Under the pieces are notes generated by a model. The model had not been told where the DNA came from and ran no database searches. It was given only the letters and a program-made list of their open reading frames with translations. This document shows, in pieces, positions 1-64,000 of a DNA stretch of 64,000 nucleotides. A program made the position numbers and the translations under genes. The stretch comes from an uncultured Acidobacteriota bacterium (GTDB lineage Bacteria; Acidobacteriota; Vicinamibacteria; Vicinamibacterales; CAVVIG01). Every line of letters begins with the position of its first letter. Positions within the stretch are counted from its first letter, which is position 1. The stretch lies in the NCBI GenBank assembly GCA_963770995.1, contig CAVYRS010000002.1:43500-107499 (forward strand). Direction: 5' to 3'.

Positions 1-1172
1 CGAGCGCCGTCGGGCCGGCGAGGCGTCCGACGCCGACCGTGGCCCGAACGGGTGGATCCGTGGGAAAGAACGGCCGATATCCCTCGTTCATCTCGCCGAA
101 CTTCTGGATATCCGTGACGTCCACGTCCGCCGAGACGATGTCCTTGTAGTCGAAGCCGGCGGCCTTGAGCGTCCGGCCGAAGCGCGTCAACGTTTCGGTT
201 GTCTGCGCCTTCATGTCGGTGGCGTTCTCTGGCGTGGATCCGGTGCCGCCCGAAATGAACAGCCGGTTGCCGACCTTGATGGCCGGGCTGAAATTGGCGC
301 CGGCCTGCCCCGGCGTCCCGTCGGGACGGGGCGGGATGATCACTTCGCGCGGAGACGACCCTTTGATCGCGGTGAAGGTGATCTCCACATCGAAGGTTCC
401 CGGCGGCGACACCTGCGCGCTCACACGAGCGGGGCGATCCTTCTCCCAATAGGTGCGATACGCATCGTTCATCGCCGCGAACTGCGCCATGTCGCGCAGC
501 GCCACGCGACCAGTCACGAGATCGCCATACGACATGCCGGCCGCCTGAAGAATCTGGCCGGCGTTGTCCATGATGGTTTTCACCTGCGTCGCGATGTCGC
601 CCTGCACCGGCGTGTTGTCTTTGCCGTTCCGCGACACGAGCCCGGACAGGTACAGCGTGTCGCCCGCGTGGATCGCGTAGCTGTACGGACTGGTCGGCTT
701 CATCCAGCCCGCGGGCAGAATCGCCTTCCGCTGCACGCCGTTCGGCACCGCGGTCACCTGGATCTCCAGCAGCGCGCCCGGCCGCACCATGTTGCCGATG
801 ATCGTCGTGCGCGCCGGCGGGTCGCCCTTGAACTGCTGCCGGTAGATCTGATCGAGCGCGGGAAAATCGGACGCGTTCTGCAGCATCACGGTCGCGGTCA
901 CGGCGTTGTCGAGCGACGATCCCGCCTGCGTCAGAATCCCGCGCAGGTTGTCGAAGACCTGCTTGGTTTGCGCGGCGAAGTCGCCCGCGAACGAGGGCGC
1001 CTTTGTCGTCGGTGGGCAACTGGCCGGCCACGTAGATTACGCCGCCCGCGGTGACCGCGAGGCTGTAGGGCGGAGTCTGTCCGGGCGCTGGTCGCACGAA
1101 TTGCTTGCCCGATTGTGCGGAAAGCCCGGCGCCGAGCGAGACGACGACGAGCGCAAGGGTCGCGGATCGCAT
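1..1172 (-). pseudogene. Secreted RidA/YjgF/L-PSP family protein with three tandem RidA-like domains; C-terminus runs off the window; one apparent frameshift near 984-986
   Basis: Manual reverse translation from ATG at 1172 gives MRSATLALVVVSLGAGLSAQ...PPYSLAVTAGGVIYVAGQLPTDDKGALV. The reading continues in another frame as GDFAAQTKQVFDNLRGILTQAG. Two more RidA-like repeats follow (SPYSYAIHAGDTLYLSG, ANFSPAIKVGNRLFISG). The shift coincides with a CCC run. Confidence 0.7.
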
Positions 1173-1219
1173 GGCCGTAACGCTAACACGGTTCCTTCAC
1201 CCGGCTGATAATAGAATCC

Positions 1220-2310
1220 ATGACGCTCGTCTTCCGTCCGCGTGCTTGGTTGGTGGCTGCCCTGCTGCTCGTCGCGACAGTCTCCGGCTATGGCCAACCA
1301 CCGCTGCCAGGCGTCGGTGTCGTCGTCACCGCCGCGCCGATGTATCTGGCTCCGGACACGACGCGCGTTCCGTTGACCACGCTGCCGACGGGAACGGCGA
1401 TGCGCGTGCTCTCACGGGATGGCGACTGGTACCGAGTCATTTACCGCGATCGGTACTGGGCGACAGGACCGGCTATGTGCAAGTCGTCAACGTTCGCATC
1501 GAGGCCGCGGCGCCAGCCGGCGCCGCTCCTCCACCGCCGGTTCCCGGGCAGGTTGCGCCGCCGACGCCCGCGCAGCAAACACCCGCCGTACCGACGCCGC
1601 CGCCACCCGATCCTGACAGGCGCGACCGCGGGTACCTCTGGGTCAGTGGAACCGTTCAGAGCGAATCGAACGCGTTTACGGCCGCGTCGACATTCTCGCA
1701 AAACGGCGGCACCGGTACCATCACGACGAATTACGAGGGCGGGCAATCGGCGGTCGCCGACATCGTGATCGGCCAGCCCGTCTGGAACGCCCTCGGCATC
1801 AGCGTGGGTGTGACGCGGGTGTCACAAGCCACCGATGCGACGGTCTCGGCGAGCGTCCCTTCTCCGGATCCAGCCCTCAGCAATCGAACCGTCTCCGGCA
1901 TCGCGCCTGACATTCGCCGCAGCGAACTGGCGGTCCACCTGGACGCCGCAATCGCAGTGCCGGCACACAGCCGGATGCAAGTAGCTGTCTTCGCCGGGCC
2001 GTCATTTTTCTGGGTGAACCAGGGACTCGCCACTGCCGTGACGGTCAACGAGACGCCGCCCTTCGCCACCGCCACGTTCGCCAACGCCACCGTCACCGAA
2101 TCGCGGAAGCACCGCATCGGCGCGAACGCCGGCGTCGAAGCCTCGGTTCGTGTGTGGAAAGCGCTCGGGGTGGGCGTGCTCGTCCGCTACAGCCGTGCGA
2201 CGCTCTCCTTTTCACCGGCGCCCGGCACGGACGTGAAGATCAAGGCCGGCGGCCTCCAGGTTGGCGCCGGGCTGCATTTCCGGTTCAAAGAGGTCCGCGA
2301 AGATCGCTGA
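1220..2310 (+). pseudogene. Secreted SH3-like domain, Pro-rich linker and C-terminal beta-barrel-like domain protein; one frameshift near 1450
   Basis: ORF 1220..1768 begins MTLVFRPRAWLVAALLLVATVSG...GDWYRVIYRD. The sensible continuation LGDRTGYVQVVNVRIE...PPPPVPGQVAPPTP...GLHFRF is in the frame of ORF 1105..2310. Confidence 0.65.
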
Positions 2311-2360
2311 GATCGCAAAGGTTCTTTGCGGTCGTTGCCTTCTGTGCGGTCTTTGCGTTC
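2311..2360. repeat. Partial word hairpin, cgcaaag/ctttgcg vocabulary
   Basis: gatcgcaaaggttctttgcggtcgttgccttctgtgcggtctttgcgttc lies between convergent stops. Its words match the arms of the elements at 47852 and 52171. Confidence 0.6.
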
Positions 2361-2745
2361 ACTGGGGATCGGGCTTCTTCGGTTTCTCCGATCCCTGATG
2401 ACAGCTGAAGCACGTCACCTTGCCGAGCCTCGACTCCTCTGCCTGTCCCCGATAGTCCGGAAAGAATTGCTTGTTGATCGCCTGCGTCATCTCGATCATC
2501 TTCCGGGCCACCGCCTTGCGCGGGTTCTCTTCGCTCGCGAAGTTGTTCCGGACGTGGCAATGGCCGCAGGCGACCCCGAGCGCCTGGTTCATCAACTGCA
2601 TCTCGCCCTCGAACTCCGGTACGGTGTAACCGCGCAGGACCTTCACCGTCGGCACATCCACCATGCCGACCTGGGGGCGTGCGGGATCCTGCGCGGCGAC
2701 GATTGTCGAGAGCGCAAATACCGCTACGAGACTCTTGTTCAGCAC
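2359..2745 (-). CDS. Small secreted c-type cytochrome with two CxxCH motifs
   Basis: It lies within ORF 2359..2883. A GTG at 2745 gives VLNKSLVAVFALSTIVAAQDP as a signal peptide. Heme motifs CGHCH and CFSCH are present. The upstream part of the ORF is repeat-derived. Confidence 0.75.
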   Translation of the reverse strand: MLNKSLVAVFALSTIVAAQDPARPQVGMVDVPTVKVLRGYTVPEFEGEMQLMNQALGVACGHCHVRNNFASEENPRKAVARKMIEMTQAINKQFFPDYRGQAEESRLGKVTCFSCHQGSEKPKKPDPQ

Positions 2746-2766
2746 CCGCGCAGTATATAGACCGTT

Positions 2767-2962
2767 GGGTCCGTCCCTGGTCCTTGGTTCTTGGTTCTTC
2801 GTCCGTTCTTGGTCCCGGGTCCGTTCTTGGTCCATGGTCCTTCGTCCCGTGGAGTTGACGTGTTTTGTCGGACCAGGGACCACGGACCATGGACCATGGA
2901 CGGACCGCCGGACCTAGGACGGACCTAGGACGGACCAGGAACCAAGGCCCAAGAACCAAGGA
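2767..2962. repeat. About 200-nt imperfect hairpin built from ggtcc/ttggt words
   Basis: The left arm (ggtccttggttcttggttcttcgtccgttcttggtcc...) is mirrored by ...ggaccaggaaccaaggcccaagaaccaaggac. The loop is near 2851-2870. It fills the gap between the SPFH stop and the cytochrome start. Confidence 0.75.
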
Positions 2963-3904
2963 CTACTCGTCCCGCCCGCTCGCGTTGAACGTCCCCGTGA
3001 GCGGCACGCCCATCGGCCCGACCGGGATGTACACCACGGTGTGGTTCTGCGAGTTGACCATCGCCTTCTGCGCCTCGATGGCCTCGTGCTGGATGTACAT
3101 CGCGTTCAATTGGCCGCGGATGATCGCGGTCGCGTTGGCGATGCCCTGCGCCTGCACTTCGCGCTTGGTTCGCTCCTTGCGCTCGATCTCGATTTCAGTG
3201 TCCTTGCGCTGCAGCTCCTGCGTCGCCGCCAGCTTGCGCGACACGGCGTCGGCCACCTCCGACGGATACTGCACGTTGCCGACGACGACGCTGTTGATGA
3301 TGAAGGGGCTGCCGTCGGCGTAGGCGCGCACGCGCGCGAGCACGGCGTCGCCGATCGAGATGAGCGCGTCTTTCACCTCGAGCCCGTTGCGCCGCTGCAC
3401 TTCGTCGCGCGCGTAGGTCTTCAGCGGCTCGCGCACGAAGTTGCCGTAGGCGACCTTGACGACCACGTCGGGATCCTTTTCGAGATCGCGCCGGCCGGCC
3501 GTTGTGCTGAAGCGCTCCATGAACACCGGCACCCTCGTATCGTCGACGCGCCAGACAATGTGCACGCGGAACGCGATCTTCAGGTTGTCCCGGCTGAGCA
3601 CCGCGTCGTTGCCGGTGAAGTCCTCGGTGTAGGTGTACGGCGTGACGCTCACGTTGGTGACGTCGAGCAGCCACGATCGTCCGGGCGACGTCGGGCCTCT
3701 CTGGATGCCGTAAAAGCTCGATTTACCCAACACCGCCCCGCGCGTCAGGTAGCCGACGTATCCCGCCGGTGTGAACGGATTCGACGATCCGCTCAGCCAC
3801 ACCAGCATCGCCAGGGCCGGCAGGAGGCAGAGAAACAGCCACGCTACACCGGGTCCGGGTCGGTACGGACGAACACCCTCATCGACGGAAAGCACACGTG
3901 CCAT
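2963..3904 (-). CDS. SPFH/band 7 (prohibitin-like) membrane protein
   Basis: ATG at 3904 gives MARVLSVDEG..., an N-terminal TM segment (VAWLFLCLLPALAMLVWL), an SPFH-like core and a coiled EIEIERKERTKREVQAQG tail. The rest of ORF 2963..4627 upstream is Arg-rich shadow sequence. Confidence 0.8.
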   Translation of the reverse strand: MARVLSVDEGVRPYRPGPGVAWLFLCLLPALAMLVWLSGSSNPFTPAGYVGYLTRGAVLGKSSFYGIQRGPTSPGRSWLLDVTNVSVTPYTYTEDFTGNDAVLSRDNLKIAFRVHIVWRVDDTRVPVFMERFSTTAGRRDLEKDPDVVVKVAYGNFVREPLKTYARDEVQRRNGLEVKDALISIGDAVLARVRAYADGSPFIINSVVVGNVQYPSEVADAVSRKLAATQELQRKDTEIEIERKERTKREVQAQGIANATAIIRGQLNAMYIQHEAIEAQKAMVNSQNHTVVYIPVGPMGVPLTGTFNASGRDE

Positions 3905-4007
3905 GGCAGGCCCCCAAACGCCGGCGGGGTTAGCTGACGGGCTCGAGGTTGGAAGTCCTCTATCTCGAATGTGGCGCCATCCAACGGGCGCAAGTCCCGC
4001 GCCAGAT

Positions 4008-4032
4008 GGGGTCTGATCCCGGATCAGACCCC
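4008..4032. repeat. REP family 3 palindrome GGGGTCTGATCC-N-GGATCAGACCCC
   Basis: A perfect inverted repeat, ggggtctgatcccggatcagacccc. The same unit occurs at 20263-20287, and a shorter ggggtcagacccc at 41008 and 41085. Confidence 0.85.
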
Positions 4033-4153
4033 GAAGCCACACCCGAAAATTCGCCCCGTGGCGCGGATATCGCGCCGGTGGGTCCCCCGCGACGCCCCGT
4101 AGGGTCGTCTTAGGCGTACTATCAAATGTAGGCTTGTAACGACCGAGCGTCAA

Positions 4154-4738
4154 ATGTCTCCAGGAGCCCTCCTCGCCAGCACCGTCCCCCTCGCGTTCGC
4201 CGCGGGGCTCAATGTCTACGCCACGGTCGCGGTCATCGGTCTCTCCTCGCGTTTCAACCTGGTCACGCTGCCGGAGCCGCTGCGCGCGTTCGACAACCCC
4301 TACGTCATCGGCGTGGCGCTCACGATGTACGTGATCGAGTTCGTGGCCGACAAAGTGCCATGGGTCGATTCGGTGTGGGACGCCGTGCACACGTTGATCC
4401 GGCCGGTTGGCGGCGCCTTCATCGCCGTCACCGCGCTCGGCGACGCCTCCCCCGCCTCCACCATCGTCGCAGCGCTCCTCGGCGGGGCCACGGCGATGAC
4501 TACGCACCTGACGAAGGCCGGGACACGGGCAGCCGCCAACACCAGCCCCGAGCCGTTCAGCAATTGGCTGCTCAGCTTCGGCGAAGACGTCCTCGCGATC
4601 GGCATCTCGTACGGCGCGCTCACGCATCCCATCCTCACCCTGGCCATTACGGGCACACTGCTGTTGATCATTCTCGCGTGCGCTTCGCTCGTGATTCGAG
4701 CGGTTCGGCGCCGCTTTGCGCGGGGGTTCAGTTCATGA
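4154..4738 (+). CDS. DUF4126-like integral membrane protein
   Basis: A 194-aa ORF with multiple hydrophobic helices. The pattern YVIEFVADKVPWVDSVWD is typical of DUF4126, recognised from memory. Confidence 0.75.
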   Translation: MSPGALLASTVPLAFAAGLNVYATVAVIGLSSRFNLVTLPEPLRAFDNPYVIGVALTMYVIEFVADKVPWVDSVWDAVHTLIRPVGGAFIAVTALGDASPASTIVAALLGGATAMTTHLTKAGTRAAANTSPEPFSNWLLSFGEDVLAIGISYGALTHPILTLAITGTLLLIILACASLVIRAVRRRFARGFSS

Positions 4739-5764
4739 GCGACTCGACGCCGGCAACGGTCGATCCGGTTCAGCACGTCTTTCAACTCGCGACCGCGTAC
4801 ATCGTCTCCACGACCCTGCAGCTCGCCGTGCAGCTGGACATCGCCGATCATCTGGCGGCAGGTCCCCGCACGGCGGGTGACCTGGCGGCCGCGACCGGCT
4901 CGAACGAGGATGCCCTCTATCGCGTGCTGCGCGTGCTGGCCAGCGTCGGCGTCTTCGACGAGGTCGAACCGCGCACGTTCGCGCTGACGCCGGCGGCCGA
5001 CATTCTGCGCAAGGATTCGCCGCGATCGGTTCACGACATGGTGATCTTCATCGCCGATCCGCTGCACATGCGCGTCTATGCCGACGCGATCCATTCGGTG
5101 CGGACCGGCAGGCCCGCCGCCGCTGTCACACTCGGCATGCCGGTATTCGAGTACTTCGCCGCCCACCCCGAGTACTCGGAGATCTTCAACAACGCGATGA
5201 CGACGATGAGCGCGGCCATCGTCCCGGCCGTACTCGACGCGTACGATTTCAGCGGGATTGGCACGCTCGTGGACGTGGCCGGCGGCCACGGCGAGGTGCT
5301 CACGTCGATTCTGCGCCAGTACCCCGACCATGCGAGGCGTCCTCATGGATCTCGCGCACGTGGTCGCCGGGGCGACGCCACACATCGACGCGGCCGGCGT
5401 GAGGGACCGCTGTCAGAGCGTTGCCGGCGACTTCTTCAAGGCCGTGCCGGCGGGCGGCGACGCCTACCTGATGAAACACATCATTCACGACTGGGACGAC
5501 GAACAGGCCGCGCAGATCCTGCGGGCGATTCACACGGCGATGGGGTCGACGCGCGGGACGGTCCTGCTGCTCGAGGGCGTGCTCGCGCCCGGAAACGAAC
5601 CGGGCCTCGGCAAGCTCATGGACATCGAGATGCTGCTGCTCCCAGGCGGCCGCGAACGTTCCGCCGACGAATTCCGCGCGCTGTTCGATCGCGCGGACTT
5701 CGAACTGACGCGGATCGTCCCGACCAAATCACCGGTGTGCGTCATCGAGGCGAAAAGGCGCTGA
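4735..5764 (+). pseudogene. Class I O-methyltransferase (family 2, dimerisation domain plus SAM domain) with one frameshift near 5326
   Basis: MSDSTPATVDPVQHVFQLATAYIVS...LVDVAGGHGEVLTSILRQYPD is in the frame of ORF 4360..5832. The sequence continues MRGVLMDLAHVV...YLMKHIIHDWDDEQ in the frame of ORF 5258..5764. An extra c lies in taccccgaCcatg. The start overlaps the DUF4126 stop (ATGA). Confidence 0.75.
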
Positions 5765-5796
5765 GGTCATGCCCGCAACACATCGATCGAACACGG

Positions 5797-5915
5797 CTCG
5801 TGGTGAGCCCTTCGACTCACCGCTCATCCTGAGCTTGTCGAAGGATGAGCGGCTCGCTCAGGATGTACTTGTCGAACCACGAGCGAGACGGCTCGTCCTT
5901 CGACAGGCTCAGGAC
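5797..5915. repeat. REP family 2 cluster (ctcatcc-tgagcttgtcgaa-ggatgag type)
   Basis: Stacked hairpin units, gctcatcctgagcttgtcgaaggatgagcgg and ctcgtccttcgacaggctcaggacgag. Related units occur at 23171, 35505, 54045 and 54940. Confidence 0.8.
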
Positions 5916-6603
5916 GAGCGTGTCTAGCGTCGCCTCTCATCTCGGGATCGACCTCGCCGAGTACGACGCGCGCATTCGGACGTTCATCCCCGGCTACGAA
6001 TCGCTGCTGGCGGCCGGCGCGGCCGCGGTCCCCCGCAACGCGCGGACGATCGTCGATCTGGGTACAGGCACGGGCGCTCTGGCGTCGCGGTGTCTGAAAC
6101 GCGCGACCGGCGCGAGCCTGATCGGGATCGACGCGGATCCCGGCATGCTCGCCGTGGCGGCGCGCCGACTCGGATCCACCGCCCGGCCGACCCCGCGCGC
6201 GACGTTGGTCGCGGGCAACTTCCTGCGCACGCCGATTCCCCGCTGCGACACCGTCGTCGCGTCGTTCGCGCTGCACCATGTGCGGACGCGCGGCGCCAAG
6301 GCGCGGCTCTATGCGCGCATTCGATCGGCGCTGGGCCGCCGCGGCGTGCTGGTGTCCGTCGACTGCAATCCGTCGCCCGATCGCGCGCAGGCGCTCGCGC
6401 AGCGCGGCGCGTGGCTCGCACATCTCCGCCGCACCTACTCGCGGCGCGACGCTCAGGGGTTCCTCGACGCCTGGGCGAAAGAGGATGTGTACGTCCCGCT
6501 CGATACGGAGATTCGGATGCTCGAGCGCGCAGGCTTCAGCGTCGCCGTCGTGTCGAGGAGCGAATCCTTCGCGGTGCTCAGAGCTCGTGTAGAGCGGGTA
6601 TAA
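5845..6603 (+). CDS. Class I SAM-dependent methyltransferase (true start probably downstream of the REP-derived first ~25 codons)
   Basis: Motif I is IVDLGTGTGALA, followed by LIGIDADPGML and VVASFALHH. The N-terminal MSGSLRMYLSNHERDGSSFDRLRTS is a translation of the REP2 cluster. Confidence 0.8.
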   Translation: MSGSLRMYLSNHERDGSSFDRLRTSVSSVASHLGIDLAEYDARIRTFIPGYESLLAAGAAAVPRNARTIVDLGTGTGALASRCLKRATGASLIGIDADPGMLAVAARRLGSTARPTPRATLVAGNFLRTPIPRCDTVVASFALHHVRTRGAKARLYARIRSALGRRGVLVSVDCNPSPDRAQALAQRGAWLAHLRRTYSRRDAQGFLDAWAKEDVYVPLDTEIRMLERAGFSVAVVSRSESFAVLRARVERV

Positions 6604-6633
6604 TCCCCGGTCGGTCTGTTACTGCTGGAGGAT

Positions 6634-7834
6634 GTGATGGCACTTCTACGCCTGGCGAGAGTTGCGGCCCTGGGGGCCGTCGTCGCGGCAATCGCGGCGT
6701 CGGGCACGACGACATCGGGACAAACCGCCGCGGCTCAACCCACCAACGACGCGCCGAATCCGTATCAAAGCATCGAAGGCTGGGTCAAGCTGCCCGAGGG
6801 CCGGACGTGGGGATCGACGAGCGCCGTCGAGATCGACAAGGACGGCAGAGTCGATCTGGGTGGCCGAACGCTGCGGCGCGAACTCGCTGTCTCGATCGCG
6901 CCACCGGCAAGATGTCGGACCTGCCGACGATCCTCAAGTTCGATGCGACCGGCAAGCTCGTGCAAGAGCTTCGGCGCCGGCATGCTGATCTTCCCGCACG
7001 GCATCCACGTCGATCGCGACGGCAACGTCTGGGTGACCGACGGACAGGACAACGCCCAGGTGCCGCAGCGCGGCGCGCGCGCGGGCGGCGCGGCGGCGGG
7101 CGGTGCGCCGGCCGGCGGCGGCCGCGCACGCGGCGAAGCGCCGACCGGCCCGATCGGTCCGCGGGCGGGCGCGACGATCGGCAATCAGGTCTTCAAGTTC
7201 AGCCCCGACGGCAAGCTGCTGCTGACGCTCGGCAAGGCCGGCGGCGCGGCCGCGCCCGACTTCTTCTATCAGCCCAACGACGTCATCACCGCCGCCAACG
7301 GCGACATCTTCGTCGTCCGAGGGGCACGGCGCCGGCAACAACCGCGATTCTGAAGTTCGACAAGACCGGCAAGCTGATCAAGGAATGGGGCAAGCTCGGC
7401 AGCGGACCGGGAGAGTTCGACAGCCGCACGCGCTCGCGATGGATTCGCGCGGCCGGCTGTTCGTCGGCGATCGCAACAACAACCGCATTCAGATCTTCGA
7501 TCAGAACGGCACGTTCATCGAGGAGTGGAAGCAGTACAGCCGGCCGAGCGGCGTCTACATCGACAAGAACGACAACATCTACGTCGCCGATTCCGAGTCC
7601 GACTCGGTCTCGCAGAACCACAACGGCTGGAAGCGCGGCATCCGCATCGGCCGCGTGAAGGACGGCAAAGACGGCAAGGTCATCGCCTTCATTCCCGATC
7701 CCGAAACGCGGACCCGGTCGGCCGAGGCTTCATGCGGCACCAGCGCCGCGGAGGGCGTCGTCGTCGACGCGCAGGGCAACATCTACGGCGCGGAGGTCGG
7801 ACCGCGCCGGCTGATGCGGTATGTGAAGAAGTAG
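6634..7834 (+). pseudogene. NHL-repeat beta-propeller protein, tandem paralog of 7938..9053, interrupted by at least 5 frameshifts
   Basis: Segments colinear with the intact paralog are spread over three frames: QPTNDAPNPYQSIEGWVKLPEGRTWGSTSAVEIDKDG / SIWVAERCGANS / CLDRATGKMSDLPTILKFDATGKLVQ / SFGAGMLIFPHGIHVDRDGNVWVTD... / ILKFDKTGKLIKEWGKLGSGPGEF / LAMDSRGRLFVGDRNNNRIQIFD...YVKK. Confidence 0.85.
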
Positions 7835-7850
7835 AAACACTTCGGGTAAG

Positions 7851-7912
7851 CCATGAAAACACGAAAGCACGAAACCACTAATCGTCTTTCGTGTTTTCGT
7901 GATTTCGTGGCC
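7851..7912. repeat. Word hairpin, cacgaaa vocabulary
   Basis: The sequence is ccatgaaaacacgaaagcacgaaacc-loop-tctttcgtgttttcgtgatttcgtggcc. It lies between the NHL pseudogene stop and the NHL paralog start. Confidence 0.85.
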
Positions 7913-7937
7913 AATTCGTCATGCGCGGAGGAGTGAT

Positions 7938-9053
7938 ATGAAGCTGCGATCTTCAGTGGCATTCGCAGTCCTCGCCGGCGCCATCCTCTCCGCGCAGGGC
8001 GCCGTTCAACCCACCAACGATCTCCCGAACCCGTACCAGACCGTCGCCGCGCCGCTGAAGCTGCCCGAGGGCCGCACCTGGGGATCGACGAGCGCGATCG
8101 ACGTCGACAAGGACGGCACGTCGATCTGGGTCGGCGAGCGCTGCGGCGTCAACAAGTGCGCCGACGCGACGGGCAAGATGTCGCCGCTCGATCCGGTGCT
8201 GAAGTTCGACGCGTCAGGCAAGCTGGTGAAGAGCTTCGGCGCCGGCCTGATCGCCTTCGCGCACGGCATTCACGTCGACCGCGACGGCAACGTCTGGGTG
8301 ACGGACGCGAACGACAACCGGCCGACGCCGGCCCGCGGGCGAACCGGTGAAGCGCCCGCCGCGGCGCCGTCGACGCCTGCGACCGTCGGACACCAGGTGA
8401 TCAAGTTCAGTCCCGACGGCAAGGTGCTGTTGAAGCTCGGCAAGGCCGGCGTGGCCGGCAATCCGCCCGAGGCGCTGACCGAGCCCAACGACGTGGTCAC
8501 CGCGCCGAACGGCGATATCTTCGTCGCCGAGGGGCACGCGGGACAGAACCAGAACGCGCCGCCCGACACCGTTGCGCGCATCTCGAAGTTCACCAAGGAC
8601 GGCAAGTTCATCAAGAGCTGGGGCAAGCTCGGATCCGCGCCCGGCGAGTTCCGCACGCCGCACGGCCTCGCGTTCGATTCGCGCGGGCGGCTGTTCGTCG
8701 CCGATCGCGGCAACGTCCGCCTGCAGGTCTTCGATCAGGAGGGCAAGTTCCTCGAGGAGACGCTGCAGTTCAGCCGGCTGAGCGGCATCTACATCGACAA
8801 GAACGACGTGCTCTACGGCGCCGATTCGGAGTCGAGTCCCGACCTCCATCCCGGCAACTGGAAGCGCGGCATGCGCATCGGCAGCGCCAAGGATCTGAAG
8901 GTGATGTACCTCATCCCCGATCCCGACAATCCCGATCCGGCCAAGACCACGGCCGGCACCAGCGCCGCGGAAGGCGTCGTCGCCGACGCGAAGGGCAACG
9001 TCTACGGCGCGGAGGTCGGACCGAAGGGCGTCAAGAAGTACGTGAAGAAGTAA
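7938..9053 (+). CDS. Secreted NHL-repeat beta-propeller protein (intact)
   Basis: ATG at 7938 follows ggaggag and gives the signal peptide MKLRSSVAFAVLAGAILSAQG. NHL-like repeats include HGIHVDRDGNVWVTD, PNDVVTAPNGDIFVAEG, PHGLAFDSRGRLFVADRGN and VLYGADSES. Confidence 0.85.
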   Translation: MKLRSSVAFAVLAGAILSAQGAVQPTNDLPNPYQTVAAPLKLPEGRTWGSTSAIDVDKDGTSIWVGERCGVNKCADATGKMSPLDPVLKFDASGKLVKSFGAGLIAFAHGIHVDRDGNVWVTDANDNRPTPARGRTGEAPAAAPSTPATVGHQVIKFSPDGKVLLKLGKAGVAGNPPEALTEPNDVVTAPNGDIFVAEGHAGQNQNAPPDTVARISKFTKDGKFIKSWGKLGSAPGEFRTPHGLAFDSRGRLFVADRGNVRLQVFDQEGKFLEETLQFSRLSGIYIDKNDVLYGADSESSPDLHPGNWKRGMRIGSAKDLKVMYLIPDPDNPDPAKTTAGTSAAEGVVADAKGNVYGAEVGPKGVKKYVKK

Positions 9054-9140
9054 GAACTTAGAAGTTAGAAGGACTTCGTATCACGTCGTGCAGTTGCGAT
9101 CATTGTCCTTCTAACTTCTCAGTTCTAACTTCTAACTTCC
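9054..9140. repeat. Word hairpin, ttagaag vocabulary
   Basis: The sequence is gaacttagaagttagaaggac...gtccttctaacttctcagttctaacttctaacttcc, immediately after the NHL stop codon. Confidence 0.85.
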
Positions 9141-9345
9141 TGACGCGCGGCAAGCGTCGTTGGTGGCTGCCGGCGACGCTTGCCGCACCGACAGGTATGA
9201 GATTGCCGAACGCGATGATGCCCACGCCATGCTCCGGCAGCCACCGCCCGGCATGTGGGTCTGTGCGACGAAGTCGCTGAAGATGCGATCCACGTCGGCA
9301 AACGCGCCGGCGAGCTTGGTCTGATCGGCCTGCGCGCCAAGCGAA
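9140..9345 (-). pseudogene. Possible remnant of a serine hydrolase/class C beta-lactamase-family gene with the middle deleted
   Basis: Reverse translation gives LAGAFADVDRIFSDFVAQTHMPG, which looks N-terminal. In another frame it abuts WLPEHGVGIIAFGNL, which looks C-terminal. This is pattern recognition only. Confidence 0.3.
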
Positions 9346-9373
9346 ATCGTAAGCGCGTATGATACGGCAGACC

Positions 9374-9449
9374 GTACGTGGGGTCCGGCTTCAGCCGGAC
9401 CTACAGCACTCGAGCCTCGCTGGTCCGCCTGAAGGCGGACCGCACGTAC
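9374..9449. repeat. REP family 1 dimer (GTACGTGGGGTCCGGCTTCAGCCGGACC ... GGTCCGCCTGAAGGCGGACCGCACGTAC)
   Basis: Two GC-rich stem-loops in inverted orientation carry GTACGTG/CACGTAC outer termini. They lie just upstream of the GGT start. Confidence 0.9.
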
Positions 9450-9463
9450 AAAACGGAGGACTT

Positions 9464-11247
9464 ATGCGCGCTCGATGGCTCGTTGCGACCGCCGTTTTCG
9501 TCGCCCTATTGACGCCGACATCAGCGCAAAACATCAGCTGGCGTCCGACCATCGTCGCCCAGCACGGCATGGTCGCGGCGGGGCATCCGCTCGCCGCCGA
9601 AGCCGGCATGCGGATCCTCAAGGCCGGCGGCAACGCCGATCGACGCCGCGATCGCCACGTGGGCGGTGCAGGGCGAAGTCGAGCCGGGCATGACCGGCCT
9701 CGGCGCCGACATGTTCGTCCTCTATCTACAACGCGAAGACCGGCGAGGTGAAGTTCATCAACGGCACCGGCTTCGCGCCGCAGGCGGCGACGATCGACTT
9801 CTACAAGTCGAAGGGCGGCATTCCCGACGAGGGGCCGCTGTCGATCGCCGTGCCCGGCGCCGTCGGCGGCGCGGCCTACGCGCGTGAAGACGTACGGCAC
9901 CAAGCCGCTGGCCGAGGTCCTCGCGCCGGCGATCGAGATCGCCGAGCAGGGCTTCCCGATCACCGAGTCGCTCGCGCGCGGGCTCGCCGAGCGGCACGCG
10001 CCAAGCTCGCGAAGTGCCCGTCGACGACGAAGATCTGGTTCAAGGACGGCAAGCCGCTGCAGATGGGCGACATCGCTCGTCAACCCGGATCTGGCGCGCA
10101 CGCTGCGCGCGATCGCCGCGCAGGGGCCCGACGCCTTCTACAAGGGCGACATCGCGAAGAACACGGCCGCGTTCCTGAAGGCGAACGGCGGCATCATCAC
10201 CGAGGCCGACCTGCGCGAGCTATCAGCCGTTCGAGGACGCGCCGATCCACATCAACTACCGCGGCATCGACGTCTACGAGTGCCCGCCGAACTCGCAGGG
10301 CTTCGTGATGCTCGAGGCGCTCAACATCCTCGAGGGCTACGACCTGCAAGGCGATGGGGCACAACAGCGCGCCCTACCTGCACGCGATCACCGAGGCGCT
10401 GAAGCTGTCGTTCGCCGATCGCAACACGTACGTCGGCGATCCGAAGTTCGTGCCGAACATCCCGATGAAGGCGCTGCTGTCGAAGGAATACGCGGCGACG
10501 CGCCGCGCGCAGATCGATCCCAACCGCGCCATCGACGGCGAGCCGGCGCCGGGCGATCCGCGCGCATGAATCGCCACGGCGGCCGGCCGCGCAGGCGCTA
10601 CGCCGTCGCCGCAGCCGTCGCCGACGACGCGTGGCGCCGTTCGACCCGGACGAGATCCTCAACCTCACGACCTATCTCGCCGTCGTCGACAAGGATCACA
10701 ACATGGTGTCGATCACGTCGAGCCTGCTGAGCGGCTTCGGCAGCGGCATGGTCGTCGAGAACGGCGGCTTCTTCCTGAACGATCGGATGCGCTACTTCTA
10801 CCTCGATCCGAACGGACGTCAACTCGCTGCAGCCGGGCAAGCGCGTGCGCCAGACGATCAATCCGGCGATGGCGCTGCAAGGACGGCAAGCCGTGGCTCG
10901 CGTTCGGCACGCCGGGCGCCGACACGCAGCCGCAGACGCAGCTGCAGTTCTTCCTGAACGTCGCCGAGTTCGGGATGCACGTGCAGCAGGCGCTCGAGCA
11001 GCCGACGGTGATCAGCAACAGCTTCCGCGATTCGTACTCAGCCGCACGACGTGCAAGGGCAAGCTGCTGACGCCGGCGATGCTGCCGCAAGCGGTCCGCG
11101 ACGCGCTCGCGGCGAAGGGGCACAAGCTCGACATCCGCAACGTGCAAGGGCGTCGGCTCGGTGAAGGCGATCCTGATCGACCCGCGCACCGGCGTGCTGA
11201 TGGGCGGCGTCAGCCCGACCGGCGACAGCTACGTGATGGCCTGGTGA
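9464..11247 (+). pseudogene. ggt: Gamma-glutamyltranspeptidase with at least 12 frame switches
   Basis: ATG at 9464 follows ggagga. Recognisable colinear GGT segments jump between frames: MVAAGHPLAAEAGMRILKAGGNA / EVEPGMTGLGADMFVLY / KFINGTGFAPQAAT...AVPGAVGG / YGTKPLAEVLAPAIEIAEQGFPI / LVNPDLARTLRAIAAQGPDAFYKGDIA / [28 protein letters not shown] / [25 protein letters not shown] / [21 protein letters not shown] / LAFGTPGADTQPQT / ILIDPRTGVLMGGVSPTGDSYVMAW. Confidence 0.85.
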
Positions 11248-11256
11248 AGATCCGAC

Positions 11257-11357
11257 ATGGCTAATGGCTGAATGGCTAAGGGCTAAGGGTCAAGGGCTAA
11301 GCGTCGGGGTTGAACCCAATGGTTAGCCATTCCGTAAGCCATTAGCCATCAGCCATG
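11257..11357. repeat. Word hairpin, ggctaag vocabulary
   Basis: The sequence is atggctaatggctgaatggctaagggctaagggtcaagggctaag-loop(gggttgaaccc)-ggttagccattccgtaagccattagccatcagccat. It lies between convergent stops. Confidence 0.85.
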
Positions 11358-11364
11358 ACGAAGT

Positions 11365-12072
11365 TCACTTGATCGACGGATGCACGTAGCCGGCCGCGAG
11401 CACGCGCGCCGAGGGCCGGAAGCTCAGATAGTCCACGTGATCGGCGATGTCGGTCCACCCGTGCGGAACGCCCGCCGGGATGATGATGATGTCGCCGGTC
11501 TTGACGACTTTCTTGACGACGTCGGCGCCGACGATCATGCCGCTGCAGGACGGCCCGTTCAGTTCCTTCGTGACCGCGCCTTCGGGCGCCGACTTATTGC
11601 CATTGACGATCTTCCCGCCGGTCACGAGCGTCCCACCGCCGGAGATGATCAGATAGCCTTCGGTTTGGGAGTCGTGCGCGATGCCGCCCGGTTGGCCGCC
11701 GGCGGGGGGTGGCGTGACCCGCTCACCGCACGGCTCCGGAGGCGGTCCGCCCGCACGCGCGCCGCCCGCGCCGGCCCCTGCGCCCGCGCCCGCACCTGCT
11801 CCACGGCCGGCGCCGCCCGCTGCCGCCGCGCCGCCGCCCGCACCGGCGCCGGTCCCGCGCGCCGCGCCACTGGCGCCTCGATGCACGACGCCAACGGCGA
11901 AGTTCTGGTCGCCGATGTCGACCACGCGGATTTGGCGATCGACGCCTGGCGTCGCGTTCACCTTCTTCACCTCTTCGTCGGTGATGTAGGTGGCCGCCGT
12001 CGGTTTCTGCGCGGAGACGACCGCGGGCAGCGCGCAGGCCGCGGCAAGAACATAGAGAGCTGTCCTTCGCAT
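11365..12072 (-). CDS. Secreted cupin-domain protein with an internal Gly/Ala-rich low-complexity insert
   Basis: ATG at 12072 gives the signal peptide MRRTALYVLAAACALPAVVSAQ. The C-terminal cupin motif is GDIIIIPAGVPHGW. The central stretch is GAGAGGGAAAAGGAGRGAGAGAGAGAGAGG. Confidence 0.75.
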   Translation of the reverse strand: MRRTALYVLAAACALPAVVSAQKPTAATYITDEEVKKVNATPGVDRQIRVVDIGDQNFAVGVVHRGASGAARGTGAGAGGGAAAAGGAGRGAGAGAGAGAGAGGARAGGPPPEPCGERVTPPPAGGQPGGIAHDSQTEGYLIISGGGTLVTGGKIVNGNKSAPEGAVTKELNGPSCSGMIVGADVVKKVVKTGDIIIIPAGVPHGWTDIADHVDYLSFRPSARVLAAGYVHPSIK

Positions 12073-12115
12073 GAGCTCCTCCTCGAATCGCGTACTATAC
12101 CGCCTACACTCCGAA

Positions 12116-12532
12116 ATGCGACCGATATCCGCGTCCGCGATGTGCGCGGCATTGATCATACTGACCGGCTGCCGATCGCGTCCGGAACCGCCGGCGCGAG
12201 CCGTCGACGTGTGGCAGCAGGTCGGCGCGTGGAAGGGTCGCGGCTTCATGCAGACCGAAACGTTCACCGGCGACACCGGCGCGTTCCGCATCACCTGGGA
12301 GACGCGCAACGAAACGGCGCCCGGCGCCGGCCGGCTCCACGCCGTGTTTCGCAGCGGCGACAGCGGACGCGAGATCATGGACGCCGTGAAGACCGAAGGC
12401 ACCGGTCGAGGCGTCGAGCACGTCTCGGCCGAGCGCCCGCGGTGGTACTACCTCTCGATTGAGTCGGCGAACGTCGACTGGTCGATCACCGTGGAGGAGC
12501 AGATTCCGGGACAAACATCAGGCCGCCAATGA
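12116..12532 (+). CDS. Small lipoprotein of unknown function
   Basis: ATG at 12116 gives MRPISASAMCAALIILTGC with a lipobox. The stop overlaps the kinase start (ATGA at 12529-12532). Confidence 0.6.
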   Translation: MRPISASAMCAALIILTGCRSRPEPPARAVDVWQQVGAWKGRGFMQTETFTGDTGAFRITWETRNETAPGAGRLHAVFRSGDSGREIMDAVKTEGTGRGVEHVSAERPRWYYLSIESANVDWSITVEEQIPGQTSGRQ

Positions 12533-15504
12533 TCGGTGAAACGATCGGCCAGTACCGCATCGTCGAACGCCTGGGCGAAGGCGGCATGGGCGAGGTCTAT
12601 CTCGCCGACGATCTGAAACTGCGCCGCAAGGTCGCGCTCAAACTCATCGCGCCGCACCTGACCCGCGACGCCGCGCGCCGGCAGCGCTTCGTGCAGGAGG
12701 CACTGCTCGCCGCCTCGATCGATCATCCGCACATCGCTGCGATCTACGACGTCGATCAGGCAGGCGACCGCACCTACATCGCGATGGAGTACGTCCGCGG
12801 GGAGACGCTCCGGCAGAAGCTGCGCGCCGGCCCGCTCAAGCCACGCCGCGCCGTCGAGCTCGCCGTCGAGATCGCGGATGCGTTCGCGAAAGTCCACGAA
12901 CGCGGCGTCATCCATCGCGACCTCAAGCCCGAGAATGTCATCGTGTCCGAGGACGGCTACGCCAAGGTCATCGACTTCGGGCTCGCCAAGCTCACTGAAC
13001 CGGTCGCGCTGGACGAGAAGAGCCAGGGTCTCACGACCGCCGACGCGCAGGTGCAGACCGCGGACGGCCTCGTACTGGGCACGGTCGCGTACATGTCTCC
13101 CGAGCAAGCGCGCGGCGAGACGGTAGACGCGCGCAGCGATGTGTTTTCGTTCGGCGCGCTGCTGCACGAGCTGCTGACCGGGTCGGCGCCGTTTCGGCGC
13201 AAGAGCGCAGCCGAAACGCTCAGCGCGATTCTCACCGACGCCACGCCGCCGCTCCGCATCGACGAGAGCGGGCCGTCGACCGACCTCGCCCGCATTGTTC
13301 GCAAGTGCCTGATGAAGGATCCCGCGGCCCGGTATCAGACAATGCGGGATCTAGTAGTCGACGTGCGGGATGTGCGCGAGGGATTGAGTTCGAGTTCGCG
13401 ATCTGTCGAGATCCCCGCTGCGACACCGGCGGGCCGCGCACGTTGGAAGACTGCGGCTGCGGTTGCCGTGCTCGTCCTCAGCGCGACTGCGGGTTTGGGT
13501 TGGTGGTTGGTGCAGCGTCGCACCACCAGCGCTCTTCCACCGCCGTCGACTTCGTCCGGGCGCCCCGTTGTCGCCGTCATGAACTTCGAGAACCTTGCGG
13601 CGAGTCCGGACATCGCCTGGCTGTCGAGGGGGCTGCCGTCGATGCTGGTCACCGGCCTCGCGCAAACACCCGACCTCGAAGTCGTGAGCGCGGAACGGCT
13701 CAACGACGCCGCGCGGCAGCTCGGCAAGGATCTGGACGCGATCGAACGTTCGAAATACGCGCAGGTGGCGCAGCGCGCCGGCGCCGGAATCCTGGTCAGC
13801 GGCACCATCGTCCGCGGCGGCAACGACTATCGGATCGATGCGCGAGTTGAAGACGTGAAGGCGGGACGCGTCGTTTTTGCCGGCAGCGTGCGCGGGGTCG
13901 ATGTGCTGACGCTGGCCGACGATCTGTCGGCGCGCATCCGTCAGGGACTCGACGTTCGCACGACGGCCCAGGTGCACAAGGTGGCCGACGTCTCCTCGCC
14001 CTCGGTCGAGGCGTACCGAATCTATTCCGAGGGCATCGAGGCCTTCCATAATGCTCGATTCGACGATGCGCGGAAGCTGTTCGCGCGGGCGGTGACGATC
14101 GACCCGGCGTTCAGCCGCGCCCATGTTGAGTTGGCTCGCCTGGCCCAACTCGACGGCGACGTGGCGCTGCAGCGTCAGCATCTGAGCCACGCCTCGGAGC
14201 ATGGTACGCGTCTCCCTGAACGCGATGCGCTCATGCTTCGAGCCGATCTGGCCGCGATCGACGGCCGGTTCGACGAGTCGGCGCGCGCGTACCAGAACGT
14301 GCTCGATCGCTATCCCGACGCTGAAACGGCATACCTCAGCCTGATCTTGATTCATCAGCCCCTGATTGGCCCGCTGCCCGACACGCGCAGGATGGCCGAG
14401 GTTTCTGCTCGCGGCGTTCAGCAGCTGCCGACCTCGCCTGGACTGCAGAACATGAACGGCTACTCGCAGCTGGCCGCGGGACGCTTCGACGAAGCGATCG
14501 CAACCTTTCAGAACTACATACGGCTGCGGCCCAACGAAGCGAACGCGCCCGATAGTCTCGCCGACGCCTACCTTTACTCGGGAGACGCCGCCAAGGCCAT
14601 CGAGTTCTTCACGCAGGCGGTCGTCGCCGGCCGGAACTCGTCGAAGTCTGGGCGCGCGTGGGCATATGCGATTGTCGGTCGGTACAATGAGGCGCTCCAG
14701 GACTGGTCGCCTGGCTTCGCCAAAGCCTTCGCGCTCTCACGGATCGGCCGCTTCAAGGAGGCAGGGGCGATGATCCAGGAACTGCGGCATCAGGGCAGCG
14801 GACGCAATGTCGAGTTCACTGCAGCGCTCCTTCTCCTCGAGGGTCAGATCGCCCTCGACCGCGGCGAGTGCCCGACGACCCTGCGCCAGGTCGACGCCGC
14901 GCGCGCTGTGATTGCCGCTGCATCGCCGTGGATCGCGCGCCGCTGGCTCACCCTGGCCGATCATCTCGGCGGCGTGTGCGAGGCGCGCTCGGGACGGGTC
15001 GATCGCGCCCGGGCACGCCTCGATCGGATGCAACGGGAGCATCAGGAGGCCGCCGCGGCGGAGCGATGGTGGATGCACGCACTCGCCGGTGAGGTCGCGC
15101 TGGCCACGGGCAAGCCAGCGGATGCCGCGGCCGCCTTTGCGGCCGGCGAGCCGCCAGGCAAGATGCCGACCATCCGCGTGGCAAACGGTCTGACGCTCAC
15201 GGTCTTCGCGAACAGTCAGTCGATCCGCGATGGCCGCGCTCGAGCACTGGCCGCCCAAGGAAAGGACGCCGAGGCAATTCAGCTGTATCGGGATCTGCTG
15301 ACGCCAAGCCGCGCCAACAAGTGGACCGCCATGCTCGAACCGCGCTACGTGCTCGCGCTGGCGACGTTGCTGGAGAAGACCGGTCAGCGCGATGTCGCGC
15401 GCGTCGAATACCAGCGGTTCCTCGATCTGTGGAAGAACGCCGACGCCGGCCTGCCGGAAGTTACCGAGGCACGGCGTGCGATCGGCTCGCGCTCCGCGCC
15501 ATAG
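12529..15504 (+). CDS. Ser/Thr protein kinase with one TM segment, a periplasmic domain and C-terminal TPR repeats
   Basis: A 991-aa intact ORF with Hanks kinase motifs GEGGMGEVYLA, VALK, HRDLKPENV, DFGLAK and GTVAYMSPEQ. A TM segment (AAAVAVLVLSATAGLGWWLV) and TPR-like repeats follow. Confidence 0.9.
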   Translation: MIGETIGQYRIVERLGEGGMGEVYLADDLKLRRKVALKLIAPHLTRDAARRQRFVQEALLAASIDHPHIAAIYDVDQAGDRTYIAMEYVRGETLRQKLRAGPLKPRRAVELAVEIADAFAKVHERGVIHRDLKPENVIVSEDGYAKVIDFGLAKLTEPVALDEKSQGLTTADAQVQTADGLVLGTVAYMSPEQARGETVDARSDVFSFGALLHELLTGSAPFRRKSAAETLSAILTDATPPLRIDESGPSTDLARIVRKCLMKDPAARYQTMRDLVVDVRDVREGLSSSSRSVEIPAATPAGRARWKTAAAVAVLVLSATAGLGWWLVQRRTTSALPPPSTSSGRPVVAVMNFENLAASPDIAWLSRGLPSMLVTGLAQTPDLEVVSAERLNDAARQLGKDLDAIERSKYAQVAQRAGAGILVSGTIVRGGNDYRIDARVEDVKAGRVVFAGSVRGVDVLTLADDLSARIRQGLDVRTTAQVHKVADVSSPSVEAYRIYSEGIEAFHNARFDDARKLFARAVTIDPAFSRAHVELARLAQLDGDVALQRQHLSHASEHGTRLPERDALMLRADLAAIDGRFDESARAYQNVLDRYPDAETAYLSLILIHQPLIGPLPDTRRMAEVSARGVQQLPTSPGLQNMNGYSQLAAGRFDEAIATFQNYIRLRPNEANAPDSLADAYLYSGDAAKAIEFFTQAVVAGRNSSKSGRAWAYAIVGRYNEALQDWSPGFAKAFALSRIGRFKEAGAMIQELRHQGSGRNVEFTAALLLLEGQIALDRGECPTTLRQVDAARAVIAAASPWIARRWLTLADHLGGVCEARSGRVDRARARLDRMQREHQEAAAAERWWMHALAGEVALATGKPADAAAAFAAGEPPGKMPTIRVANGLTLTVFANSQSIRDGRARALAAQGKDAEAIQLYRDLLTPSRANKWTAMLEPRYVLALATLLEKTGQRDVARVEYQRFLDLWKNADAGLPEVTEARRAIGSRSAP

Positions 15505-17842
15505 CCAGACCGATCACCCACGCCAAGGCATAAGTCGCCGCACCCACCGTGGCGACGCGCGCGAATCCCCACGTCATCGCGATCAGGATTGCCGCGGACG
15601 CGCCGAGGATCGACGTCGCGCCGTTGACGCCCCACGCCCAGGCCAGCAGCCCCGGCCGGCTCGTGCCGAGCACCCGCACGCCAGCTGGCAGCGGCATACC
15701 GAGCAGCACACCGAGCGGGAGTAACAACGCGACCGAGAGAAGGATGCGAGCCACCCGGGATAATCCAATCCAAGCTGTGAAGAGCGACGGCAACGACCAC
15801 GAGTAGATCACGCTCGCGGCGATGATTGCCGGAATGACGAGCCCGATCGTCGTCGCCGGATTCTTCCCGATGCGGCGGCTCAGCGCGCTTCCCAGCCCGC
15901 CGCCGAGCATCAACGTGAACAGAATCACGCTGAGCGAGTACACCGGGTGGCCGAGAAACAGCACGAAGCGCTGCATCAGGCCGATCTCGATCAGCATGAA
16001 CCCCGAGCCGAGGCACGCGAAGTACGCGATCGGCGCGAGCGCGCGATCGATCCGTCCAATCGGCTCCGGCGACAGTCCGGCCAGCGGCAGCAGGATGAAG
16101 AGCGACACCAGCGCGAACGACACCAGCGATACGGTGCGCAGCGTGTCGAAACCGCCTCCGAACAGCATCGACCGATCGAGCCTGATCTTCATCTCGTCGC
16201 GGAGCCGCCTGTTCTGGAAGAAGAACGGCCGATCGTCGGTAGTCGGACTGATATCCCACGGGAACAGCCGATAGAACCGTTCCAGGTCGTTGGACGTGAT
16301 GAGCCGCGTGTACTCGTTGCGGGGTGACGGCGTCCGGTGCGACGGCGTCAGCGGCGCGTAGACGATGCCGAACTTCAAACGCTCGCACTGCTCCACCAGG
16401 CGAACGACCTCGGCGTCGGTGAGCGGCGAATTCTTGATGATGAAGGTCGCGACGCGCCCGTTGCGCGCCGCGAACACGCGGTCCTCGAGTCCCGGCCATC
16501 CGAGCCGCGCGCCGGCCGTGTGTGCGAGCGACATCAGCCGCAGGCCGTCGTCGTACCAGCGCGTGATCGTGAGCACGCCGTCCGGCTCGAGGTGGCGCAG
16601 GTATTCCTCGAACGCTTCGACGGTGTAGAGATTGTTCTCGGTCATCGCGAACGCGCCCGCCGACGTGGCGGCCCACGTGTCCACGAGCGAGGCCTGAATG
16701 ACGTCGTACCGTTCCTGCGATCGACTCACGTAGCTGCGCCCATCGTCGACGACGACGCTGACGCCTGGCGCGTGGTACACATCCCCGGAAAACGCGCGGA
16801 AGCGGTCCTTCATCACGTCGTCGACGATGATCGGGTTCACTTCGACGCCGTCCACTCGGCGTGCGCCGGCGACGATCGCCGTCCACAAATCACGTCCGCC
16901 GCCGGGGCCGATGACCAGCGCGTGCGCCTGAGGCCGTAGCGCGTAGGCAAGCCCCGTGATCTCGTACTGCAGGTACGAGAGCGGTCCGGTGACCGGTCCG
17001 CCCTCCAGAATCGGCGTCGAGGCGGACGAGTCGATGTCCATGAACAGGCTGTTCGGCTTGGCTCCCGTATAGGTCTCGCTGAGCCCCCACTCCTGATGCT
17101 CGCGGTCGTAGACAGCGATCCTCGAAAACGAATTCCATTTGCTGTACAGCGGATGCTCCGCTTCGCGCCCCTTCGCTTCGCGGATGTCGAGCCACGGCCG
17201 CCAGACCTGCACGATCAACGCGACGGCAGCAACGAGAACCGGGACCAGCCATCCCAGGCCGCGACGCCGGTCGGCCTCCGGCGCAAAGAGCCACGCGCCC
17301 AGAGCCGAGAGCCCCGCCGCAAACAGCAAGGCACCCGGGCCGCCGACGATGTTGAGGACCGGAATCAGCAGCAGACACCCGGCCGCGGCGCCAATCAGAT
17401 CGGACGCGTAAACGCGGCCGATGTCGCGGTAGAGGCGCGACACGGCCACGGCGAGCGCGGCGCCGCCGGCCAGAAACGGCAGCGCGGCGATCACGTACAC
17501 GGCGAGGAGGCGCGCCACATTCTCCGGCGAGTACTCGAGGCCAACGCGGAGGCGCAGCAGGACGAACACGGCGAAGACGGTGACGACCCAGAACAGCGTG
17601 GCGTAGCGGCGGAGGTTCGCCAGCGCGCGCTCAGGCGGATGCCAGCGCGGCGTCACGTAGACGAAGACACTGCTCGCGCTGAGGCCGAACATGGCGATCG
17701 ACACGGCCAGGAACGCGAAGTGGTAGTACATCGTGACCGAGAAGATCCGGGTCAGCGCAAGTTCCACCATCAGCACGGCGGCCGAGACGCAGCCAATGCC
17801 TGCGAGAACGGTTGGGGTCGGGCGCGCGGGATCAGGAGACAC
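15461..17842 (-). CDS. Polytopic membrane protein with central spermidine synthase-like (class I MTase fold) domain
   Basis: The core is VIGPGGGRDLWTAIVAGARRVDGVEVNPIIV...VIQASLVDTWAATSAGAFAMTENNLYTVEAF, flanked by many TM helices. The start is uncertain (GTG 17842 or ATG 17770). The ORF part above about 17860 overlaps the FKBP gene and is rejected. Confidence 0.8.
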   Translation of the reverse strand: MSPDPARPTPTVLAGIGCVSAAVLMVELALTRIFSVTMYYHFAFLAVSIAMFGLSASSVFVYVTPRWHPPERALANLRRYATLFWVVTVFAVFVLLRLRVGLEYSPENVARLLAVYVIAALPFLAGGAALAVAVSRLYRDIGRVYASDLIGAAAGCLLLIPVLNIVGGPGALLFAAGLSALGAWLFAPEADRRRGLGWLVPVLVAAVALIVQVWRPWLDIREAKGREAEHPLYSKWNSFSRIAVYDREHQEWGLSETYTGAKPNSLFMDIDSSASTPILEGGPVTGPLSYLQYEITGLAYALRPQAHALVIGPGGGRDLWTAIVAGARRVDGVEVNPIIVDDVMKDRFRAFSGDVYHAPGVSVVVDDGRSYVSRSQERYDVIQASLVDTWAATSAGAFAMTENNLYTVEAFEEYLRHLEPDGVLTITRWYDDGLRLMSLAHTAGARLGWPGLEDRVFAARNGRVATFIIKNSPLTDAEVVRLVEQCERLKFGIVYAPLTPSHRTPSPRNEYTRLITSNDLERFYRLFPWDISPTTDDRPFFFQNRRLRDEMKIRLDRSMLFGGGFDTLRTVSLVSFALVSLFILLPLAGLSPEPIGRIDRALAPIAYFACLGSGFMLIEIGLMQRFVLFLGHPVYSLSVILFTLMLGGGLGSALSRRIGKNPATTIGLVIPAIIAASVIYSWSLPSLFTAWIGLSRVARILLSVALLLPLGVLLGMPLPAGVRVLGTSRPGLLAWAWGVNGATSILGASAAILIAMTWGFARVATVGAATYALAWVIGLAMARSASRSHAVPR

Positions 17843-17875
17843 AGAGGGGCGTTGCCCGATATGATATCCGGGCTC

Positions 17876-18322
17876 ATGACATCTCCCAGACTTCTCTTCC
17901 TGACCGTTCTCCTGCTCTGCGCCGCCTGCGGCGGGAGCGATTCCAATTCGGGCTCGGTTGTCGCCCCGGGAAACAACAACAACCCGGCGACGACGTCCTT
18001 TGCGTCGGTCGATGTGACCGTCGGCACCGGCACGACGGCCAACACGGGCAATCGGGTCACGGTGAGCTACAGCGGGTTCCTGTACGACCCGTCGCAGCCC
18101 GACAGCAAAGGCCGCCAGTTCGATTCGTCGAGCGCGTTCACGTTCACCGTGGGCGTCGGCCAGGTGATTCGCGGCTGGGATCAAGGCGTGCCCGGGATGC
18201 GCGTCGGCGGCCTGCGCCGTCTGACCATCCCGCCCAGCCTCGGTTACGGGAATCAGGCCGTCGGCACGATCCCCGCCAATTCCACGCTGGTGTTCGACAT
18301 CAGGCTGATCAGCGTCGGGTAG
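17876..18322 (+). CDS. FKBP-type peptidyl-prolyl cis-trans isomerase lipoprotein
   Basis: MTSPRLLFLTVLLLCAACGG carries a lipobox. FKBP motifs are VTVSYSGFLYD, FTFTVGVGQVIRGWDQGVPGMRVGGLRRLTIPPSLGYG and STLVFDIRLISV. Confidence 0.9.
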   Translation: MTSPRLLFLTVLLLCAACGGSDSNSGSVVAPGNNNNPATTSFASVDVTVGTGTTANTGNRVTVSYSGFLYDPSQPDSKGRQFDSSSAFTFTVGVGQVIRGWDQGVPGMRVGGLRRLTIPPSLGYGNQAVGTIPANSTLVFDIRLISVG

Positions 18323-18333
18323 CTGGACCTGGC

Positions 18334-18404
18334 AAGTCTGAAGTCTGAAGTCTGAAGTCTGAAATCGGGCGTTTCACTGACTTCTGACTTCGTACTTCTG
18401 ACTT
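18334..18404. repeat. Word hairpin, gtctgaa vocabulary
   Basis: There are four tandem aagtctg units, then cactgacttctgacttcgtacttctgactt. It lies between the FKBP stop and the cytochrome start. Confidence 0.85.
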
Positions 18405-18440
18405 ATACGCCCGTGCTCCGGGTCCCGTAGAATACGATCA

Positions 18441-19382
18441 GTGAGAGCCCTCGCCACGGCTACGCTGGTGGTCCTTGCGGCCGCGGGCTGCACGCGCGCC
18501 AACGCTCCGGCCAAGGGTCCGCTCATCTCCGCCCGAACCACGATGGTGACGGCGTGGGAGATCCCCAAGAACCCGCTCACCGACACGAGCGTCGGAAAAT
18601 CAGCGCTCGACGACCAGATCCGCTGGGGCTACAAGATTTTCACCAACACGCCGCACGAGGCGGCTCGGTTCACGGGCGGCAAGGTGTCGTGCGCGAACTG
18701 TCACCTCAACGCCGGGCAGCGCGAGCGGTCGCTGCCGCTCGTCGCCGTCGCCGGCATGTTCCCCGAGTACAACAACCGCGCCGCCCGCCTCATCAGCCTC
18801 GGCGACCGCATCGTCGACTGCTTCATGCGGAGCGAGAACGCGACCGGGCGTCTCGCCGGTCCGGCGGACGCTGAGGCCGGCGAACAGAACCATCAGGACG
18901 CGGTTGAGATCGTCTCGCCGACCTCGAAGGAAGTGCTCGCGGTGTCGGCGTATATCGCCTGGCTCGCCAAGGGGTATGCGGTTGGCGTGAACCCGTCGTG
19001 GCGCGGGCAGAACACGATCGCGACCGACACGCTCGTGCCGATGGCGTCGCTCGATCGCGCCCGCGGCGAATCGGTGTTCATGGAGCGCTGCACCTCGTGC
19101 CACGGCGCCGACGGCCAGGGCGTGCAGATCGGCGACAAGAAAGCGGGTCCGCTGTGGGGGCCAGATTCGTGGAACGACGGCGCGGGCGCCGCGCGCGTGT
19201 ACACGCTCGCCGGCATCATCCGCTACACGATGCCCTATCTCGATCCCGGCAACCTGAGCGACGAAGACGCGCAGCATGTGGCCGCGTTCATCAATTCGAA
19301 GCCGCGGCCCGAGTACCCGCACAAGCAGCGCGACTACCCCGGCGGGAAGGTCCCGATCGACGCGGTCTACTACCGGAAGTAG
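18441..19382 (+). CDS. Diheme c-type cytochrome, TsdA (thiosulfate dehydrogenase)-like family lipoprotein
   Basis: The N-terminus has a signal and lipobox (LAAAGC). Heme motifs CANCH and CTSCH are present. RIVDCFMRS resembles the TsdA family signature as I remember it. Confidence 0.7.
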   Translation: MRALATATLVVLAAAGCTRANAPAKGPLISARTTMVTAWEIPKNPLTDTSVGKSALDDQIRWGYKIFTNTPHEAARFTGGKVSCANCHLNAGQRERSLPLVAVAGMFPEYNNRAARLISLGDRIVDCFMRSENATGRLAGPADAEAGEQNHQDAVEIVSPTSKEVLAVSAYIAWLAKGYAVGVNPSWRGQNTIATDTLVPMASLDRARGESVFMERCTSCHGADGQGVQIGDKKAGPLWGPDSWNDGAGAARVYTLAGIIRYTMPYLDPGNLSDEDAQHVAAFINSKPRPEYPHKQRDYPGGKVPIDAVYYRK

Positions 19383-19390
19383 ACCGAAAA

Positions 19391-19422
19391 GGTAGAAGTT
19401 AGAAGTGAGAACTTGGAAGGAC
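19391..19422. repeat. Half copy (one arm only) of the ttagaag word element
   Basis: The sequence ggtagaagttagaagtgagaacttggaaggac has no inverted partner downstream. It overlaps the predicted GTG start of the next gene. Confidence 0.6.
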
Positions 19423-20250
19423 TTTGTGCCCTCTGCAAGGAATCGTCTTTGGGTTGCTTCCTTTGTGTTGATCGCGATCGCGATTGCCGCCTCGGTCTCA
19501 GCACAATTTCAGGGACGCCGCAACGGACGGTACGGGTACGGCGTTCCGCCCAACGCCAAATACGACGGCGCGTTCATGTTCTGCCGGATCATGTACCGGC
19601 AGGCGCCCGACGGCGACGGCGGCAACTGGTCGGTCGACTACCCGCGCGCCGACGTGAACCTCACCTTCCGTCTGTCCGAGCTGACCACGACGTCGGTGAG
19701 CCGCGACTCGCTCGGCGAGTTCAACCACATCGTGATCCGGCTGACCGATCCCGAGCTCTTTCGCTGCCCGTTCATCATGATGACCGAGGTGGGGGCGACC
19801 TACATCGACGAGGAGGAGGCCAAGCAGCTGCGTGAGTATTTGATGCGCGGCGGCTTTCTCTGGGCCGACGATTTCTGGGGCGAATACGCCTGGGAGCACT
19901 GGGTCAACGAGCTGCGCAAAGCGCTGCCCTCGGGCTATCCGATCATCGATCTGAAGATGGATCACCCGCTGTTCCACGTCCTCTACGACGTGCGCGAGCT
20001 TCCGCAGATCCCCTCGATCAATTCCTACTACGGAACCGGCCGCGGCACGTCAGAGCGTTACGACAGCCGCGTGCCACATGCGCGCGGGATCGAGGACCAC
20101 AATGGCAACCTGATGGTCCTGATCACGCACAACACCGATTTCGGCGACGCCTTCGAGCGCGAGGGCGACGATCGGGAGTACTTCGAGCGCTTCGCGGGGC
20201 CCGGCTACGCGGTCGGGATCAACGTTGTGATCTACGCGATGACCCACTGA
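19405..20250 (+). CDS. DUF4159 domain-containing protein
   Basis: A 281-aa ORF with an N-terminal TM/signal (LWVASFVLIAIAIAASVSAQ). The conserved stretch is WSVDYPRADVNLTFRLSELT...FIMMTEVG...LREYLMRGGFLWADDFWG. Confidence 0.8.
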   Translation: MRTWKDFVPSARNRLWVASFVLIAIAIAASVSAQFQGRRNGRYGYGVPPNAKYDGAFMFCRIMYRQAPDGDGGNWSVDYPRADVNLTFRLSELTTTSVSRDSLGEFNHIVIRLTDPELFRCPFIMMTEVGATYIDEEEAKQLREYLMRGGFLWADDFWGEYAWEHWVNELRKALPSGYPIIDLKMDHPLFHVLYDVRELPQIPSINSYYGTGRGTSERYDSRVPHARGIEDHNGNLMVLITHNTDFGDAFEREGDDREYFERFAGPGYAVGINVVIYAMTH

Positions 20251-20262
20251 GGCGTGCCAAAC

Positions 20263-20287
20263 GGGGTCTGATCCGGGATCAGACCCC
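20263..20287. repeat. REP family 3 palindrome
   Basis: The sequence ggggtctgatccgggatcagacccc lies between convergent stops at 20250 and 20299. Confidence 0.85.
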
Positions 20288-20298
20288 AATTGGCACGG

Positions 20299-21342
20299 TT
20301 ATCGCGCGGCGTAGGACTTGGTCGCGCGCGTGCGGCCGTTCGTCACCGTAAACGACCCGTCCTCCTTCGCACTCACCTTGATCCAATGCGCGGCCGTCTC
20401 GTCGAGGTTGGCGATGCGTTCGTCCGCGAAGTTCTGCGATCCTCGAACCTCCGACCGGTGCAGCTGCCACACATCGGCGATCCCCGTCGCGCGGCGCAGC
20501 GCGGCGAAGGTCTCGGGTGCACCGCCCTTTCGGGCGCCGTTGTTGAGCACCGCAATCCGCGGCGCGAACGCGGCGAAGGTCGCCGGATCCGCGGCGTCGG
20601 CGCCGCCGTGGTGCGCGACGAGATAGACGTCAACCGGCCCCACGAGATTGGCGGGACACGCCAGCGCGTAGAGCGGCTCCCCTGACAGATCGCCGAGATC
20701 GAGGAAGCGGAACTGGCCGAACTGCAGACGAAACCCCGTCGAGCGCGGGTTCTCGTGGATTTCTTGCGCAGGTGGCGCCGTGGCCGCGCACTGTGGCGTG
20801 AGGCCGCCCGAGCCCGCCAGCGGCTGCACGATCGTCCTTTCCGCCGCGCTGACGACCGTCGCATCGACGCCCTTCAGCGGAATCCGGTCACCGGGTGTCG
20901 GCTCGAAGTGGCGGCCCTTCGCGCGCACCGCTGCGTACGCGTCGAACATCGCGCGCGTGCCCGGCACGTTCTCCTCGGCCTGCGGCGGCACGGTCCCGTG
21001 ATCGATGAAGGTCCCGATCGGCAGTTCCTGCGCCAACTCGACGACGCCGCCATCGTGATCGGCGTGGAAGTGCGTGATGAGCAGGTAATCGATGCGGGTC
21101 ACGCCCGCGTCGCGAGCCGCCGCGACGATGCGCCGCGCATCGCGCGCCTGCCGCGGGTCGCCGGGCTTCGAGTCGAACGTGCCGTTGCCGGGAAAGCCGG
21201 TGTCCACGAGCAGCGACTCGCCCGCCGGCGTGACGATCAGCGTCGCCTGCCCGCCTTCGACGTCGATGAAGTAGATGTCCAGCGGCTTGGGAGCGGCCGC
21301 CTGACTCGAGGCAATCGCCAGCGCGACGACGAGGTGTTTCAT
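20299..21342 (-). CDS. Secreted MBL-fold metallo-hydrolase (ComEC/Rec2 C-terminal-like lactamase_B domain)
   Basis: The signal peptide is MKHLVVALAIASSQAAAP. The metal motif LLITHFHADHDGG and a later VAHHGG are present. Confidence 0.85.
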   Translation of the reverse strand: MKHLVVALAIASSQAAAPKPLDIYFIDVEGGQATLIVTPAGESLLVDTGFPGNGTFDSKPGDPRQARDARRIVAAARDAGVTRIDYLLITHFHADHDGGVVELAQELPIGTFIDHGTVPPQAEENVPGTRAMFDAYAAVRAKGRHFEPTPGDRIPLKGVDATVVSAAERTIVQPLAGSGGLTPQCAATAPPAQEIHENPRSTGFRLQFGQFRFLDLGDLSGEPLYALACPANLVGPVDVYLVAHHGGADAADPATFAAFAPRIAVLNNGARKGGAPETFAALRRATGIADVWQLHRSEVRGSQNFADERIANLDETAAHWIKVSAKEDGSFTVTNGRTRATKSYAAR

Positions 21343-21365
21343 GTACTGGAGATTATCAGTAACGG

Positions 21366-21528
21366 GCGACGGAGTTCACGGAGGGAACGGTATTCACACG
21401 GAGAAACGGAGGAACGAAGACGAACGGAGAAGACAGCGTGACACTGTTGGTTCGACGGGGCGTCGAACCCTGCCTTCTCTGCGCGTCTCCGTTTCTTCGT
21501 TGCTCCGTGTGATCCCGTGTCCTCCGCC
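21366..21528. repeat. Largest word hairpin, acggag vocabulary, with a perfect mini-hairpin in the loop
   Basis: The left arm has five ACGGAG words plus variants. The centre is ggttcgacggggcgtcgaacc. The right arm is ccttctctgcgcgtctccgtttcttcgttgctccgtgtgatcccgtgtcctccgcc. Confidence 0.85.
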
Positions 21529-21543
21529 CCCTCATGCCCGCGG

Positions 21544-22761
21544 CTAGATCAACGCAACACCCGGCTCCTGGATCGGACACCCCTCGATCCGGCGCACGAG
21601 CGCCGCGTCGGCGAGCTTGTCCGCGGCGTCCACGCACAGGGGCCGCGCCGGCACTCGACGCGCGGCGAAGACCGCTTCGGCGAAGCTGCGATCGCCGACG
21701 AGCGGCCGGCCGCCGATCATGACGAGCATCAAATCGCCCCGGCTCGCCTCGAGCACCGACTCCGCCGCGGACGGCGCGAGCGGCGGCACGACCACGAAGT
21801 CCGCGAGCAAGCCGGCCGCGATCCGGCCCGCGCGCGGCTGACGCAGGACATCCGCCGCGTCGTGCGTCACCATCGCGAGCAGCTCCGACGTCGACAACGG
21901 CGCCGAGGCTCGGGCCACGCGCAGCTCGTCGAGCAGGTCGCGCCCGCCGGTGATCCGCGAATCGGTGCCGATCGCAACGCGCGGCCGCTCGGGGTTCCGG
22001 AGGAGGTCGCTCATTGCGGCGGTGCGGCCAAAGAGAAACAGATTGGACGCCGGACACCACACCAACGATGTCTGGTTCGCCGCCACGCGCCGCCACCCTT
22101 CGTCGTCGATCGCGACGCCGTGGACGATCACCGTGTTGGCCTTCAGGCAGCCCAGCGATTCGAGCCGCGGCAGTTCCTCGCCAGCCGCCGCGTCCACGCC
22201 CTCGCCCAGATGCACCATGAACGGCAGGCTCGGCGCCGTCGCGCGCCAGCGCGCCGCCACGCTGCCGCCCAGTTCGCCGCGCGCGCCGGCCGGCTGCTTC
22301 TCGAGCGCGAAGGAGTGCGCCCAGCCGTAGCGCCGCAGCACGCGCACCGGCACGCCGCAGCGAAAGTCGCGATAGTACGGGTTGTGATGCGCAACGAGCG
22401 TCACGCCCGCGAGCAGGTTCTTGAGCGCGCCGGCAAACAAGCGCTCCGCCAGCGGATGCGATCGCCCGGCACGGATGTCCGGATCGTCCTGGAGGCGCGG
22501 CCGCATGTCGTCGATCCACTGCGTCGCGTTCTCGTAGCGATCCCGGAACTTGAGGCGGCCGTAGTGATTCAGTTCGAGATGATCGTGCGCGTTGATCAGA
22601 CCCGGCAGGACGAACGCGCCATTCAGGTCAACAACGGTGTCGCGGGCGCGCGGGCGATCGCCGACCGCGATGACGCGCCGTGCAAAACGCACGCAGTCCG
22701 TCATCCCGCCATCGGCCATCACCCGGCCATTGACGAACGCGACGGTGTGCGGCCAGGTCAC
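21544..22761 (-). CDS. Metal-dependent amidohydrolase family protein
   Basis: A GTG at 22761 overlaps the upstream stop (GTGA). Motifs are VLPGLINAHDHLELN, MVHLGEG, VIVHGVA and AIGTDSRI. The upstream part of ORF 21544..23160 is shadow sequence. Confidence 0.8.
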   Translation of the reverse strand: MTWPHTVAFVNGRVMADGGMTDCVRFARRVIAVGDRPRARDTVVDLNGAFVLPGLINAHDHLELNHYGRLKFRDRYENATQWIDDMRPRLQDDPDIRAGRSHPLAERLFAGALKNLLAGVTLVAHHNPYYRDFRCGVPVRVLRRYGWAHSFALEKQPAGARGELGGSVAARWRATAPSLPFMVHLGEGVDAAAGEELPRLESLGCLKANTVIVHGVAIDDEGWRRVAANQTSLVWCPASNLFLFGRTAAMSDLLRNPERPRVAIGTDSRITGGRDLLDELRVARASAPLSTSELLAMVTHDAADVLRQPRAGRIAAGLLADFVVVPPLAPSAAESVLEASRGDLMLVMIGGRPLVGDRSFAEAVFAARRVPARPLCVDAADKLADAALVRRIEGCPIQEPGVALI

Positions 22762-23465
22762 AAGTTCTTGACGGTGTGAAACACGACGACCACCGGCGGA
22801 TTGCGCCACCGCCGACGGAATTCCTTGACGCCCGCATCCTCGTCGTCGGTGAAGCGCGGTTCGCGGATCGCGACGGTTCGAAGCCCCGCGGCGTCTATCG
22901 CCGCCAGGTGATCGTCGATCGCATGGGCCGCGAACCCGAGCTCGTGCGCTTCGCCGTCGCGGCCCCGAAACGTGCGCTTCCACCCGTGCTGCGCCCACGA
23001 CGGATGAAAGTCCGAGTACACCAGGTGGCCGCCGCGCGCCAGCACGCGCGCCAATTCGCGCGTCCAGGCATGCAGATCCACGACGTCGCCGACAGTAAGC
23101 GAGGCGTTGACGACGTCGAATGCTCGCCGCGCAAACGGCAGCTGCCGCGCATCGGCACACACGAGACTCCGAGCTCGTCCTTCGATAGGCTCAGGACGAG
23201 CGAGTGGGTCTCGATTACGGCGAAGCATCGCCATGGAGAAGTCCACGCCCACTACGCGCGTGGCGCCGGTGCGTTTCAAGATCGGGAGATACCGCCCCGA
23301 CCCGGTGCCCACATCGAGTGCGCGGCTCGGCTGCAGCGTCATCAGGATCGATTCGACAATCTCCTGCTCGAGGCGCATCAACGGGTTGTGGGCGACGCCC
23401 GGATAGGTGTCGGCCCAGATGTCGTAGGCCGTGCGGATCTCCGCTGAAACCACTGGAGCAGCCAT
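22758..23465 (-). CDS. Class I SAM-dependent methyltransferase (MT1) carrying an in-frame REP2 unit
   Basis: ATG at 23465 overlaps the rSAM1 stop (TGATG). Motifs are ALDVGTGSGRYL, VVGVDFSMAML and GGHLVYSDF. The residues PLARPEPIEGRARS are encoded by the REP2 hairpin at 23171-23203. Confidence 0.8.
   Translation of the reverse strand: MAAPVVSAEIRTAYDIWADTYPGVAHNPLMRLEQEIVESILMTLQPSRALDVGTGSGRYLPILKRTGATRVVGVDFSMAMLRRNRDPLARPEPIEGRARSLVCADARQLPFARRAFDVVNASLTVGDVVDLHAWTRELARVLARGGHLVYSDFHPSWAQHGWKRTFRGRDGEAHELGFAAHAIDDHLAAIDAAGLRTVAIREPRFTDDEDAGVKEFRRRWRNPPVVVVFHTVKNL
23171..23203. repeat. REP family 2 unit inside the MT1 coding sequence
   Basis: The hairpin ctcgtccttcgataggctcaggacgag has the same stem and loop type as at 5797-5915. 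Confidence 0.75.
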
Positions 23466-24946
23466 CAGAATCCCGTCGTCTCCGGACGCTGATACCGAAT
23501 CAACCGATGCAGCGCCCGCAGTTCGTACGGCGCGTCGTACCAGCGCAGGGCGTATCGCCACGCGCTCGCCGCTCTCAACGCGGCGCGATGCAATCTGTGT
23601 CAGCCTCGGATCGGTCACGGTCGGGTAGAACGCGTTGACGACGCGCTCGAAATTGCGGACGCTGCGGCGCACTTCGGCATTCACCCACGGAATGCCGTCG
23701 CCGCGGCGCATCGAGAGCTGCTCCCAGACCGGCGACGCCCATTCCTCCAGCGTCTGCGGAAACGCAAAACCCAGTCGTTTCGCGCCGTCGTACAGCTGGC
23801 CGTCCATCGGCACCGGCGTGTAGGTGTAGAGCACGATCTCGGTGCGCGGGTTGATCTTCTTCAGCCGTCGGATGAAACTCAAACGTCGCCTCGACATCCT
23901 GGAGCGGATCGGGCGGCGATCCGAGGACGAACGAAAACTCAGGGATGACACCGTAGGTCTGCATCCGCCGGGCGAGCTCGAGCGTCAGGTTCGACGACGC
24001 CTTGCCGCCCTTGTTCATCGCCGCGAGCGTCGCGTCGCTGGCGGCTTCGGCGCCCGAGAACACCATCTTCAGGCCCGATCGCGCCATCTTCTGCCACGTC
24101 GCGTCGCTGTACTGCATGAGCGTGTCGATACGTCCCAGCGCCCACCAGGCAACGCCGAGCCTCTCGATGCGCTCCGCAAACTCCGCGGTACGCGCCTCGG
24201 AGATGAAGAAGTCCATGTCGTGCATCTGGACGGCGTCGATCCCGTAGGTGGCGACGAGGTCCTCGCAGCGCGCGTTCCATGCGCGCCGGCGACTGCGCGA
24301 TCCAGCGACGGTTCGACATCGCCACGACCGCACAGAAGCTGCACGCAAATGGACAGCCGAACGACGAGTTGTACGCAACCGTGCGGCGGCCGAGATAGTT
24401 CCGATGGAGATACCGCGTCATGTCCACGCGGTCGTACGGCAGGTCCGGCAGATCGTCGAGGGGCGTGAGCGCGCCGGTCGAGTTGTGGATGACGCTCGTG
24501 CCCGCCTTCCACGACAGGGCCGTGACGCGCGCGAGCGACCCGCCGGATCGGAGCGCGGCGAGCAACTGCAGCAGCGGCTGCTCGCCCTGCGAACGAACGA
24601 CGAAATCCACGAGCGGCGACGCGAGCACCGTGTCGGCGTGCTGCGTCGGAAAGTAGCCGCCCCACACGATTGGCACGTCCGGCAGCTCGGCTTTGACCCG
24701 TCGGCAGACGGCCACCGCCTGCGTCAACTGCGGCCCTGGCATGACGGTGACGGCGAGGAGCTTCACGGCCGACGCGGACGCCGCATCGAGCCGGGCGACG
24801 ATCTCGGCGGCGGGATCGGGAACGAGATTGCCGTCGACGAGCGACCAGGCATGTTCGTCGCCGAGGACCGCCGCGAGCGACATCAGCGACAGCGGCAGCG
24901 GCTGCTTTCCGGGCGTCGTCGAGAGCGGGTTGTAGAGGACGATCAT
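23465..24946 (-). pseudogene. B12-binding radical SAM protein (rSAM1) with three frameshifts (near 24290, 23875, 23580)
   Basis: The first segment is MIVLYNPLSTTPGKQPLPLSLMSLAAVLG...SFGCPFACSFCAV (CxxxCxxC). Then come EDLVATYGIDAVQMHDMDFF...GLKMVFSGAEAASDATL, FIRRLKKINPRTEIVLYTYTPVP... and a manually found tail WRYALRWYDAPYELRALHRLIRYQRPETTGF-stop. Confidence 0.8.
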
Positions 24947-25843
24947 CGCGCCATCCACAGGCCGAACGCGGCCGGTGCGCGCCGCAGCCGGACGCGCGCC
25001 AGGTGCCGGCGCAGCCGCCACGGCAGCGGTCCGCGCGTCGGCACGAACTGCGGGTGCAGATCCAGCGACTCCGCGATCTCACCCAGCCGAGCGAATGTCA
25101 GATAGCCGACGCCCGGTCGCACCACGCCGGAGATCGCGAGCTCGCGGCGAAAGCGCCGATCTCTGTCGTCAACCATGGCGGCGCCGTCGCGGTCGCGGCG
25201 GAACATCGGCGAGTCCATCACGACCAGCGCCCCGCCGGAGGCGAGCATGCGCCGCGCGCGCGCGAGCGTCGCGGCGGCGTCCGGCGCGTAATGCAGCGAC
25301 CCGTTGAAGACGACGAGATCGAACTGCTTCGGCACGAACGGTAACGCGTCGAAGTCCGCCTGCACGGCGGTAAACGGCACGTCGTAGTGGCGCGCACGCA
25401 CCCAGTCCATCCGCCTCATCGTCGAGCGCGTCCACCGCGACCACGCGCTGGCCCAGCGCGGCCAGGCGATGCGACAGCCACCGCGTGCCGGCGCCGACAT
25501 CGAGCACCTGCATCGGCTGCGACGAGGACGCGAGCACGCGCTGGAGCAGGTGGTGATAGGTTTCGCGGCGCACGAGCCACTCGCCTGCCTGCGGATCGGT
25601 GCGTGACACCGACGGCAGCGTTCGGTAGTGCTCCGACGGCAAGAGCCGCCGGTGACCGTCGCGATCGCGCACGGTCTGGTACTGATTCAGAAACGGTGCG
25701 AGCCGCTCCGCGCGCGCAGCCGTCAGGAATCGCCAGACGCCGTCGCGCCGCTCGTAGGTTCGCGCGCAGAAGGCGCACGCGCGTGCGTCGGGATCCTGCT
25801 CCTCGAGCGTCGCGCCGCATTCCGGGCAGGCAAAGCGTGGCAT
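24943..25843 (-). pseudogene. SAM-dependent methyltransferase with N-terminal Trm112-like zinc ribbon (MT2); one frameshift near 25405
   Basis: The first segment is MPRFACPECGATLEE...CAFCARTYERRDGVWRFL then VLDVGAGTRWLSHRLAALGQRVVAVD (ORF 25169..25855). It continues ARHYDVPFTAVQADFDALPF...FNGSLHYAPD in ORF 24943..25500. Its stop overlaps the rSAM1 start (ATGA). Confidence 0.75.
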
Positions 25844-25855
25844 CCAGGCATGCAC

Positions 25856-26661
25856 TCATCTCGCCTTCCCCAGCACGATCAGAAAGTGATCGCCCCATCG
25901 ACGCACCAGCGGCCACGCGCCGATGACATCGTCGACGTGCTCGAGCGCGTCGACGAGCGCCGGATGACGGTCGGCGAACGCGTGCAGGTACGGCGGCGGC
26001 GCGAACAGACCGAGCGCGCGCAAGTGCACTCGTGAAAACCCGGCCGCCGCGCACCGCTCGCTCGAACGAACGCCGGGGAGTAGTACCGCGTCCACACCGT
26101 GCGGCCGTCGAGCGGCACGGCCACGGGATCGGAGGCGAAGCGAACCGTCGCACGCCGCCAATCGCCGCGCGCGAGGTAGAACGCGACCTCCCAGGGACAG
26201 ATCCGGCCGATCACCGACGCGATGAGAAAACCGCCCGGACGCAGGCGGCCGGCGATCCCGCGCAGAGCGGCAGCGAGATCGGGCACGCAGTTGAGCGCGC
26301 CGAAGTTCGAGTAGACCGCGTCGAACGCGGCCGGCGCGAGGCGATCGATCTCGTGAATGCCCAGGTGCTGCACCTCGACGCGATCGCCGAGCCCGGACTG
26401 CCGGATTCGGCGCTCAGCCTGCTCCACCATCGCCGGCGACCAATCGATCGCAACGACGCGATCGCCGCGACGCGCGAAGTGTTCGGCGTCCGCCCCCGGT
26501 CCGCAGCCGAGATCGAGAAGGTGCGCGCCGGCGGGCACGAACCGCTCGACCGTGTGACGGACCCGGTCGCGCATCGCGGACAGAATGCGGTTCTCGGTGT
26601 TCGAGCGGTCGTAGTCAGCGGCAACGCCGTCGAACGCCCGCTGCGTATCGAGGAGCGCGCC
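25856..26661 (-). pseudogene. Class I SAM-dependent methyltransferase (MT3); one frameshift near 26070; start codon unclear
   Basis: The upstream in-frame stretch is ALLDTQRAFDGVAADYDRSNTENRILSAMRDRV. Then come LLDLGCGPGADAEHFARRGDRVVAIDWSPAMV and YSNFGALNCV. The tail FSRVHLRALGLFAPPPYLHAF...IVLGKAR is in ORF 25856..26161. No ATG/GTG lies between the upstream TAG (26662) and ATG 26574. Confidence 0.7.
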
Positions 26662-27725
26662 CTACGACGCCCACGGCGAGTTCCTCCAGCCGGCGTTGAG
26701 CGAACAGACGCAACGCGCGCACGTCGGATCGGAATCCATGTCGAGCGATGCACGGAACGTGCGCAGGTTGCGAGTGACCAGATCAGCGAGCGGCGCGCGG
26801 CGGATGTTGCCGACAGGCGGGTGAAAGAAGCAGGGCCGCACCGACCCGTTGGCCTCGAGCACCACCGACACCCACGGCGCGTTGCAGGCGACGGGCGGAA
26901 ACGGACCGTCGCCGCCGAGCGCGGCGTAGTACTGCGGCAACCGCCGCAGCTTTGCCGGCGATTCCGCAACGAACCCGGACGCGAAATCTCCCTCGTAGCG
27001 GGTCACTGTCCGCTCGACGATGGTTCGGAACTCGCGCACTTCGTCAGGGGTCGAGCGCCAGACCTGGGGACAGACGTCGGGGACGGACTTCGACCGAAGG
27101 CGCTCGACGACACGTCCGCGGCGAGAAACGAGATGCCGTCAACGCCGATCGCCTTCGCGTGATCGATGAGCCGCGGCAGCTCGCGGAAATTCGCCCGGTG
27201 CAAGGTCGCCCGCGCCGTCACCGGCACCTGGGGCGCGACACGGCGCAGACGCGCGATGCCGCGTCCGACCGTCGCCAGACCCTTGATCCCACGCACTTCT
27301 TCGTAGAGCGAATCGCTCGCCGCGTCGAGCGAGACGAACACCCTGGAAAATCGTTTCGCCACCTGGTCCGCGGAACGCTCCAACAGCACACCGCTCGTCA
27401 ACAGTTGCAGCGAGAGGCCGCGCGCGCGGAACATGTCGGCCGCGTCGAACACGTCCTGCCGCAACAGGGGCTCGCCGCCGGAGAAGGCGACCACACGCGT
27501 GCCGAGCGCGGGCAGCGCGTCGGCCACCGCCTCGATCTCCTCGAGCGTCAGATCGTCCTCGCCGGTGTGCGTCCACCAGTCGCACGAGACACAGCGGCTG
27601 TTGCAGCGGCTCGTGGGATAGAAGATCAGCAGCGGCAGTACCAACGTGCGGTTCATGGCCGCGCCGAGCCTGACGAACACCGCCGTCGACACCGCTCTTG
27701 CCGTCGCCGATCCGTAGACACTCAT
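26662..27725 (-). pseudogene. Radical SAM protein with C-terminal SPASM/twitch-like Cys-rich domain; one frameshift near 27090
   Basis: The core is LLIFYPTSRCNSRCVSCDWW (CX3CX2C), AFSGGEPLL. The tail is SKSVPDVCPQVW...CNAPWVSVVLEANGSVRPCFFHPPVGNI...DPTCARCVCS. ATG at 27725 overlaps the upstream stop (ATGA); the alternative start is ATG 27656. Confidence 0.75.
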
Positions 27726-28468
27726 GATGCGAGCGACGGCCGCATCCATTCGGCAATCGCTTTTTCGATCGGGAACGCATACACATCGCGCTGGCAGCGC
27801 CAGCGCGCCACCGCCTGAATCGGCATCCGCCAGGCGGACGGCTTCGCCCATCCGATGCGCTGATAGAACCGGAACCGCTCGATCACCGCCCGCTTCCCGG
27901 CGTCCACCCAGGGACTCCGCGAGCTGTCGCGCTCGATGGCAGCCCACTCGCGCAGGCTGCGCGGCAGCGGATACCCGGAGCGCGCCAGTTCGTCAGTGAT
28001 CAGCGAGTAATCGTGCTCGGGAAAGTCGTTGATGTCGCCCATCGGCCGCGAGACGATGCCGGACACCTGTTCGCCCGCTGCGAACGCCTCGACGATCTCC
28101 GCAAACGCGCGCTCGCCCTGCCCGACGATAACCGCGTCGACTCCCGCCTCGGCCAGCGTTTCGCTGGGGAACAACGACGGATGCCAGCCGCCCCAGACGA
28201 TACGGCATCCCGGCCGTCCCGCCTGGACGGCTTCGGTGACGGCGAGCGCGTCGGCGATCGGAATACCCGTCAGGACGCCGATGCCCAGGCACAACGCGCC
28301 GTCGGTCGCTTCGAGGACCCGCGCCATCGGATCGCGTTCGAGCCGTCCATCCACAATCGTCACGTCGAACCGGGAGCGATCCAGCGCCGAGGCAATCGCG
28401 ACGAGGCCCAGCGGCATCGTGTAGAACGGCGCGCGCGGGTTGTAGAGAACGATGCGGTGTTTGCGCAT
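27722..28468 (-). CDS. B12-binding-domain protein lacking the radical SAM core (deletion derivative of an rSAM1-type enzyme)
   Basis: The N-terminus is MRKHRIVLYNPRAPFYTMPLGLVAIASAL...RIVWGGWHPS...VIVGQGERAF, a B12 domain. It is fused directly to a tail homologous to the rSAM1 tail (PRSLREWAA...PWVDAGKRAVIERF...AVARWRCQRDVYAFP). No CxxxCxxC is present. Confidence 0.7.
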   Translation of the reverse strand: MRKHRIVLYNPRAPFYTMPLGLVAIASALDRSRFDVTIVDGRLERDPMARVLEATDGALCLGIGVLTGIPIADALAVTEAVQAGRPGCRIVWGGWHPSLFPSETLAEAGVDAVIVGQGERAFAEIVEAFAAGEQVSGIVSRPMGDINDFPEHDYSLITDELARSGYPLPRSLREWAAIERDSSRSPWVDAGKRAVIERFRFYQRIGWAKPSAWRMPIQAVARWRCQRDVYAFPIEKAIAEWMRPSLAS

Positions 28469-28474
28469 GGTCCG

Positions 28475-30011
28475 TTACTTCAACGTCGACTGATCCGTGG
28501 GAACCGCGGCGGCCTGCGGACTCGACAGCGGAATGAGCAGCGGCAGCGTCTGCGCTGCGGGCTCGCTCAACCCCGCGAGCCGCCGCTGCAACATCGGCAG
28601 CCTGAGCGCATGCCACGCCAGGTGCGCCACCTCGTGCGCGTGGCGGCCGCGAAGCGACAAGGGTCGCGCTGCGGCGCGGGCGATCGCGTGCATCGACTTG
28701 CGCACGCGGAACTCCGAGTGCACGAGCGCGTAGAGCGCGCGGTAGAAATCCGGCGCGTAGGTCGCGCTGTACATCATCGCGAGATCGTCCGAGTCGAGCC
28801 AGTTCTGCTTCGCGCCAAGCTGCGACTTGACGCGGTTGTAGAACGGCGTGCCCGGCAGCGGGTACGACACCGAGACGCCGATGTCGTCCGGCCGGCACGT
28901 GCGCACCATCTGCAGCGTCTGGTCGATGTCGTCGCGCGTTTCGCCGGGATAGCCGAACTGGAGGAAAAAGCCCACCTCGATGCCCGCGTCGCGCAGCAGA
29001 CGCGTCGCCGCCACGACCTGATCTACGCGAATCCCCTTCTCCATCGCGTCGAGAATCCGCTGCGAGCCCGATTCGGCGCCGAGCCACACCGTGCGGCATC
29101 CGGCGGCGCGCAGCGCGCCGGCGATGGCGGGCGTCACCTGATCGGCGCGCAACAGACATTTGAACGGGATCACCGCATCTCGCGCCTGCACGAGATCGGC
29201 GAAGCGCGCGATCCATCCGGGCTTCAACCCGAAGATGTCGTCGGCAACCCACAGATGATCGGGACGATAGGTCCGCTTCAACCAGGCGATCTCGTCCACC
29301 ACCTGCTCGGGCGATCGCGCCGTGTAGCGTTGTCCGTAAATTGGCTTCGCGCACCAGTTGCAGTGGTACGGACATCCCCGGGTCGTGACGACGTTCATCG
29401 AGAAATAGCCGTGCCGCTCGCGCCAGAGCGCTTCGTATCGCGGCACGTCGACGAGATCCCAGGCGGGCCGCGCCAGCGCGTCGAGGTCGCGCACGATGTC
29501 GCGTGGCGGCGTCCGGAACACGCGACCGTTCCGCAGCCACACGCCGTTCACGTCGGCGAGGGCGCCGGGCCGCGACCCGGACAACCGATCCAGCACTTCG
29601 ATCAGCGTGATCTCGCCTTCGCCGGCGATCACCACTTCGGCGCCGCTGATCGAGATACGTACCTGGATGGTCGCTGGCGTCCGCGCCGGCCACGATGGTG
29701 ACGATGCCCCGGGCACGCGCCGCGTCGATCATCGTCAGCGCCGCCTCGCGCATGCGCAGCAAGCACATCTTGCTCAGGTAGTTGAAGTTGTCTTCGTAGA
29801 TGACAGCGAAGCGCGGGCGATGGCGATCGAGCGCCGCGGTCCAGTCGTCCACCGACTCGGCGAGCATGGCATCGAAGAGCGCGACGCTGTACCCGTGCGC
29901 GCGAACGGCGGCAGCGGCGTAGAGCGTGCCGAGCGGCGGGTACGGCTGCTGCGCTTCCCACAGCTTCGGATCGAAGCGAAGGAAGTAGGCCTGGCCGAAG
30001 AGAACATCGGC
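28475..30011 (-). pseudogene. B12-binding radical SAM protein (rSAM2); one frameshift near 29645; no own start codon in frame
   Basis: The first segment is VLFGQAYFLRFDPKLWEAQQPYPPLGTLYAAAAVRAHGYSVALFD...IVTIVAGADASDHP in the frame of ORF 27993..31259. It continues GAEVVIAGEGEITL...VVTTRGCPYHCNWCAKP...WLGAESGSQRILDAM in ORF 28475..29716. Confidence 0.75.
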
Positions 30012-30020
30012 GCTCGCCCC

Positions 30021-30123
30021 ATGTGGTGCGTCGGGTCCGGCTTCAGCCGGACCTATAGTGAGACCCTCGCGACGTCTGTAGGTCCGCCTAAAGGCGGACC
30101 CCATATACGCGGAGCCCACGTAC
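30021..30123. repeat. REP family 1 dimer bridging the GT4 and rSAM2 reading frames
   Basis: The units gggtccggcttcagccggacc and ggtccgcctaaaggcggacc are flanked by a cacgtac-like terminus. They translate in frame as YVGSAYMGSAFRRTYRRREGLTIGPAEAGPD. Confidence 0.85.
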
Positions 30124-30134
30124 TTCGTCCTCGA

Positions 30135-31259
30135 GGCTGACCCTGCGTGCTTCGCGACGCTCCGATACACCTCGAGACTCTCGCGCGCGGCGCGGTCCCA
30201 TGAAAATTCTTCCGCGCGCGCCAGCCCCGCGGCCGCCATCCGCGCCCGCATCGCCTCGTCTCGGGCGAGATCGACGAGCGCGTCGCCAAGACTGTCCGCC
30301 TCGAGACGCTCGACATGTCTGACCGCCTTGCCGCCCACCTCGCCCAGCGCCGAAGCAGACCCCGTGATCACCGGCACGCCGCACGCCATCGCTTCGATCA
30401 CCGGCAACCCGAAGCCTTCGTACATCGACGGGTACACGAACATCTCGGCGAGCGAGTACAGCGCCGGCAGGTCTTCGAAGGGCACGTACCCGGTGAAGGT
30501 GATCGCGCGATCGAGTCCGCCTCCCGCGATCCGCTCACCAATCCCGCGCGACATCCAGCCGTACGGGCCGACACACACGAGTTGGTGCGAGAGATCGCCG
30601 GCCTGCAGCCGCTGCGCGAAGGCATCGATCAGCGTCGGCAGGTTCTTGCGCGGCTCGATCGTGCCGACGTACAGGATCACCCGCTTCTCGAGGCCGTACT
30701 TCCGCCGGACCCGCGCGAGCGTGTCCGGATCGCGCACCGGCGTGAACGACGGCGCCGCGGCTTCGTAGACGACGCGGACGCGCCCCGGATCCACGTGGTA
30801 GGAGCGGACGATGTCTTCCTTCGCGCTTTCGGACACGGTGATGATGGCGTCGGCGCGCCGCGCCGCGAGCCAGACCAGCGGCCCGTTGAGCAGCACGCGG
30901 CGAGGCGGGTGATACCGCGGATAGAGCCGCAGGCTCACATCGTGAATCGTGACCACCGTGGGCACGCGCGACAACACGGGGACCATGCCGTTGGTGAAGT
31001 GCGCGACCTCCGCGTCTATCGCCTTCAACGCCGTGGGCGCGTGCAGCTGAATCCACACCATGCGCGGCACGTGGCGCGGCGCAGTGACGATGCGCACGTG
31101 CGGCGGCAGCGGTCGATCCGTATCCACTGTTTGATTCGACAGCACCGTCAGCTCGCCGGCGCCGGTCTGTCCGGCGAGGTGATGCAGCAAGTGCTCGGTG
31201 TAGTAGCCGACGCCGGTTCGTCGGGGACGCAGCGTCGTGCCGTCAAATGCGATGCGCAT
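30135..31259 (-). CDS. Glycosyltransferase family 4 (GT-B, GT1 superfamily); no stop codon before the REP linker
   Basis: The sequence runs MRIAFDGTTLRPRRTGVGYYTEHLL...VTIHDVS...ILYVGTIEPRKN...FVYPSMYEGFGLPVIEAMACGVPVI. The homology-like region ends about ...EVYRSVAKHAGS. Confidence 0.85.
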
Positions 31260-33033
31260 CCGCGCAGGTCTCCACGCCGCGCGCGCACGCCGCGGCCAGT
31301 CCGAGGGTCAGCGAGAAGAGCACGTAGATCGGCGCGAACTCGAGGAACGAATCGACCAACCCGTGGAGCGCCATCGCGATAACTGCGGCGCTGATGCCGA
31401 CGGCGATCGCGCCGCTTCCGCGGGTGGAGCGCACGACGCCGGCGGCGCAGGTACGGGCCGCCGCCAGGAGCCACCACGCGAACGCGGCGGCCGTCACCAG
31501 CCCGCCGCCGGTCAGCATCTCGAGATACATGTTGTTGCTGTGCATGCGCGTGTCGCGCGTGTCGAGCTCGGCATACGAGGCGTAGGTCAGCCGATAATTG
31601 TCCGGACCGAAACCGAGCAGCGGACGCGCGGCAAACATCCGTCCCGCCGCGCGCCACAAGACGAGGCGGCGCGGACGCCAGCCGGGCCGCGGCCGCGGAA
31701 ACGGCGCCAGCGCGCCAGCCAGCGCCGGACCTTCGACGATCGCGTGCGACACCGCGGCGGTCGCGCCGGGTTCGTCGCTGAACCAGGTGCGGCGCTCCTG
31801 CACGACATCCCACACCAGTCGGTAACGGCCCGGACGCCGCGGCGCACGCACGGTGGCCGGTATCGTGGCCACGCCTCCGGACGAGACCGTCGAGTCGAAT
31901 GGCGTTCGCACGCCGTCGAACATCACGTACCGGTCTTCGTCTTCGAGCATCCAGTGGTACGACAGGAAGAACGGCGACTCGGCGCGGGAGCTCCAGTCGA
32001 GCCGCCCCAGGTTGGTGACGGTGACGGGAATCGTCGTGGACGTTCCGGTCGCGAGCCTGACGTTCGCGGGCGCCTGGATGACGGCGCGATACCAGGATTC
32101 CTGCCCTTCCGTCGTGAAACGCAGCCAGATCGAGTCGAGCGATCGCGACGCGAAGAACAACACGGCGATCGAGGCGCCAAGCCCCACGAGGAGCCATCCA
32201 CCCCGCTCGACGCCCGCGCGGCGAATCCGCATGGCGCAGCACCAGCCGAGCGCGGCGGCCATCACAATCAACCCCGCTCGAGTGAACGTCAGCGTGATCG
32301 CGTAGGCGATCAGGAGGAGCGTGGCGAAGATGATGGCAACGCGCGCGCGCCGCGCGGTGTCGAGGCTCGCGATCATGAGGCCGGCGCCGATCGCGAAGAC
32401 GACCTCGAGATACATCGACGCGATCGTCGGGTATTGCAGAGACCCGCCGGCGCGGACCACGGCGCCGACCGTTGCCACCTGCGGACGGAACGTCTTCAAT
32501 CCCCGCAGCACGGCGGGAACGGTGAGGTACTCCAGCACGGCCAGCACGCTGACGGCCGCAGCCGCCGCCAGCGCGAGCGCAATCGCCGCGGTCAGCCGCG
32601 CGCGTGTGATAACGCCGTTGACCGCGAGGAGGTAGACGCCGAGTGCAACGGCGACGCGTCCGGTCATGTGCAGGGCGTTGAGCCTCGCCGTCGGCGCAGC
32701 CACGGTGGCAAGCGCCATCGCGGCAATCAACAGCAGCCACGGCCCGGTCAGCGGCGTGCGCCACAGCGGCAGGCGGCGCGTCCAGATCAGAGCGACGACC
32801 CAGCCGAGAAAGGCCGCGGCGAGCACCAATTCGAGATTGCTCACCGACTGCCCCGGCAGGTGAAAGAGCGGCTCGAGTCGTTCGAACGGTGCCACGAGCA
32901 TCAACACCACGACGCCGGCGAACGCCGTCGTGCTGGCGCGGTCGGATCGCGCGCGGACGAAGGCGGACGCGACGCCGGCCGGGAGATACGGCAACGTGGC
33001 GGGCGCCGTGTTGGTGAGGGCGGTCCCAGACAT
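31243..33033 (-). CDS. O-antigen ligase/polymerase (Wzy_C-like) polytopic membrane protein with inserted extracytoplasmic beta-rich domain
   Basis: ATG at 33033 gives MSGTALTN.... It has many TM helices, a Wzy-like loop (SLQYPTIASMYLEVVFAIG...FTRAGLI), an insert (IPVTVTNLGRLDW...RYRLVWDVV) and the tail HSNNMYLEMLTGGGL. It overlaps the GT4 start by 17 nt. Confidence 0.75.
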   Translation of the reverse strand: MSGTALTNTAPATLPYLPAGVASAFVRARSDRASTTAFAGVVVLMLVAPFERLEPLFHLPGQSVSNLELVLAAAFLGWVVALIWTRRLPLWRTPLTGPWLLLIAAMALATVAAPTARLNALHMTGRVAVALGVYLLAVNGVITRARLTAAIALALAAAAAVSVLAVLEYLTVPAVLRGLKTFRPQVATVGAVVRAGGSLQYPTIASMYLEVVFAIGAGLMIASLDTARRARVAIIFATLLLIAYAITLTFTRAGLIVMAAALGWCCAMRIRRAGVERGGWLLVGLGASIAVLFFASRSLDSIWLRFTTEGQESWYRAVIQAPANVRLATGTSTTIPVTVTNLGRLDWSSRAESPFFLSYHWMLEDEDRYVMFDGVRTPFDSTVSSGGVATIPATVRAPRRPGRYRLVWDVVQERRTWFSDEPGATAAVSHAIVEGPALAGALAPFPRPRPGWRPRRLVLWRAAGRMFAARPLLGFGPDNYRLTYASYAELDTRDTRMHSNNMYLEMLTGGGLVTAAAFAWWLLAAARTCAAGVVRSTRGSGAIAVGISAAVIAMALHGLVDSFLEFAPIYVLFSLTLGLAAACARGVETCADAHRI

Positions 33034-33083
33034 CCTGATGAAGCGTGGTTGGATGGCGAACGGCGTCCAAGAACCTTGCCAGG

Positions 33084-33172
33084 GAATTGCGGGATTGGAG
33101 GATTGCGGGATTGCAGGATTTAATTGTTCAATTCCAATCCTGCAATCCTGCAATTCAGCAATCCTGCAATTT
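33084..33172. repeat. Word hairpin, gcaggatt vocabulary, in a divergent intergenic region
   Basis: The sequence is ggaattgcgggattggaggattgcgggattgcaggatt-taattgttcaatt-ccaatcctgcaatcctgcaattcagcaatcctgcaatt. The same word family occurs at 52597. Confidence 0.85.
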
Positions 33173-33227
33173 AAGGAGGGCACGCCTGCTGCATACGTCG
33201 CGAAGCGAACCCTGCAGGCGCGGGCAG

Positions 33228-34574
33228 ATGCGGAACCCCCTTACGGGCGACGAAAGCTCGTTTCAAAAGCCGAAATCACACGCGGTTGCCCTGTTTGCGT
33301 ACAAGGCTGCCGCGGACGTGGCCGCGAAGCTCGTGCTGTTCGCGATCACGGTCGTCGCGGCTCGCCGGCTGACGCCGGTGGCGTTCGGCGTCTTCTCGCT
33401 GGGCTCGACGCTCGGCTGGATGGCGGCCGTCGGCGCCGACTTCGGCATGCAACTGCATGTGGCCCGCGCGGTCGCACGCGCACCCGATCAGGCCGCGGCG
33501 CTACTCGCGGCCTGGTTGCGCGTCCGGTTGTGGACGGCAGCAGCGGCGCTCGCCCTCGTCGTCGTAGGAGTGGCGGCCGCAGGATCGAGCGCAGACGTCG
33601 CTGGCCCGATCGTCGTCCTCGCGCTCGTGTACGCCGTCAGCGGCCTGGTCGAGTTCCTGCACTATTTCTATCGCGGGCTGTCCCGCAGCGACATCGAATC
33701 GTCGCTGACAGTTTTCCAGCGGCTGGCGACCCTGGTCTTCGGATTCGCGGCGCTTGCGTGGCGGCCGACGGTCGGGACGCTCGCGATCGCGATCCTCATC
33801 CCGGCGGTCGCGACGTTGATCGTGAGCCTCGGAATCGCGCGGCACCTCTCGAATGGGTGCATGGGGTCCGCCTGTAGGCGGACCGACACACCCGCTGGTC
33901 CGGCTAAAGCCGGACCCCACGTACAAAGACAAGCCGGCCCCCACGTACGGACAGTCTTCCGCCGCGACGTCGCGCCGATCGGCGCGGGGATCCTGCTCTC
34001 AGCGCTCTACTTTCGGATCGATGTGTTCCTCGTGCAGCTGTGGTCGGGCACGGAGTCGGTGGCGCTCTACAACGCGGTGTTTCGCGTGATCGAAGGCCTC
34101 CGCCTGTTTCCAGCTGCGGCGATGGCCGTCGCGCTGCCGGCGCTGTGCCGCGCGCGCGATCTGCGTCCGCTGATGAACGTGTCGGCGACCCTCGTCGGCG
34201 GCGCCTGCCTGACGACCGCAATGGCGTGGCCGGCCGCGGACTGGATCGTGCCGTTCCTGTTTGGCGACCGCTACGCGCCCGCGATCCCCGCCTTTCGCAT
34301 CCTGCTGCTGTCGTTTCCTCTGCTGTCGCTGAACTACGCGTTGACGCATCAGCTCATCGGGTGGGACGGCCAGCGGGCGTATGCCGGCATCTGCGCGACT
34401 GCCCTTCTCGTGAACCTTGCGCTCAACGCCCGGCTCATACCCGCGCTGTCCATCGAAGGCGCGGCGTGGGCGACGATTGGCACCGAATTCGTCGTCACCG
34501 CCGGTTGCGTCATCGCACTCGCGCGAGTGAGCACGGTCCCAGAGCTGACGGTGGCGGATTCGAGGATCGGATGA
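33228..34574 (+). CDS. Polysaccharide biosynthesis/MOP-family flippase (Wzx-like) with an in-frame REP1 dimer in a central loop
   Basis: ATG at 33228 gives a protein with about 12 TM helices (AARRLTPVAFGVFSLG, LYNAVFRVIEG...). The residues GCMGSACRRTDTPAGPAKAGPHVQRQAGPHVRT are encoded by REP1 units. Confidence 0.8.
   Translation: MRNPLTGDESSFQKPKSHAVALFAYKAAADVAAKLVLFAITVVAARRLTPVAFGVFSLGSTLGWMAAVGADFGMQLHVARAVARAPDQAAALLAAWLRVRLWTAAAALALVVVGVAAAGSSADVAGPIVVLALVYAVSGLVEFLHYFYRGLSRSDIESSLTVFQRLATLVFGFAALAWRPTVGTLAIAILIPAVATLIVSLGIARHLSNGCMGSACRRTDTPAGPAKAGPHVQRQAGPHVRTVFRRDVAPIGAGILLSALYFRIDVFLVQLWSGTESVALYNAVFRVIEGLRLFPAAAMAVALPALCRARDLRPLMNVSATLVGGACLTTAMAWPAADWIVPFLFGDRYAPAIPAFRILLLSFPLLSLNYALTHQLIGWDGQRAYAGICATALLVNLALNARLIPALSIEGAAWATIGTEFVVTAGCVIALARVSTVPELTVADSRIG
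33863..33948. repeat. REP family 1 units inside the Wzx coding sequence
   Basis: The units are ggggtccgcctgtaggcggacc and ggtccggctaaagccggaccccacgtac, plus a degenerate gccggcccccacgtac. Confidence 0.85.
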
Positions 34575-35497
34575 CACCCAGCGAGATCGCCATCGCGCGG
34601 AGCGTCATCTATGCGTCGCTCTTCGACTATCCGCTCACGCTCCATCAGCTCCACCATGCGCTGATCGAATCCGATCAATCGCCTTCGGAGGTTCTCGCCA
34701 CCTACAACGCGAGCGAGCGGCTCCGACGCGTGGTCGGCTATCGGGACGGCTTTTTCTTCCCGATCGGGCGGAGCGAGCTCGTCGCCGAGCGCCGTCATCG
34801 CGAAGCGCGCAGCCGCGCGTTCCTGCAGCGCTACCGCTCGGTGCTCCGATTGATCTGCGCGGTTCCGTTTACGCGTATGGTTGCCCTCTCCGGAAGCATC
34901 GCGCACCTGAACCTCGAGCGCGGCGGCGACCTCGATCTCTTCATCGTCACACGCGGCCGTCACGTCTGGACCGTCGCGGTCACGGTGCTGATCCTGACGA
35001 AGTGCCTGGGGCGGCGGCGGATCGTCTGCGCGAACCTGATCCTGGCCGATTCGCGGCTGGCGCTCGACCAACAGGATCTGTTCACGGCCAACCAGGTGAT
35101 CCATCTCAAACCGCTCGTCGGCGACGAGCTGCTGGACGACTTTCTCGCGGCCAACCCGTTCGTTCGCCGCCTCTATCCGAATGCGCTCGCATGGCATCCG
35201 GATCGCATCGTTGATTTGCCTGGGCGTGGAGTCTTGCAATCGCTGAAACGCGCGCTCGAACTGGCGCTTGCGCTGCCATCACCGCTCATCGAGCGCGCCT
35301 GCCGGCGACTCTACAGTTGGTACCTCCGGCGCCGGGCCGGCGGCTGGCGTTCCCCGGAACAAGCAAAACTCGATCCCGACTTCCTGAAGCTCCACACCCG
35401 CAGCCACCGCCACTCCGTGCTCGACCGCTTCGAACGCGCCGTCGCAGATGCCTGGCGCCGCGCGAATCGCGCCGGCGCCCGCTCGGCGGCCCGGTAG
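34571..35497 (+). CDS. Hypothetical protein, possible nucleotidyltransferase (Pol-beta superfamily)-like
   Basis: The start overlaps the Wzx stop (ATGA). The stretch VALSGSIAHLNLERGGDLDLFIVT resembles the GS...D.D motif of minimal nucleotidyltransferases. Otherwise it is unrecognised. Confidence 0.55.
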   Translation: MTPSEIAIARSVIYASLFDYPLTLHQLHHALIESDQSPSEVLATYNASERLRRVVGYRDGFFFPIGRSELVAERRHREARSRAFLQRYRSVLRLICAVPFTRMVALSGSIAHLNLERGGDLDLFIVTRGRHVWTVAVTVLILTKCLGRRRIVCANLILADSRLALDQQDLFTANQVIHLKPLVGDELLDDFLAANPFVRRLYPNALAWHPDRIVDLPGRGVLQSLKRALELALALPSPLIERACRRLYSWYLRRRAGGWRSPEQAKLDPDFLKLHTRSHRHSVLDRFERAVADAWRRANRAGARSAAR

Positions 35498-35504
35498 CCA
35501 CACC

Positions 35505-35568
35505 GCCCGTCCCGAGCCCGTCGAAGGACGAGCGACGTGCTCGTGGTTCGACAAGCTCACCACGAGCG
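35505..35568. repeat. REP family 2 unit(s)
   Basis: The sequence is cccgtcccgagcccgtcgaaggacgagcgacgtgctcgtggttcgacaagctcaccacgagcg. It translates as VVRQAHHE-type peptide in the spurious N-terminus of ORF 35537. Confidence 0.75.
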
Positions 35569-35611
35569 TTTGCTGGTCGTATACTTCTGGTTCTCACCAA
35601 GGAGCCTCTCG

Positions 35612-38600
35612 ATGCGGGTCGTTCGAACGCTCGGTGTGTGCGCGCTCGCCTCGCTGGTCTTCGCGGCGGAACGCTCGCCGCTCGTCGCGCAGGCCATCAG
35701 CGCGATCGATGCGGCGTTCCTCACGGGTCTTCGCTGGCGCAGCATCGGCCCCGCCAACACAGGCGGCCGCGTCGACGATGTGGCCGTGGCGCGCGTGCCC
35801 GGGGCTCCCGACGCGATCTACGTCGCCACCGCCAGCGGCGGCCTCTTCAAGAGCACCAACCAGGGCACGACGTGGGCGCCGGTGTTCGACCGCGTCGACG
35901 CGATGATGTCGATCGGCGACGTTGCGGTCGCGCCCTCGAGCCCGTCCACCGTCTGGGTCGGCACCGGCGAAGCCAACAACCGCCAGAGCTCGTCGTGGGG
36001 AGACGGCGTGTACAAGTCGGTCGACGCCGGAAGAACCTGGACGCCTGTCGGCCTCGCCGACACGAAGCACATCGGGCGCATCCTGATTCACCCCACCAAT
36101 CCATCGATCGTGTACGTCGCGGCCGCCGGTCATCTGTGGGGGCCGAACGCGGAACGGGGTGTGTTCAAGACCGTGGACGCCGGCCAGACCTGGCAGAAGG
36201 TGCTGTTCGTCGACGTCAACACGGGCGCAACCGATCTCGCGATGGATCCTCGGAACCCTGACGTGCTGTACGCCGCGATGTACCAGCGTCAGCGGGCGGC
36301 CTGGGGGTTCAATGGTGGCGGCACAGGCAGCGGGATTTTTCGGACACGTGACGGCGGCATCACGTGGACTAGGCTGACCGAAGGGTTGCCGAAAGGCGAA
36401 GTCGGTCGCATCGGCCTCGAAACATCGCTCGTCGACTCGGGTGTGCTGTACGCCGTTGTCGAGGCGGTGGGCCGCGACGGCGGCGTTTACCGGAGCACGG
36501 ACGGCGGCAATACGTGGGAGCACATGTCGCCGCTCAACCCGCGGCCGATGTATTACAGCCAGATTCGTCTCGATCCCAAGGATCGCAACCGCGTCTACCT
36601 GCTCGGCTCGAACCGCGGGTTCTACATCTCCGACGACAGCGCCCGGAGCTTCCGCGACGTGTTCAGCGGGGTCCACTCGGAGGATCACGCGCTGTGGATC
36701 GACCCGGACGACACGAATCACCTGATCGTCGGCGGCGACGGCGGCGTGTCGATCTCGTGGGACCGCGGGACGACGTGGCAGTTCCGCGACAACTTGCCGA
36801 TCGGCCAGTTCTACGAGATCGGCGTGGACATGCAGGATCCCTACAGCATCTGCGGCGGTCTGCAGGACAACGGCCATTGGTGCATCCCGAGCGCGACGCG
36901 GAATCGCACCGGCATCTCCAACCGCGACGGTTTCAACATCGGGAGCGGTGACGGCTTCTACACGCGCATCGATCCGACCGATCCGCGCACGGTGATCGTC
37001 GAATCGCAGGACGGCCGCGCGCACCGCGTCAACCTGGCCACCCTCGAGCGCCAGGTCATTGCGCCGCTTCCAGGCGAACGCAGTGCGAGGGGCGAGCGCG
37101 AACGCTGGAACTGGAACACGCCGATCGTGATGTCCGCTTTCGATCCCAAAGTTCTGTACATCGGATCGAGCATCGTCTTTCGCTCGCCCGATCTCGGCCT
37201 GACGTGGAAGGCGATCAGCCCGGACCTGACCGCGCGCGTCGATCGCGAGACGCTGCGCATGATGGACGCGCTCGTGCCGGAGCGCGCGGTTTCGAGACAC
37301 GACGGACAAACGTCGTTCTCGACGCTGACGACGATTGGCGAGTCGCCGCTCGACGCCAAACTCCTCTACACCGGCAGCGACGATGGTCAGGTGTTCGTCA
37401 CGCGGGATGGCGGCCAGAAGTGGACCAACGTCACGGCCAACATCCCTGCGCTGCCTCCATCCACGTACGTGAGCAGTGTTCTGCCCTCGCGGCACGTCGC
37501 CGGGCGCGTGTACGCCACCTTCGACGGGCACTTCAACGACGACTACCGCGCCTACATCTACGTGAGCGACGATTTCGGCCGCACCTGGCGACCGATCGCC
37601 GCCGGGCTGCCACAGACGTCGGTCAATCGTCTCCGCGAGCATCCGCGGAACGCCCGGCTGCTGTTCGTTGGGCACGAACGCGGGATCCACGTATCACTCG
37701 ACGCTGGCGCGTCATGGTCATCGCTCAACTTGAACATGCCGAATGTTCCGGTGGACGACCTGGTCATTCATCCGCGCGACAACGATCTGATTGCGGGCAC
37801 GCACGGCCGCAGCATCTGGGTGCTCGACAACATCGCGCCGTTGGAGGCCTTGACGAGCGACGCTGCGCGCACGGACGCGCACCTCGTGTCGCCGGCTCGC
37901 ACCCGGCTGCTCAGCGTCTACACGCCGCAGGCGTGGTTCGGCGCCGGTCAGTTCTTCGCGCCGAATCCCGAGTTCGGCGCGACCATCGACTACTTCCTGC
38001 CTGGGGCCTCGCCGGAAAACACGCAGGTGCTCATCAGTGACGCGAATCATCAACTCGTCCGGACACTCACGGTCCCATCCCGCCGCGGGCTGTCGCGAGT
38101 GACCTGGGATCTGCGATTCGAGCAACCGGCGACCGAAGTGGATCGGCAGACAGGGACCTCTCTGCTCGGTGGCGCCACGCCCTCGGGACCACTGGTCCTG
38201 CCGGGCTCGTACGGCATCGTCCTGAAGGCACCTGGCGTCCGCCGCGAGTTGAAGGCGACGCTCGTCGTCGACCGCGATCCGCGCGCCAGCTTCTCGGACG
38301 CCGATCGCCGGACCAGGCAAACCGCGCTCATGGACCTGTACGCGTTGCAGCAGACCCTCGGACGTGCGCGGGTCGCGTCGCGCGACGCCCGGCCGGCGCC
38401 GACGCAAGTCCAGGGCGCGATCGCGTCGCAGCTCACGGCGATTGGCAACCTCTCGCGCGCGATCGAAGGGTATTCCGGCGTGCCGACCATTGACCAGCAC
38501 CGCCAGATCGGACGGGCCTTCGACGAGGTGGCGAAAATCGTCGCCGAGGTGAATCGGCTGCTGCGATCGGACACCGCTGCCCAGCCGCAGCCGATACACG

Positions 38601-38620
38601 TGCCCCCAAAACGGTCGTAA
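35612..38620 (+). CDS. Secreted sortilin/VPS10-like BNR (Asp-box) repeat beta-propeller protein, paralog 1
   Basis: ATG at 35612 gives the signal peptide MRVVRTLGVCALASLVFAA. Asp-box-like repeats include KSTNQGTTW, KSVDAGRTW, KTVDAGQTW, RTRDGGITW, RSTDGGNTW and VTRDGGQKW. The 1002-aa ORF is intact. Confidence 0.85.
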   Translation: MRVVRTLGVCALASLVFAAERSPLVAQAISAIDAAFLTGLRWRSIGPANTGGRVDDVAVARVPGAPDAIYVATASGGLFKSTNQGTTWAPVFDRVDAMMSIGDVAVAPSSPSTVWVGTGEANNRQSSSWGDGVYKSVDAGRTWTPVGLADTKHIGRILIHPTNPSIVYVAAAGHLWGPNAERGVFKTVDAGQTWQKVLFVDVNTGATDLAMDPRNPDVLYAAMYQRQRAAWGFNGGGTGSGIFRTRDGGITWTRLTEGLPKGEVGRIGLETSLVDSGVLYAVVEAVGRDGGVYRSTDGGNTWEHMSPLNPRPMYYSQIRLDPKDRNRVYLLGSNRGFYISDDSARSFRDVFSGVHSEDHALWIDPDDTNHLIVGGDGGVSISWDRGTTWQFRDNLPIGQFYEIGVDMQDPYSICGGLQDNGHWCIPSATRNRTGISNRDGFNIGSGDGFYTRIDPTDPRTVIVESQDGRAHRVNLATLERQVIAPLPGERSARGERERWNWNTPIVMSAFDPKVLYIGSSIVFRSPDLGLTWKAISPDLTARVDRETLRMMDALVPERAVSRHDGQTSFSTLTTIGESPLDAKLLYTGSDDGQVFVTRDGGQKWTNVTANIPALPPSTYVSSVLPSRHVAGRVYATFDGHFNDDYRAYIYVSDDFGRTWRPIAAGLPQTSVNRLREHPRNARLLFVGHERGIHVSLDAGASWSSLNLNMPNVPVDDLVIHPRDNDLIAGTHGRSIWVLDNIAPLEALTSDAARTDAHLVSPARTRLLSVYTPQAWFGAGQFFAPNPEFGATIDYFLPGASPENTQVLISDANHQLVRTLTVPSRRGLSRVTWDLRFEQPATEVDRQTGTSLLGGATPSGPLVLPGSYGIVLKAPGVRRELKATLVVDRDPRASFSDADRRTRQTALMDLYALQQTLGRARVASRDARPAPTQVQGAIASQLTAIGNLSRAIEGYSGVPTIDQHRQIGRAFDEVAKIVAEVNRLLRSDTAAQPQPIHVPPKRS

Positions 38621-38671
38621 ATCGCGTGCTGCCGAGCCTCGGTTGGCCGGAGTCTTGGATCGATTTCCACT

Positions 38672-40096
38672 ATGGCCTTCCGAGGAGTCATTACAGCTGC
38701 GCTCCTTTCCCTCTCCACGCTCCCGCTTGGCGTCGCGCCGGCCCCCGCGTTGGACCCGACGTTCTTCGCGATCCGCGACGCGGTCACGCTGCGGCTCGAA
38801 GGTCCATTCAACGAGCTCTTCGTCCGAGCTGGACAGAATCAAAAGGAGACGGACCCGAGCTCGGCGGTTACAGGGAAGATGACCGTCACGCATCGCGGTC
38901 GCGACACGGCCATCGACGGGGTACAGATCGCCGTGCGCGGCCACACGAGCCGGCGGCCCGGTGAATGTCCGTTCCCGAAGCTGAAGCTGACCGTGCCGTC
39001 GAGTCATCCGGCGACGGAAACCGTTCTGGGCGGCCAGTCGGTGCTGAAGATCGGCACGCACTGCGGCGAGACGGCCGGAGAAATCATCAGCAAAAAGTAC
39101 GGCCGACTCTTGAACGAGCAATCCCCGGTTCGCGAGGCCTTTGTTTATCACCTGCTCGAGGTCGTCGGCGCGCCGACGCTGAAGGCCCGTCAGGCCCGCA
39201 TCACGTACGTGTACACGGACCCCCGAGCCGAGGCGCCGAACCAGCGGCAGCCCTTCGTGCGCAACGCCGTGGTCATCGAAGACGACGACGACGCCATGAA
39301 GCGGCTCGGTGGGACGCGGCAGCTCACCGAGAAGACGTTCTCGAATGCGCGCGAGCAGTTCTCAGTCGCCGACACGGCCATCGTGGCGTTCGCCCAGGCG
39401 ATGATCGGCAACTTCGACTGGTGTCTCAAGATGACGCGCGACGACGCGTATCGCTGCAACGTGCGGCATCCGCTGTGGAACGTGCTCGCCATCGTCGGCG
39501 CCGACGGCAAGACGCGCCCGCTGATCTACGACTTCGACGTCGCCGGCATGGTGGCGGGCCAACATCGCTGGTTCAAGGACGTCTACAACGAGGCGTTCCT
39601 CGCGTCGAGATCACATCCGGCTGTCGAGGTCGTCGGGCAGGTTCAGCGGACGCGCTCGCTGTTCGAGCGCCGCGATCTGGAGGCCGCCCGGGCGCACTTC
39701 AAGCAGAAGAAGGATGATGCCTACGGCGCGCTGGACTCGTCGAACGTCGACGCGGCCGGCAAGCGCATCATCCGCGAGTACCTCGACGCCTTCTTCGAGG
39801 CGATCGGATCGGACGAAGCGTTCTATCGCCCTGCGGTCGTGGTCAGCGGCATGCGCGCCTACGCCGATGCCGCACAAGCCAGCGCCGTGTGCGGGGCGAT
39901 GGGCACGATCCCCGTCGGCACGGTCGTCACCGAGCCGCTGGAGACATCGGATCGAATGATGCGCGTGATCCTCCTCGATACGCAGTGGCAATGGGCCACG
40001 CCCAAGCCGTGCGCGGCCATCCACGACGGGCCGGTGTGGATTCAGCGCGACGCGGTGAGCCGCGAGTATCCGGCCGGCGCCTCAGCCAAGCCTTAG
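38672..40096 (+). CDS. Secreted hypothetical protein (possible CotH-like fold)
   Basis: A 474-aa intact ORF with a signal peptide (MAFRGVITAALLSLSTLPLGVAPAPA). The order of motifs (PFPKLKL, VREAFVYHLLEVVGAP, IGNFDW, IYDFDVAG) is reminiscent of CotH kinases. This is unverified. Confidence 0.7.
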   Translation: MAFRGVITAALLSLSTLPLGVAPAPALDPTFFAIRDAVTLRLEGPFNELFVRAGQNQKETDPSSAVTGKMTVTHRGRDTAIDGVQIAVRGHTSRRPGECPFPKLKLTVPSSHPATETVLGGQSVLKIGTHCGETAGEIISKKYGRLLNEQSPVREAFVYHLLEVVGAPTLKARQARITYVYTDPRAEAPNQRQPFVRNAVVIEDDDDAMKRLGGTRQLTEKTFSNAREQFSVADTAIVAFAQAMIGNFDWCLKMTRDDAYRCNVRHPLWNVLAIVGADGKTRPLIYDFDVAGMVAGQHRWFKDVYNEAFLASRSHPAVEVVGQVQRTRSLFERRDLEAARAHFKQKKDDAYGALDSSNVDAAGKRIIREYLDAFFEAIGSDEAFYRPAVVVSGMRAYADAAQASAVCGAMGTIPVGTVVTEPLETSDRMMRVILLDTQWQWATPKPCAAIHDGPVWIQRDAVSREYPAGASAKP

Positions 40097-40941
40097 TAGG
40101 TGGTCGCGCCGACGCTGCACGCGTCGGGCCGGCCCGACTCCATCCCGCGACGGAACCACTCGACCCGCTGCGCCGAGCTGCCGTGCGTGAACCGTTCCGG
40201 CATCACGCGGCCGCTGGACATCCGCTGCAGGCGGTCATCGCCAATCGATGCCGCGGCGCGCAACGCTTCTTCAGCATCACCCGGCTCCAGCTCGACGCGG
40301 CCCGCCTGGAACCGCCCGTTCTGCGAAGCCGCGTAGCCCCAAATACCGGCGAAGCAGTCGGCCTGCAGTTCCAGCGCGACCGAGGCGCTACTGGGACCTG
40401 AGCGGCGATCCTGTTGCGCGCGCTCCATGATGCCCAGAAGGTTCTGCACGTGATGGCCCAGCTCGTGCGTAATCACGTACGCCTGCGCGAAGTCGCCAGG
40501 CGCGCCGAAGCGCTCAGACAACTCGCTGAAAAATCCAAGGTCGAGATAGACCTTCTGATCGTTCGGACAATAGAACGGACCGGTTGCCGACTGAGCCGAC
40601 CCGCACGCGGAGTCGATTCCATCCCGGAACAACACGACCCGCGTCGGCTGGTAGCGGCTGCCGAGCACCTGGCTCCAGGTGGCCTGGGCGTCGCCCATCA
40701 CCGCGTCGACGAAGTCCACCATCCGCTCTTCCGCGGGCGACGCTGGCGTCGAGCCCGAAGTGCCGATGGTTTCCCTCGGCGCGATGGTGTCCGTGCCGAG
40801 CAGCGAGAACAGATTGGTGCCCGTAAGCCAGCTGAGCGCGAGGACGACGAGGAGTCCTCCGATGCCCATAGTGGCAACGCGACCGCCCGATCGGCCGCGC
40901 ATGTCTTCGACGTTGCTGCGATCTCCAGGTGCCCAGCGCAT
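40093..40941 (-). CDS. ypfJ: YpfJ-family putative neutral zinc metallopeptidase
   Basis: ATG at 40941 gives MRWAPGDRSNVEDMRG, a TM segment, then GPFYCPNDQKVYLDLGF, AYVITHELGHHVQ and LELQADCFAG. Confidence 0.85.
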   Translation of the reverse strand: MRWAPGDRSNVEDMRGRSGGRVATMGIGGLLVVLALSWLTGTNLFSLLGTDTIAPRETIGTSGSTPASPAEERMVDFVDAVMGDAQATWSQVLGSRYQPTRVVLFRDGIDSACGSAQSATGPFYCPNDQKVYLDLGFFSELSERFGAPGDFAQAYVITHELGHHVQNLLGIMERAQQDRRSGPSSASVALELQADCFAGIWGYAASQNGRFQAGRVELEPGDAEEALRAAASIGDDRLQRMSSGRVMPERFTHGSSAQRVEWFRRGMESGRPDACSVGATTY

Positions 40942-41007
40942 AGCCCACCCCTCCACGGGACGGGTGTTCAAGAACGATACCGCCACGACGGCCCGGACTG
41001 GGGCCCT

Positions 41008-41097
41008 GGGGTCAGACCCCGATAGACGGATTTAGGCCAGTTTTTCGCCAAACTGCGCTCAGATCGGCCAGGCCGTGCCGAAATGGGGTCAGACCCC
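41008..41097. repeat. Two short REP family 3 palindromes (ggggtcagacccc) 65 nt apart
   Basis: The copies are at 41008-41020 and 41085-41097, in the gap between the ypfJ start and the oxidoreductase stop. Confidence 0.8.
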
Positions 41098-41117
41098 AGC
41101 CTGGGCAACGCTTGCGA

Positions 41118-42128
41118 TCAGGTTGCAGATTCTGGCGAGACCCGAACGATCAGTTTGCCGAAATTGCGGCCTTCGAACAGCCCAATCAACGCCGTCGGCG
41201 CCGATTCGAGGCCGTCGACGATGTCCTCGCGATACTTCAGTTTCCCCGACGCCACCAGCGGCGCGCATTCCTGAATGAACGCCGGGAACCGATCGTTGTG
41301 ATCGGAGATGATGAATCCTTTGATCATCGCGCGGTGCACGAGCAGCGGACGGAGGTTCGGTCCGCCGGGATTCGATGTGGCGTTGTATTCCGAGATCAAG
41401 CCGCAGAGGGGAATCCGCGCGCCGCGATTGAGCATACGCAGCACGGCGGCCAGGACAGCGCCGCCGACGTTCTCGAAGTAGATGTCGACGCCTGCGGGAC
41501 ATGCCGCGGCGAGCGCCGACGGGAAGTCGTCCGCCTTATAGCTGACGCAGGCGTCGAAGCCCAACTCGTCGACGACATAACGGCACTTCTCCGCCGCTCC
41601 GGCGACGCCGACGGCGCGGCAGCCGCGCGTCTTCGCGAGTTGCCCCACGATCGAACCGACGGCCCCGGACGCGGCCGAAACAACAACGGTTTCTCCCGCC
41701 TTCGGCTGTCCGATGTCGAGCAGCCCCACGTACGCCGTCATCCCCGGCATTCCCAGCACGCCGATCGCCGTCGTCATCGGCACCTTCGTGGCGTCGATGA
41801 CGCGCAGGTCTGTTCCGTTCGTCACGCGGTAGTCCTGCCAGCCGTCGTACCCGGCGACGATGTCCCCCGCGCGGAAGCCCGGATGGTGCGACTCCACGAT
41901 CTGGCTGACGGTGTGGCCGCACATCACGTCGCCGACCGCGACTGGCGCTGAGTACGAGGGCGCGTCGCTCATGCGTCCACGCATGTACGGATCGAGCGAG
42001 AGATAGATCGTTCGCCGCAGCACCTCGCCGTCCGCGATATCCGGTACTGGCGCCTCCGCGATGTCGAACACGTCTGGCGTGGGCGTCCCGTGTGGACGCT
42101 TTTTGAGTCGAACCTGTCGGTTGATCAC
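41118..42128 (-). CDS. NADP-dependent oxidoreductase, medium-chain dehydrogenase/reductase family (YncB/CurA/prostaglandin reductase-like)
   Basis: A GTG at 42128 overlaps the upstream stop (GTGA). Motifs are VINRQVRLKKRPHGTPTPDVF, YLSLDPYMRGRM, ETVVVSAASGAVGSIVGQLAK and GKLIVRV. Confidence 0.85.
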   Translation of the reverse strand: MINRQVRLKKRPHGTPTPDVFDIAEAPVPDIADGEVLRRTIYLSLDPYMRGRMSDAPSYSAPVAVGDVMCGHTVSQIVESHHPGFRAGDIVAGYDGWQDYRVTNGTDLRVIDATKVPMTTAIGVLGMPGMTAYVGLLDIGQPKAGETVVVSAASGAVGSIVGQLAKTRGCRAVGVAGAAEKCRYVVDELGFDACVSYKADDFPSALAAACPAGVDIYFENVGGAVLAAVLRMLNRGARIPLCGLISEYNATSNPGGPNLRPLLVHRAMIKGFIISDHNDRFPAFIQECAPLVASGKLKYREDIVDGLESAPTALIGLFEGRNFGKLIVRVSPESAT

Positions 42129-44068
42129 TGTGCGGCCTTTGCGGCCCTGGCGTCCTTCGCGTCCATCAACACGTCCCACGTGTCGGTGGATCGCTGCAGA
42201 ACCCGGGGCAGGTCGTCGTAGATGAGATATCCCTTCAACACGAGCGCGTCGCCCACCTGCTCGAGTTTGGCGTTGTAGGCATCCCGCGTTCCGTACCGCT
42301 CTTCGATGGAGCGGCGCGGATCCTTTGCGGCCTCGCGAGCCGGGCGCGACAACGGAAACGGGATTGCCGAGCCGAGCAGCGACACGAGATCGCCGGAGGC
42401 GCCGATCGAGGCGTTGCGGAAATTCCAGCCGGTGTACGTGGCGAGCGGCACGGCCACGTCCGGCAGCCGGATCCCGGCGCGCTCGTTGCCGTCCTCATCC
42501 ACTGCCGGCACCAGGAGCGGCAGCGGAGCGCCTGCTCCAGCTCCACCGGGCAGCAACGGATTCGCCACGCGCGGACCGGCGGACAACCCCTTCGGCGACG
42601 CGACGCCGGGAAGCGCGGGAAACGTGAGTGCGCTCGCCCTGACCAGCGTGCCGTCTTTGATCATCGGATACGCGCTCGGCGGCGGCGCGGTCCCGGCGTT
42701 CACCCACCGCTGCATGGCGAGCAGCAAGGCGCGCATCACCCATCCGTGGTCGACGGGATTGTCGGGCTGCTGGCCGTTGCTGACCGTGGGCGGAAAGCGA
42801 GCGGGTCCATGCTGTGTGCCGGCCAGGAAATAGACGCGAACATTGTCAGGCAGCGGGAGATCGGCGGTGCCGTCCGGCGTCGTGTGAATCAGCGCCGCGG
42901 CGCGTCCGGTGCCCCAATATTCCACGGAGGTGTTCGTGTAGAACACTTTCGGCTGGTTCAGGCGGGCGCGCGGATTGTCGAGCAGGCCGTCGGTGGCGCC
43001 GCTCACCGGGTCGCGCAGCGCCGCGTCGGCGAACGGAAAAGCCGTCGCGCTGTGGACGCTCAAATTGGTGGGCATCGACCAGCGTGCGTTCAGGTCGATA
43101 CGCGCCGCTCCCGCAATGTGCGCCATCACGCCGTCGAACACCTGGCGATCGCGCTCGTCCGTGTTGAAGCCGTGGTAAAGGAAGTCGCGGAGAAAGCGTC
43201 CGCTCTGCGAGGAGCCCCACGCGATCGCGCGCTGCACGCTGCTCTCGTCGCGGCGTTCGTGTTTCAGCCACGTCGCGAAATCGCGCATGGCGACGAATCC
43301 AAGACCCGCGATCGGCGGATTCGCCACGCGATAGGCGACTTCGTAGGTTTTACCCGGCTCGAAGCCGCCGTCCAGCGTGATCGTGTGCCCTTTCACGCGC
43401 CAGCGGTTGCGCGCGACCGGCTCGCTCTTCCCGAGGAACGTCGAGCGCACCGTCAACTGGCTGTCCGGTCCCTCGGGATCGATCGCGTCGTAGCGTTCGA
43501 GCTCGCGCGGCGTCGTGTCGGCCGTCCGCGCGTTGGGCGTGAACGCGAGGCGCACCACGCCGCTGATCGGCTTGCCGCCGTCGGTCGGCACCGGCACGTT
43601 GATCCGCATCCGATCGCCGTCGGCCGCCACGTCGAACTCCCAGCCCACCCAGGCGATGGTGAAGCCGAATCGCATCAGAAATTTGTCGCCGAGATCGGCG
43701 TCGCCCTGGGGATCGGGCGAGGGTCCGCCACGATTGAAAAGCCGGATGGCGCCTCGGCCGCCGCGATTCGACACCTCCACGAGGACGCTGCCGTTGCCCC
43801 GCATCTGATCTTTGGGGCGGATGATGTAGAGGTCGGCGGAGAACTCCACGCGCCCGGATGCGGCGCGCGGCGCGTTGTCCAGATCGACGACGACCGCGTT
43901 GCGCGGGTTCTTGGGATCCACGCTGAAGTGCACGGTGCCGGCGACCTTCTCGTAGCCCGACAGCCCGATGTCCGCGCGCTTCGTGATGTCCACGCGCATC
44001 ACCTCGGCTCGAGCGGTGCCCGTCCAGCCGATCGCGACGACAACAATGAGCGGAATATGGCGGTTCAT
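42125..44068 (-). CDS. Secreted alpha/beta-hydrolase-domain-like protein of unknown function
   Basis: ATG at 44068 gives MNRHIPLIVVVAIGWTGTARA. Conserved-looking stretches are AIAWGSSQSGRFLRDFLYHGFN and YFLAGTQHG. The ORF N-terminal extension is REP1-derived. Confidence 0.7.
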   Translation of the reverse strand: MNRHIPLIVVVAIGWTGTARAEVMRVDITKRADIGLSGYEKVAGTVHFSVDPKNPRNAVVVDLDNAPRAASGRVEFSADLYIIRPKDQMRGNGSVLVEVSNRGGRGAIRLFNRGGPSPDPQGDADLGDKFLMRFGFTIAWVGWEFDVAADGDRMRINVPVPTDGGKPISGVVRLAFTPNARTADTTPRELERYDAIDPEGPDSQLTVRSTFLGKSEPVARNRWRVKGHTITLDGGFEPGKTYEVAYRVANPPIAGLGFVAMRDFATWLKHERRDESSVQRAIAWGSSQSGRFLRDFLYHGFNTDERDRQVFDGVMAHIAGAARIDLNARWSMPTNLSVHSATAFPFADAALRDPVSGATDGLLDNPRARLNQPKVFYTNTSVEYWGTGRAAALIHTTPDGTADLPLPDNVRVYFLAGTQHGPARFPPTVSNGQQPDNPVDHGWVMRALLLAMQRWVNAGTAPPPSAYPMIKDGTLVRASALTFPALPGVASPKGLSAGPRVANPLLPGGAGAGAPLPLLVPAVDEDGNERAGIRLPDVAVPLATYTGWNFRNASIGASGDLVSLLGSAIPFPLSRPAREAAKDPRRSIEERYGTRDAYNAKLEQVGDALVLKGYLIYDDLPRVLQRSTDTWDVLMDAKDARAAKAAQ

Positions 44069-44095
44069 CGCGGGTATTATGCACGACCCATCGGC

Positions 44096-44128
44096 GTAGG
44101 TCCGGCTAAAGCCGGACCCCACGTACGC
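44096..44128. repeat. REP family 1 single unit
   Basis: The sequence gtaggtccggctaaagccggaccccacgtacgc lies in a divergent intergenic region. Confidence 0.85.
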
Positions 44129-44165
44129 TAGCGTCCCAGCGCTCAGGCAGCGATAATGTGACTCC

Positions 44166-45278
44166 ATGATGGTCTTGCGCTTCATCCTCGCCGCACTCGT
44201 GGCCGGCCCGCTCTTCCAGGCCGCCCAGCCGAGCTTCCAGGAACGCGACTTTCTCTCGCGGATCAGGCGCCTGACGGTCGAAGGCCGCCGCGCCGGCGAG
44301 GGCTACTGGTCGCCCGACGGCAAGCGCCTCGTGTTTCAAAGCGAGCGCGAACCGGGCAACCCGTTCTATCAAATCTACGCGGTCGATTTGACGACCGGCG
44401 ACACCAAGCGCATTTCGCCCGGCATGGGCAAGACGACCTGCGCGTTCTTCCGGCCCGGCACCGACGAGATCGAGTACGCGTCGACGCACGCCGATCCCAA
44501 GTCGAAGCAGCTGCAAGAAGAAGAGCTCGCCATTCGCGCGTCCGGCAAGGAGCGCCGCTACTCGTGGGACTACGACGCGGAGATGGACATCTATTCCCAC
44601 AACGAGAAGACCGGCGCGAGCAAGCGGCTCACGACGGCGCGCGGCTACGACGCCGAGGGCAGCTACTCGCCCGACGGACAGTGGATCGTGTTCGCGTCGA
44701 TGCGCAGCGCCTACGACCATCCGCTCAACGACAAGGAAAAGAAATCGCTCGGGGAGAACCCGAGCAACTTCGCCGAGATCTACGTGATGCGTCACGACGG
44801 CTCGGATCAGAAGCGCCTGACGAACGTGTGGGGCTACGACGGCGGTCCGTTCTTCACGCAGGACGGGAAGAAGATCGTCTGGCGCCGCTTCGACGAACAG
44901 GGCCTGATCGCCGACGTGTGGACGATGAACCCGGATGGATCGGATCAGAAGCAGATCACCGACTTCGCGTCCATGAGCTGGGCGCCCTACATGCACCCGT
45001 CCGGCCAGTACATCCTGTTCGCCTCGAACAAGCTCGGGTTCGAGAACTTCGAGGTGTTCATGGTCGACGCGCAGGGCGCGAAAGAGCCGGTCCGCGTGAC
45101 CTACTCCGACGGCTTCGACGGCCTGCCGGTGCCCTCCCCCGACGGCAAGACGCTCGCGTGGACCTCGAGCCGCTCGGGCGGATCGGCCGGGCAACTGTTT
45201 CTCGCGCAGTGGAACCATGAAAAGGCGCTCGAAGCGTTGAAGGCCGCGCCGCCGAAGAAACCGAGCAAAAAATCATGA
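44166..45278 (+). CDS. Secreted TolB-like PD40/WD40 beta-propeller protein
   Basis: The signal peptide is MMVLRFILAALVAGPLFQAA. PD40-like repeats include YWSPDGKRLVFQS, GSYSPDGQWIVFAS, PFFTQDGKKIVW, MHPSGQYILFAS and PSPDGKTLAWTS. Confidence 0.85.
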   Translation: MMVLRFILAALVAGPLFQAAQPSFQERDFLSRIRRLTVEGRRAGEGYWSPDGKRLVFQSEREPGNPFYQIYAVDLTTGDTKRISPGMGKTTCAFFRPGTDEIEYASTHADPKSKQLQEEELAIRASGKERRYSWDYDAEMDIYSHNEKTGASKRLTTARGYDAEGSYSPDGQWIVFASMRSAYDHPLNDKEKKSLGENPSNFAEIYVMRHDGSDQKRLTNVWGYDGGPFFTQDGKKIVWRRFDEQGLIADVWTMNPDGSDQKQITDFASMSWAPYMHPSGQYILFASNKLGFENFEVFMVDAQGAKEPVRVTYSDGFDGLPVPSPDGKTLAWTSSRSGGSAGQLFLAQWNHEKALEALKAAPPKKPSKKS

Positions 45279-47140
45279 ATTCAACAACGCATCGATCTGC
45301 CACGAAAGCACGAAAGCACGAAACATCAAACTTATTCGGTTTTCGTGTTTTCGTGATTTCGTGGCTGATCCCGACCGCCGCGATCCTCTCGTCGGTTGCG
45401 GTCAGCGCGCAATCGAAAACCAAGACGCATGTCGAAACCCTCGCCTCACCTCGCCTCGAAGGCCGCCTCGCGGGCTCGAACGGCGAGAAGCTCGCCAGCG
45501 ACTACATCGTCGCGGAGCTGCAGAGAATCGGCGCGAAGCCGCTTCCCGGCCAGCGCGACTATCGCCTGCCGTTCGACTTCACGGCCGGCACGCGCGACGG
45601 CGGGTCGCGCATCACGGTCAAGGGTCAGACATTCGCGACCCCATCCGACGTTCGCGCGCTCTCGTTCGCCGACAACGCCGAGGTCTCGGCCGACATCGTG
45701 TTCGCCGGCTACGGCATCGTCGTGCCCGAGACGCAGGATTTCGGCTACGACAGCTACGCCACGCTCGACGTCAAGGACAAGGTGGTGCTCGTGCTCCGGT
45801 ACTTCCCGGAGGACGCGGATCAGAAGACGCGCGCGATTCTGGCCCGGTACGCGGATCTGCGATACAAGGCGCAGGCGGCCCGTCAGCGCGGCGCCAAAGC
45901 CATGCTCGTCGTCACCGGCCCCAGGTCGCCAAACGCCGGCGAAACGATCCCGATGACGTTCGACACCGCCCTCGCGGGATCGGGCATCGTCGCCGCGAGC
46001 ATCAGCGCCTCGGTCGCCAAGGCGATCTTCACGTCAATCCCTGACAAAACCCTGGAGTCGGTCCAGCAGTCGTTCGACTCGGGTAACCCGCACGTCGCCG
46101 GGTTCGCGATCCCCAATTCGACGGTGAGCGTCCGCACGGCGGTCGAGCGCGAGAAGCGCACCGGCCACAACGTCGTCGGGTACCTGCCGGCGACGACACC
46201 GGTCGGCACCACGGCGAAGCCTTGGGTGGCGCTCGGCGCTCATTACGATCATCTGGGTCACGGCGAGACCGGCAATTCGCTGGCGGGCAAAGACGAGACC
46301 GGCAGGGTGCATGTCGGCGCGGACGACAACGCGTCTGGATCGTCGGCGGTCCTGAGTGTCGCCGCGACGCTCGCCGCCCAGCCGCGCAGGCGCAACGTCA
46401 TATTCGGCTTCTGGTCGGGCGAAGAACTGGGACTGATCGGATCCGCAGCGTTTGCGGCTGCGCCGCCGGTGCCACTCGATCACGTGGCTGCCTACTTGAA
46501 TTTCGACATGGTCGGCCGCATGCAGGACAACAAGCTGACGATTCAAGCGGCCGGCACGAGTCCCGTGTGGGCGAAACTGATCGAGCAGGCCAACATCGCC
46601 GCCGGCTTCGACGTGCACGTCCAGACGGATCCGTATCAGCCGACTGACGTCGCGACGTTCAACAACGCCAGCGTGCCGTGCCTGAGCTTCTTCACGGGCA
46701 CGCACGTCGACTACCACAAACCGACAGACACCGCCGACAAGATCGACTACGAGGACCTCGATCGCGTCGTCGAGTTTGCGGCGGCCATCGTGCGCCGCCT
46801 CGGGGACACGGTGGAAGCGCCGCAGTTCACCAAGGTCGAACAGCAGCAGCAGAGCGGTGGCGGCCGCGCCGGCGTGCGCATTTTCACGGGAACGATCCCC
46901 GACTACGCTACCGACGCCAAAGGCCTGTTGCTGGGCGGCGTCATCGGCGGCGGGCCGGCCGAGCAGGCGGGGCTGAAGAAGGGCGACGTCATCGTCGAGA
47001 TCGCCGGCCAGACCATAACCAACATCTACGACTACACGTACGCGCTCGAGCTGCTCAAGATTGGCCAGCCCGCAAAGGTCATCTACGTCCGCGACGGGAC
47101 GCGCATCGAGACGACGCTGACCCCGGCTGCACGAAAGTAG
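45275..47140 (+). CDS. M28 family aminopeptidase with PA domain and C-terminal PDZ domain (start ambiguous: ATG 45275 or GTG 45353)
   Basis: Motifs are HNVVGYLPA, LGAHYDHLGHG, GADDNASGSSAVL, FWSGEELGLIGS and NFDMVG. The PDZ stretch is GGPAEQAGLKKGDVIVEIAG. The first 30 codons from 45275 read through word hairpin I. Confidence 0.85.
   Translation: MNSTTHRSATKARKHETSNLFGFRVFVISWLIPTAAILSSVAVSAQSKTKTHVETLASPRLEGRLAGSNGEKLASDYIVAELQRIGAKPLPGQRDYRLPFDFTAGTRDGGSRITVKGQTFATPSDVRALSFADNAEVSADIVFAGYGIVVPETQDFGYDSYATLDVKDKVVLVLRYFPEDADQKTRAILARYADLRYKAQAARQRGAKAMLVVTGPRSPNAGETIPMTFDTALAGSGIVAASISASVAKAIFTSIPDKTLESVQQSFDSGNPHVAGFAIPNSTVSVRTAVEREKRTGHNVVGYLPATTPVGTTAKPWVALGAHYDHLGHGETGNSLAGKDETGRVHVGADDNASGSSAVLSVAATLAAQPRRRNVIFGFWSGEELGLIGSAAFAAAPPVPLDHVAAYLNFDMVGRMQDNKLTIQAAGTSPVWAKLIEQANIAAGFDVHVQTDPYQPTDVATFNNASVPCLSFFTGTHVDYHKPTDTADKIDYEDLDRVVEFAAAIVRRLGDTVEAPQFTKVEQQQQSGGGRAGVRIFTGTIPDYATDAKGLLLGGVIGGGPAEQAGLKKGDVIVEIAGQTITNIYDYTYALELLKIGQPAKVIYVRDGTRIETTLTPAARK
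45299..45365. repeat. Word hairpin, cacgaaa vocabulary
   Basis: The sequence is gccacgaaagcacgaaagcacgaaac-atcaaacttattcgg-ttttcgtgttttcgtgatttcgtggc. Its right arm shares 25 identical nt with the copy at 7851. Confidence 0.9.
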
Positions 47141-47161
47141 CGCGGGGCTTTCCGCCCCGCG
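47141..47161 (+). terminator. GC-rich stem-loop immediately after the M28 stop (no U tract)
   Basis: cgcggggc (47141-47148) pairs with gccccgcg (47154-47161) around a 5-nt loop. It starts 1 nt after the TAG. Confidence 0.5.
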
Positions 47162-47282
47162 ATCGCGGCGCTCCACCCCACCGCGCAAAAAACGCGCGGC
47201 GGGGACCCCGGCCTGAACGGGCCGCGCTACGTGGTCGAACCGGGCTCGAACTTTGTAACGTCAAAACAGCAGGAGGTCTCCC

Positions 47283-47855
47283 ATGCCTCGGCTGTTTCAG
47301 CACACCGTCACCGCGGCCGCGCTGGCCGTCGTCTTCCTCGTCTCGTCCGGCACCGCCCAGACGCCCGAACGCTACTCCGCCGCCGCGATCAACGTGAACC
47401 GCGGCGCCGCTTCGCACATCGACATCGTCGTCAATCGCTGGTCCACCGACGCCGAGCGCGATCGCCTGATGTCCGTCATGCTGGAACGCGGACCCGACAA
47501 GCTGCTCGACACGCTTCAGGATCTGCCGCGCGTCGGCTATTTCCGCACGCCGGACAGCCTCGGATGGGACATCCATTTCGCGCGCAAGATGCCGGGCGCC
47601 GACGGCGGCGAACGCGTGACGCTCATCACCGACCGGCGCATCGGCTTCTGGGAAGCGTCGCGCCAGCCGCGCTCGTTCGACTACCCCTTCACCGTGATCG
47701 AGATGCGCCTCAACGGCGACGGCGAGGGCGAAGGCAAGATGTCGATTGCGACCAAGATCATGGCGGACAAGCAGAGCAACACCATCGTGCTCGAGAACTA
47801 CGATCTTCAGCCGGTGCTGCTCAACAACATCAAGCGCGAGAGGGCATCGCAGTAA
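47283..47855 (+). CDS. Secreted hypothetical protein
   Basis: AGGAGG lies 8 nt upstream of the ATG. The signal peptide is MPRLFQHTVTAAALAVVFLVSSGTAQ. I do not recognise any domain. Confidence 0.75.
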   Translation: MPRLFQHTVTAAALAVVFLVSSGTAQTPERYSAAAINVNRGAASHIDIVVNRWSTDAERDRLMSVMLERGPDKLLDTLQDLPRVGYFRTPDSLGWDIHFARKMPGADGGERVTLITDRRIGFWEASRQPRSFDYPFTVIEMRLNGDGEGEGKMSIATKIMADKQSNTIVLENYDLQPVLLNNIKRERASQ

Positions 47856-47926
47856 GAACGCAAAGCGCGCACGGACCGCAGAGGCCAACGTCTCTGCGAC
47901 CTTCGCGGCCTTAGCCTTCTTCTTAC
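47852..47926. repeat. Word hairpin, cgcaaag vocabulary, spanning both convergent stop codons
   Basis: The outer pairs are gtaagaa...ttcttac. The inner sequence is acgcaaagcgcgcacggaccgcagaggcc / gtctctgcgaccttcgcggccttagcc. Confidence 0.7.
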
Positions 47927-48879
47927 CGCCGGCTCAACGCCGCGAGCAGCGCGTCGAGCTGCTCGCGCATCTGCATCAGCCGCACACGATCCACCGCGAC
48001 CGTGCTTGGCGGGGACGGTGTATTGCCGCTCGTGCCGACAGGGCTCGGTGTCGTGTCGGCGAGAACGCGATCGAGGATCTGTTGAATATCCACGACGCGG
48101 GTGCGGAGATCGTCATCCGTCGACGGCACGGTCGTCGTGCGCACTGACGTCCCCGGTCGAGTGTCCGGAGACGGCGCCGGCGTCTGAGCCCGCCGCTCGC
48201 GATCGCCGGCGGCGGACATCGTTGCCCGCGCGTTCAACGCGCTGAGGAATGCGTTCGCTTGAGTCGGCGCTGAGAGTTCGCGGCTGGCCAGAATGGTGCG
48301 CGGCGTCGCGCGGCTGCCATACACCTCCGTGTTCGAATCCACATCGGGCCGCAGCACGACGCCCGAGAGATCGATGCCGACAAAGCGCCCCCCGGCGCGG
48401 GAGTACGCGAGCATCTCCGCGGTCGGCGCGACGTCGTTACCGACGTGCCCTTGCTGCCCGAGCGGGCCAGCGGCGACCGACGCATCCGCACCCAGCACGA
48501 TCTTGTCCTGCAGCATCTTCTGGACGCCCTGCTCGCTCATGACGAGGAGCACGACGTCCATCTCTTCGGCGCCGGCCTTGAATCCCCAGCTCCCGCCGGC
48601 GAATTGCATGAACGTCGGGGCGCTCCACCGCTCGCCGGCACGACAGCTCATCACTCCTCTGCCGTAGTTGCCGGCCGCCATCAGCGCGGCGTCCTTCAGA
48701 TCCGGAATCACGGCGACACACTGCGCACGGTTCCAGAACTCGTCCGGAACCGAGTCGTGGATGCTCTGGACGACACCGGCCGCGGCCGCAAGCCGAGCCG
48801 TCTGGCTCGGCGTGATCGCCGCGATCGCGGCACCAGCGGCCGTCACTACACTCACGGCCGCCGCGAGAAACCTCTGCAT
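47923..48879 (-). CDS. SYLF (Ysc84/DUF500) lipid-binding-domain protein with Pro/Thr-rich C-terminal extension
   Basis: ATG at 48879 gives MQRFLAAAVSVVTAAGAA. The SYLF-like core is CVAVIPDLKDAALMAAGNYGRGVMSCR...GGSWGFKAGAEEMDVVLLVM...ADASVAAGP. The remainder of ORF 47923..49968 is shadow sequence. Confidence 0.75.
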   Translation of the reverse strand: MQRFLAAAVSVVTAAGAAIAAITPSQTARLAAAAGVVQSIHDSVPDEFWNRAQCVAVIPDLKDAALMAAGNYGRGVMSCRAGERWSAPTFMQFAGGSWGFKAGAEEMDVVLLVMSEQGVQKMLQDKIVLGADASVAAGPLGQQGHVGNDVAPTAEMLAYSRAGGRFVGIDLSGVVLRPDVDSNTEVYGSRATPRTILASRELSAPTQANAFLSALNARATMSAAGDRERRAQTPAPSPDTRPGTSVRTTTVPSTDDDLRTRVVDIQQILDRVLADTTPSPVGTSGNTPSPPSTVAVDRVRLMQMREQLDALLAALSRR

Positions 48880-48933
48880 TTCGCACCTCTGGCATTGCCC
48901 CGGTGCAACCCGACTGCCATATGATGTGGCGCG

Positions 48934-49884
48934 ATGCCTCCTCGAAAGAAACCCGTTCGCCGCAAGAAAGTGGTGCCCGCGTCGGTCGGGCTGACGGCCG
49001 CCGAAACCCGCAACGCGGACAGCGCCGACCTGGAACGGCTCGCCGGTCAGGTGGAGCAAGACGACGGCGCAGTGCTGGCCCGATATCACGATCCCTTCGG
49101 CGGCACGCCGCTCCTCCTCGCCGCGCTGCCCATCGAGCGGGTGGAGCCGACGCCCTATCAGCGCGATCCCTCGGACACGCACGTCAAGCGGCTCATGGGC
49201 GTCATCGAGACCATCGGTCGCTTTCTCGATCCGATCGTCGTCGTGCGCGACAACGGCCAGTATTTGACGCCGAACGGCAACCACCGCCTGCAGGCGTTGA
49301 AGAAGCTCGGCGTCAAGACCGTGATCGGCCTGCTGGTGCCCGATCCGGATGTCGCCTTCAAGATTCTGGCGCTCAACACCGAGAAGGCGCACAACCTGCG
49401 CGAGAAATCGCTCGAAACCATTCGCATGGCGCGCGCCCTGGCGCGGCGTGGCGACAGCAAGGAAAAGGACTTCGCGTTCGAATTCGAGCAGCCGTCGTTC
49501 CTGACGCTCGGCGTCTGCTACGAGGAACGTCCCCGGCTCAGCGGCGGTGCGTACCAATCGATCCTGCGCCGCGTGGACGAGTTCCTCGACCAGCCGGTCG
49601 ACAAGGCGTTGAAGGAACGCGAGCGACGCGGCAAGAAGATCCTCAAGCTGGACGATGCGGTGGGGGCGGCCGTCGAGAAGCTGAAAGCCAAAGGCCTGAC
49701 CAGCCCCTACCTCAAAGCGTTCGTCGTGGCGCGCGTGAACTACACGCGCTTCTCGAAAGCGACGTCGTTCGACTACGACGAGACGCTCGACAAGATCATC
49801 GCCAGCGCGCAGAAGTTCAACGTCGATCGCGTGAAGCAGGAGGATGTGGCGAAGTCTGGAGGAGGCCCTGCTGACGACGAGTAG
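48934..49884 (+). CDS. ParB N-terminal (ParB/Srx fold) domain protein, stand-alone
   Basis: The stretch is LPIERVEPTPYQRDPSDTHVKRLMGVIETIGRFLDPIVVVRDNGQYLTPNGNHRLQALKKLG. It has a basic N-terminus (MPPRKKPVRRKK). Confidence 0.75.
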   Translation: MPPRKKPVRRKKVVPASVGLTAAETRNADSADLERLAGQVEQDDGAVLARYHDPFGGTPLLLAALPIERVEPTPYQRDPSDTHVKRLMGVIETIGRFLDPIVVVRDNGQYLTPNGNHRLQALKKLGVKTVIGLLVPDPDVAFKILALNTEKAHNLREKSLETIRMARALARRGDSKEKDFAFEFEQPSFLTLGVCYEERPRLSGGAYQSILRRVDEFLDQPVDKALKERERRGKKILKLDDAVGAAVEKLKAKGLTSPYLKAFVVARVNYTRFSKATSFDYDETLDKIIASAQKFNVDRVKQEDVAKSGGGPADDE

Positions 49885-49904
49885 GAGCCGCAGGACCTGG
49901 ATTT

Positions 49905-49965
49905 GCCACGACGTCACGAAGACACGAAACCAATCGGGTTCTTCGTGTCTTTGTGTCTTCGTGGC
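49905..49965. repeat. Word hairpin, cacgaag/cacgaaa vocabulary
   Basis: The sequence is gccacgacgtcacgaagacacgaaacc-aatcggg-ttcttcgtgtctttgtgtcttcgtggc. Confidence 0.85.
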
Positions 49966-49983
49966 CAACCGATAGGACGGAAC

Positions 49984-50838
49984 ATGAGACGTTTGCTGAG
50001 CGCGCTCGCGCTGCTAAGTGTTTGCGTGATTGTCGGGAGCGCGCAGCCAATCGTGAAGGGCCCGGCCACCGGCGCATTGGTGATCGTCGGCGGCGGGCGT
50101 GTCGGACCGGACATTCTCACGCGCTTCTTCGATCTCGCCGGCGGCCGCGACGCGACGCTCGTCGTGATTCCGACCGCCAACGGCGCTGACTCGTATCCCG
50201 ATGATTGGTCGGGCCTGCGGATGTTCAAGGAATTCGGCGTGACGAACATCACCGTGCTGCACACGACCGACCGCAAGGTTGCGGACTCGGAGGCATTCGT
50301 GAAACCGATCACGACCGCGCGCGCGGTCTGGTTTCCCGGTGGCCGGCAGTGGCGGCTGGCGGACTCGTACCTGCACACGCGCACGCAGCGTGAAGTAGAG
50401 CGCGTGCTCGAACGCGGCGGCGTCGTCGGCGGCTCGTCGGCCGGAGCGTCGATCCTCGCGTCGTACATGGTGCGCGGCGCCCGCGAGAACAACTACATCA
50501 TGATGGCGCCCGGTTACGAGGAAGGCTTCGGGCTGATCAAGGGCGTCGCGATCGATCAGCACATGCTCACGCGCAACCGGCAGGACGACCTCGAGGAAGT
50601 CGTCGCCAAGCACCCGGAGGTGCTCGGCATCGGGATCGACGAAAGCACGGCCATCATCGTGCGCGGCCAGCAGTTCGAGATCGCCGGCGCCAGCAAGGTG
50701 GCGATTCACGACGGACGCGTGGTCGCCAGCGAGCGGCAGCAGCGGAACGGGAAGAAGTATTTCTTCATGGCGCCCGGCGAGCGCTACGACCTCACCAAGC
50801 TCGAACGGATCGGACGCCGTCCAGCCTCAGAACCATGA
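49984..50838 (+). CDS. Secreted peptidase S51 / cyanophycinase-like (class I glutamine amidotransferase-like fold)
   Basis: ATG at 49984 gives MRRLLSALALLSVCVIVGSAQ. Motifs are LVIVGGG, VWFPGGRQW, GGSSAGASIL and AIDQHMLTRNR. Confidence 0.8.
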   Translation: MRRLLSALALLSVCVIVGSAQPIVKGPATGALVIVGGGRVGPDILTRFFDLAGGRDATLVVIPTANGADSYPDDWSGLRMFKEFGVTNITVLHTTDRKVADSEAFVKPITTARAVWFPGGRQWRLADSYLHTRTQREVERVLERGGVVGGSSAGASILASYMVRGARENNYIMMAPGYEEGFGLIKGVAIDQHMLTRNRQDDLEEVVAKHPEVLGIGIDESTAIIVRGQQFEIAGASKVAIHDGRVVASERQQRNGKKYFFMAPGERYDLTKLERIGRRPASEP

Positions 50839-52171
50839 TCTCCAGACGCGCATTTCTCGGCGTGGCGACGACTGCTCTTTCCGGTGTGGCGCAGGGCTTC
50901 AGCCCTGCGATCCAGGTTCAAGCCCCGCGCGTCGATGCGGTCCGGCTGCGCAAGCGAATCGAAGACGCTCAGCGTCTTCGGACGACCTGCCGGCGGCACG
51001 TTCGCCGACGGCGTGAGCCGCACCGCGTACTCGGATGCCGACATCGAAGGCCGCCGCTACGTGATGGCGCAGATGCAGCGCGGCCGGACTCCAGCCGCGC
51101 ATCGACCCCGCCGGCAACATCTTCGCGCGGCGCGAGGGAACCGAGCCGCGTCTTGCCGCCGATTCTGTTCGGGTCGCACATCGACTCCGTTCCGGGCGGC
51201 GGCAATTTCGACGGGGATCTCGGGTCGCTGTCCTCCCTTGGTGTGCTCGAAGCGCTCGCCGCCGCCGGCGTCCGCACGCGGCACCCGCTCGAGATGGTCG
51301 TGTGGGCGCACGAGGAGAGCTTTGCGTTCGGCCGCGGCCTCGCCTGCAGCCGCATCGTCGCCGGCGACTTCGCGCCGGCGGATCTCGACGAAGTCTGGAA
51401 CGGCCTGCGGCGCGCCGACGCGATCCGGAAGATCGGTGGCAACCCCGATCGCATGGCCGAGGCGCAGCGGCCGAAGGGATCGCACCACTGCTACCTCGAG
51501 CTGCACATCGAGCAGGGCGGCACGCTCGAGCGCGCGCGCGTCCCCGTCGGCGTGGTCGAAGGCATCGTCGCGATCGATCGCTACGACGCGACGATTACCG
51601 GCGTCGCCAATCACGCCGGCACGACGCCGATCGCCGAACGCCACGACGCCATGCTGGCGGCTGCGCACCTGACGGTCGCGGTCCGCGAAGCCGTGACGCG
51701 CGTGCCCGGACGCCAGGTCGGCACCGTCGGCCACATCGAGGTGACGCCGAACTCGCCCAACGTAATCCCCGGTCTGGTGCGGCTGTCGGTCGAACTTCGC
51801 GATCTTCAATCCGCAAAAGCTCGTGACGATGATGGAGGAGATACGCGCCCGAGCCCTCGAGATCGCCGCGGCGACGCAGACGACGATCGCGTTCAAGACC
51901 ATGGCGCGAGTGGATCCGGCGGCCGCGGCGCCGGAGATCCAGGCAGCGATCGAGCGCGCGGCGAAGTCGTTACGCCTCGAATCGTCGCGCCTGCCGAGCG
52001 GCGCCGGACACGATGCGCAGATGATGGCGCGCCTCGGGCCGATGGGGATGATCTTCGTGCCGAGCGTCGGCGGCGTCAGCCATTCGCCGAAGGAGCTGAC
52101 GGCCTGGCAGGACTGCGCGCAACGGCGCCGACGTCCTGCTGCGCACGATCCTCGAAATGGATCGCGTCTAG
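50835..52171 (+). pseudogene. M20 family Zn-dependent hydrolase (allantoate amidohydrolase / N-carbamoyl-L-amino-acid hydrolase type) with Tat-like signal and at least 5 frameshifts
   Basis: The start is MISRRAFLGVATTAL. Later segments lie in different frames: GVSRTAYSDADIEGRRYVMAQM / RIDPAGNIFARREG / ILFGSHIDSVPGGGNFDGDLG...HCYLELHIEQG...ITGVANHAGTTP / MMEEIRARALEIAAATQ...LPSGAGHDAQMMA...FVPSVGGVSHSPKE / NGADVLLRTILEMDRV-stop. Confidence 0.8.
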
Positions 52172-52246
52172 AACGCAAAGCACGCAAAGAGCGCAGCGAA
52201 GCCTCCAGGCCATGAATTCTTTGCGGTCTTCGCGGTCTTGGCGTTC
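52171..52246. repeat. Word hairpin, cgcaaag vocabulary
   Basis: The sequence is gaacgcaaagcacgcaaagagcgcagcgaagcc-loop-ttctttgcggtcttcgcggtcttggcgttc, between convergent stops. Confidence 0.85.
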
Positions 52247-52591
52247 TTACTTCAGGGCGATGTAGAGGTTGAGCCCGCCCATCAGCAGGAAGAACGGCGC
52301 GACGAAGAGCCATTCCTGCCCCTCGCCCGCCAGCACCGCGATGAAGGCCAGGAGCCCGGCCCCCAGCCAGCCCGCAGCCGTCACCAGGATGAATTGATGG
52401 GCGCGGCCAACCGCATCGTCGTTCCAGCGCCGTGTCCGCCGCTGCTTGATCTCCGAACGCGCGACGCGCGAGGCGAAGAACACGACGAAGGCGGCCGCCG
52501 TCCACGGCTGACCGCCCGACACGCCGACGACGAGCACCGTGACGGCGCCAATCGCGAAGAGCGACAGCCAGAATGCGCGAAAAGCCGTCAC
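52247..52591 (-). CDS. Small integral membrane protein, unknown function
   Basis: A GTG at 52591 gives TAFRAFWLSLFAIGAVTVLVVGV... with 3-4 hydrophobic helices. The ORF N-terminal extension is a translation of hairpin M. Confidence 0.55.
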   Translation of the reverse strand: MTAFRAFWLSLFAIGAVTVLVVGVSGGQPWTAAAFVVFFASRVARSEIKQRRTRRWNDDAVGRAHQFILVTAAGWLGAGLLAFIAVLAGEGQEWLFVAPFFLLMGGLNLYIALK

Positions 52592-52596
52592 AATGA

Positions 52597-52691
52597 CATT
52601 GCAGGATTGCGGAATGGCAGGATTGCAGGATTGCCATTGGGAAATTGACGCAATGAATCCTGCAATTCTGCAATCCTGCAATCCCGCAATG
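52597..52691. repeat. Word hairpin, gcaggatt vocabulary
   Basis: The sequence is cattgcaggattgcggaatggcaggattgcaggattgcc-attgggaaattgacg-caatgaatcctgcaattctgcaatcctgcaatcccgcaatg. Confidence 0.9.
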
Positions 52692-52697
52692 TCACTG

Positions 52698-55136
52698 TCA
52701 CCTCCCGCCCGCCGTCGTCCGCACTGCTTCGGGCTTCAGGAAGCGGCTGATGAATTCCTCGAGCCGGGTGAACGCGTACAGGTATCGCTTGTGCAGCAAC
52801 GGTTCGTGCGTATCGTCCGGGAAGACGATCAGCTCGTGGTGGACGTTGTGCGCGCGCAGCAGCTGCACCAGGCCCGTCGTCTGGGAAAACTGCACGTTCC
52901 GATCGTCGTCTCCGTGGACGAGCAGCACCGGTGATTTCCACGTGTCGATCGCCGCGATGGCGGACGACTGGTACGACACGTTGTCACGATCGAGCGAGCT
53001 GCCCCAGAGGTGCACGCCCGCCAGGTCGACGCCGACCTTGAAGATGTCGGAGTTGCGCGCCAGCGCCTGTGCCGTCAACACGCCGCCGTAGGACAGACCC
53101 CAGATGCCGATGCGGTTGGGATCGACATCGGGTCGCGTCTGCAGGTACCGTCCTGCCGCGGCCACATCCTGATATTCCGCGTTGCCGCGACCAGCGGTGT
53201 TCGGCGCTGTGCGGAACGATTTGCCGTACCCGATGCCGCTCCGGTAGTTCACCGACAGCACGACAAAGCCGCGACTCGCCAGCCACTGATTGACGGCGTA
53301 CGCCACGTGATAGAAGTGCATGTAGTGATAACCGAGCAGCATCTGCCGCACGGGGCCGCCGTGGACGAACACGATGGCCGGGCGCCGCGTACCGGCGACG
53401 CCACCCGTTGGAAGAAACAGCTGATTGTGAATCTCGAGGCCGTCTGGCGCCTTGATGAGGACGTTCTCGGGCACGACGTGGGCATCGAGCGGGAACCCGG
53501 TCAACGACGGGTAGACGTACTTCGCGGCGCCGCCCGCGGCCGGCACGAGGCCGACGCCGAACGGACGCTTCGCGTCGCCGCCGAGCACTGCGACCTGTTT
53601 TCCTGACGACAGCGCGACCGGATAGGTCTCGATCGTCTCGCCGCGCGTCAGCTGTTCGGCCGTGCCGCCGGCTGTCGGCACCTTCCACACGTGCCGCCGC
53701 TCGATATCGCCGGCGTTGGTCGAGTAGAAGAGGACCTTGCGATCGGCGGACAACGCGGTGTGCTCGACTGCGCCCTCACCCGGCGTCAGCACAGCCGGTG
53801 TCGGCTGGCTGTTCGAGATGCTCACCGAATACCACCGCACCCACTCGTCGGGCTCCGCCTGAAAGATGACGTGATCGGCGTCGGCCCATTGAATCGCGTT
53901 GACGTTCGTGAAGTCCTTCTCGTCCTTCTGGTTGTGCCAGAACTCGCGCCCTTCGCCCGTCGCCGCGTCGGCGACCCAGAACGACAGCGTGTAGCCGCCG
54001 ATGAAGGCAGCGGTCATCAGCCCCGGGCGCGAATCGTCGCGAGCAGGCTCATCTCCTCCCGATCGCCCTGAGCTTGTCGAAGGGCCGCGCCCGCCTCGCC
54101 CAGTTGCCAGAGGGTTGTATGCCGGGCCGTTCGGGTTGCCGAGGCTCCCGGTTCCCCGCTGTGCCTGCTGACCGAACGGCGTCCCCGGCCGGCGGATGAA
54201 CGCGATGCGCTTTGCGTCGGCCGACCAGGTCGGACTCGTGTCGTGATCGACGCTCGGCGCCAGGAACGTGACCGTTTTCGCGCGCGTGTCGTACACGCCG
54301 ACGAAGCTGTGATCGACGCGGTTGCTGACGAACGCGATCTTCGTCCCGTCGGGCGACCACTTCGGATTGCTGTTCGTGCCCCACGCTTTGATCAGGGGCC
54401 CGGAGGTCCGGCTGAAGCCGGACCCCACGTACGATTTTGAGGTGGTTGCGCTTGCTGTCGTGGGGCCCGCCGATCCAGCAGTCGTGGGGTCCGCCTTTAG
54501 GCGGACCGGGACCGGAAGCGCGTAGATCTGCCCATCCTTCGCGAACACGACCGACGCGCCATCAGGCGACAACTCCGGCGTCGTGCCCTCGCCCAGCTTC
54601 CATGCAGTGCCGCCGGCGGTTCGCGCTGCCCAGATCGTGCGATCCGCTCCTGCGGGATTGCCGGTCGGGTTCGCCACCCACCCTTCGCGATTCGGCGGCG
54701 TCCCCCGCACGAACACCACCGTCGCGCCGTCGTCGGAAATCCTGATATCGCTCAACTCGATTCCGTCGTCCTTCAAGAAGCTCGTGAGCCGAACGGGCTT
54801 GAAGTCCGGAGCAGACGCCGCGAAGACATTGCGCAAGCCGTGCTCGTACGCAGTCCACGCGACCCGATCCGCGCGCCTCGCGGAGACGAGCTCGGTCGGA
54901 TACCCTGGCGCCAGAAACGGCTCGATCGTCGGCGCCGCGTAGGCTTGCCCTGAGCGAGCTTGTCCTTGGACAGGCCTGTCCTGAGCGAATCGCTCATCCT
55001 TCGACAAGCTCAGGATGAGCGGTGAGTCGAAGGACTCAGGAATGGCGAGTCGAAGGGTCGCTGCGCGCGGCGCGGGCGCGAGCTGCAGCGTTCCGGCGAG
55101 AAGGACAACGACGCCGATCGGGCCAAGGCGCTTCAT
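52698..55136 (-). CDS. Secreted S9 family serine peptidase (prolyl oligopeptidase/DPP type: N-terminal beta-propeller plus C-terminal alpha/beta hydrolase) containing three in-frame REP insertions
   Basis: ATG at 55136 overlaps the DinB stop (ATGA). The signal peptide is MKRLGPIGVVVLLAGTLQLAPAP. Motifs are WSPDGTKIAFVS, IVFVHGGP, GIWGLSYGG (nucleophile elbow) and LLVHGDDDRNV. The ORF is continuous through the repeats at 54045-54090, 54404-54508 and 54940-55062. Confidence 0.85.
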   Translation of the reverse strand: MKRLGPIGVVVLLAGTLQLAPAPRAATLRLAIPESFDSPLILSLSKDERFAQDRPVQGQARSGQAYAAPTIEPFLAPGYPTELVSARRADRVAWTAYEHGLRNVFAASAPDFKPVRLTSFLKDDGIELSDIRISDDGATVVFVRGTPPNREGWVANPTGNPAGADRTIWAARTAGGTAWKLGEGTTPELSPDGASVVFAKDGQIYALPVPVRLKADPTTAGSAGPTTASATTSKSYVGSGFSRTSGPLIKAWGTNSNPKWSPDGTKIAFVSNRVDHSFVGVYDTRAKTVTFLAPSVDHDTSPTWSADAKRIAFIRRPGTPFGQQAQRGTGSLGNPNGPAYNPLATGRGGRGPSTSSGRSGGDEPARDDSRPGLMTAAFIGGYTLSFWVADAATGEGREFWHNQKDEKDFTNVNAIQWADADHVIFQAEPDEWVRWYSVSISNSQPTPAVLTPGEGAVEHTALSADRKVLFYSTNAGDIERRHVWKVPTAGGTAEQLTRGETIETYPVALSSGKQVAVLGGDAKRPFGVGLVPAAGGAAKYVYPSLTGFPLDAHVVPENVLIKAPDGLEIHNQLFLPTGGVAGTRRPAIVFVHGGPVRQMLLGYHYMHFYHVAYAVNQWLASRGFVVLSVNYRSGIGYGKSFRTAPNTAGRGNAEYQDVAAAGRYLQTRPDVDPNRIGIWGLSYGGVLTAQALARNSDIFKVGVDLAGVHLWGSSLDRDNVSYQSSAIAAIDTWKSPVLLVHGDDDRNVQFSQTTGLVQLLRAHNVHHELIVFPDDTHEPLLHKRYLYAFTRLEEFISRFLKPEAVRTTAGGR
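54045..54090. repeat. REP family 2 unit inside the S9 coding sequence
   Basis: The hairpin ccctgagcttgtcgaaggg is preceded by gctcatc. It is read as GPSTSSGRSGGDEP. Confidence 0.7.
54404..54508. repeat. REP family 1 dimer inside the S9 coding sequence
   Basis: The units are aggtccggctgaagccggaccccacgtac and gtggggtccgcctttaggcggacc. They are read as VRLKADPT...SYVGSGFSRTSGP. Confidence 0.9.
54940..55062. repeat. REP family 2 cluster inside the S9 coding sequence, just after the signal peptide
   Basis: The central unit is gctcatccttcgacaagctcaggatgagcgg, with flanking units tgagtcgaaggactca and ccctgagcgagcttgtcc. It is read as ESFDSPLILSLSKDERFAQDRPVQGQ. Confidence 0.85.
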
Positions 55137-55636
55137 CGCTTCCCTCCAGTTCGGTAAAACGCGATCATGTCCATCGGCTTTGCAGGGGACGCTCCCAGCT
55201 GCCGCAGCATCGTCGTCACCTGCCCGCGATGGTAGCTCGCGTGATTGACGACGTGTTGCAGCATCTGCCAGATCGGCGATGAACCCTCCGCCCCGGTGAG
55301 CAGCTTGTAGTCGATCACGCGCTCGACGCCATCTTCGCCGAGCGCGTCGACGAACGCGCGCATCTTCGCCTCGTGCGAGGTCCATGCGGATCGCAACGAG
55401 GCGACATCGGGAAACTGATCGAACGGCAGGAGCGCCGTGGGCGACTCGCCGTGCCACCGCTGGTACCACGCCCACTCCGCCGCATACGTGTGCGCCACGG
55501 TATCGCGAACGGATTTGAAGCTGCTGCCGAGATCGCGGGTGAACTGATCCGGCGTCAACGCATCGAGCGCGTCGAGCAGCCGGTCGCGCGCCCAGTAGTG
55601 ATAGTCCACCAGAGTCCGCAGATCCTGGATGTTCAT
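55133..55636 (-). CDS. DinB family (damage-inducible, four-helix bundle) protein
   Basis: The sequence runs MNIQDLRTLVDYHYWARDRLLDAL...VAHTYAAEWAWYQRW...MLQHVVNHASYHRGQVTTMLRQLG. Confidence 0.85.
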   Translation of the reverse strand: MNIQDLRTLVDYHYWARDRLLDALDALTPDQFTRDLGSSFKSVRDTVAHTYAAEWAWYQRWHGESPTALLPFDQFPDVASLRSAWTSHEAKMRAFVDALGEDGVERVIDYKLLTGAEGSSPIWQMLQHVVNHASYHRGQVTTMLRQLGASPAKPMDMIAFYRTGGKR

Positions 55637-55663
55637 CGAAGCCTCATCGCCACGTTCGAAACA

Positions 55664-55693
55664 GCCACGAAATCACGAAAACACGAAAAAGAC
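55664..55693. repeat. Half copy (one arm) of the cacgaaa word element
   Basis: The sequence gccacgaaatcacgaaaacacgaaaaagac has no inverted arm within the next 60 nt. Confidence 0.65.
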
Positions 55694-55721
55694 AACAGGC
55701 TGCGCCACATTCCGCTAACAC

Positions 55722-56312
55722 TCAGCGAACAATTGCCGCGCGCAGAATCCTGTCCAGTTTCGGGAATTCCCGATCGAGATATGCGTTCCCGCCGTCGAAC
55801 AGCGGCTGCTGCCGCCCGGCGCGAATCCCGCCGCCGGATTCCTCGCCGTAGTCGCTGAAGAGCGCGTCCGCGACGCCCATCCCCTCGACGACCTCGCCGA
55901 ACGGCGCGAAGCCCTGCGTATCCTGCACGGAGTTGTCGCGCAGGCTTATGTACACCTGCGTCGTGCGCCCGTTCGCATCCTTGAAGGCGAACGCCACGCG
56001 TCCGCGCACCACCGACGCCTTGTTCGGGTCGTCGGGGATCGTCGCGGATCGCCACTGCGTCGACACCCGTGGATCGCCGTTGATCCCGAACTGCGCCCAC
56101 TGGCCCTTCACGACGCGGAAGAAACGGGTGTCGTCGTAGTAGCCGCTGGTCACGAGCTCGTGGAACCGATCCGCGCCGTGCGGCGCCCAATCGCGATGGA
56201 CCGCGATGACGATCGCGCCTTTCGTCGTCTCCAGCCGAACCCGAAACTGCGATGGCGCCGACGCCGCCGTCTGCATCAGCGTCAGCGCCACCGCCGCGAG
56301 AATCACGCGCAT
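55722..56312 (-). CDS. Secreted cyclophilin-type peptidyl-prolyl cis-trans isomerase
   Basis: The signal peptide is MRVILAAVALTLMQTAASA. Motifs are HRDWAPHGADRFHELVTSGYYD, FFRVVKGQWAQFG and FAPFGEVVEGMGV. Confidence 0.85.
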   Translation of the reverse strand: MRVILAAVALTLMQTAASAPSQFRVRLETTKGAIVIAVHRDWAPHGADRFHELVTSGYYDDTRFFRVVKGQWAQFGINGDPRVSTQWRSATIPDDPNKASVVRGRVAFAFKDANGRTTQVYISLRDNSVQDTQGFAPFGEVVEGMGVADALFSDYGEESGGGIRAGRQQPLFDGGNAYLDREFPKLDRILRAAIVR

Positions 56313-56324
56313 ATCGCGAACATT

Positions 56325-57401
56325 CTACTCAGAGCGTTCACGATCCCGGTACATCGCCCTTGCCGCCTTGTGGATCTGCTTCCATCGCCGCTTGGTGTTG
56401 GCGGCCAGCGCCTTATCGTGTTTGCGGGCTTCGAAGGCGGCCTCGCGCTCCAGCCGGCGGAAGTTCTCCAACCGGTCGGCATCGAGCCGGCCGGTCTCGA
56501 CCGCCTCACGGACGGCACACCCCGGTTCGCCCCCGTGCCCGCAGTCCGAAAAGCGACAGCCCTGCGCGATCGCGTGAACGTCGTCGAACGCGCCGGCGAC
56601 CGCCAACTCGCCGTCGAACGCTTGCACTTCACGCAGACCCGGCGTGTCGATCAGCAGCGCCCCGCCGCGCACCTCGAACAGCTGCCTGGCCGTGGTGACG
56701 TGGCGCCCCCGGCCGTCCGATTCGCGGATCGCGCCGACGCGCTGCTCCTCCCTTCCAAGGAGTCGATTGACCAGCGTGGACTTCCCCACACCCGACGATC
56801 CGAGCAGAACGATCGTCTGCCCGGGCCGAAGGTACGCGTCGAGGGCTTCGAGCCCGGCGCCGGAGATTGCACTAAGTGCCACGACGTCGGCAAACGGAAC
56901 ACGCTGCCGAACGGTGCGGCACGCAGCTTCGACGTCGTCGCAGATATCCGCCTTGGTCAGCAGGATCATCGGCGTGGCGCCGGCGTTCCAGGCAATCGTG
57001 AGATACCGCTCGATGCGACGCAGATTGAAATCCTCGGTGAGCGCGCAGACGACGAAGATCGTGTCGACGTTGGCGGCGAGCACCTGTTCGGAGGACGCCT
57101 CGCCGACGCCGGCACGGGACACGGTGCTGTGCCGTTCCAGCCGAACATGAATGACGCCGCGGTCCTCGCCCGCCGCCGTCACGCCCAGCCAGTCGCCGAC
57201 GGCCGGCGTGTTCGATCCCTCCAACAGGTCGTAGCGAAAGCGACCGCTGACTTCCGCGAGACCTTCGAACTCCCCCGCGACGCGGAACCAGCCCCGCTGC
57301 ATTTCAATCACACGAGCGAACAGCAGATCGCTTCGCTCGATCCGCTGGCGTTGATCCTCGAAAAACGAAGTCCAGCCAAGATGCTCCAGTGAAGACACCA
57401 C
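56325..57401 (-). CDS. rsgA: Ribosome small-subunit-dependent GTPase A
   Basis: The circularly permuted GTPase motifs are LLTKADI, LLGSSGVGKSTLVNRL, RHVTTARQLFEV and LIDTPGLREV. The zinc knuckle is CRFSDCGHGGEPGCAV. Confidence 0.9.
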   Translation of the reverse strand: MVSSLEHLGWTSFFEDQRQRIERSDLLFARVIEMQRGWFRVAGEFEGLAEVSGRFRYDLLEGSNTPAVGDWLGVTAAGEDRGVIHVRLERHSTVSRAGVGEASSEQVLAANVDTIFVVCALTEDFNLRRIERYLTIAWNAGATPMILLTKADICDDVEAACRTVRQRVPFADVVALSAISGAGLEALDAYLRPGQTIVLLGSSGVGKSTLVNRLLGREEQRVGAIRESDGRGRHVTTARQLFEVRGGALLIDTPGLREVQAFDGELAVAGAFDDVHAIAQGCRFSDCGHGGEPGCAVREAVETGRLDADRLENFRRLEREAAFEARKHDKALAANTKRRWKQIHKAARAMYRDRERSE

Positions 57402-57447
57402 GCCCTCTCTCTCTCAAACGGAGCCAGATTGTTGGGATTGTCGGGAA

Positions 57448-57561
57448 GGGACGGGTCTGACGGTCGCGATCTACTGTAGGGGCCGACCCATGTGTCGGCC
57501 CGGGCGGACACGTGGGTCCGCCCCTACGAGCAAGAGATCGGTGTCAAGGCAGACCCGTCCC
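57448..57561. repeat. Composite palindrome: 12-bp perfect outer inverted repeat enclosing a REP family 4 unit (GTAGGGGCCGACCC.../...GGGTCCGCCCCTAC)
   Basis: gggacgggtctg (57448-57459) pairs with cagacccgtccc (57550-57561). The inner sequence is gtaggggccgacccatgtgtcggcccgggcggacacgtgggtccgcccctac. Confidence 0.8.
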
Positions 57562-57630
57562 ACGCACGATCCCTCACGGCTCTCATAGGACAGGTCCTCC
57601 TTTCGAGCGCTATTGTAGCGCAGACGCAGC

Positions 57631-57673
57631 GTCCGGCTTCAGCGCAGATGTCGTGTCCGGCTTCAGCCGGACT
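57631..57673. repeat. Degenerate REP family 1 unit
   Basis: The sequence is gtccggcttcagcgcagatgtcgtgtccggcttcagccggact. Confidence 0.7.
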
Positions 57674-57678
57674 TTCGT

Positions 57679-58624
57679 TTATTTCAGCGTCGCCAATAGC
57701 TCGCGTGCCTGCGCCACCTGCGCCGCGTCCGGCGGCGCGAGCGTGATGTACTTCTCCAGATCGACCTTCGCTTCCGCACGCTGCGCCGCCTGGAGCCGGG
57801 CGAAGCCGCGGTAGTAATACGGATCGGCGGCGTCGGGAAAGCGCGCGATGACGCGGTCGAGCACCGCAATGGCGTCGGCGGAACGCCGCTTGTTGATCAG
57901 GTTCACGGCTGCGTCGGCCAGCACGGATGGATTCTCCAGAGTGGTCTCATCGATCTTCGACAAGTTACCCCATCACGCGCGGAAAGTCGTTCACCTGCGT
58001 GGCGCTCGCCGCGGCGAGCTGGAGAAGCATCGTGTCGTTGGGATTGGTCGCCAGCGCGAGATCGAGGTACTTGAGCGCTTCGGGATGGTTGCCCTCGCGC
58101 CCGTAGGTGAAAGCGATCGCGCGGTTGATCCCTGCCAGCTCCGGGTGCGCCTCGAGCACCTGCATGTACTCGGCGCGGGCCTCGGCGTTCTTGCCTTCTT
58201 TGTAGAACGCATCGGCCTTCGTCAGCAGTTCCGGGCTGTTGTCGCGCTTCAGCTGGACGGCGAGCGGCGTCTTTTTCTCGCCGACGGTCAGCGTCTGACG
58301 CACCGTGACGAAATCGGGTGCTTCAATCTGTACCCGCCATTCACCCGGCTTGATGTCCTTGGCCGAGAACTCCCCGTTCTTCTTCGTCGTGGCAGCAAAC
58401 CCGTTGTTGGACGTCACGAAGACGAAGGTCACTTTCGCGTCGGCAATCGCCTTCCCCGCATCGTCGGTGACTTTCCCCGCCACTTCCGCCTTGCCGCGCC
58501 ATTCGGCCGCCTTGTCTTTGACAGGATCGCCGGGGGGCACGCCGCCGCCGCGGCCCTGCGCAAGCGCCAGCGTTCCGAGCGACAGACACAGCAGAGTGAT
58601 CGATGCGATGCGGGACAGACTCAT
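57679..58624 (-). pseudogene. Secreted carboxypeptidase-regulatory-like domain plus TPR repeat protein, split by one frameshift at a CCCC/GGGG run (57967-57970)
   Basis: ATG at 58624 gives MSLSRIASITLLCLSLGTLALAQ, then GKVTDDAGKAIADAKVTFVF and TPR repeats ending ...FPRVMG-stop. The TPR continues in the adjacent ORF 57679..57963 (LSKIDETTLENPS...PYYYRGFARLQ). Removing one G restores MGNLSKIDE. Confidence 0.7.
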
Positions 58625-58670
58625 GGCTTGAAGTGTACTCTCACAACTGTGGACGACGACGGGACCCACG

Positions 58671-61600
58671 TCACCGGCCTGTTAACGGCGTGATCGCGGT
58701 GCCGATCGCCCGGTTGAACGCCGGCACGTCCTGGTCCATCACCTTGCGGTATTCCGCCTTCGCGGCGTTCAGATCTTTCTCGATGGTCTCGAGCAGGCCG
58801 ACCGACGTGTCAGTCGGGGGAAAATCCGCGCCCCCAGCCACGTCGCCTGCGCCGGGACCCACCTCGCCGTTCAGCCATATCAAGTTCATGTAGACCCTGT
58901 AGGCCTGCTGGAAATACTTGTCGTCGCTGGTCATCTGCGCGGGCTCGAGCAGCTTGGATTCCAGGTCGAACAGCTTCTTGTCCATCTCCGCGACCTGCTT
59001 GAGCAGCGCTTCCTTGGACTTATCGCTCTTGTAGGCCTTCTGCACGTCTTCGAGCTGTTTCCGCATGATCTCGATGGCGTTGATCATGTCGGCAGCCGCG
59101 CTGATGTTGTCGCGTAAACGCAGTTGCAGCCGGACCGACAGGTCGAGATCCGCGACAGAGGTCGGGACCTTCGGGTCTCGCAGGACTTCCAGCGGCTGCG
59201 TGAACGACTGGCCGTCCACGGTCAGCTTGACCGTGTACTTGCCCGGCACCGCGATTGGCCCGACCTGCGCCGGCTCGAGTCCCCAGTGGGTGACCGGCCG
59301 CGTGTCCTGCCCGCGGAACCGCGGCTCCTCCCAGATGTGCGGGTTCTCCGCCGGCGTCGTCCGCATCGCGACGAGGCGCGGCGGTTCGTGGCGGAGATCC
59401 CAGTTCGCGCGATTCAACCCGGCGCGCCCCTCGGACTTCAGCTCGCGCACGATCTGCCCCTCGCCGTTGAGGATCTGCACTGACACCTGTTCACGCGGCG
59501 CAGCCTTCAGCGCGTAGTTGATGACGGCGCGGCCCCGCTGCGTCCATCGATGGGCAGGACGCGGCGTGAAGAGCCTGGCGGCGTCGGTGGTGGTTGGCCC
59601 GCCTTGTTCCAGCGGCGTGATGTCGTCGAGTACGTACAGCCCGCGCCCGTAGGTGGAGACCACGACGTCGTGAAACTGTTTCTGCACGACGACCCAGCTC
59701 ACCGGCGCTCGCGGAAGTCCGGCAGACACCTGCGTCCAATGCGCGCCGTCGTCCAGCGAGTAGTAGAAGGCATGGCCGGTGCCGGCGAACAGCATGCCCT
59801 GCTTGTTCGGATTCTCTGCGACCGCCTTCACGTACGACAGCGGGTGCTTGTTCGGTAGATCGCCGTTGACGCGTTTCCAGGTTGCGCCGTAGTCGGTCGT
59901 CTTGAAGATGTACGGCTCGCGGCTGTCCATCAGGTGATTGTCAACTGCGATGTACGCCGTGCCGCCGCTGAAGTGGGAGGGCTCGATCTTCGACACGATC
60001 CCCCACTCCGGCATGCCGGTAATGTTCTTCGACACGTCGTTCCACTTCGCCCCGGCGTCTTTCGTATACCAGACCTTGCCGTCGTTCGTGCCGGCCCAGA
60101 TGAGGCCCCTCTCCACCTGCGACGTGGCGATCGCGAAGATCACCTCCGGCGCGAACTGCCCCAGGTTGTCGCCGACGATGCCGCCCGACGGCATGATCTT
60201 GGAGGGATCCTGTGTCGACAAATCGGGGCTGATGATCCGCCAGGTCTGGCCCGCGTTGCTGGTGTGGAAGATGACGTTGCAGCCGTAATAGACGTTCTTC
60301 GAATCGAACGGATCGATCGCCAGCGGGGCGCTCCAGTGACAACGGTACTTCGACTCGGTCGGGGGCGCGTCGAGCGTGATCATGCTCGGCGCTACCGACC
60401 GGGCGATTTTCAGCCGATGGTCGTAGCGCGTGACCTTGTTGCCGTAGCACGTCGACCAGACGACGTTCGGGTCGGCGGGGTCGGGCACGGTGTGCCCCGA
60501 CTCGCAGCCGCCGAGGCCGTGATCCCAGGTATTCCCCGACCCGTTGTAGCCGGCGCCCGCGTTCTCGGCCGCGATCATCGACCCGCGCATCGTCCCGTCG
60601 TCCTGCATGTTCGAGTAGACGTAGTACGGGATCTGATTGTCGACGGTGACGTGATACATCTGGCCGATCGGGAGCGTGACGCGCTGCAAGCTCCGCGCAT
60701 GCTGCGTTGTGATCGTGAGGCCGGCGTCGTGCGTAATCACGAAGCGATCGGCATCCTTGGGATCCCACCAGATATCGTGATTGTCGCCGCCCCAGAACCG
60801 CTCGTCGAACGAGCGGCCACCGTCGGTGGACTGCCAGAAGGAGCTGTTCGAGACGAACACTTCGTCTTCGTTCGCCGGCGACACCCGGAGGTGAATGTAG
60901 TAGCCGGCCCGTCCGATCAGGGCGCGCTGCCAGTTCACCACGCGCCACCTGTCCCCGCCATCATCTGATCGCCAGACCGATCCCTGGTCCTTCGTCTGAA
61001 TCAGCGCGTAGACGCGATTCGAGTCGGTCGGCGCCACGGCGACGTCGATCTTGCCCAACGGGCTGCGTGGCAAACCCGGCGCCTCAATCCGCGACCACGT
61101 GGTCCCACTGTCGTGGGAGACGAAGACGCCGCTGCCTGGTCCCCCGCTGATCTCCGCCCACGGATGCATCTCGACCTGCCACGTGCCCGCGAAGATGTTG
61201 CGCGGGTTCTTGGCGTCCATCGAGAGGCCCGAGCAACCGGTGTTCTCGTCGACGAAGAGGACGCGCTCCCATTTCTGTCCGCCGTCAGTGGTGCGGAACA
61301 CCCCGCGCTCTTGCTGCGGCGCGGTCAGCCGTCCGGTCGCGCAAGCGAAGACGATGTCGGGGTTTGTGGGGTGAATCAGGATCCGCGCGATGCGCCCGGT
61401 TTCGTCGAGCCCGGCGTGCGTCCATGTTTTGCCAGCGTCGGTCGACTTGTAGATGCCGTCGCCGATGACGTCGCTATCGCGAATGGCCCACGCTTCGCCG
61501 GTTCCGGCCCACACCACGTTCGGATCGGACGGCGCCACCGCGAGCGCGCCGATCGCGGCGACTGGCATGCTGTCGGAGATCGGCGTCCAGCGGATGCCGC

Positions 61601-61835
61601 CATCGGTGGTCTTCCAGATGCCACCGGATGCGGCGCCTGCGTAGTAGATGTAGGGATCACCCGGCACGCCCGCGACCGACGCGATGCGGTTGCCGACGAC
61701 GGGGCCGAGGAAGCGGAACGACAACGCGTCGGCCGGCGCGCCGCCTTGACGACGCTGGCCGGCGAGAAAGTTGGGAAACGCCACCGCGATGAGGATTGCC
61801 GCAACGATCGCCCACACGAAGCGGGTGAACTTCAT
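58671..61835 (-). CDS. Secreted sortilin/VPS10-like BNR (Asp-box) repeat beta-propeller protein, paralog 2
   Basis: ATG at 61835 gives MKFTRFVWAIVAAILIAVAF. Asp-box-like repeats include KTTDGGIRW, KSTDAGKTW, RTTDGGQKW, VSHDSGTTW, RSDDGGDRW, QSTDGGRSF, HTSNAGQTW, YTKDAGAKW, KTTDYGATW and YSLDDGAHW. The ORF is intact. Confidence 0.85.
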   Translation of the reverse strand: MKFTRFVWAIVAAILIAVAFPNFLAGQRRQGGAPADALSFRFLGPVVGNRIASVAGVPGDPYIYYAGAASGGIWKTTDGGIRWTPISDSMPVAAIGALAVAPSDPNVVWAGTGEAWAIRDSDVIGDGIYKSTDAGKTWTHAGLDETGRIARILIHPTNPDIVFACATGRLTAPQQERGVFRTTDGGQKWERVLFVDENTGCSGLSMDAKNPRNIFAGTWQVEMHPWAEISGGPGSGVFVSHDSGTTWSRIEAPGLPRSPLGKIDVAVAPTDSNRVYALIQTKDQGSVWRSDDGGDRWRVVNWQRALIGRAGYYIHLRVSPANEDEVFVSNSSFWQSTDGGRSFDERFWGGDNHDIWWDPKDADRFVITHDAGLTITTQHARSLQRVTLPIGQMYHVTVDNQIPYYVYSNMQDDGTMRGSMIAAENAGAGYNGSGNTWDHGLGGCESGHTVPDPADPNVVWSTCYGNKVTRYDHRLKIARSVAPSMITLDAPPTESKYRCHWSAPLAIDPFDSKNVYYGCNVIFHTSNAGQTWRIISPDLSTQDPSKIMPSGGIVGDNLGQFAPEVIFAIATSQVERGLIWAGTNDGKVWYTKDAGAKWNDVSKNITGMPEWGIVSKIEPSHFSGGTAYIAVDNHLMDSREPYIFKTTDYGATWKRVNGDLPNKHPLSYVKAVAENPNKQGMLFAGTGHAFYYSLDDGAHWTQVSAGLPRAPVSWVVVQKQFHDVVVSTYGRGLYVLDDITPLEQGGPTTTDAARLFTPRPAHRWTQRGRAVINYALKAAPREQVSVQILNGEGQIVRELKSEGRAGLNRANWDLRHEPPRLVAMRTTPAENPHIWEEPRFRGQDTRPVTHWGLEPAQVGPIAVPGKYTVKLTVDGQSFTQPLEVLRDPKVPTSVADLDLSVRLQLRLRDNISAAADMINAIEIMRKQLEDVQKAYKSDKSKEALLKQVAEMDKKLFDLESKLLEPAQMTSDDKYFQQAYRVYMNLIWLNGEVGPGAGDVAGGADFPPTDTSVGLLETIEKDLNAAKAEYRKVMDQDVPAFNRAIGTAITPLTGR

Positions 61836-61877
61836 ATGAACAGCATTGTACGCAGGAGCCGTCGTGGCGCATTGTGG

Positions 61878-61905
61878 GTACGTGGGGTCCGGCTTTAGCC
61901 GGACC
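61878..61905. repeat. REP family 1 single unit
   Basis: The sequence gtacgtggggtccggctttagccggacc lies in the divergent gap upstream of the BNR paralog 2 start. Confidence 0.85.
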
Positions 61906-62010
61906 ATCGGTGAAGGGCCGACTGACGGCGGACACTACGTACCGTCGCGTGGCTTCCGTCTTGCTGGGCCGGGCGTCGACAGACTCGGAAGCCATGCAAA
62001 TGGGGTTCTT

Positions 62011-62608
62011 ATGGCAGAAACTGCAAAGCCCATCGCCGAGGACGATGCTAGGATTTCAACGATGGGCACAAAGCGCGAAGCGACGATCGACGACCTCTGG
62101 CGCGTCGAAGGAAAGGCCGAATTGGTCAACGGGGAGCTGGTGCTGATGTCAGCAGCCGGCTACCGCCACGGCTTCGTGTCCCTCGAGATCGCCGCCAGCT
62201 TGCGCGAGTACGCAAAGCGCACAGGGCGTGGGCACGCGCTTGCCGACAGTGTCGGCTTCATCGTCGATCTTCCGCATCGCCGCTCGTTCAGTCCCGATGC
62301 CGCGTTCGCCACGCAGCCAATCACGGACTACTTCGTCGATGGCGCACCAGTGTTTGCGATCGAAGTTAGAAGCCCGGACGACTTCGGTCCGTCGGCCGAA
62401 CGCGCCATCGCGGACAAGCGCGCCGACTATTTCGCGGCGGGAACGCTCGTCGTCTGGGACGTCGACACGCTGAGGGATCATGTTGTCCGCGTGTATCGTG
62501 CGAGCGATCCCGACCATCGCCACGGTCTTTCGTCGCGGCGATCGCGCCGACGCGGAGCCCGCGGTGCCCGACTGGTCGATGCCTGTCGACGATCTATTTC
62601 CGAGCTGA
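62011..62608 (+). pseudogene. Uma2 family (DUF820) putative endonuclease with one frameshift near 62510
   Basis: The first segment is MAETAKP...TIDDLWRVEGKAELVNGELVLMSAAGYRHG...PDAAFA...PVFAIEVRSPDD...KRADYFAAGTLVVWDVD. The manually found tail in another frame is TIATVFRRGDRADAEPAVPDWSMPVDDLFPS-stop (62606-62608). Confidence 0.75.
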
Positions 62609-62617
62609 GACCGGGCA

Positions 62618-62702
62618 GGTCCGCCTGAAGGCGGACCCCACGTACGACCTGACCCGCTCCGCACGACTCTTACAGTACGTGGGGTCCGGCTTCAGCCGGA
62701 CC
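62618..62702. repeat. REP family 1 dimer
   Basis: The units are aggtccgcctgaaggcggaccccacgtac and gtacgtggggtccggcttcagccggacc. They are separated by a 28-nt spacer and abut the permease stop codon. Confidence 0.9.
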
Positions 62703-64000
62703 TAATCGGCTCGCAGCGCCAGCGCGGGATCCACGCTCGCCGCTCGCCGCGCGGGGAACCCGCACGCGGCGATCGAGACGATGAAGAGGACGAGTATCGC
62801 GAGGCCGAAGCTGAAGACGTCGAAGCTCGTCACGTTGAACAACAGGCTCGCGAGGGCGCGGCCGGTGGCGGCGGCGGCGAGCACGCCCATCGACGCACCG
62901 ATCGCGAACAGCACCAGACCGCGCCGGACGACGAGCGCGACGATTTCTCCGCGGCGCGCGCCGAGCGCGAGCCGGATGCCGAACTCACGCTGCCGTTGCC
63001 CGACGCCGTAGGCAATGACACCGTAGACGCCGATGCTCGCCAGCAGGAGCGCGATGCCCGCAAAGGCGCCCAGGAGCATCGTCTGCAGCCAGCGCGACGC
63101 CAGCGATCGATCCACGACCGCCTCGAGCGTGTGCGCATCGTAGACCGGCTGCTCGGCGTCCACCGACCGAATCGCGCCCATCAGCGCGGGGGCGATCGTC
63201 CCCGGATCCGTCCGGGTACGGACGGCGAGGGCCATGCGGTCCTGCGTCCGCTGCCGGAAGGGGAAGTAGACCTGCGCACGTGTGTCCTCGTCGAGCCGAT
63301 CGTGGCGAATGTGCCCGGCCACGCCGACGACCGACAGCCACGGCAGGTTCATCACAGGGATCCGCACGCGCTTGCCGATCGGATCCGCATCGCCGAAGAC
63401 GGCCCTCGCGAGCTGCTCGTCGATGATCGCCACCTGCGGATCGTTTTCACCGTCGCGGTCGGGGAACGTGCGGCCGCGGAGCGGGATCTCGAGCGTGCGG
63501 AAATAGTCGGGTGTTACAGACCGATAGTCCACGTTCTTCAGCTTCAGCAGATTCGGATCGACGCCCTCGAATTCAATCGGCCCCGTCTGTGTTCCGCCGG
63601 CGAGCGGCAGGCGGTTGACGAGGCTCGCCGATGCGACCTCGGGCAGCGCGCGCACGCGATCGAGAATGCGCTCGCCGAACGCCGCGACGTCCGGATCCTT
63701 TGGGTATTTCGAGCGCGGAATCGCCAGGTGCAGCGAGTAGACGCGCTCGGCGTTGAAGCCAGGACTCACCTGGCGCAGGGCGGCGAAGCTGCGTCCGAGC
63801 AGCGCGGCCGCGATCACCAGCCAGCACGTGACGCCGATTTGCGCGGCAACGAGGACATCGCGCCGCCGGGCCCGCCGCGCACTGCCAGCCGTCCCGCGCG
63901 AGAAGTCGCTTCCCGACGCCGAGAGCCCACTGCGCGAGGCTTCGATGGCCGGCCAGGCGCCGATCAAGCCTGCGACGGTGGCCAGCGCCGATGCCGCAAA
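62702..64000 (-). CDS. ABC transporter permease, FtsX/MacB-like (ADOP family), N-terminus outside the window
   Basis: The C-terminal FtsX domain is LGAFAGIALLLASIGVYGVIAYGVGQRQREFGIRLALGARRGEI...VDPALALRAD. It is preceded by a MacB-type periplasmic domain. The frame stays open to the window edge. Confidence 0.85.
   Translation of the reverse strand, partial: FAASALATVAGLIGAWPAIEASRSGLSASGSDFSRGTAGSARRARRRDVLVAAQIGVTCWLVIAAALLGRSFAALRQVSPGFNAERVYSLHLAIPRSKYPKDPDVAAFGERILDRVRALPEVASASLVNRLPLAGGTQTGPIEFEGVDPNLLKLKNVDYRSVTPDYFRTLEIPLRGRTFPDRDGENDPQVAIIDEQLARAVFGDADPIGKRVRIPVMNLPWLSVVGVAGHIRHDRLDEDTRAQVYFPFRQRTQDRMALAVRTRTDPGTIAPALMGAIRSVDAEQPVYDAHTLEAVVDRSLASRWLQTMLLGAFAGIALLLASIGVYGVIAYGVGQRQREFGIRLALGARRGEIVALVVRRGLVLFAIGASMGVLAAAATGRALASLLFNVTSFDVFSFGLAILVLFIVSIAACGFPARRAASVDPALALRAD

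Follow-up and report, generated by a model that had tools for sequence, protein, structure and literature searches.

A widespread cluster of radical SAM and methyltransferase genes with a putative role in tailoring an envelope glycoconjugate in Acidobacteriota and Chloroflexota

The window analysed here, 64,000 nucleotides of contig CAVYRS010000002.1 from an uncultured Acidobacteriota bacterium, contains a cluster in which Wzx- and Wzy-type genes stand beside many radical SAM and methyltransferase genes, several of them frameshifted. What such a combination makes, and whether it is decaying in this strain, are the questions that the locus raises.

Gene content and layout

GC3 frame analysis together with Pfam gave the minus-strand order Wzy_C, GT4, B12-rSAM2, a B12-binding-only protein, a radical SAM enzyme with a SPASM domain, MT3, MT2, B12-rSAM1, MT1 and an amidohydrolase, with Wzx and a 308-residue protein lacking a Pfam match (unk308) diverging from them. 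The gene order, the overlaps and the frameshifts in five genes recorded in the initial annotation were confirmed at the same coordinates, and all six quoted stop/start overlaps were found on the coding strand (GTGA at 22758-22761, TGATG at 23463-23467, ATGA at 24943-24946 and 27722-27725, a 17-nt overlap at 31243-31259 and ATGA at 34571-34574). The genes of the operon overlap or sit 7-24 nt apart. Content and order stood with two corrections: GT4 and B12-rSAM2 are one fused ORF rather than separate genes, and the "B12-only" protein represents what is left of a third radical SAM gene with a B12-binding domain. The cluster is indeed rich in radical SAM and methyltransferase genes, which take up more than half of its coding capacity, but the earlier count of two cobalamin-dependent enzymes among them becomes, by sequence, three genes with a B12-binding domain, one of them truncated. 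The CxxxCxxC motif was present in rSAM2 (CPYHCNWC), rSAM1 (CPFACSFC) and the SPASM enzyme (CNSRCVSC). The observation that the cluster holds a single glycosyltransferase and no sugar-nucleotide genes was borne out, and no initiating phosphoglycosyltransferase, chain-length regulator, exporter or sugar-nucleotide gene was found in the cluster or the scanned flanking ORFs.

The GT4::B12-rSAM2 ORF (28475..31259, minus strand; Glycos_transf_1 99.5 bits, Radical_SAM 76.9 bits, plus B12-binding) comprises a GT4 domain at about 30150-31259, a linker at about 30000-30150 and the B12-binding and radical SAM domains from 28475 to about 30000. It is stop-free between the domains (ORF 27993..31259) and carries one +1 insertion near 29648, past which the deposited gene call P0001 (386 aa) starts. 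The two genes are likewise fused in 9 of 21 related loci, the recorded carriers being L002-L006, L008-L010, L024 and P0032. The solved structures closest to B12-rSAM2 were QCMT (88.6 bits, E 3e-24, PDB 9CCB), AprD4 (72.7 bits) and CysS (63.6 bits). The remnant of the third B12-rSAM gene (27722..28468, minus strand; B12-binding 60.5 bits) lacks the radical SAM core through an in-frame deletion of about 203 residues; in BLASTP it aligns only to residues 1-171 and 375-466 of the 466-aa L002 orthologue, with the deletion junction at a short repeat, SLI(D/T)xE. The remnant is a singleton 90% cluster among about 15 billion proteins, the gene is missing altogether from L003, L004, L006, L009 and L010, and the deletion is the only change in the cluster that looks like genuine loss. 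A B12-like domain occurs without cobalamin use in some proteins, for example AprD4.

The remaining minus-strand enzymes include the SPASM-domain enzyme (26662..27725; Radical_SAM 68.7 bits, SPASM 36.9 bits), whose nearest solved relatives are BlsE (46.3 bits) and PqqE (37 bits) and which has two +1 insertions near 27083 and 27046, resolved by blastx pieces and the intermediate piece RRLSPGLALDP. MT3 (25856..26658; class I, Methyltransf_25 70.9 bits) has two +1 insertions near 26072 and 26051, and MT2 (24943..25855), a CxxC...CxxC zinc ribbon joined to a class I methyltransferase (Methyltransf_11/23 on two pieces), has one near 25393 and matched its L002 orthologue with 77-79% identity in two blastx frames. 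B12-rSAM1 (23465..24946; B12-binding 46.0 bits plus a Radical_SAM fragment) has three, near 24260, 23865 and 23572, and its blastx match fell into four collinear pieces (frames -3, -1, -2 and -3); for this gene and MT2 DNA alignments were also made. Among solved structures, the closest to the intact L001 orthologue of B12-rSAM1 is AprD4 (62.8 bits). MT1 (22758..23465; class I, Methyltransf_11 67.9 bits) is intact, with only generic NCBIfam matches (best 57 bits, cut-off 155). Also intact is the COG0402 deaminase/chlorohydrolase-type amidohydrolase (21544..22761; Amidohydro_1 76.0 bits; motifs HxH, as HDH, and HLGE), whose best NCBIfam and PDB relatives, all far under cut-off, are 8-oxoguanine and guanine deaminases, TRZ/ATZ hydrolases and MTA/SAH and 5'-deoxyadenosine deaminases.

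Both membrane proteins are intact. The Wzy_C protein of the O-antigen polymerase/ligase family (31243..33033, minus strand; PF04932 44.2 bits, cut-off 31.7) carries a soluble beta-rich insertion, shares 58% identity with L002 in one blastx frame and overlaps the GT4 start by the 17 nt given above. The MOP-family (Polysacc_synt) Wzx flippase (33228..34574, plus strand; PF01943 50.6 bits, cut-off 28.2) shares 61% identity over 474 aa with its L002 orthologue in a single frame, and its stop overlaps the start of unk308. Between these divergent genes lies a palindromic array of 8-nt units ATTGCGGG / CAATCCTG (33084..33171; 36-nt arms, 86% complementary). Longer Wzy and Wzx ORFs run through it, and the true starts are likely the ATGs at about 33033 and at 33228, respectively. 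The motif array recurs at 52620-52684 (9 matches, 0.06 expected), and it is REP-like rather than cluster-specific.

Frameshifts as assembly errors or decay

Comparison by blastx with intact orthologues upheld the number of affected genes at five and raised the number of frameshifts from five to nine or ten, that is, nine in the cluster and one anomalous SPASM|MT3 junction. At this junction no MT3 start codon is evident past the in-frame TAG at 26662-26664; elsewhere it is a GTGA/ATGA overlap (L001, L003 and L009) or, in L002, a TAA stop with the MT3 ATG downstream. The suggestion of a possible decay of the cluster in this strain did not survive. All resolvable shifts in the cluster and in four unrelated window genes were net +1 insertions (at least 18, against no net -1), and this one-sidedness points to an assembly artefact. 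No in-frame stop occurred inside any homologous piece of the broken genes. Equal damage was found in at least four window genes unrelated to the cluster, namely those for a gamma-glutamyltranspeptidase (split into at least seven pieces), an O-methyltransferase, an NHL-repeat protein and an M20 hydrolase, and the broken genes were as similar to their orthologues (65-93% identity) as the intact ones (55-64%). Apparent shifts in this cluster amounted to about 0.17 per kb in long-read MAG loci and about 0.008 per kb in other MAGs, a difference of about 20 times. The apparent decay is almost certainly a sequencing artefact, and the genes are probably intact in the organism except for the truncated third B12-rSAM, the shifts being single-base insertion errors of the assembly. 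Against this evidence it is improbable that the shifts are genuine and the cluster a decaying set of pseudogenes, although they stand in the deposited assembly and in the gene calls P0001, P0244 and P0245 in NCBI/ENA, are unevenly distributed, with several 3-kb window genes intact, and are accompanied by the real-looking deletion in the third B12-rSAM.

Conservation and gene fusions in other genomes

Relatives of B12-rSAM2 were found in at least 539 species genomes, and the full gene order is retained in Acidobacteriota loci. Among the 12 Acidobacteriota-like loci with full flanks, unk308 was present in 12, GT4 in 11, Wzx and the amidohydrolase in 10 each and Wzy in 9; among 26 such loci of Chloroflexota and others the counts were 24 for unk308, 13 each for Wzy, Wzx and GT4, and 1 for the amidohydrolase. 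The cluster is a real, tightly packed and co-conserved unit, common to hundreds of soil Acidobacteriota and Chloroflexota species, and not a chance juxtaposition of genes. Neither Wzx nor Wzy lay within 10 kb in 9 of the 26 full-flank Chloroflexota loci, so the radical SAM/methyltransferase core may not always serve an exported polymer.

The tightest-linked partner of B12-rSAM2 is unk308 (34571..35497, plus strand, intact), which lies directly upstream on the same strand in 39 of 53 Chloroflexota loci and is elsewhere fused C-terminally to GT4. It has no match in Pfam or NCBIfam. A winged-helix-like N-terminus precedes a pol-beta-type nucleotidyltransferase-like core and a helical C-terminus, G108-S109...D120-x-D122 is invariant in 28 homologues, the AF2 model has pLDDT 82 and pTM 0.80, and fold and sequence matches to the MNT/MntA and AadA nucleotidyltransferases are weak; motif and fold matches together suggest an NTase-like protein.

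Natural fusions that link the cluster's parts comprised GT4::B12-rSAM, GT4::NTase-like (sometimes with a methyltransferase domain) and B12-rSAM::methyltransferase, the last in L050 as a B12-rSAM2 fusion accompanied by a double methyltransferase. All 10 of the long family members examined carried GT4::unk308, in one case extended by a methyltransferase domain, and the GT4 half of one such fusion is 38% identical to the window GT4 over 370 aa. Their surroundings vary. An initiating phosphoglycosyltransferase gene (Bac_transf) overlaps one GT4::unk308 gene; another locus runs GT2::Wzx, Wzy_C and GT4::unk308::MT, and a further one Wzx, GT4::unk308 and a methyltransferase. Elsewhere three B12-rSAM genes and two methyltransferase genes come after the fusion, and GT9 and GT87 adjoin. 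One fusion adjoins a type III PKS and an ICMT methyltransferase, which suggests a phenolic lipid as the acceptor at that locus.

Proposed product, alternatives and known systems

The reading that we favour, with middling confidence, is that this conserved cassette, probably intact save for the third B12-rSAM, builds and modifies an envelope glycoconjugate anchored in the membrane, with a polyprenyl as the probable carrier. The product would most likely be a lipid-linked envelope glycan, methylated at C, O or N positions and altered by other radical chemistry. The primer would come from a phosphoglycosyltransferase whose gene lies elsewhere in the genome, and to it the GT4 domain would add, at the cytoplasmic face, a sugar from a housekeeping nucleotide sugar; the fused B12-binding radical SAM domain would then modify an unactivated carbon of that sugar, most likely by C-methylation. 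Further radical steps (candidates being a second methylation, deoxygenation, decarboxylation or epimerisation) could fall to B12-rSAM1, the ancestral third paralogue and the SPASM enzyme, and O- or N-methyl groups to the three class I methyltransferases. The NTase-like protein may nucleotidylate an intermediate or transfer a phospho-substituent onto it, after which Wzx would flip the product across the membrane and the Wzy_C protein would polymerise it or ligate it to its final acceptor. The amidohydrolase may remove 5'-deoxyadenosine and SAH, which are inhibitory by-products, by deamination, or it may deaminate the substrate.

As a whole the initial interpretation was partly supported, the coherent tailoring unit standing and the decay falling. 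Its surface polymer on a lipid carrier is strengthened by the GT4 fusions and by Bac_transf beside a GT4::NTase-like fusion, but weakened by the absence of both Wzx and Wzy within 10 kb in about a third of full-flank Chloroflexota loci. Of the heavy C-/O-methylation or other radical modification of a glycan or glycolipid that it suggested, C-methylation is the leading candidate. The radical SAM enzymes resemble sugar-modifying ones distantly (46-89 bits), no more closely than they resemble HpnJ, BchE, ApyD and ladderane-type lipid enzymes.

A rather unlikely alternative is that the target of the radical SAM and methyltransferase enzymes is a membrane lipid (its head group, alkyl or polycyclic part, as in hopanoid, tetraether or ladderane tailoring) rather than a polymerised glycan, with GT4 providing a sugar head group and Wzx translocating the glycolipid. 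HpnJ is the best NCBIfam match of B12-rSAM2 (122.5 bits, cut-off 577.6) and a ladderane-type lipid B12-rSAM scores 106.7 bits, yet such scores are 3-8 times under the family cut-offs. The window cluster lacks an initiating phosphoglycosyltransferase and one GT4::unk308 fusion has the PKS and ICMT neighbours, as a lipid target would have it; genes for lipid synthesis (squalene-hopene cyclase, Tes/Mss-like, acyl- or prenyltransferases) were, however, not found in the window cluster or the neighbour census, and the co-occurrence of Wzy_C and the Bac_transf gene beside one fusion favour carrier-linked glycan assembly. In the HpnI/HpnK/HpnJ hopanoid side-chain pathway a single membrane-bound sugar is worked on by a glycosyltransferase, a hydrolase and a radical SAM enzyme with a B12 domain, and archaeal calditol synthase is also a radical SAM enzyme remodelling a lipid-linked sugar (PMC13459092). 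The cluster mirrors that logic, but hopanoid or tetraether genes are not nearby, its hydrolase is COG0402-type and not an HpnK-type deacetylase, and for a task that a single radical step could accomplish it has two or three B12-rSAMs, a SPASM enzyme and three or four methyltransferases.

Also doubtful is a cytoplasmic route in which the conserved core, consisting of unk308 and the B12-rSAM, SPASM and methyltransferase enzymes, would yield an activated, tailored sugar or a soluble small-molecule glycoside, with unk308 as the activating nucleotidyltransferase and Wzx, Wzy and GT4 as optional downstream users. The tight linkage of unk308 to B12-rSAM2, the Chloroflexota loci without Wzx or Wzy, the lack of canonical sugar-nucleotide genes and the weak matches of GT4 to MshA and BshA, makers of small-molecule glycosides, would fit. 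However, unk308 carries what we take to be a pol-beta NTase motif and not a sugar-1-phosphate nucleotidylyltransferase fold, the repeated fusion of GT4 to unk308 and B12-rSAM2 suggests that modification accompanies or follows glycosyl transfer and does not precede it, and in several compact versions Wzx and Wzy belong to the operon itself. That the cluster matures a RiPP, its radical SAM enzymes and methyltransferases acting on a precursor peptide, is very improbable. In RiPP pathways B12-rSAM C-methyltransferases, a SPASM maturase and methyltransferases commonly occur together, weak matches to ApyD (107.9 bits) and RiPP C-methyltransferases (60.5 bits) were obtained, and the N-terminus of unk308 is winged-helix-like; but the tight packing of the operon leaves no room for a precursor gene, protease, transporter and RRE family matches are all absent, the fusion partner is GT4 and the neighbours are Wzx, Wzy_C, Bac_transf, GT2, GT9 and GT87.

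The cluster's mismatch with characterised pathways was sustained by the profile search of NCBIfam (including the HpnJ and BchE families), in which no curated family scored above cut-off, and the full-text literature search found no description of the pathway, nor is there a curated family or solved structure for it. Two reviews, searched by keyword, make no mention of a B12-rSAM fused to GT4 or a class I methyltransferase. Wzx/Wzy loci for O-antigen, capsule and EPS share with the cluster a translationally coupled MOP-family flippase, Wzy_C-family protein and GT4, and in a related locus a Bac_transf initiating enzyme abuts GT4::unk308. They differ from it in that the cluster has a single glycosyltransferase, fused to a B12-rSAM or NTase-like domain, more than half of its coding capacity in radical SAM enzymes and methyltransferases, and neither sugar-nucleotide genes, initiating transferase, Wzz nor Wza. 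In mycobacterial MGLP/MMP clusters a glycosyltransferase, several SAM methyltransferases and a hydrolase likewise yield a heavily methylated glycan, but with class I O-methyltransferases only and without radical SAM enzymes, Wzx/Wzy or an NTase-like protein.

The N-terminal B12-binding Rossmann domain and CxxxCxxC radical SAM barrel are shared with the OxsB/TsrM/TokK/QCMT structural class of cobalamin-dependent radical SAM enzymes, as described in PMC12931638. The family model of QCMT, a cobalamin C-methyltransferase, scored 103.8 (cut-off 360), and the context here is glycan genes and not methyl-coenzyme M reductase. AprD4 (aminoglycoside 3'-deoxygenation) and BlsE (cytosylglucuronate decarboxylase), the best solved matches of the B12-rSAM1 orthologue and the SPASM enzyme, respectively, target carbohydrate carbons, and GenK-type C-methylases are sugar-modifying radical SAM enzymes of antibiotic pathways. 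The AprD4 and BlsE family models stayed under cut-off (69.8-73.8 against 500 and 45.6 against 400). Unlike those pathways, the cluster is not accompanied by aminoglycoside or nucleoside antibiotic genes and occurs in hundreds of soil species alongside envelope-assembly genes.

Gene content and limits of the cluster

At a G+C content of 64-70% the raw ORF lists of the window were noisy, so genes were set by third-position GC frame plot, translations and Pfam. The minus strand carries a Wzy_C-family protein (31243-33033), a GT4 (~30150-31259), the B12-binding radical SAM enzyme rSAM2 (28475-~30000), a 248-aa B12-domain-only protein (27722-28468), a radical SAM/SPASM enzyme (26662-27725), the methyltransferase MT3 (25856-26658), the zinc-ribbon MT2 (24943-25855), the B12-binding radical SAM enzyme rSAM1 (23465-24946), MT1 (22758-23465) and an amidohydrolase (21544-22761). 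Divergent from these are a Wzx flippase (Polysacc_synt, 33228-34574) and unk308 (34571-35497), a 308-aa NTase-like protein with no Pfam match. The gene order is that of the initial annotation, and its six stop/start overlaps were all located on the coding strand at their coordinates. The flanking genes (metallo-beta-lactamase, DUF4159, cytochrome c, sortilin/BNR protein, peptidases, kinase) are unrelated, and the cluster limits therefore stay at 21544-35497, as first proposed.

Two entries of the gene list had to be changed. GT4 and rSAM2 had been listed as separate genes and were found by translation to form one reading frame without an intervening stop (ORF 27993..31259). The B12-domain-only gene is present in its expected place; when its protein is aligned to the full-length, 466-aa B12-rSAM of L002, the closest related locus, only the two ends match (residues 1-171 and 375-466), with a short repeat at the junction of the two aligned parts. 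By this alignment the gene is a third B12-rSAM that has lost approximately 203 residues in frame (609 nt, at ~27990-28000), the radical SAM core included, so that the B12 domain alone is retained. Among ~15 billion proteins clustered at 90% the shortened form stands alone as a singleton, and the third gene is wholly absent from many relatives by tblastn synteny.

Both rSAM1 and rSAM2 combine an N-terminal B12-binding domain with the CxxxCxxC core of class B radical SAM enzymes, rSAM1 with PF02310 at 46.0 bits and CPFACSFC, and rSAM2 with PF04055 at 76.9 bits and CPYHCNWC, PF02310 being precomputed on its full-length homologues. To our knowledge some proteins with a B12-binding domain, for instance AprD4, do not use cobalamin. 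The SPASM enzyme matches PF04055 (68.7 bits) and PF13186 (36.9 bits, cut-off 21.5) on two frame pieces. Among intact orthologues and window proteins none scored above any NCBIfam cut-off, and the SPASM enzyme has no equivalog at its cut-off. Profiling against HpnJ, HpnR/HpnP and BchE, as the initial annotation had suggested, reached no characterised family: scores were 122.5 (rSAM2) and 101.1 bits for HpnJ (TIGR03471, cut-off 577.6), 121.5 (rSAM2) and 106.4 bits for BchE (TIGR02026, cut-off 481.35), and 76.1 (rSAM2) and 41.6 bits for HpnR (cut-off 650), with no HpnP model, and likewise none for the suggested Tes-like and GenK-like families, among the NCBIfam matches. The rSAM2 score was likewise below cut-off for ApyD (107.9 bits, cut-off 750), for the ladderane-type model (106.7 bits, cut-off 360) and for the QCMT/MJ0865 family (TIGR04014, 103.8 bits, cut-off 360), although QCMT is its best PDB match. 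Many JGI records name rSAM2-family members 'anaerobic Mg-protoporphyrin cyclase'; given the BchE score of 121.5 against 481.35, this name is an over-annotation.

The best solved relatives of rSAM2 are QCMT (PDB 9CCB, 88.6 bits), AprD4 (72.7), CysS (63.6), TokK (41.9) and OxsB (37.5), the identity of 9CCB as QCMT being taken from PMC12931638. The best solved relative is AprD4 for an rSAM1 orthologue (62.8 bits), and BlsE (46.3 bits) and PqqE (37.2 bits) for the SPASM enzyme. At the rSAM2 C-terminus (28475-28560) a tail ...P(V/L)LSPQAAAVPTDQ..., following a variable stretch of ~60 residues, is conserved in both phyla and may be a docking motif.

In unk308 the catalytic motif hG[GS]...DxD of pol-beta-type nucleotidyltransferases is present, with G108, S109, D120 and D122 unchanged in all 28 sequences compared (63-96% identity); the AF2 model is confident (pLDDT 82), and weak matches were obtained to the nucleotidyltransferases MNT/MntA and AadA as well as to winged-helix domains. 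The amidohydrolase has the amidohydrolase fold (Amidohydro_1, 76 bits) and weakly resembles COG0402 deaminases (8-oxoguanine, guanine, MTA/SAH and 5'-deoxyadenosine deaminases, TRZ/ATZ hydrolases); its best equivalog, 8-oxoguanine deaminase, scored 62.2 bits against a cut-off of 532, the MTA/SAH and 5'-dA deaminase models 41-43 bits and PDB matches 24-35 bits. GT4 is a retaining glycosyltransferase by Glyco_transf_4 (55.1 bits) and Glycos_transf_1 (99.5 bits) with no specific equivalog, the best being the MSMEG_0565 GT model (105.6 against 259.85, for the orthologue in the related locus L001).

Compared with a Wzx/Wzy-dependent locus, the cluster has the MOP-family flippase (PF01943, 50.6 bits, cut-off 28.2) and a Wzy polymerase/O-antigen-ligase family protein (PF04932, 44.2 bits, cut-off 31.7), which may be polymerase or ligase. 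Whereas such a locus has several GTs, sugar-nucleotide genes, a chain-length regulator and an exporter, only one GT4 is found within 21544-35497 and the rest are absent; the initial annotation's single GT and lack of sugar-nucleotide synthesis genes were thus borne out by Pfam over this span. No initiating polyprenyl-phosphate phosphoglycosyltransferase was detected in the cluster itself or in those of its flanking genes that were scanned. The Wzy_C-family protein has a soluble, beta-rich insertion of ~130 residues between transmembrane blocks (window 31700-32150, residues ~365-500 of the 646-aa ORF; …VTVTNLGRLDWS…YRLVWDVVQE…).

Conservation across phyla and fusions to GT4

A profile search placed rSAM2 relatives in at least 539 species-representative genomes. 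The best 80 loci, which do not include the window's own genome and of which the nearest is from an Acidobacteriota MAG, share 55-79% identity with the rSAM2 query; they come from Acidobacteriota (Vicinamibacterales, Thermoanaerobaculaceae, Holophagae, Solibacteraceae) and in many cases from Chloroflexota (Anaerolineae, Chloroflexia, Thermomicrobiales, Ardenticatenaceae, Caldilineales). Between the phyla, rSAM2 identity is 55-62%. By tblastn synteny the whole order is kept in Acidobacteriota loci, with unk308 and Wzx on one strand and Wzy, GT4, rSAM2, in some loci rSAM3, SPASM, MT3, MT2, rSAM1, MT1 and the amidohydrolase on the opposite one. Chloroflexota retain unk308, rSAM2, one or two more B12-rSAM paralogues, the SPASM enzyme, methyltransferases and rSAM1 in that order. 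With iterated HMMs on loci with complete 10-kb flanks (12 Acidobacteriota-like; 26 Chloroflexota and other), unk308 was found in 12/12 and 24/26 respectively, GT4 in 11/12 and 13/26, Wzx in 10/12 and 13/26, Wzy in 9/12 and 13/26, and the amidohydrolase in 10/12 and 1/26. These counts and the synteny answer the concern in the initial annotation that the genes might not be co-conserved elsewhere, and a chance juxtaposition is excluded. Pfam searches of 70 neighbouring ORFs that had no other assignment gave mainly further methyltransferases, including the MTS small-domain type, and a few GT2, GT87 and PNP_UDP_1 proteins. Three loci with the Acidobacteriota/Chloroflexota-type cassette (L013, L069 and L030) are from MAGs whose labels read Bifidobacterium breve, cyanobacterium and Cytophagia, which is probably binning contamination or mislabelling.

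Of the 21 related loci with an adjacent GT4, nine (L002-L006, L008-L010, L024) likewise have GT4 and rSAM2 in a single ORF, and the two domains are also joined in the metagenome protein P0032; the fusion is a natural one. In one Chloroflexota locus (L050) rSAM2 shares an 857-aa chain with a class I methyltransferase, and MT2 a 577-aa chain with an MTS-type methyltransferase. An exhaustive phmmer search with unk308 returned 4,095 representatives of 50%-identity clusters at E <= 1e-3, of which 2,046 reach E <= 1e-10. Of the best 150, 31 have lengths of 660-1000 aa and carry unk308 as their C-terminal domain; an N-terminal GT4 was present in all ten of these long forms tested, one of which also has a methyltransferase domain, and in one fusion the GT4 half shares 38% identity with the window GT4 over 370 residues. 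Since radical SAM and NTase-like domains are repeatedly fused to it, GT4 is their hub.

GT4 also keeps the company of lipid-carrier glycan machinery. A Bac_transf phosphoglycosyltransferase gene overlaps the GT4::unk308 fusion gene in L082; in other contexts GT2::Wzx is followed by Wzy_C and GT4::unk308::MT, Wzx by the fusion and a methyltransferase, and in one context GT9 and GT87 adjoin a fusion that has three B12-rSAM and two methyltransferase genes after it. In a single instance (L086, 248-4135) the GT4::unk308 gene runs in the same direction as, and overlaps with, those of a type III PKS and an ICMT-family methyltransferase, an alkylresorcinol-like phenolic-lipid context; this hints that the GT4::unk308 module can serve lipid acceptors.

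Frameshifts and the question of decay

Five genes of the cluster had been called frameshifted, and blastx against orthologous ORFs that are intact in L002, L003 and L009, followed by three-frame inspection, gave collinear pieces in differing frames for each. On the minus strand GT4::rSAM2 has one shift (~29648), the SPASM enzyme two (~27083 and ~27046), MT3 two (~26072 and ~26051), MT2 one (~25393) and rSAM1 three (~24260, ~23865 and ~23572). The SPASM|MT3 junction of the window is anomalous: an in-frame TAG is followed directly by the conserved N-terminus of MT3, and a start codon is missing; elsewhere the junction is a GTGA or ATGA overlap (L001, L003, L009) or, in L002, a TAA stop with the MT3 ATG downstream.

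The initial annotation had suggested from these shifts that the cluster may be decaying in this strain. That suggestion is not supported. Unrelated genes are equally broken, as detected in the window by codon-usage segmentation and Pfam profile coordinates, a crude GC3 ORF filter having been dropped as too noisy. The clearest sign of systematic single-base insertions in this assembly is a gamma-glutamyltranspeptidase gene (9353-11261, +) in at least seven consecutive pieces in successive frames, covering profile positions 10-49, 39-93, 93-208, 203-265, 247-312, 321-374 and 407-453, where every readable step is +1. Frame changes mid-gene with a net +1 were also seen in an O-methyltransferase gene (4730-5761, +; Methyltransf_2 C-terminal half in the other frame), an NHL-repeat protein gene (6604-7831, +) and an M20-type hydrolase (amidohydrolase) gene (50839-52262, +). 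Together with nine shifts in the cluster and six consecutive transpeptidase steps, at least 18 shifts with readable direction are net +1 and none is net -1 (probability ~2^-18 if equally likely); natural gene decay in bacteria is deletion-biased, if biased at all. No nonsense codon was found inside homologous pieces of the broken genes, and these are not more diverged from L002 (65-93% identity by blastx) than the intact ones (55-64%). Apparent shifts in this cluster number ~12 in 72 kb of matched DNA in one long-read MAG project and ~2 in 262 kb in all other MAG loci combined, and different genes are damaged in different MAGs. The proteins of the window map to an 856,579-bp contig in NCBI/ENA, a length in keeping with long reads, and we infer such an origin for the source contig. 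The frameshifts are very probably single-base insertion errors and genuine decay is quite improbable; the only loss likely to be real is the in-frame one within the third B12-rSAM. On this reading, pseudogenes called from the contig are not to be trusted.

Similar damage was noted in a related long-read MAG (L001/L007), where the Wzx, Wzy and GT4 genes are each in three to four pieces (5800-9980). A called 607-aa "radical SAM + methyltransferase" fusion in L001 (11628-13451) proved to be an indel artefact of that MAG: the stop of SPASM overlaps the start of MT3 as GTGA in another frame.

A proposed envelope glycoconjugate pathway

Alongside the observed domain content, coupling, co-conservation and fusions, we propose a lipid-linked envelope glycoconjugate pathway, a class of process to which we give an even chance; every chemical step is one that we infer, and any single step is considerably less secure. 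GT4 would add a sugar at the cytoplasmic face. The B12-domain radical SAM enzymes, the fused one as well as its neighbours, would together with the SPASM enzyme functionalise unactivated sugar carbons, most likely by C-methylation, with deoxygenation, decarboxylation or epimerisation possible. Class I methyltransferases would supply O- or N-methyl groups, and unk308 may add or activate a substituent via nucleotidyl or phospho-transfer. The product would be flipped by Wzx and polymerised or ligated by the Wzy_C protein, and the amidohydrolase may remove adenine-containing by-products or deaminate a substrate.

A lipid rather than a polymer as target would suit the phenolic-lipid neighbourhood of L086, seen once; the co-occurrence of Wzy_C and the Bac_transf gene next to one fusion speak for a carrier-linked glycan, and we consider a lipid target unlikely. 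A tailored sugar or small glycoside made in the cytoplasm is considered rather improbable. A RiPP pathway would draw on the radical SAM/SPASM enzyme, but gene spacing and co-conservation are against it and its probability is very small. The envelope glycoconjugate pathway remains preferred.

All parts are from known superfamilies and the assemble-tailor-flip-polymerise logic is familiar. Full-text searches of literature on B12/radical SAM, Acidobacteria/Chloroflexi, brGDGT, Wzx/Wzy, O-antigen ligase and Vicinamibacter gave no account of the cassette, GT4::B12-rSAM fusions or the unk308 family, and none of the three turned up when two recent reviews, on lipid-modifying and on B12-dependent radical SAM enzymes (PMC13459092, PMC12931638), were examined by outline and keyword. 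We tentatively suggest, while regarding it as doubtful, that the cassette specifies an envelope glycoconjugate of a class not recognised before, in two soil phyla that are among the most abundant, and in which carrier-linked sugars would be C-methylated or radically rearranged by GT::cobalamin-rSAM fusions and a new NTase-fold family with an obligatory GT4 partner would add a substituent. If true, hundreds of Acidobacteriota and Chloroflexota species would have a surface glycan or glycolipid from chemistry new to envelope biosynthesis, that of a glycosyltransferase physically joined to cobalamin-type radical SAM enzymes. This would be a new substrate class for radical SAM enzymology, would give a function to the unannotated unk308 family (~4,000 clusters at 50% identity), could yield a distinctive methylated and possibly preservable biomarker, and would tie soil cobalamin supply to cell-surface construction. 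The breadth, cross-phylum conservation and unusual fusions are of interest for radical SAM and envelope biochemists.

Promoter and terminator scans gave nothing informative, and no cobalamin or SAM riboswitch was found in the window. Palindromes of tandem 8-nt units (ATTGCGGG / CAATCCTG) occupy two intergenic regions, 33084-33171 and 52620-52684, with nine matches to the motif against 0.06 expected by chance. The second copy rules out a cluster-specific operator at 33084-33171, and the palindromes are therefore REP-like; reading through 33084-33171 gives the Wzy and Wzx ORFs their extended N-termini, which are spurious. Two large sortilin/VPS10-BNR repeat proteins lie at 35537-38620 (+) and 58674-61934 (-), the former of which keeps its synteny with the cluster in L009, where it is 81% identical. 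The sole Rfam match of the window, far from the cluster, is a c-di-AMP (ydaO/yuaA-type) riboswitch at 3904-4126 (-) that scores 59 bits (gathering threshold 38).

Follow-up and report, generated by a model that had tools for sequence, protein, structure and literature searches.

How does one gene for a secreted peptidase come to carry, at three places in its reading frame, the short palindromes that otherwise lie between genes? The question is raised by an S9 (prolyl-oligopeptidase family) serine peptidase gene of an uncultured Acidobacteriota bacterium, located in a 64,000-nucleotide stretch of DNA that was analysed in full and is called the window here. REPs of the GTAG/CGTC type are short tagged palindromes, often arranged as head-to-head or tail-to-tail dimers and mostly intergenic, and intragenic copies have been catalogued in frame, including two insertions in one ORF (Di Nocera, De Gregorio and Rocco 2013, BMC Genomics 14:522; PMC3733652). 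In-frame intragenic REPs are already published, and what is new in the present case is a hotspot of recurrent insertion in orthologous loops. It is highly likely that short, non-autonomous palindromic repeats of this genome were copied into three permissive, disordered segments of a functional secreted enzyme.

The repeats belong to two genuine families, both of which are much more abundant than chance would allow. REP1 (GGTCCGSCTNNAGSCGGACC) occurs 13 times in the window, where 100 shuffles give an expectation of 0.00, and REP2 (CTCRTCCTTCGAYARGCTCAGGAYGAG) occurs 5 times, again with an expectation of 0.00. Two REP1 copies (54405-54424 and 54488-54507) and one REP2 copy (54993-55019) are found within the S9 gene. 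Each REP1 unit is a perfect palindrome with an 8-bp stem (the REP criterion being 5-13 bp) and a 4-nt loop. Its tag is mostly (GTAC)GTGG-GG, GTGG being a documented variant of the GTAG tag (PMC3733652), while GTAG itself occurs in the units at 30081 and 44099 and in loci L010, L012 and L140. Five REP1 doublets with inverted units are present in the window, of which three carry their tags outside (9382/9422, 30034/30081 and 33865/33897) and two carry them inside (62618/62683 and the pair in the gene). The intergenic doublet at 62612..62704 is head-to-head and shares the layout of the in-gene pair, and the one at 9371..9449 holds a unit identical to the in-gene unit at 54405. From these features, REP1 is a GTAG/GTGG-tagged REP organised in inverted, REPIN-type doublets.

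REP1 is mostly extragenic, at six of its eight sites in the window, and over 120 unrelated metagenomic contigs contain the exact 25-mer, for the most part in non-coding DNA. Among the 80 metagenomic contigs analysed, about 71 REP1 copies lacked a coding signal on both sides, and nine had such a signal; the Pfam domains confirmed as spanning or flanking REP1 were the SMC hinge (two contigs), an HRQ1-type helicase, an LPG synthase and an ABC ATPase. Within the window, a further REP1 doublet lies inside a flippase gene. REP1 is therefore found in frame in genes other than the peptidase as well. REP2 is built differently, with a constant loop, TCGAYARGCTC, and co-varying stems in multiple copies, each of the stems CTCATCCT, CTCGTCCT, CTCGTGGT and GGCCCT being paired with its own complement. 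Neither a tag nor a transposase was identified for REP2. An intergenic REP2 cluster at 5810..5925, between two methyltransferase genes, is the nearest relative within the window of the first insertion in the peptidase gene.

A transposase can be connected with REP1 through a metagenomic relative. A tblastn search with an approximate E. coli RayT probe located an ORF on contig L140 that was then confirmed as a RAYT by NCBIfam NF047646 (82.1 bits, cutoff 80) and Pfam Y1_Tnp (30.2 bits, cutoff 23), and this RAYT gene is bracketed on both sides by REP1 units. The REP1 family is thus RAYT-associated in that relative. Pfam on ten short ORFs and tblastn with the same probe found no RAYT in the 64-kb window, and mobilisation of REP1 in this genome is accordingly inferred from the relative, with ortholog presence and absence and the near-identity of copies as indirect signs of mobility. 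Apart from the hairpins and tags themselves, no terminal inverted repeats, a feature of MITEs, were found. There were no clear target-site duplications or element ends either, the candidates being a possible 6-nt CCGGTC at the second site and a 13-nt direct repeat, CCTTCGACTCRCC, at the first.

The host gene occupies 52698..55136 on the minus strand and runs uninterrupted for 812 codons from an ATG at 55136. Although the listed ORF extends to a GTG at 55475, the ATG is the real start, because it overlaps the stop codon of the upstream DinB gene (ATGA) and an equal 4-nt overlap is found in L001, the closest syntenic ortholog locus, which served as the reference for the DNA alignment and for dN/dS. 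The encoded protein begins with a signal peptide, whose putative cleavage site is APRA|A, and continues with a beta-propeller and, at its C-terminus, an alpha/beta-hydrolase domain; its Pfam matches are PF00326 (E 2e-33), PD40 and DPPIV_N. It thereby shows the characters of the S9 family, an N-terminal propeller and a C-terminal hydrolase with a Ser-Asp-His triad, here Ser682 (in GLSYGG), Asp743-745 and His777. The AF2 model has a pTM of 0.78, and its best Foldseek matches are bacterial DPP4 (7y4f) and S9 peptidases. The 120 orthologs share 70-81% identity, and the gene order RsgA, PPIase, DinB, S9, small ORF, M20 is kept in the ortholog loci. Since dN/dS in the folded core is 0.086 against L001 and the catalytic residues fall in invariant alignment columns, the gene is intact and functional, with its core under purifying selection.

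These properties leave little room for a decaying, unexpressed pseudogene or for an assembly artefact in the form of a repeat-driven chimeric join, a reading that is scarcely credible. The source is probably metagenome-assembled, repeats break assemblies, many REP1 matches lie at contig ends, and the exact S9 protein has no identical record elsewhere. However, the repeats are shorter than one sequencing read, synteny is conserved, the gene stays colinear with its orthologs to either side of each insert, and three independent assemblies (L003, L012 and L083) show in-frame REP1 at the same site; the low dN/dS and the intact catalytic residues speak against a pseudogene.

The first insertion, site 1, lies at the start of the mature protein and comprises 75 nt (25 codons) at 54968..55042 on the minus strand, encoding roughly IPESFDSPLILSLSKDERFAQDRPV. 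It contains an exact match to the REP2 pattern at 54993..55019 (CTCATCCT / TCGACAAGCTC / AGGATGAG), a 27-mer that recurs identically at 5823-5849, and a 56-nt stretch of the site is identical at 54 of 56 positions to the intergenic cluster at about 5821-5876. In the DNA alignment to L001 the site appears as 75 extra nucleotides, with a 6-nt indel nearby, and occupancy over aa 21-56 is 0.00, the site being absent from every one of the 120 orthologs. Site 1 is a lineage-specific insertion. It lies in a wider REP2-like context (54940..55062, minus strand), and L001 has GCCCTTCCACTCGCCGAAGGACAAGCCCGCTCAGGGC at the same position, within an N-terminal tail about 16 aa longer than that of most other orthologs; the new insert is nested in an older REP2-like remnant that flanks it. 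Site 1 is stop-free in one of six frames, which is the frame in use; of the 54 frames counted for the intergenic copies, 29 are open. The RNA fold of site 1 has a z of -3.05, and LAIPESFDSPLILSLSK is its candidate tryptic peptide, predicted from the translation.

The second insertion, site 2, occupies a hypervariable propeller loop (54396..54512, minus strand; aa 209-247) and encodes PVRLKADPTTAGSAGPTTASATTSKSYVGSGFSRTSGP. It consists of two perfect REP1 hairpins with 8-bp stems and a partial third half-site. The hairpin of GCC type (54488..54507) carries a CGTGGGG tag on its inner side, and the hairpin of GGC type with its CCCCACGTAC tag (54405..54432) is the reverse complement, at 28 of 28 positions, of the intergenic unit at 9374-9401. 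Between them, the spacer includes the half-site GTCGTGGGGCCCGCC (54457..54471, read from the sequence), which arose either by duplication on the spot or as a nested copy that was aborted. Because REP1 is palindromic, either orientation of insertion leads to identical peptides. The RNA fold of site 2 has a z of -3.26, and SYVGSGFSR is its predicted tryptic peptide candidate.

Comparison across the orthologs indicates that this loop has been occupied many times. Its median length is 12 aa in distant orthologs (Longimicrobiales, Gemmatimonadota) and 26 aa in near orthologs, with a range of 10-52 aa in Vicinamibacterales and 38 aa in the query. Motifs of six loop-peptide classes were recognised in 75 of 121 sequences (Vicinamibacterales), and the classes differ between close relatives; REP1 peptide signatures occur in 27 of the 121, dispersed over the tree. 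The exact REP1 pattern gave no matches in the ortholog loci, because the flanking stem bases differ slightly in other species, and a relaxed hairpin regex recovered in-gene copies in L003, L010 and L012. A fourth REP1 site is present in a few orthologs. Among the other classes, the octamer and "SAK" repeats also lie between genes in other loci, and the "QGR" class has one hairpin, in L002, and none in L084 of the same class; for RQIPPGG and PSEGG no repeat origin was demonstrable at the DNA level. Site 2 is a turnover hotspot.

The state of the hairpins at this site is itself informative. At the same site and in the same frame in L083, both 20-nt hairpins are identical to those of the window at 40 of 40 positions, while four-fold sites are 55% identical (dS ~0.8); at the neutral four-fold divergence, such identity has P ~5e-11. 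A single ancient insertion at site 2 that decayed neutrally is rejected by this value. The identity goes beyond what a model of purely passive passengers predicts, and it calls for renewed insertion, gene conversion or selection acting on the hairpin. The last of these possibilities, that the in-gene hairpins are selected nucleic-acid elements acting in transcription or translation pausing, mRNA stabilisation, or binding of RAYT or a nucleoid protein, is distinctly unlikely. It would account for the identity with L083, for the perfect hairpins that L003 and L012 also keep in this loop, and for RNA folds of sites 1 and 2 that are more stable than shuffled sequence. However, most orthologs have no intact hairpin at loop 2, several have decayed copies (L005, L006, L007 and L011) or unrelated repeat classes, close relatives differ, L001 has no REP1 there, and distant orthologs have no insert at all; in addition, the hairpin sequence is the genome-wide family consensus, as expected from recent copying or homogenisation. 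An Rfam E-value scan of 52000-56000 found nothing in the gene, and its sub-threshold miRNA matches on the downstream palindrome are meaningless. A broader proposal, which is somewhat less improbable and still rather unlikely, treats loop 2, and to a lesser extent loop 3 and the N-terminal tail, as a long-lived in-gene docking site for REPINs. Hairpins would be actively kept identical to a genomic master copy by RAYT exchange, gene conversion or selection for nucleic-acid function, successive families would replace one another, and the repeats would generate surface-loop diversity in a secreted enzyme.

Site 3, in a Gly/Arg-rich disordered loop, is a decayed REP2-like hairpin (GGCCCT / TCGACAAGCTC / AGGGC) at 54065..54086 on the minus strand that encodes GPSTSSGR. 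Its core, GGCCCTTCGACAAGCTCAGGGC, has 17 exact nucleotides in common with REP2, and the stem shows compensating changes. The median length of this loop is 11 aa in distant and 44 aa in near orthologs; the query has 40 aa. Measured against the short loops of the distant orthologs, both site 2 and site 3 are expansions. The exact REP2 core occurs among the ortholog loci only in L001, and the PSTSSGRAG motif is dispersed over 9 of 121 sequences. Because the L001 copy (GTCCTTCGACAAGCTCAGGACGAGC) is better preserved, no length has been gained over typical orthologs and the RNA fold is unremarkable (z -0.12), site 3 is an older, decayed insertion, common to the nearest orthologs, and not a fresh one. 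The REP2 unit that L001 carries at this codon position is close to complete and undamaged. The three sites differ in age, site 1 being lineage-specific, site 3 old and shared, and site 2 a place of continuing turnover.

In an alternative reading, the segments are not insertions, being either low-complexity linkers that resemble REPs or the coding source from which the intergenic REPs derived. The loops at sites 2 and 3 are of low complexity in all Vicinamibacterales orthologs, and site 3 has neither added length nor a significant fold. Nevertheless, this alternative is very improbable overall: convergence cannot account for nucleotide identities of 54/56 and 28/28 to intergenic copies that come together with tags and perfect palindromes, shuffled sequence is expected to give no matches, site 1 is unoccupied in the orthologs, and the REP1 25-mer is spread over unrelated, mostly non-coding contigs and lies beside a RAYT. 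For sites 1 and 2, it is effectively refuted.

Octamer repeats make up a third repeat family. A giant perfect hairpin composed of (GCAGGATT)n and its inverse begins at the S9 stop codon (52590..52698; families D4 and D6), with a dG of -66 kcal/mol and a z of -9.3. Octamer elements of the same architecture lie in frame in loop 2 of the orthologs L015 and L001, with (GGGCAGGT)n, of which intergenic copies are present in L001 and L082.

The original prediction of one gene with three in-frame, stop-free REP stretches is borne out by these comparisons, and its coordinates were right within a few bases. It had also stated that the protein resumes normally around each insert, and it had proposed comparison with orthologs and structural modelling as checks. 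The former spoke for the prediction, with the absence of site 1 and the short distant loops described above; in the latter, the rest of the protein folds as an S9 peptidase and the inserts fall in segments with pLDDT <50 between confident beta-strands of the AlphaFold model (aa 6-65 for the site 1 tail, aa 214-243 for site 2 and aa 328-367 for site 3), low values that are partly an automatic outcome of gappy alignment columns. Of the two causes it had offered, insertion bias and filtering, both seem to apply. Filtering is suggested because site 1 is open only in the frame that is used, and a bias of site because insertion has recurred in these loops in many lineages, with newer copies nested inside older ones.

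Under the favoured explanation, copying into permissive segments of the enzyme, the targets would be the N-terminal tail behind the signal peptide, one propeller loop and the Gly/Arg-rich loop, and the survivors would be those insertions that have a length divisible by three, are free of stops in the frame used and lie in loops. The inserts would be translated as disordered surface peptides that are close to neutral and leave the enzyme core unaffected. A loop that holds a repeat would become a nest in which new copies enter or replace old ones, either by single-strand transposition of the RAYT type beside REPs already present or through recombination or gene conversion with genomic copies. 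The same loops would consequently turn over repeatedly across Vicinamibacterales lineages, and their hairpins would stay fresh.

The closest precedents are the REPs described by Di Nocera et al., in which in-frame copies in genes for known proteins encode 20-30 aa, as in Opitutus terrae uvrA and in Thauera, different REPs occupy about one site in Xanthomonas recB, and many of the genes hit are DNA-repair or helicase genes (PMC3733652). The O. terrae GTAG-20 elements carry the same GTGG tag variant as REP1, and the metagenome sample analysed here likewise hits SMC and an HRQ1-type helicase. In contrast to these REPs, the present case concerns a new clade (Vicinamibacterales, Acidobacteriota) and a new host gene, which by itself carries two families at three sites, with recurrent multi-class occupancy of loops over about 120 species-level orthologs, and identical hairpins across substantial synonymous divergence.

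Rickettsia palindromic elements, to which the original prediction had likened the inserts, lie in frame in functional ORFs, and their inserts are thought to be surface-located, according to Ogata et al. 2000 as cited in PMC3733652. The likeness holds for behaviour, in-frame insertion into an ORF that stays functional; it also occurs outside Rickettsia, as the catalogue of Di Nocera et al. (2013, PMC3733652) documents, and that paper classes RPE-4 and RPE-6 as CGTC-type. The elements differ in phylum and probably in sequence family, RPE-1 is longer, and the host here lives free in soil and has a large genome, unlike the reduced intracellular Rickettsia. The S9 inserts of this Vicinamibacterales host thus work like Rickettsia palindromic elements, and membership of that family is not claimed.

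In REPIN-RAYT systems, inverted REP doublets are accompanied by a single-copy HUH Y1 transposase flanked by cognate REPs, the REPtron (Bertels and Rainey 2011, PMC3116915; Nunvar et al.). The inverted REP1 doublets, the L140 RAYT flanked by REP1 and the conservation of the family sequence across related genomes all resemble this arrangement; unlike REPINs, which are described as extragenic, REP1 has a measurable fraction in coding sequence, and its RAYT comes from a metagenomic relative. Additionally, PARCELs (Roske et al. 2010, PMC2996958) and in-frame MITEs (Delihas 2011, PMC3184786) are palindromic or inverted-repeat mobile sequences that supply peptide segments, and the repeats studied here likewise contribute protein segments. 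PARCELs, however, are amphipathic coding modules of larger size, and the terminal inverted repeats (15-30 bp) and target-site duplications that characterise MITEs are not clearly present here.

One practical consequence concerns Acidobacteriota metagenomes, in which alignments, the placing of domain boundaries and the calling of "hypothetical proteins" will be contaminated by peptides that derive from REPs, among them VRLKPDTT, SGFSRT, PSTSSGRAG and GRAGGAG. The locus is also a clean natural case in which selfish palindromic repeats have turned into protein sequence, in a soil phylum that is free-living and has large genomes, and it displays the ancestral state, a nested insertion and the transposase family together. 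With six loop-peptide classes over about 120 orthologs, and hairpins that are identical across saturated synonymous divergence, the hotspot constitutes a tractable system for estimating rates of REP/REPIN turnover and makes it possible to ask whether copies inside genes are homogenised with those of the genome at large.

The S9 peptidase gene lies on the minus strand, its frame ending at 52698 and remaining open as far as 55475; its start, shared with orthologs, is the ATG at 55136, which forms an ATGA overlap with the stop codon of the upstream DinB-family gene. The closest syntenic ortholog, L001, has the identical 4-nt DinB/S9 overlap within the same neighbourhood of RsgA, PPIase, DinB, S9, a small ORF, and an M20 peptidase. 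The 812-aa product matches Pfam Peptidase_S9 at its C-terminus (E 2e-33) and PD40 and DPPIV_N in its propeller, while its AlphaFold2 model (pTM 0.78) resembles bacterial DPP4 and other S9 peptidases. Identity to the 120 orthologs listed is 70-81%, all those with a named source belonging to Vicinamibacterales, and invariant alignment columns hold Ser682 (GLSYGG), Asp743-745, and His777. The folded core, compared with L001, gives dN 0.065, dS 0.758, and dN/dS 0.086. Sequence and model together predict that the gene encodes a functional secreted S9 peptidase.

Two short palindromic repeat families, REP1 (GGTCCGSCTNNAGSCGGACC) and REP2 (CTCRTCCTTCGAYARGCTCAGGAYGAG), occur in the window in 13 and 5 copies, respectively, against 0.00 expected for each. 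REP1 units carry a one-sided tag, (GTAC)GTGG or GTAG, and 10 of the 13 form five inverted doublets, every one pairing a 'GGC' stem variant with a 'GCC' one; the tags lie outside at 9382/9422, 30034/30081, and 33865/33897, and inside at 62618/62683 and in the pair within the peptidase gene. REP2 combines a constant loop (TCGAYARGCTC) with co-varying stems. In a third family, octamer runs are followed by their inverse, generating giant perfect hairpins of tandem octamers (GCAGGATT) at 33078-33178 and 52590-52698, the latter (dG -66 kcal/mol, z -9.3) beginning at the stop codon of the peptidase. In-frame octamer-repeat elements of the same architecture, built from a different unit (GGGCAGGT), occur in a propeller loop (loop 2) of several S9 orthologs (L015, L001, L008). 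A further octamer-repeat palindrome family (GCCACGAAAGCACGAAAC ... GTTTCGTGATTTCGTGGC) is found at 7850-7911, 45299-45365, 49905-49965, and 55664-55689, the last copy lying between the DinB and PPIase genes. Additionally, two paralogous stretches of ~1.2 kb lie in tandem at 6600-9057, with 76-85% identity across repeat families D1, D7, D8, D12, D16, and D18, and the ORF at 7857-9053 has NHL-repeat beta-propeller matches in Pfam.

Site 1 (54968-55042) occupies the N-terminal tail, directly downstream of the probable signal-peptidase cleavage at APRA|A, a position predicted from the PRA-A pattern conserved among orthologs. DNA alignment with L001 shows 75 additional nucleotides in the window and a 6-nt indel nearby, and aa 21-56 correspond to gaps in all 120 orthologs listed. 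The site matches, at 54/56 nt, an intergenic REP2 cluster at ~5821-5876 flanked by two methyltransferase genes, and only one of the insert's six frames is open, which is the frame in use. At the same position L001 retains an older REP2-like remnant, and its N-terminal tail is ~16 aa longer than that of most orthologs; the recent insertion therefore lies nested inside an older copy.

Site 2 (54396-54512), between strands E203-208 and E254-260, contains two perfect REP1 hairpins together with a partial half-site; the 54405 unit with its tag matches the intergenic 9382 unit in reverse complement (28/28 identical). The corresponding loop is 12 aa long (NPGVVTVEPERP) in distant orthologs from Longimicrobiales and Gemmatimonadota, compared with 10-52 aa (median 25) in Vicinamibacterales. 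Recognisable peptide motifs occur in this loop in 75 of 121 aligned sequences. The REP1 class (VRLKPD...SGFSRT) includes 27 sequences, with DNA hairpins in L003, L010, L012, and L083, and the octamer-repeat class (GRAGGAG) includes 28, with intergenic copies in other loci. The 'QGR' class contains 8 sequences, with an 8-bp-stem hairpin in L002 only, none being found in L084 from the same class. The 'SAK' class (6 sequences) has intergenic copies in another locus: its element (GCCGAAGCGCGCAGCGCGAAGGTGG) lies in the translated loop 2 of P0021 (L082), and two tandem copies lie intergenically at L084 12318-12381, just downstream of another species' S9 gene. For the RQIPPGG class (6), DNA-level repeat support was sought in the ortholog loci and not found, and the PSEGG class (3) is defined by its peptide motif. 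These classes are interleaved on the core-protein tree, and loop content differs even between near-identical relatives.

REP1 doublets matching the window's in position and frame are also present in L003 and L012, a single unit in L010, and decayed copies in L005, L006, L007, and L011. The L083 protein shares 74% amino acid identity with that of the window (dS 0.79, four-fold identity 0.55), and its two hairpins match those of the window at 40/40 positions, the spacer being 19 nt in L083 versus 63 nt in the window. A shared ancestral copy decaying neutrally would yield such identity with P about 5e-11; the hairpins therefore owe their identity to renewed insertion, to homogenisation with the genomic family, or to selection.

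Site 3 (54065-54086) lies in a Gly/Arg-rich loop (GRGGRGGGGRGGRGRG; aa 328-367, about 54036-54155), a Vicinamibacterales-specific expansion whose median length is 44 aa in near orthologs versus 11 aa in Gemmatimonadota/Longimicrobiales. In the core of the site, 17 exact nucleotides are shared with REP2, and the 5-bp stem is compensated; REP2 is better preserved at this position in L001, and the PSTSSGRAG motif is scattered over 9 of 121 sequences. The site brings no net length gain in the window and its fold is unremarkable; it is an old, decayed insertion. The same loop in some orthologs (e.g. L010) shows the octamer-repeat GRAGGAG pattern. In a fourth loop (query aa 437-444, about 53805-53828), REP1-type peptides (VRLKPDTTG..., repeated KPDTTG) occur in the orthologs P0094, P0099, P0114, and P0096, and none is present in the window's own peptidase. 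In P0001 and P0008, query aa 579 is the site of an 11-aa insert.

The intergenic matches at the first two sites and the REP2 core at the third confirm the original prediction of three in-frame REP copies in one S9 peptidase gene, and insert-free counterparts exist as gaps at site 1 and as the short loops 2 and 3 of distant orthologs. The anticipated loop placement agrees with the model, in which segments with pLDDT <50 (aa 1-4, 6-65, 214-243, and 328-367) cover all three sites, a value that gappy alignment columns by themselves depress. The flanking strands are confident, and a few short low-pLDDT segments also occur elsewhere.

REP1 also enters other genes. On the plus strand of the window, a Polysacc_synt-family flippase gene at 33045-34574 contains an in-frame doublet at 33865-33916, encoding ...MGSACRRTDTPAGPAKAGPHV... 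within one Pfam match (aa 88-369) and read in frames other than those used in the peptidase. The exact 25-mer unit occurs in >120 metagenomic contigs, and in 9 of the 80 analysed both flanks of the repeat show coding-type codon-position GC in a single frame. Among in-gene copies, each of the three reading frames is used. Pfam domains spanning or flanking these copies include an LPG-synthase transmembrane protein, an SMC hinge, an HRQ1/MrfA-type helicase, and an ABC ATPase linker. In the SMC hinge (GPAEAGPH), REP1 sits in frame at the identical position in two contigs (L124 12596-12620 and L165 3539-3563), while in L149 it falls in the winged-helix domain of the helicase; the SMC and helicase cases recall a published pattern in which intragenic REPs are enriched in DNA-repair genes. 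On the metagenomic contig L140, a REP-associated tyrosine transposase (RAYT) gene with an HVH motif (472-1149, minus strand) scores 82.1 bits against NCBIfam NF047646 (REP_Tyr_transpos; cutoff 80) and 30.2 bits against Pfam Y1_Tnp (cutoff 23). REP1 units stand on either side of it (458-482 and about 1062-1092), one upstream and one, GTAG-tagged, overlapping its stop codon, so that gene and repeats form a REPtron for the family. No RAYT was found within the 64-kb window.

Di Nocera et al. 2013 (PMC3733652) described GTAG-/CGTC-tagged REPs, head-to-head and tail-to-tail dimers, and a GTGG tag variant, with in-frame intragenic REPs encoding 20-30 aa, some ORFs hit twice, and one case, Xanthomonas recB, where the positions of different REPs nearly coincide; for the first in-frame example they cite the Rickettsia palindromic elements. 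In-frame insertion of this kind is thus already known, and the Rickettsia-like reading first proposed for this gene is supported and now reaches beyond Rickettsia. Compared with the published cases, the clade and host gene are new, and one gene contains three sites and two families. It is highly probable that disordered loops of the peptidase received copied REP/REPIN-type repeats, that the insertions then survived the filter of selection, and that existing nests attract additional copies. What the peptidase locus adds is a nested insertion seen beside its ancestral state and a densely sampled orthologous hotspot in which repeat classes turn over and hairpins depart from neutral evolution.
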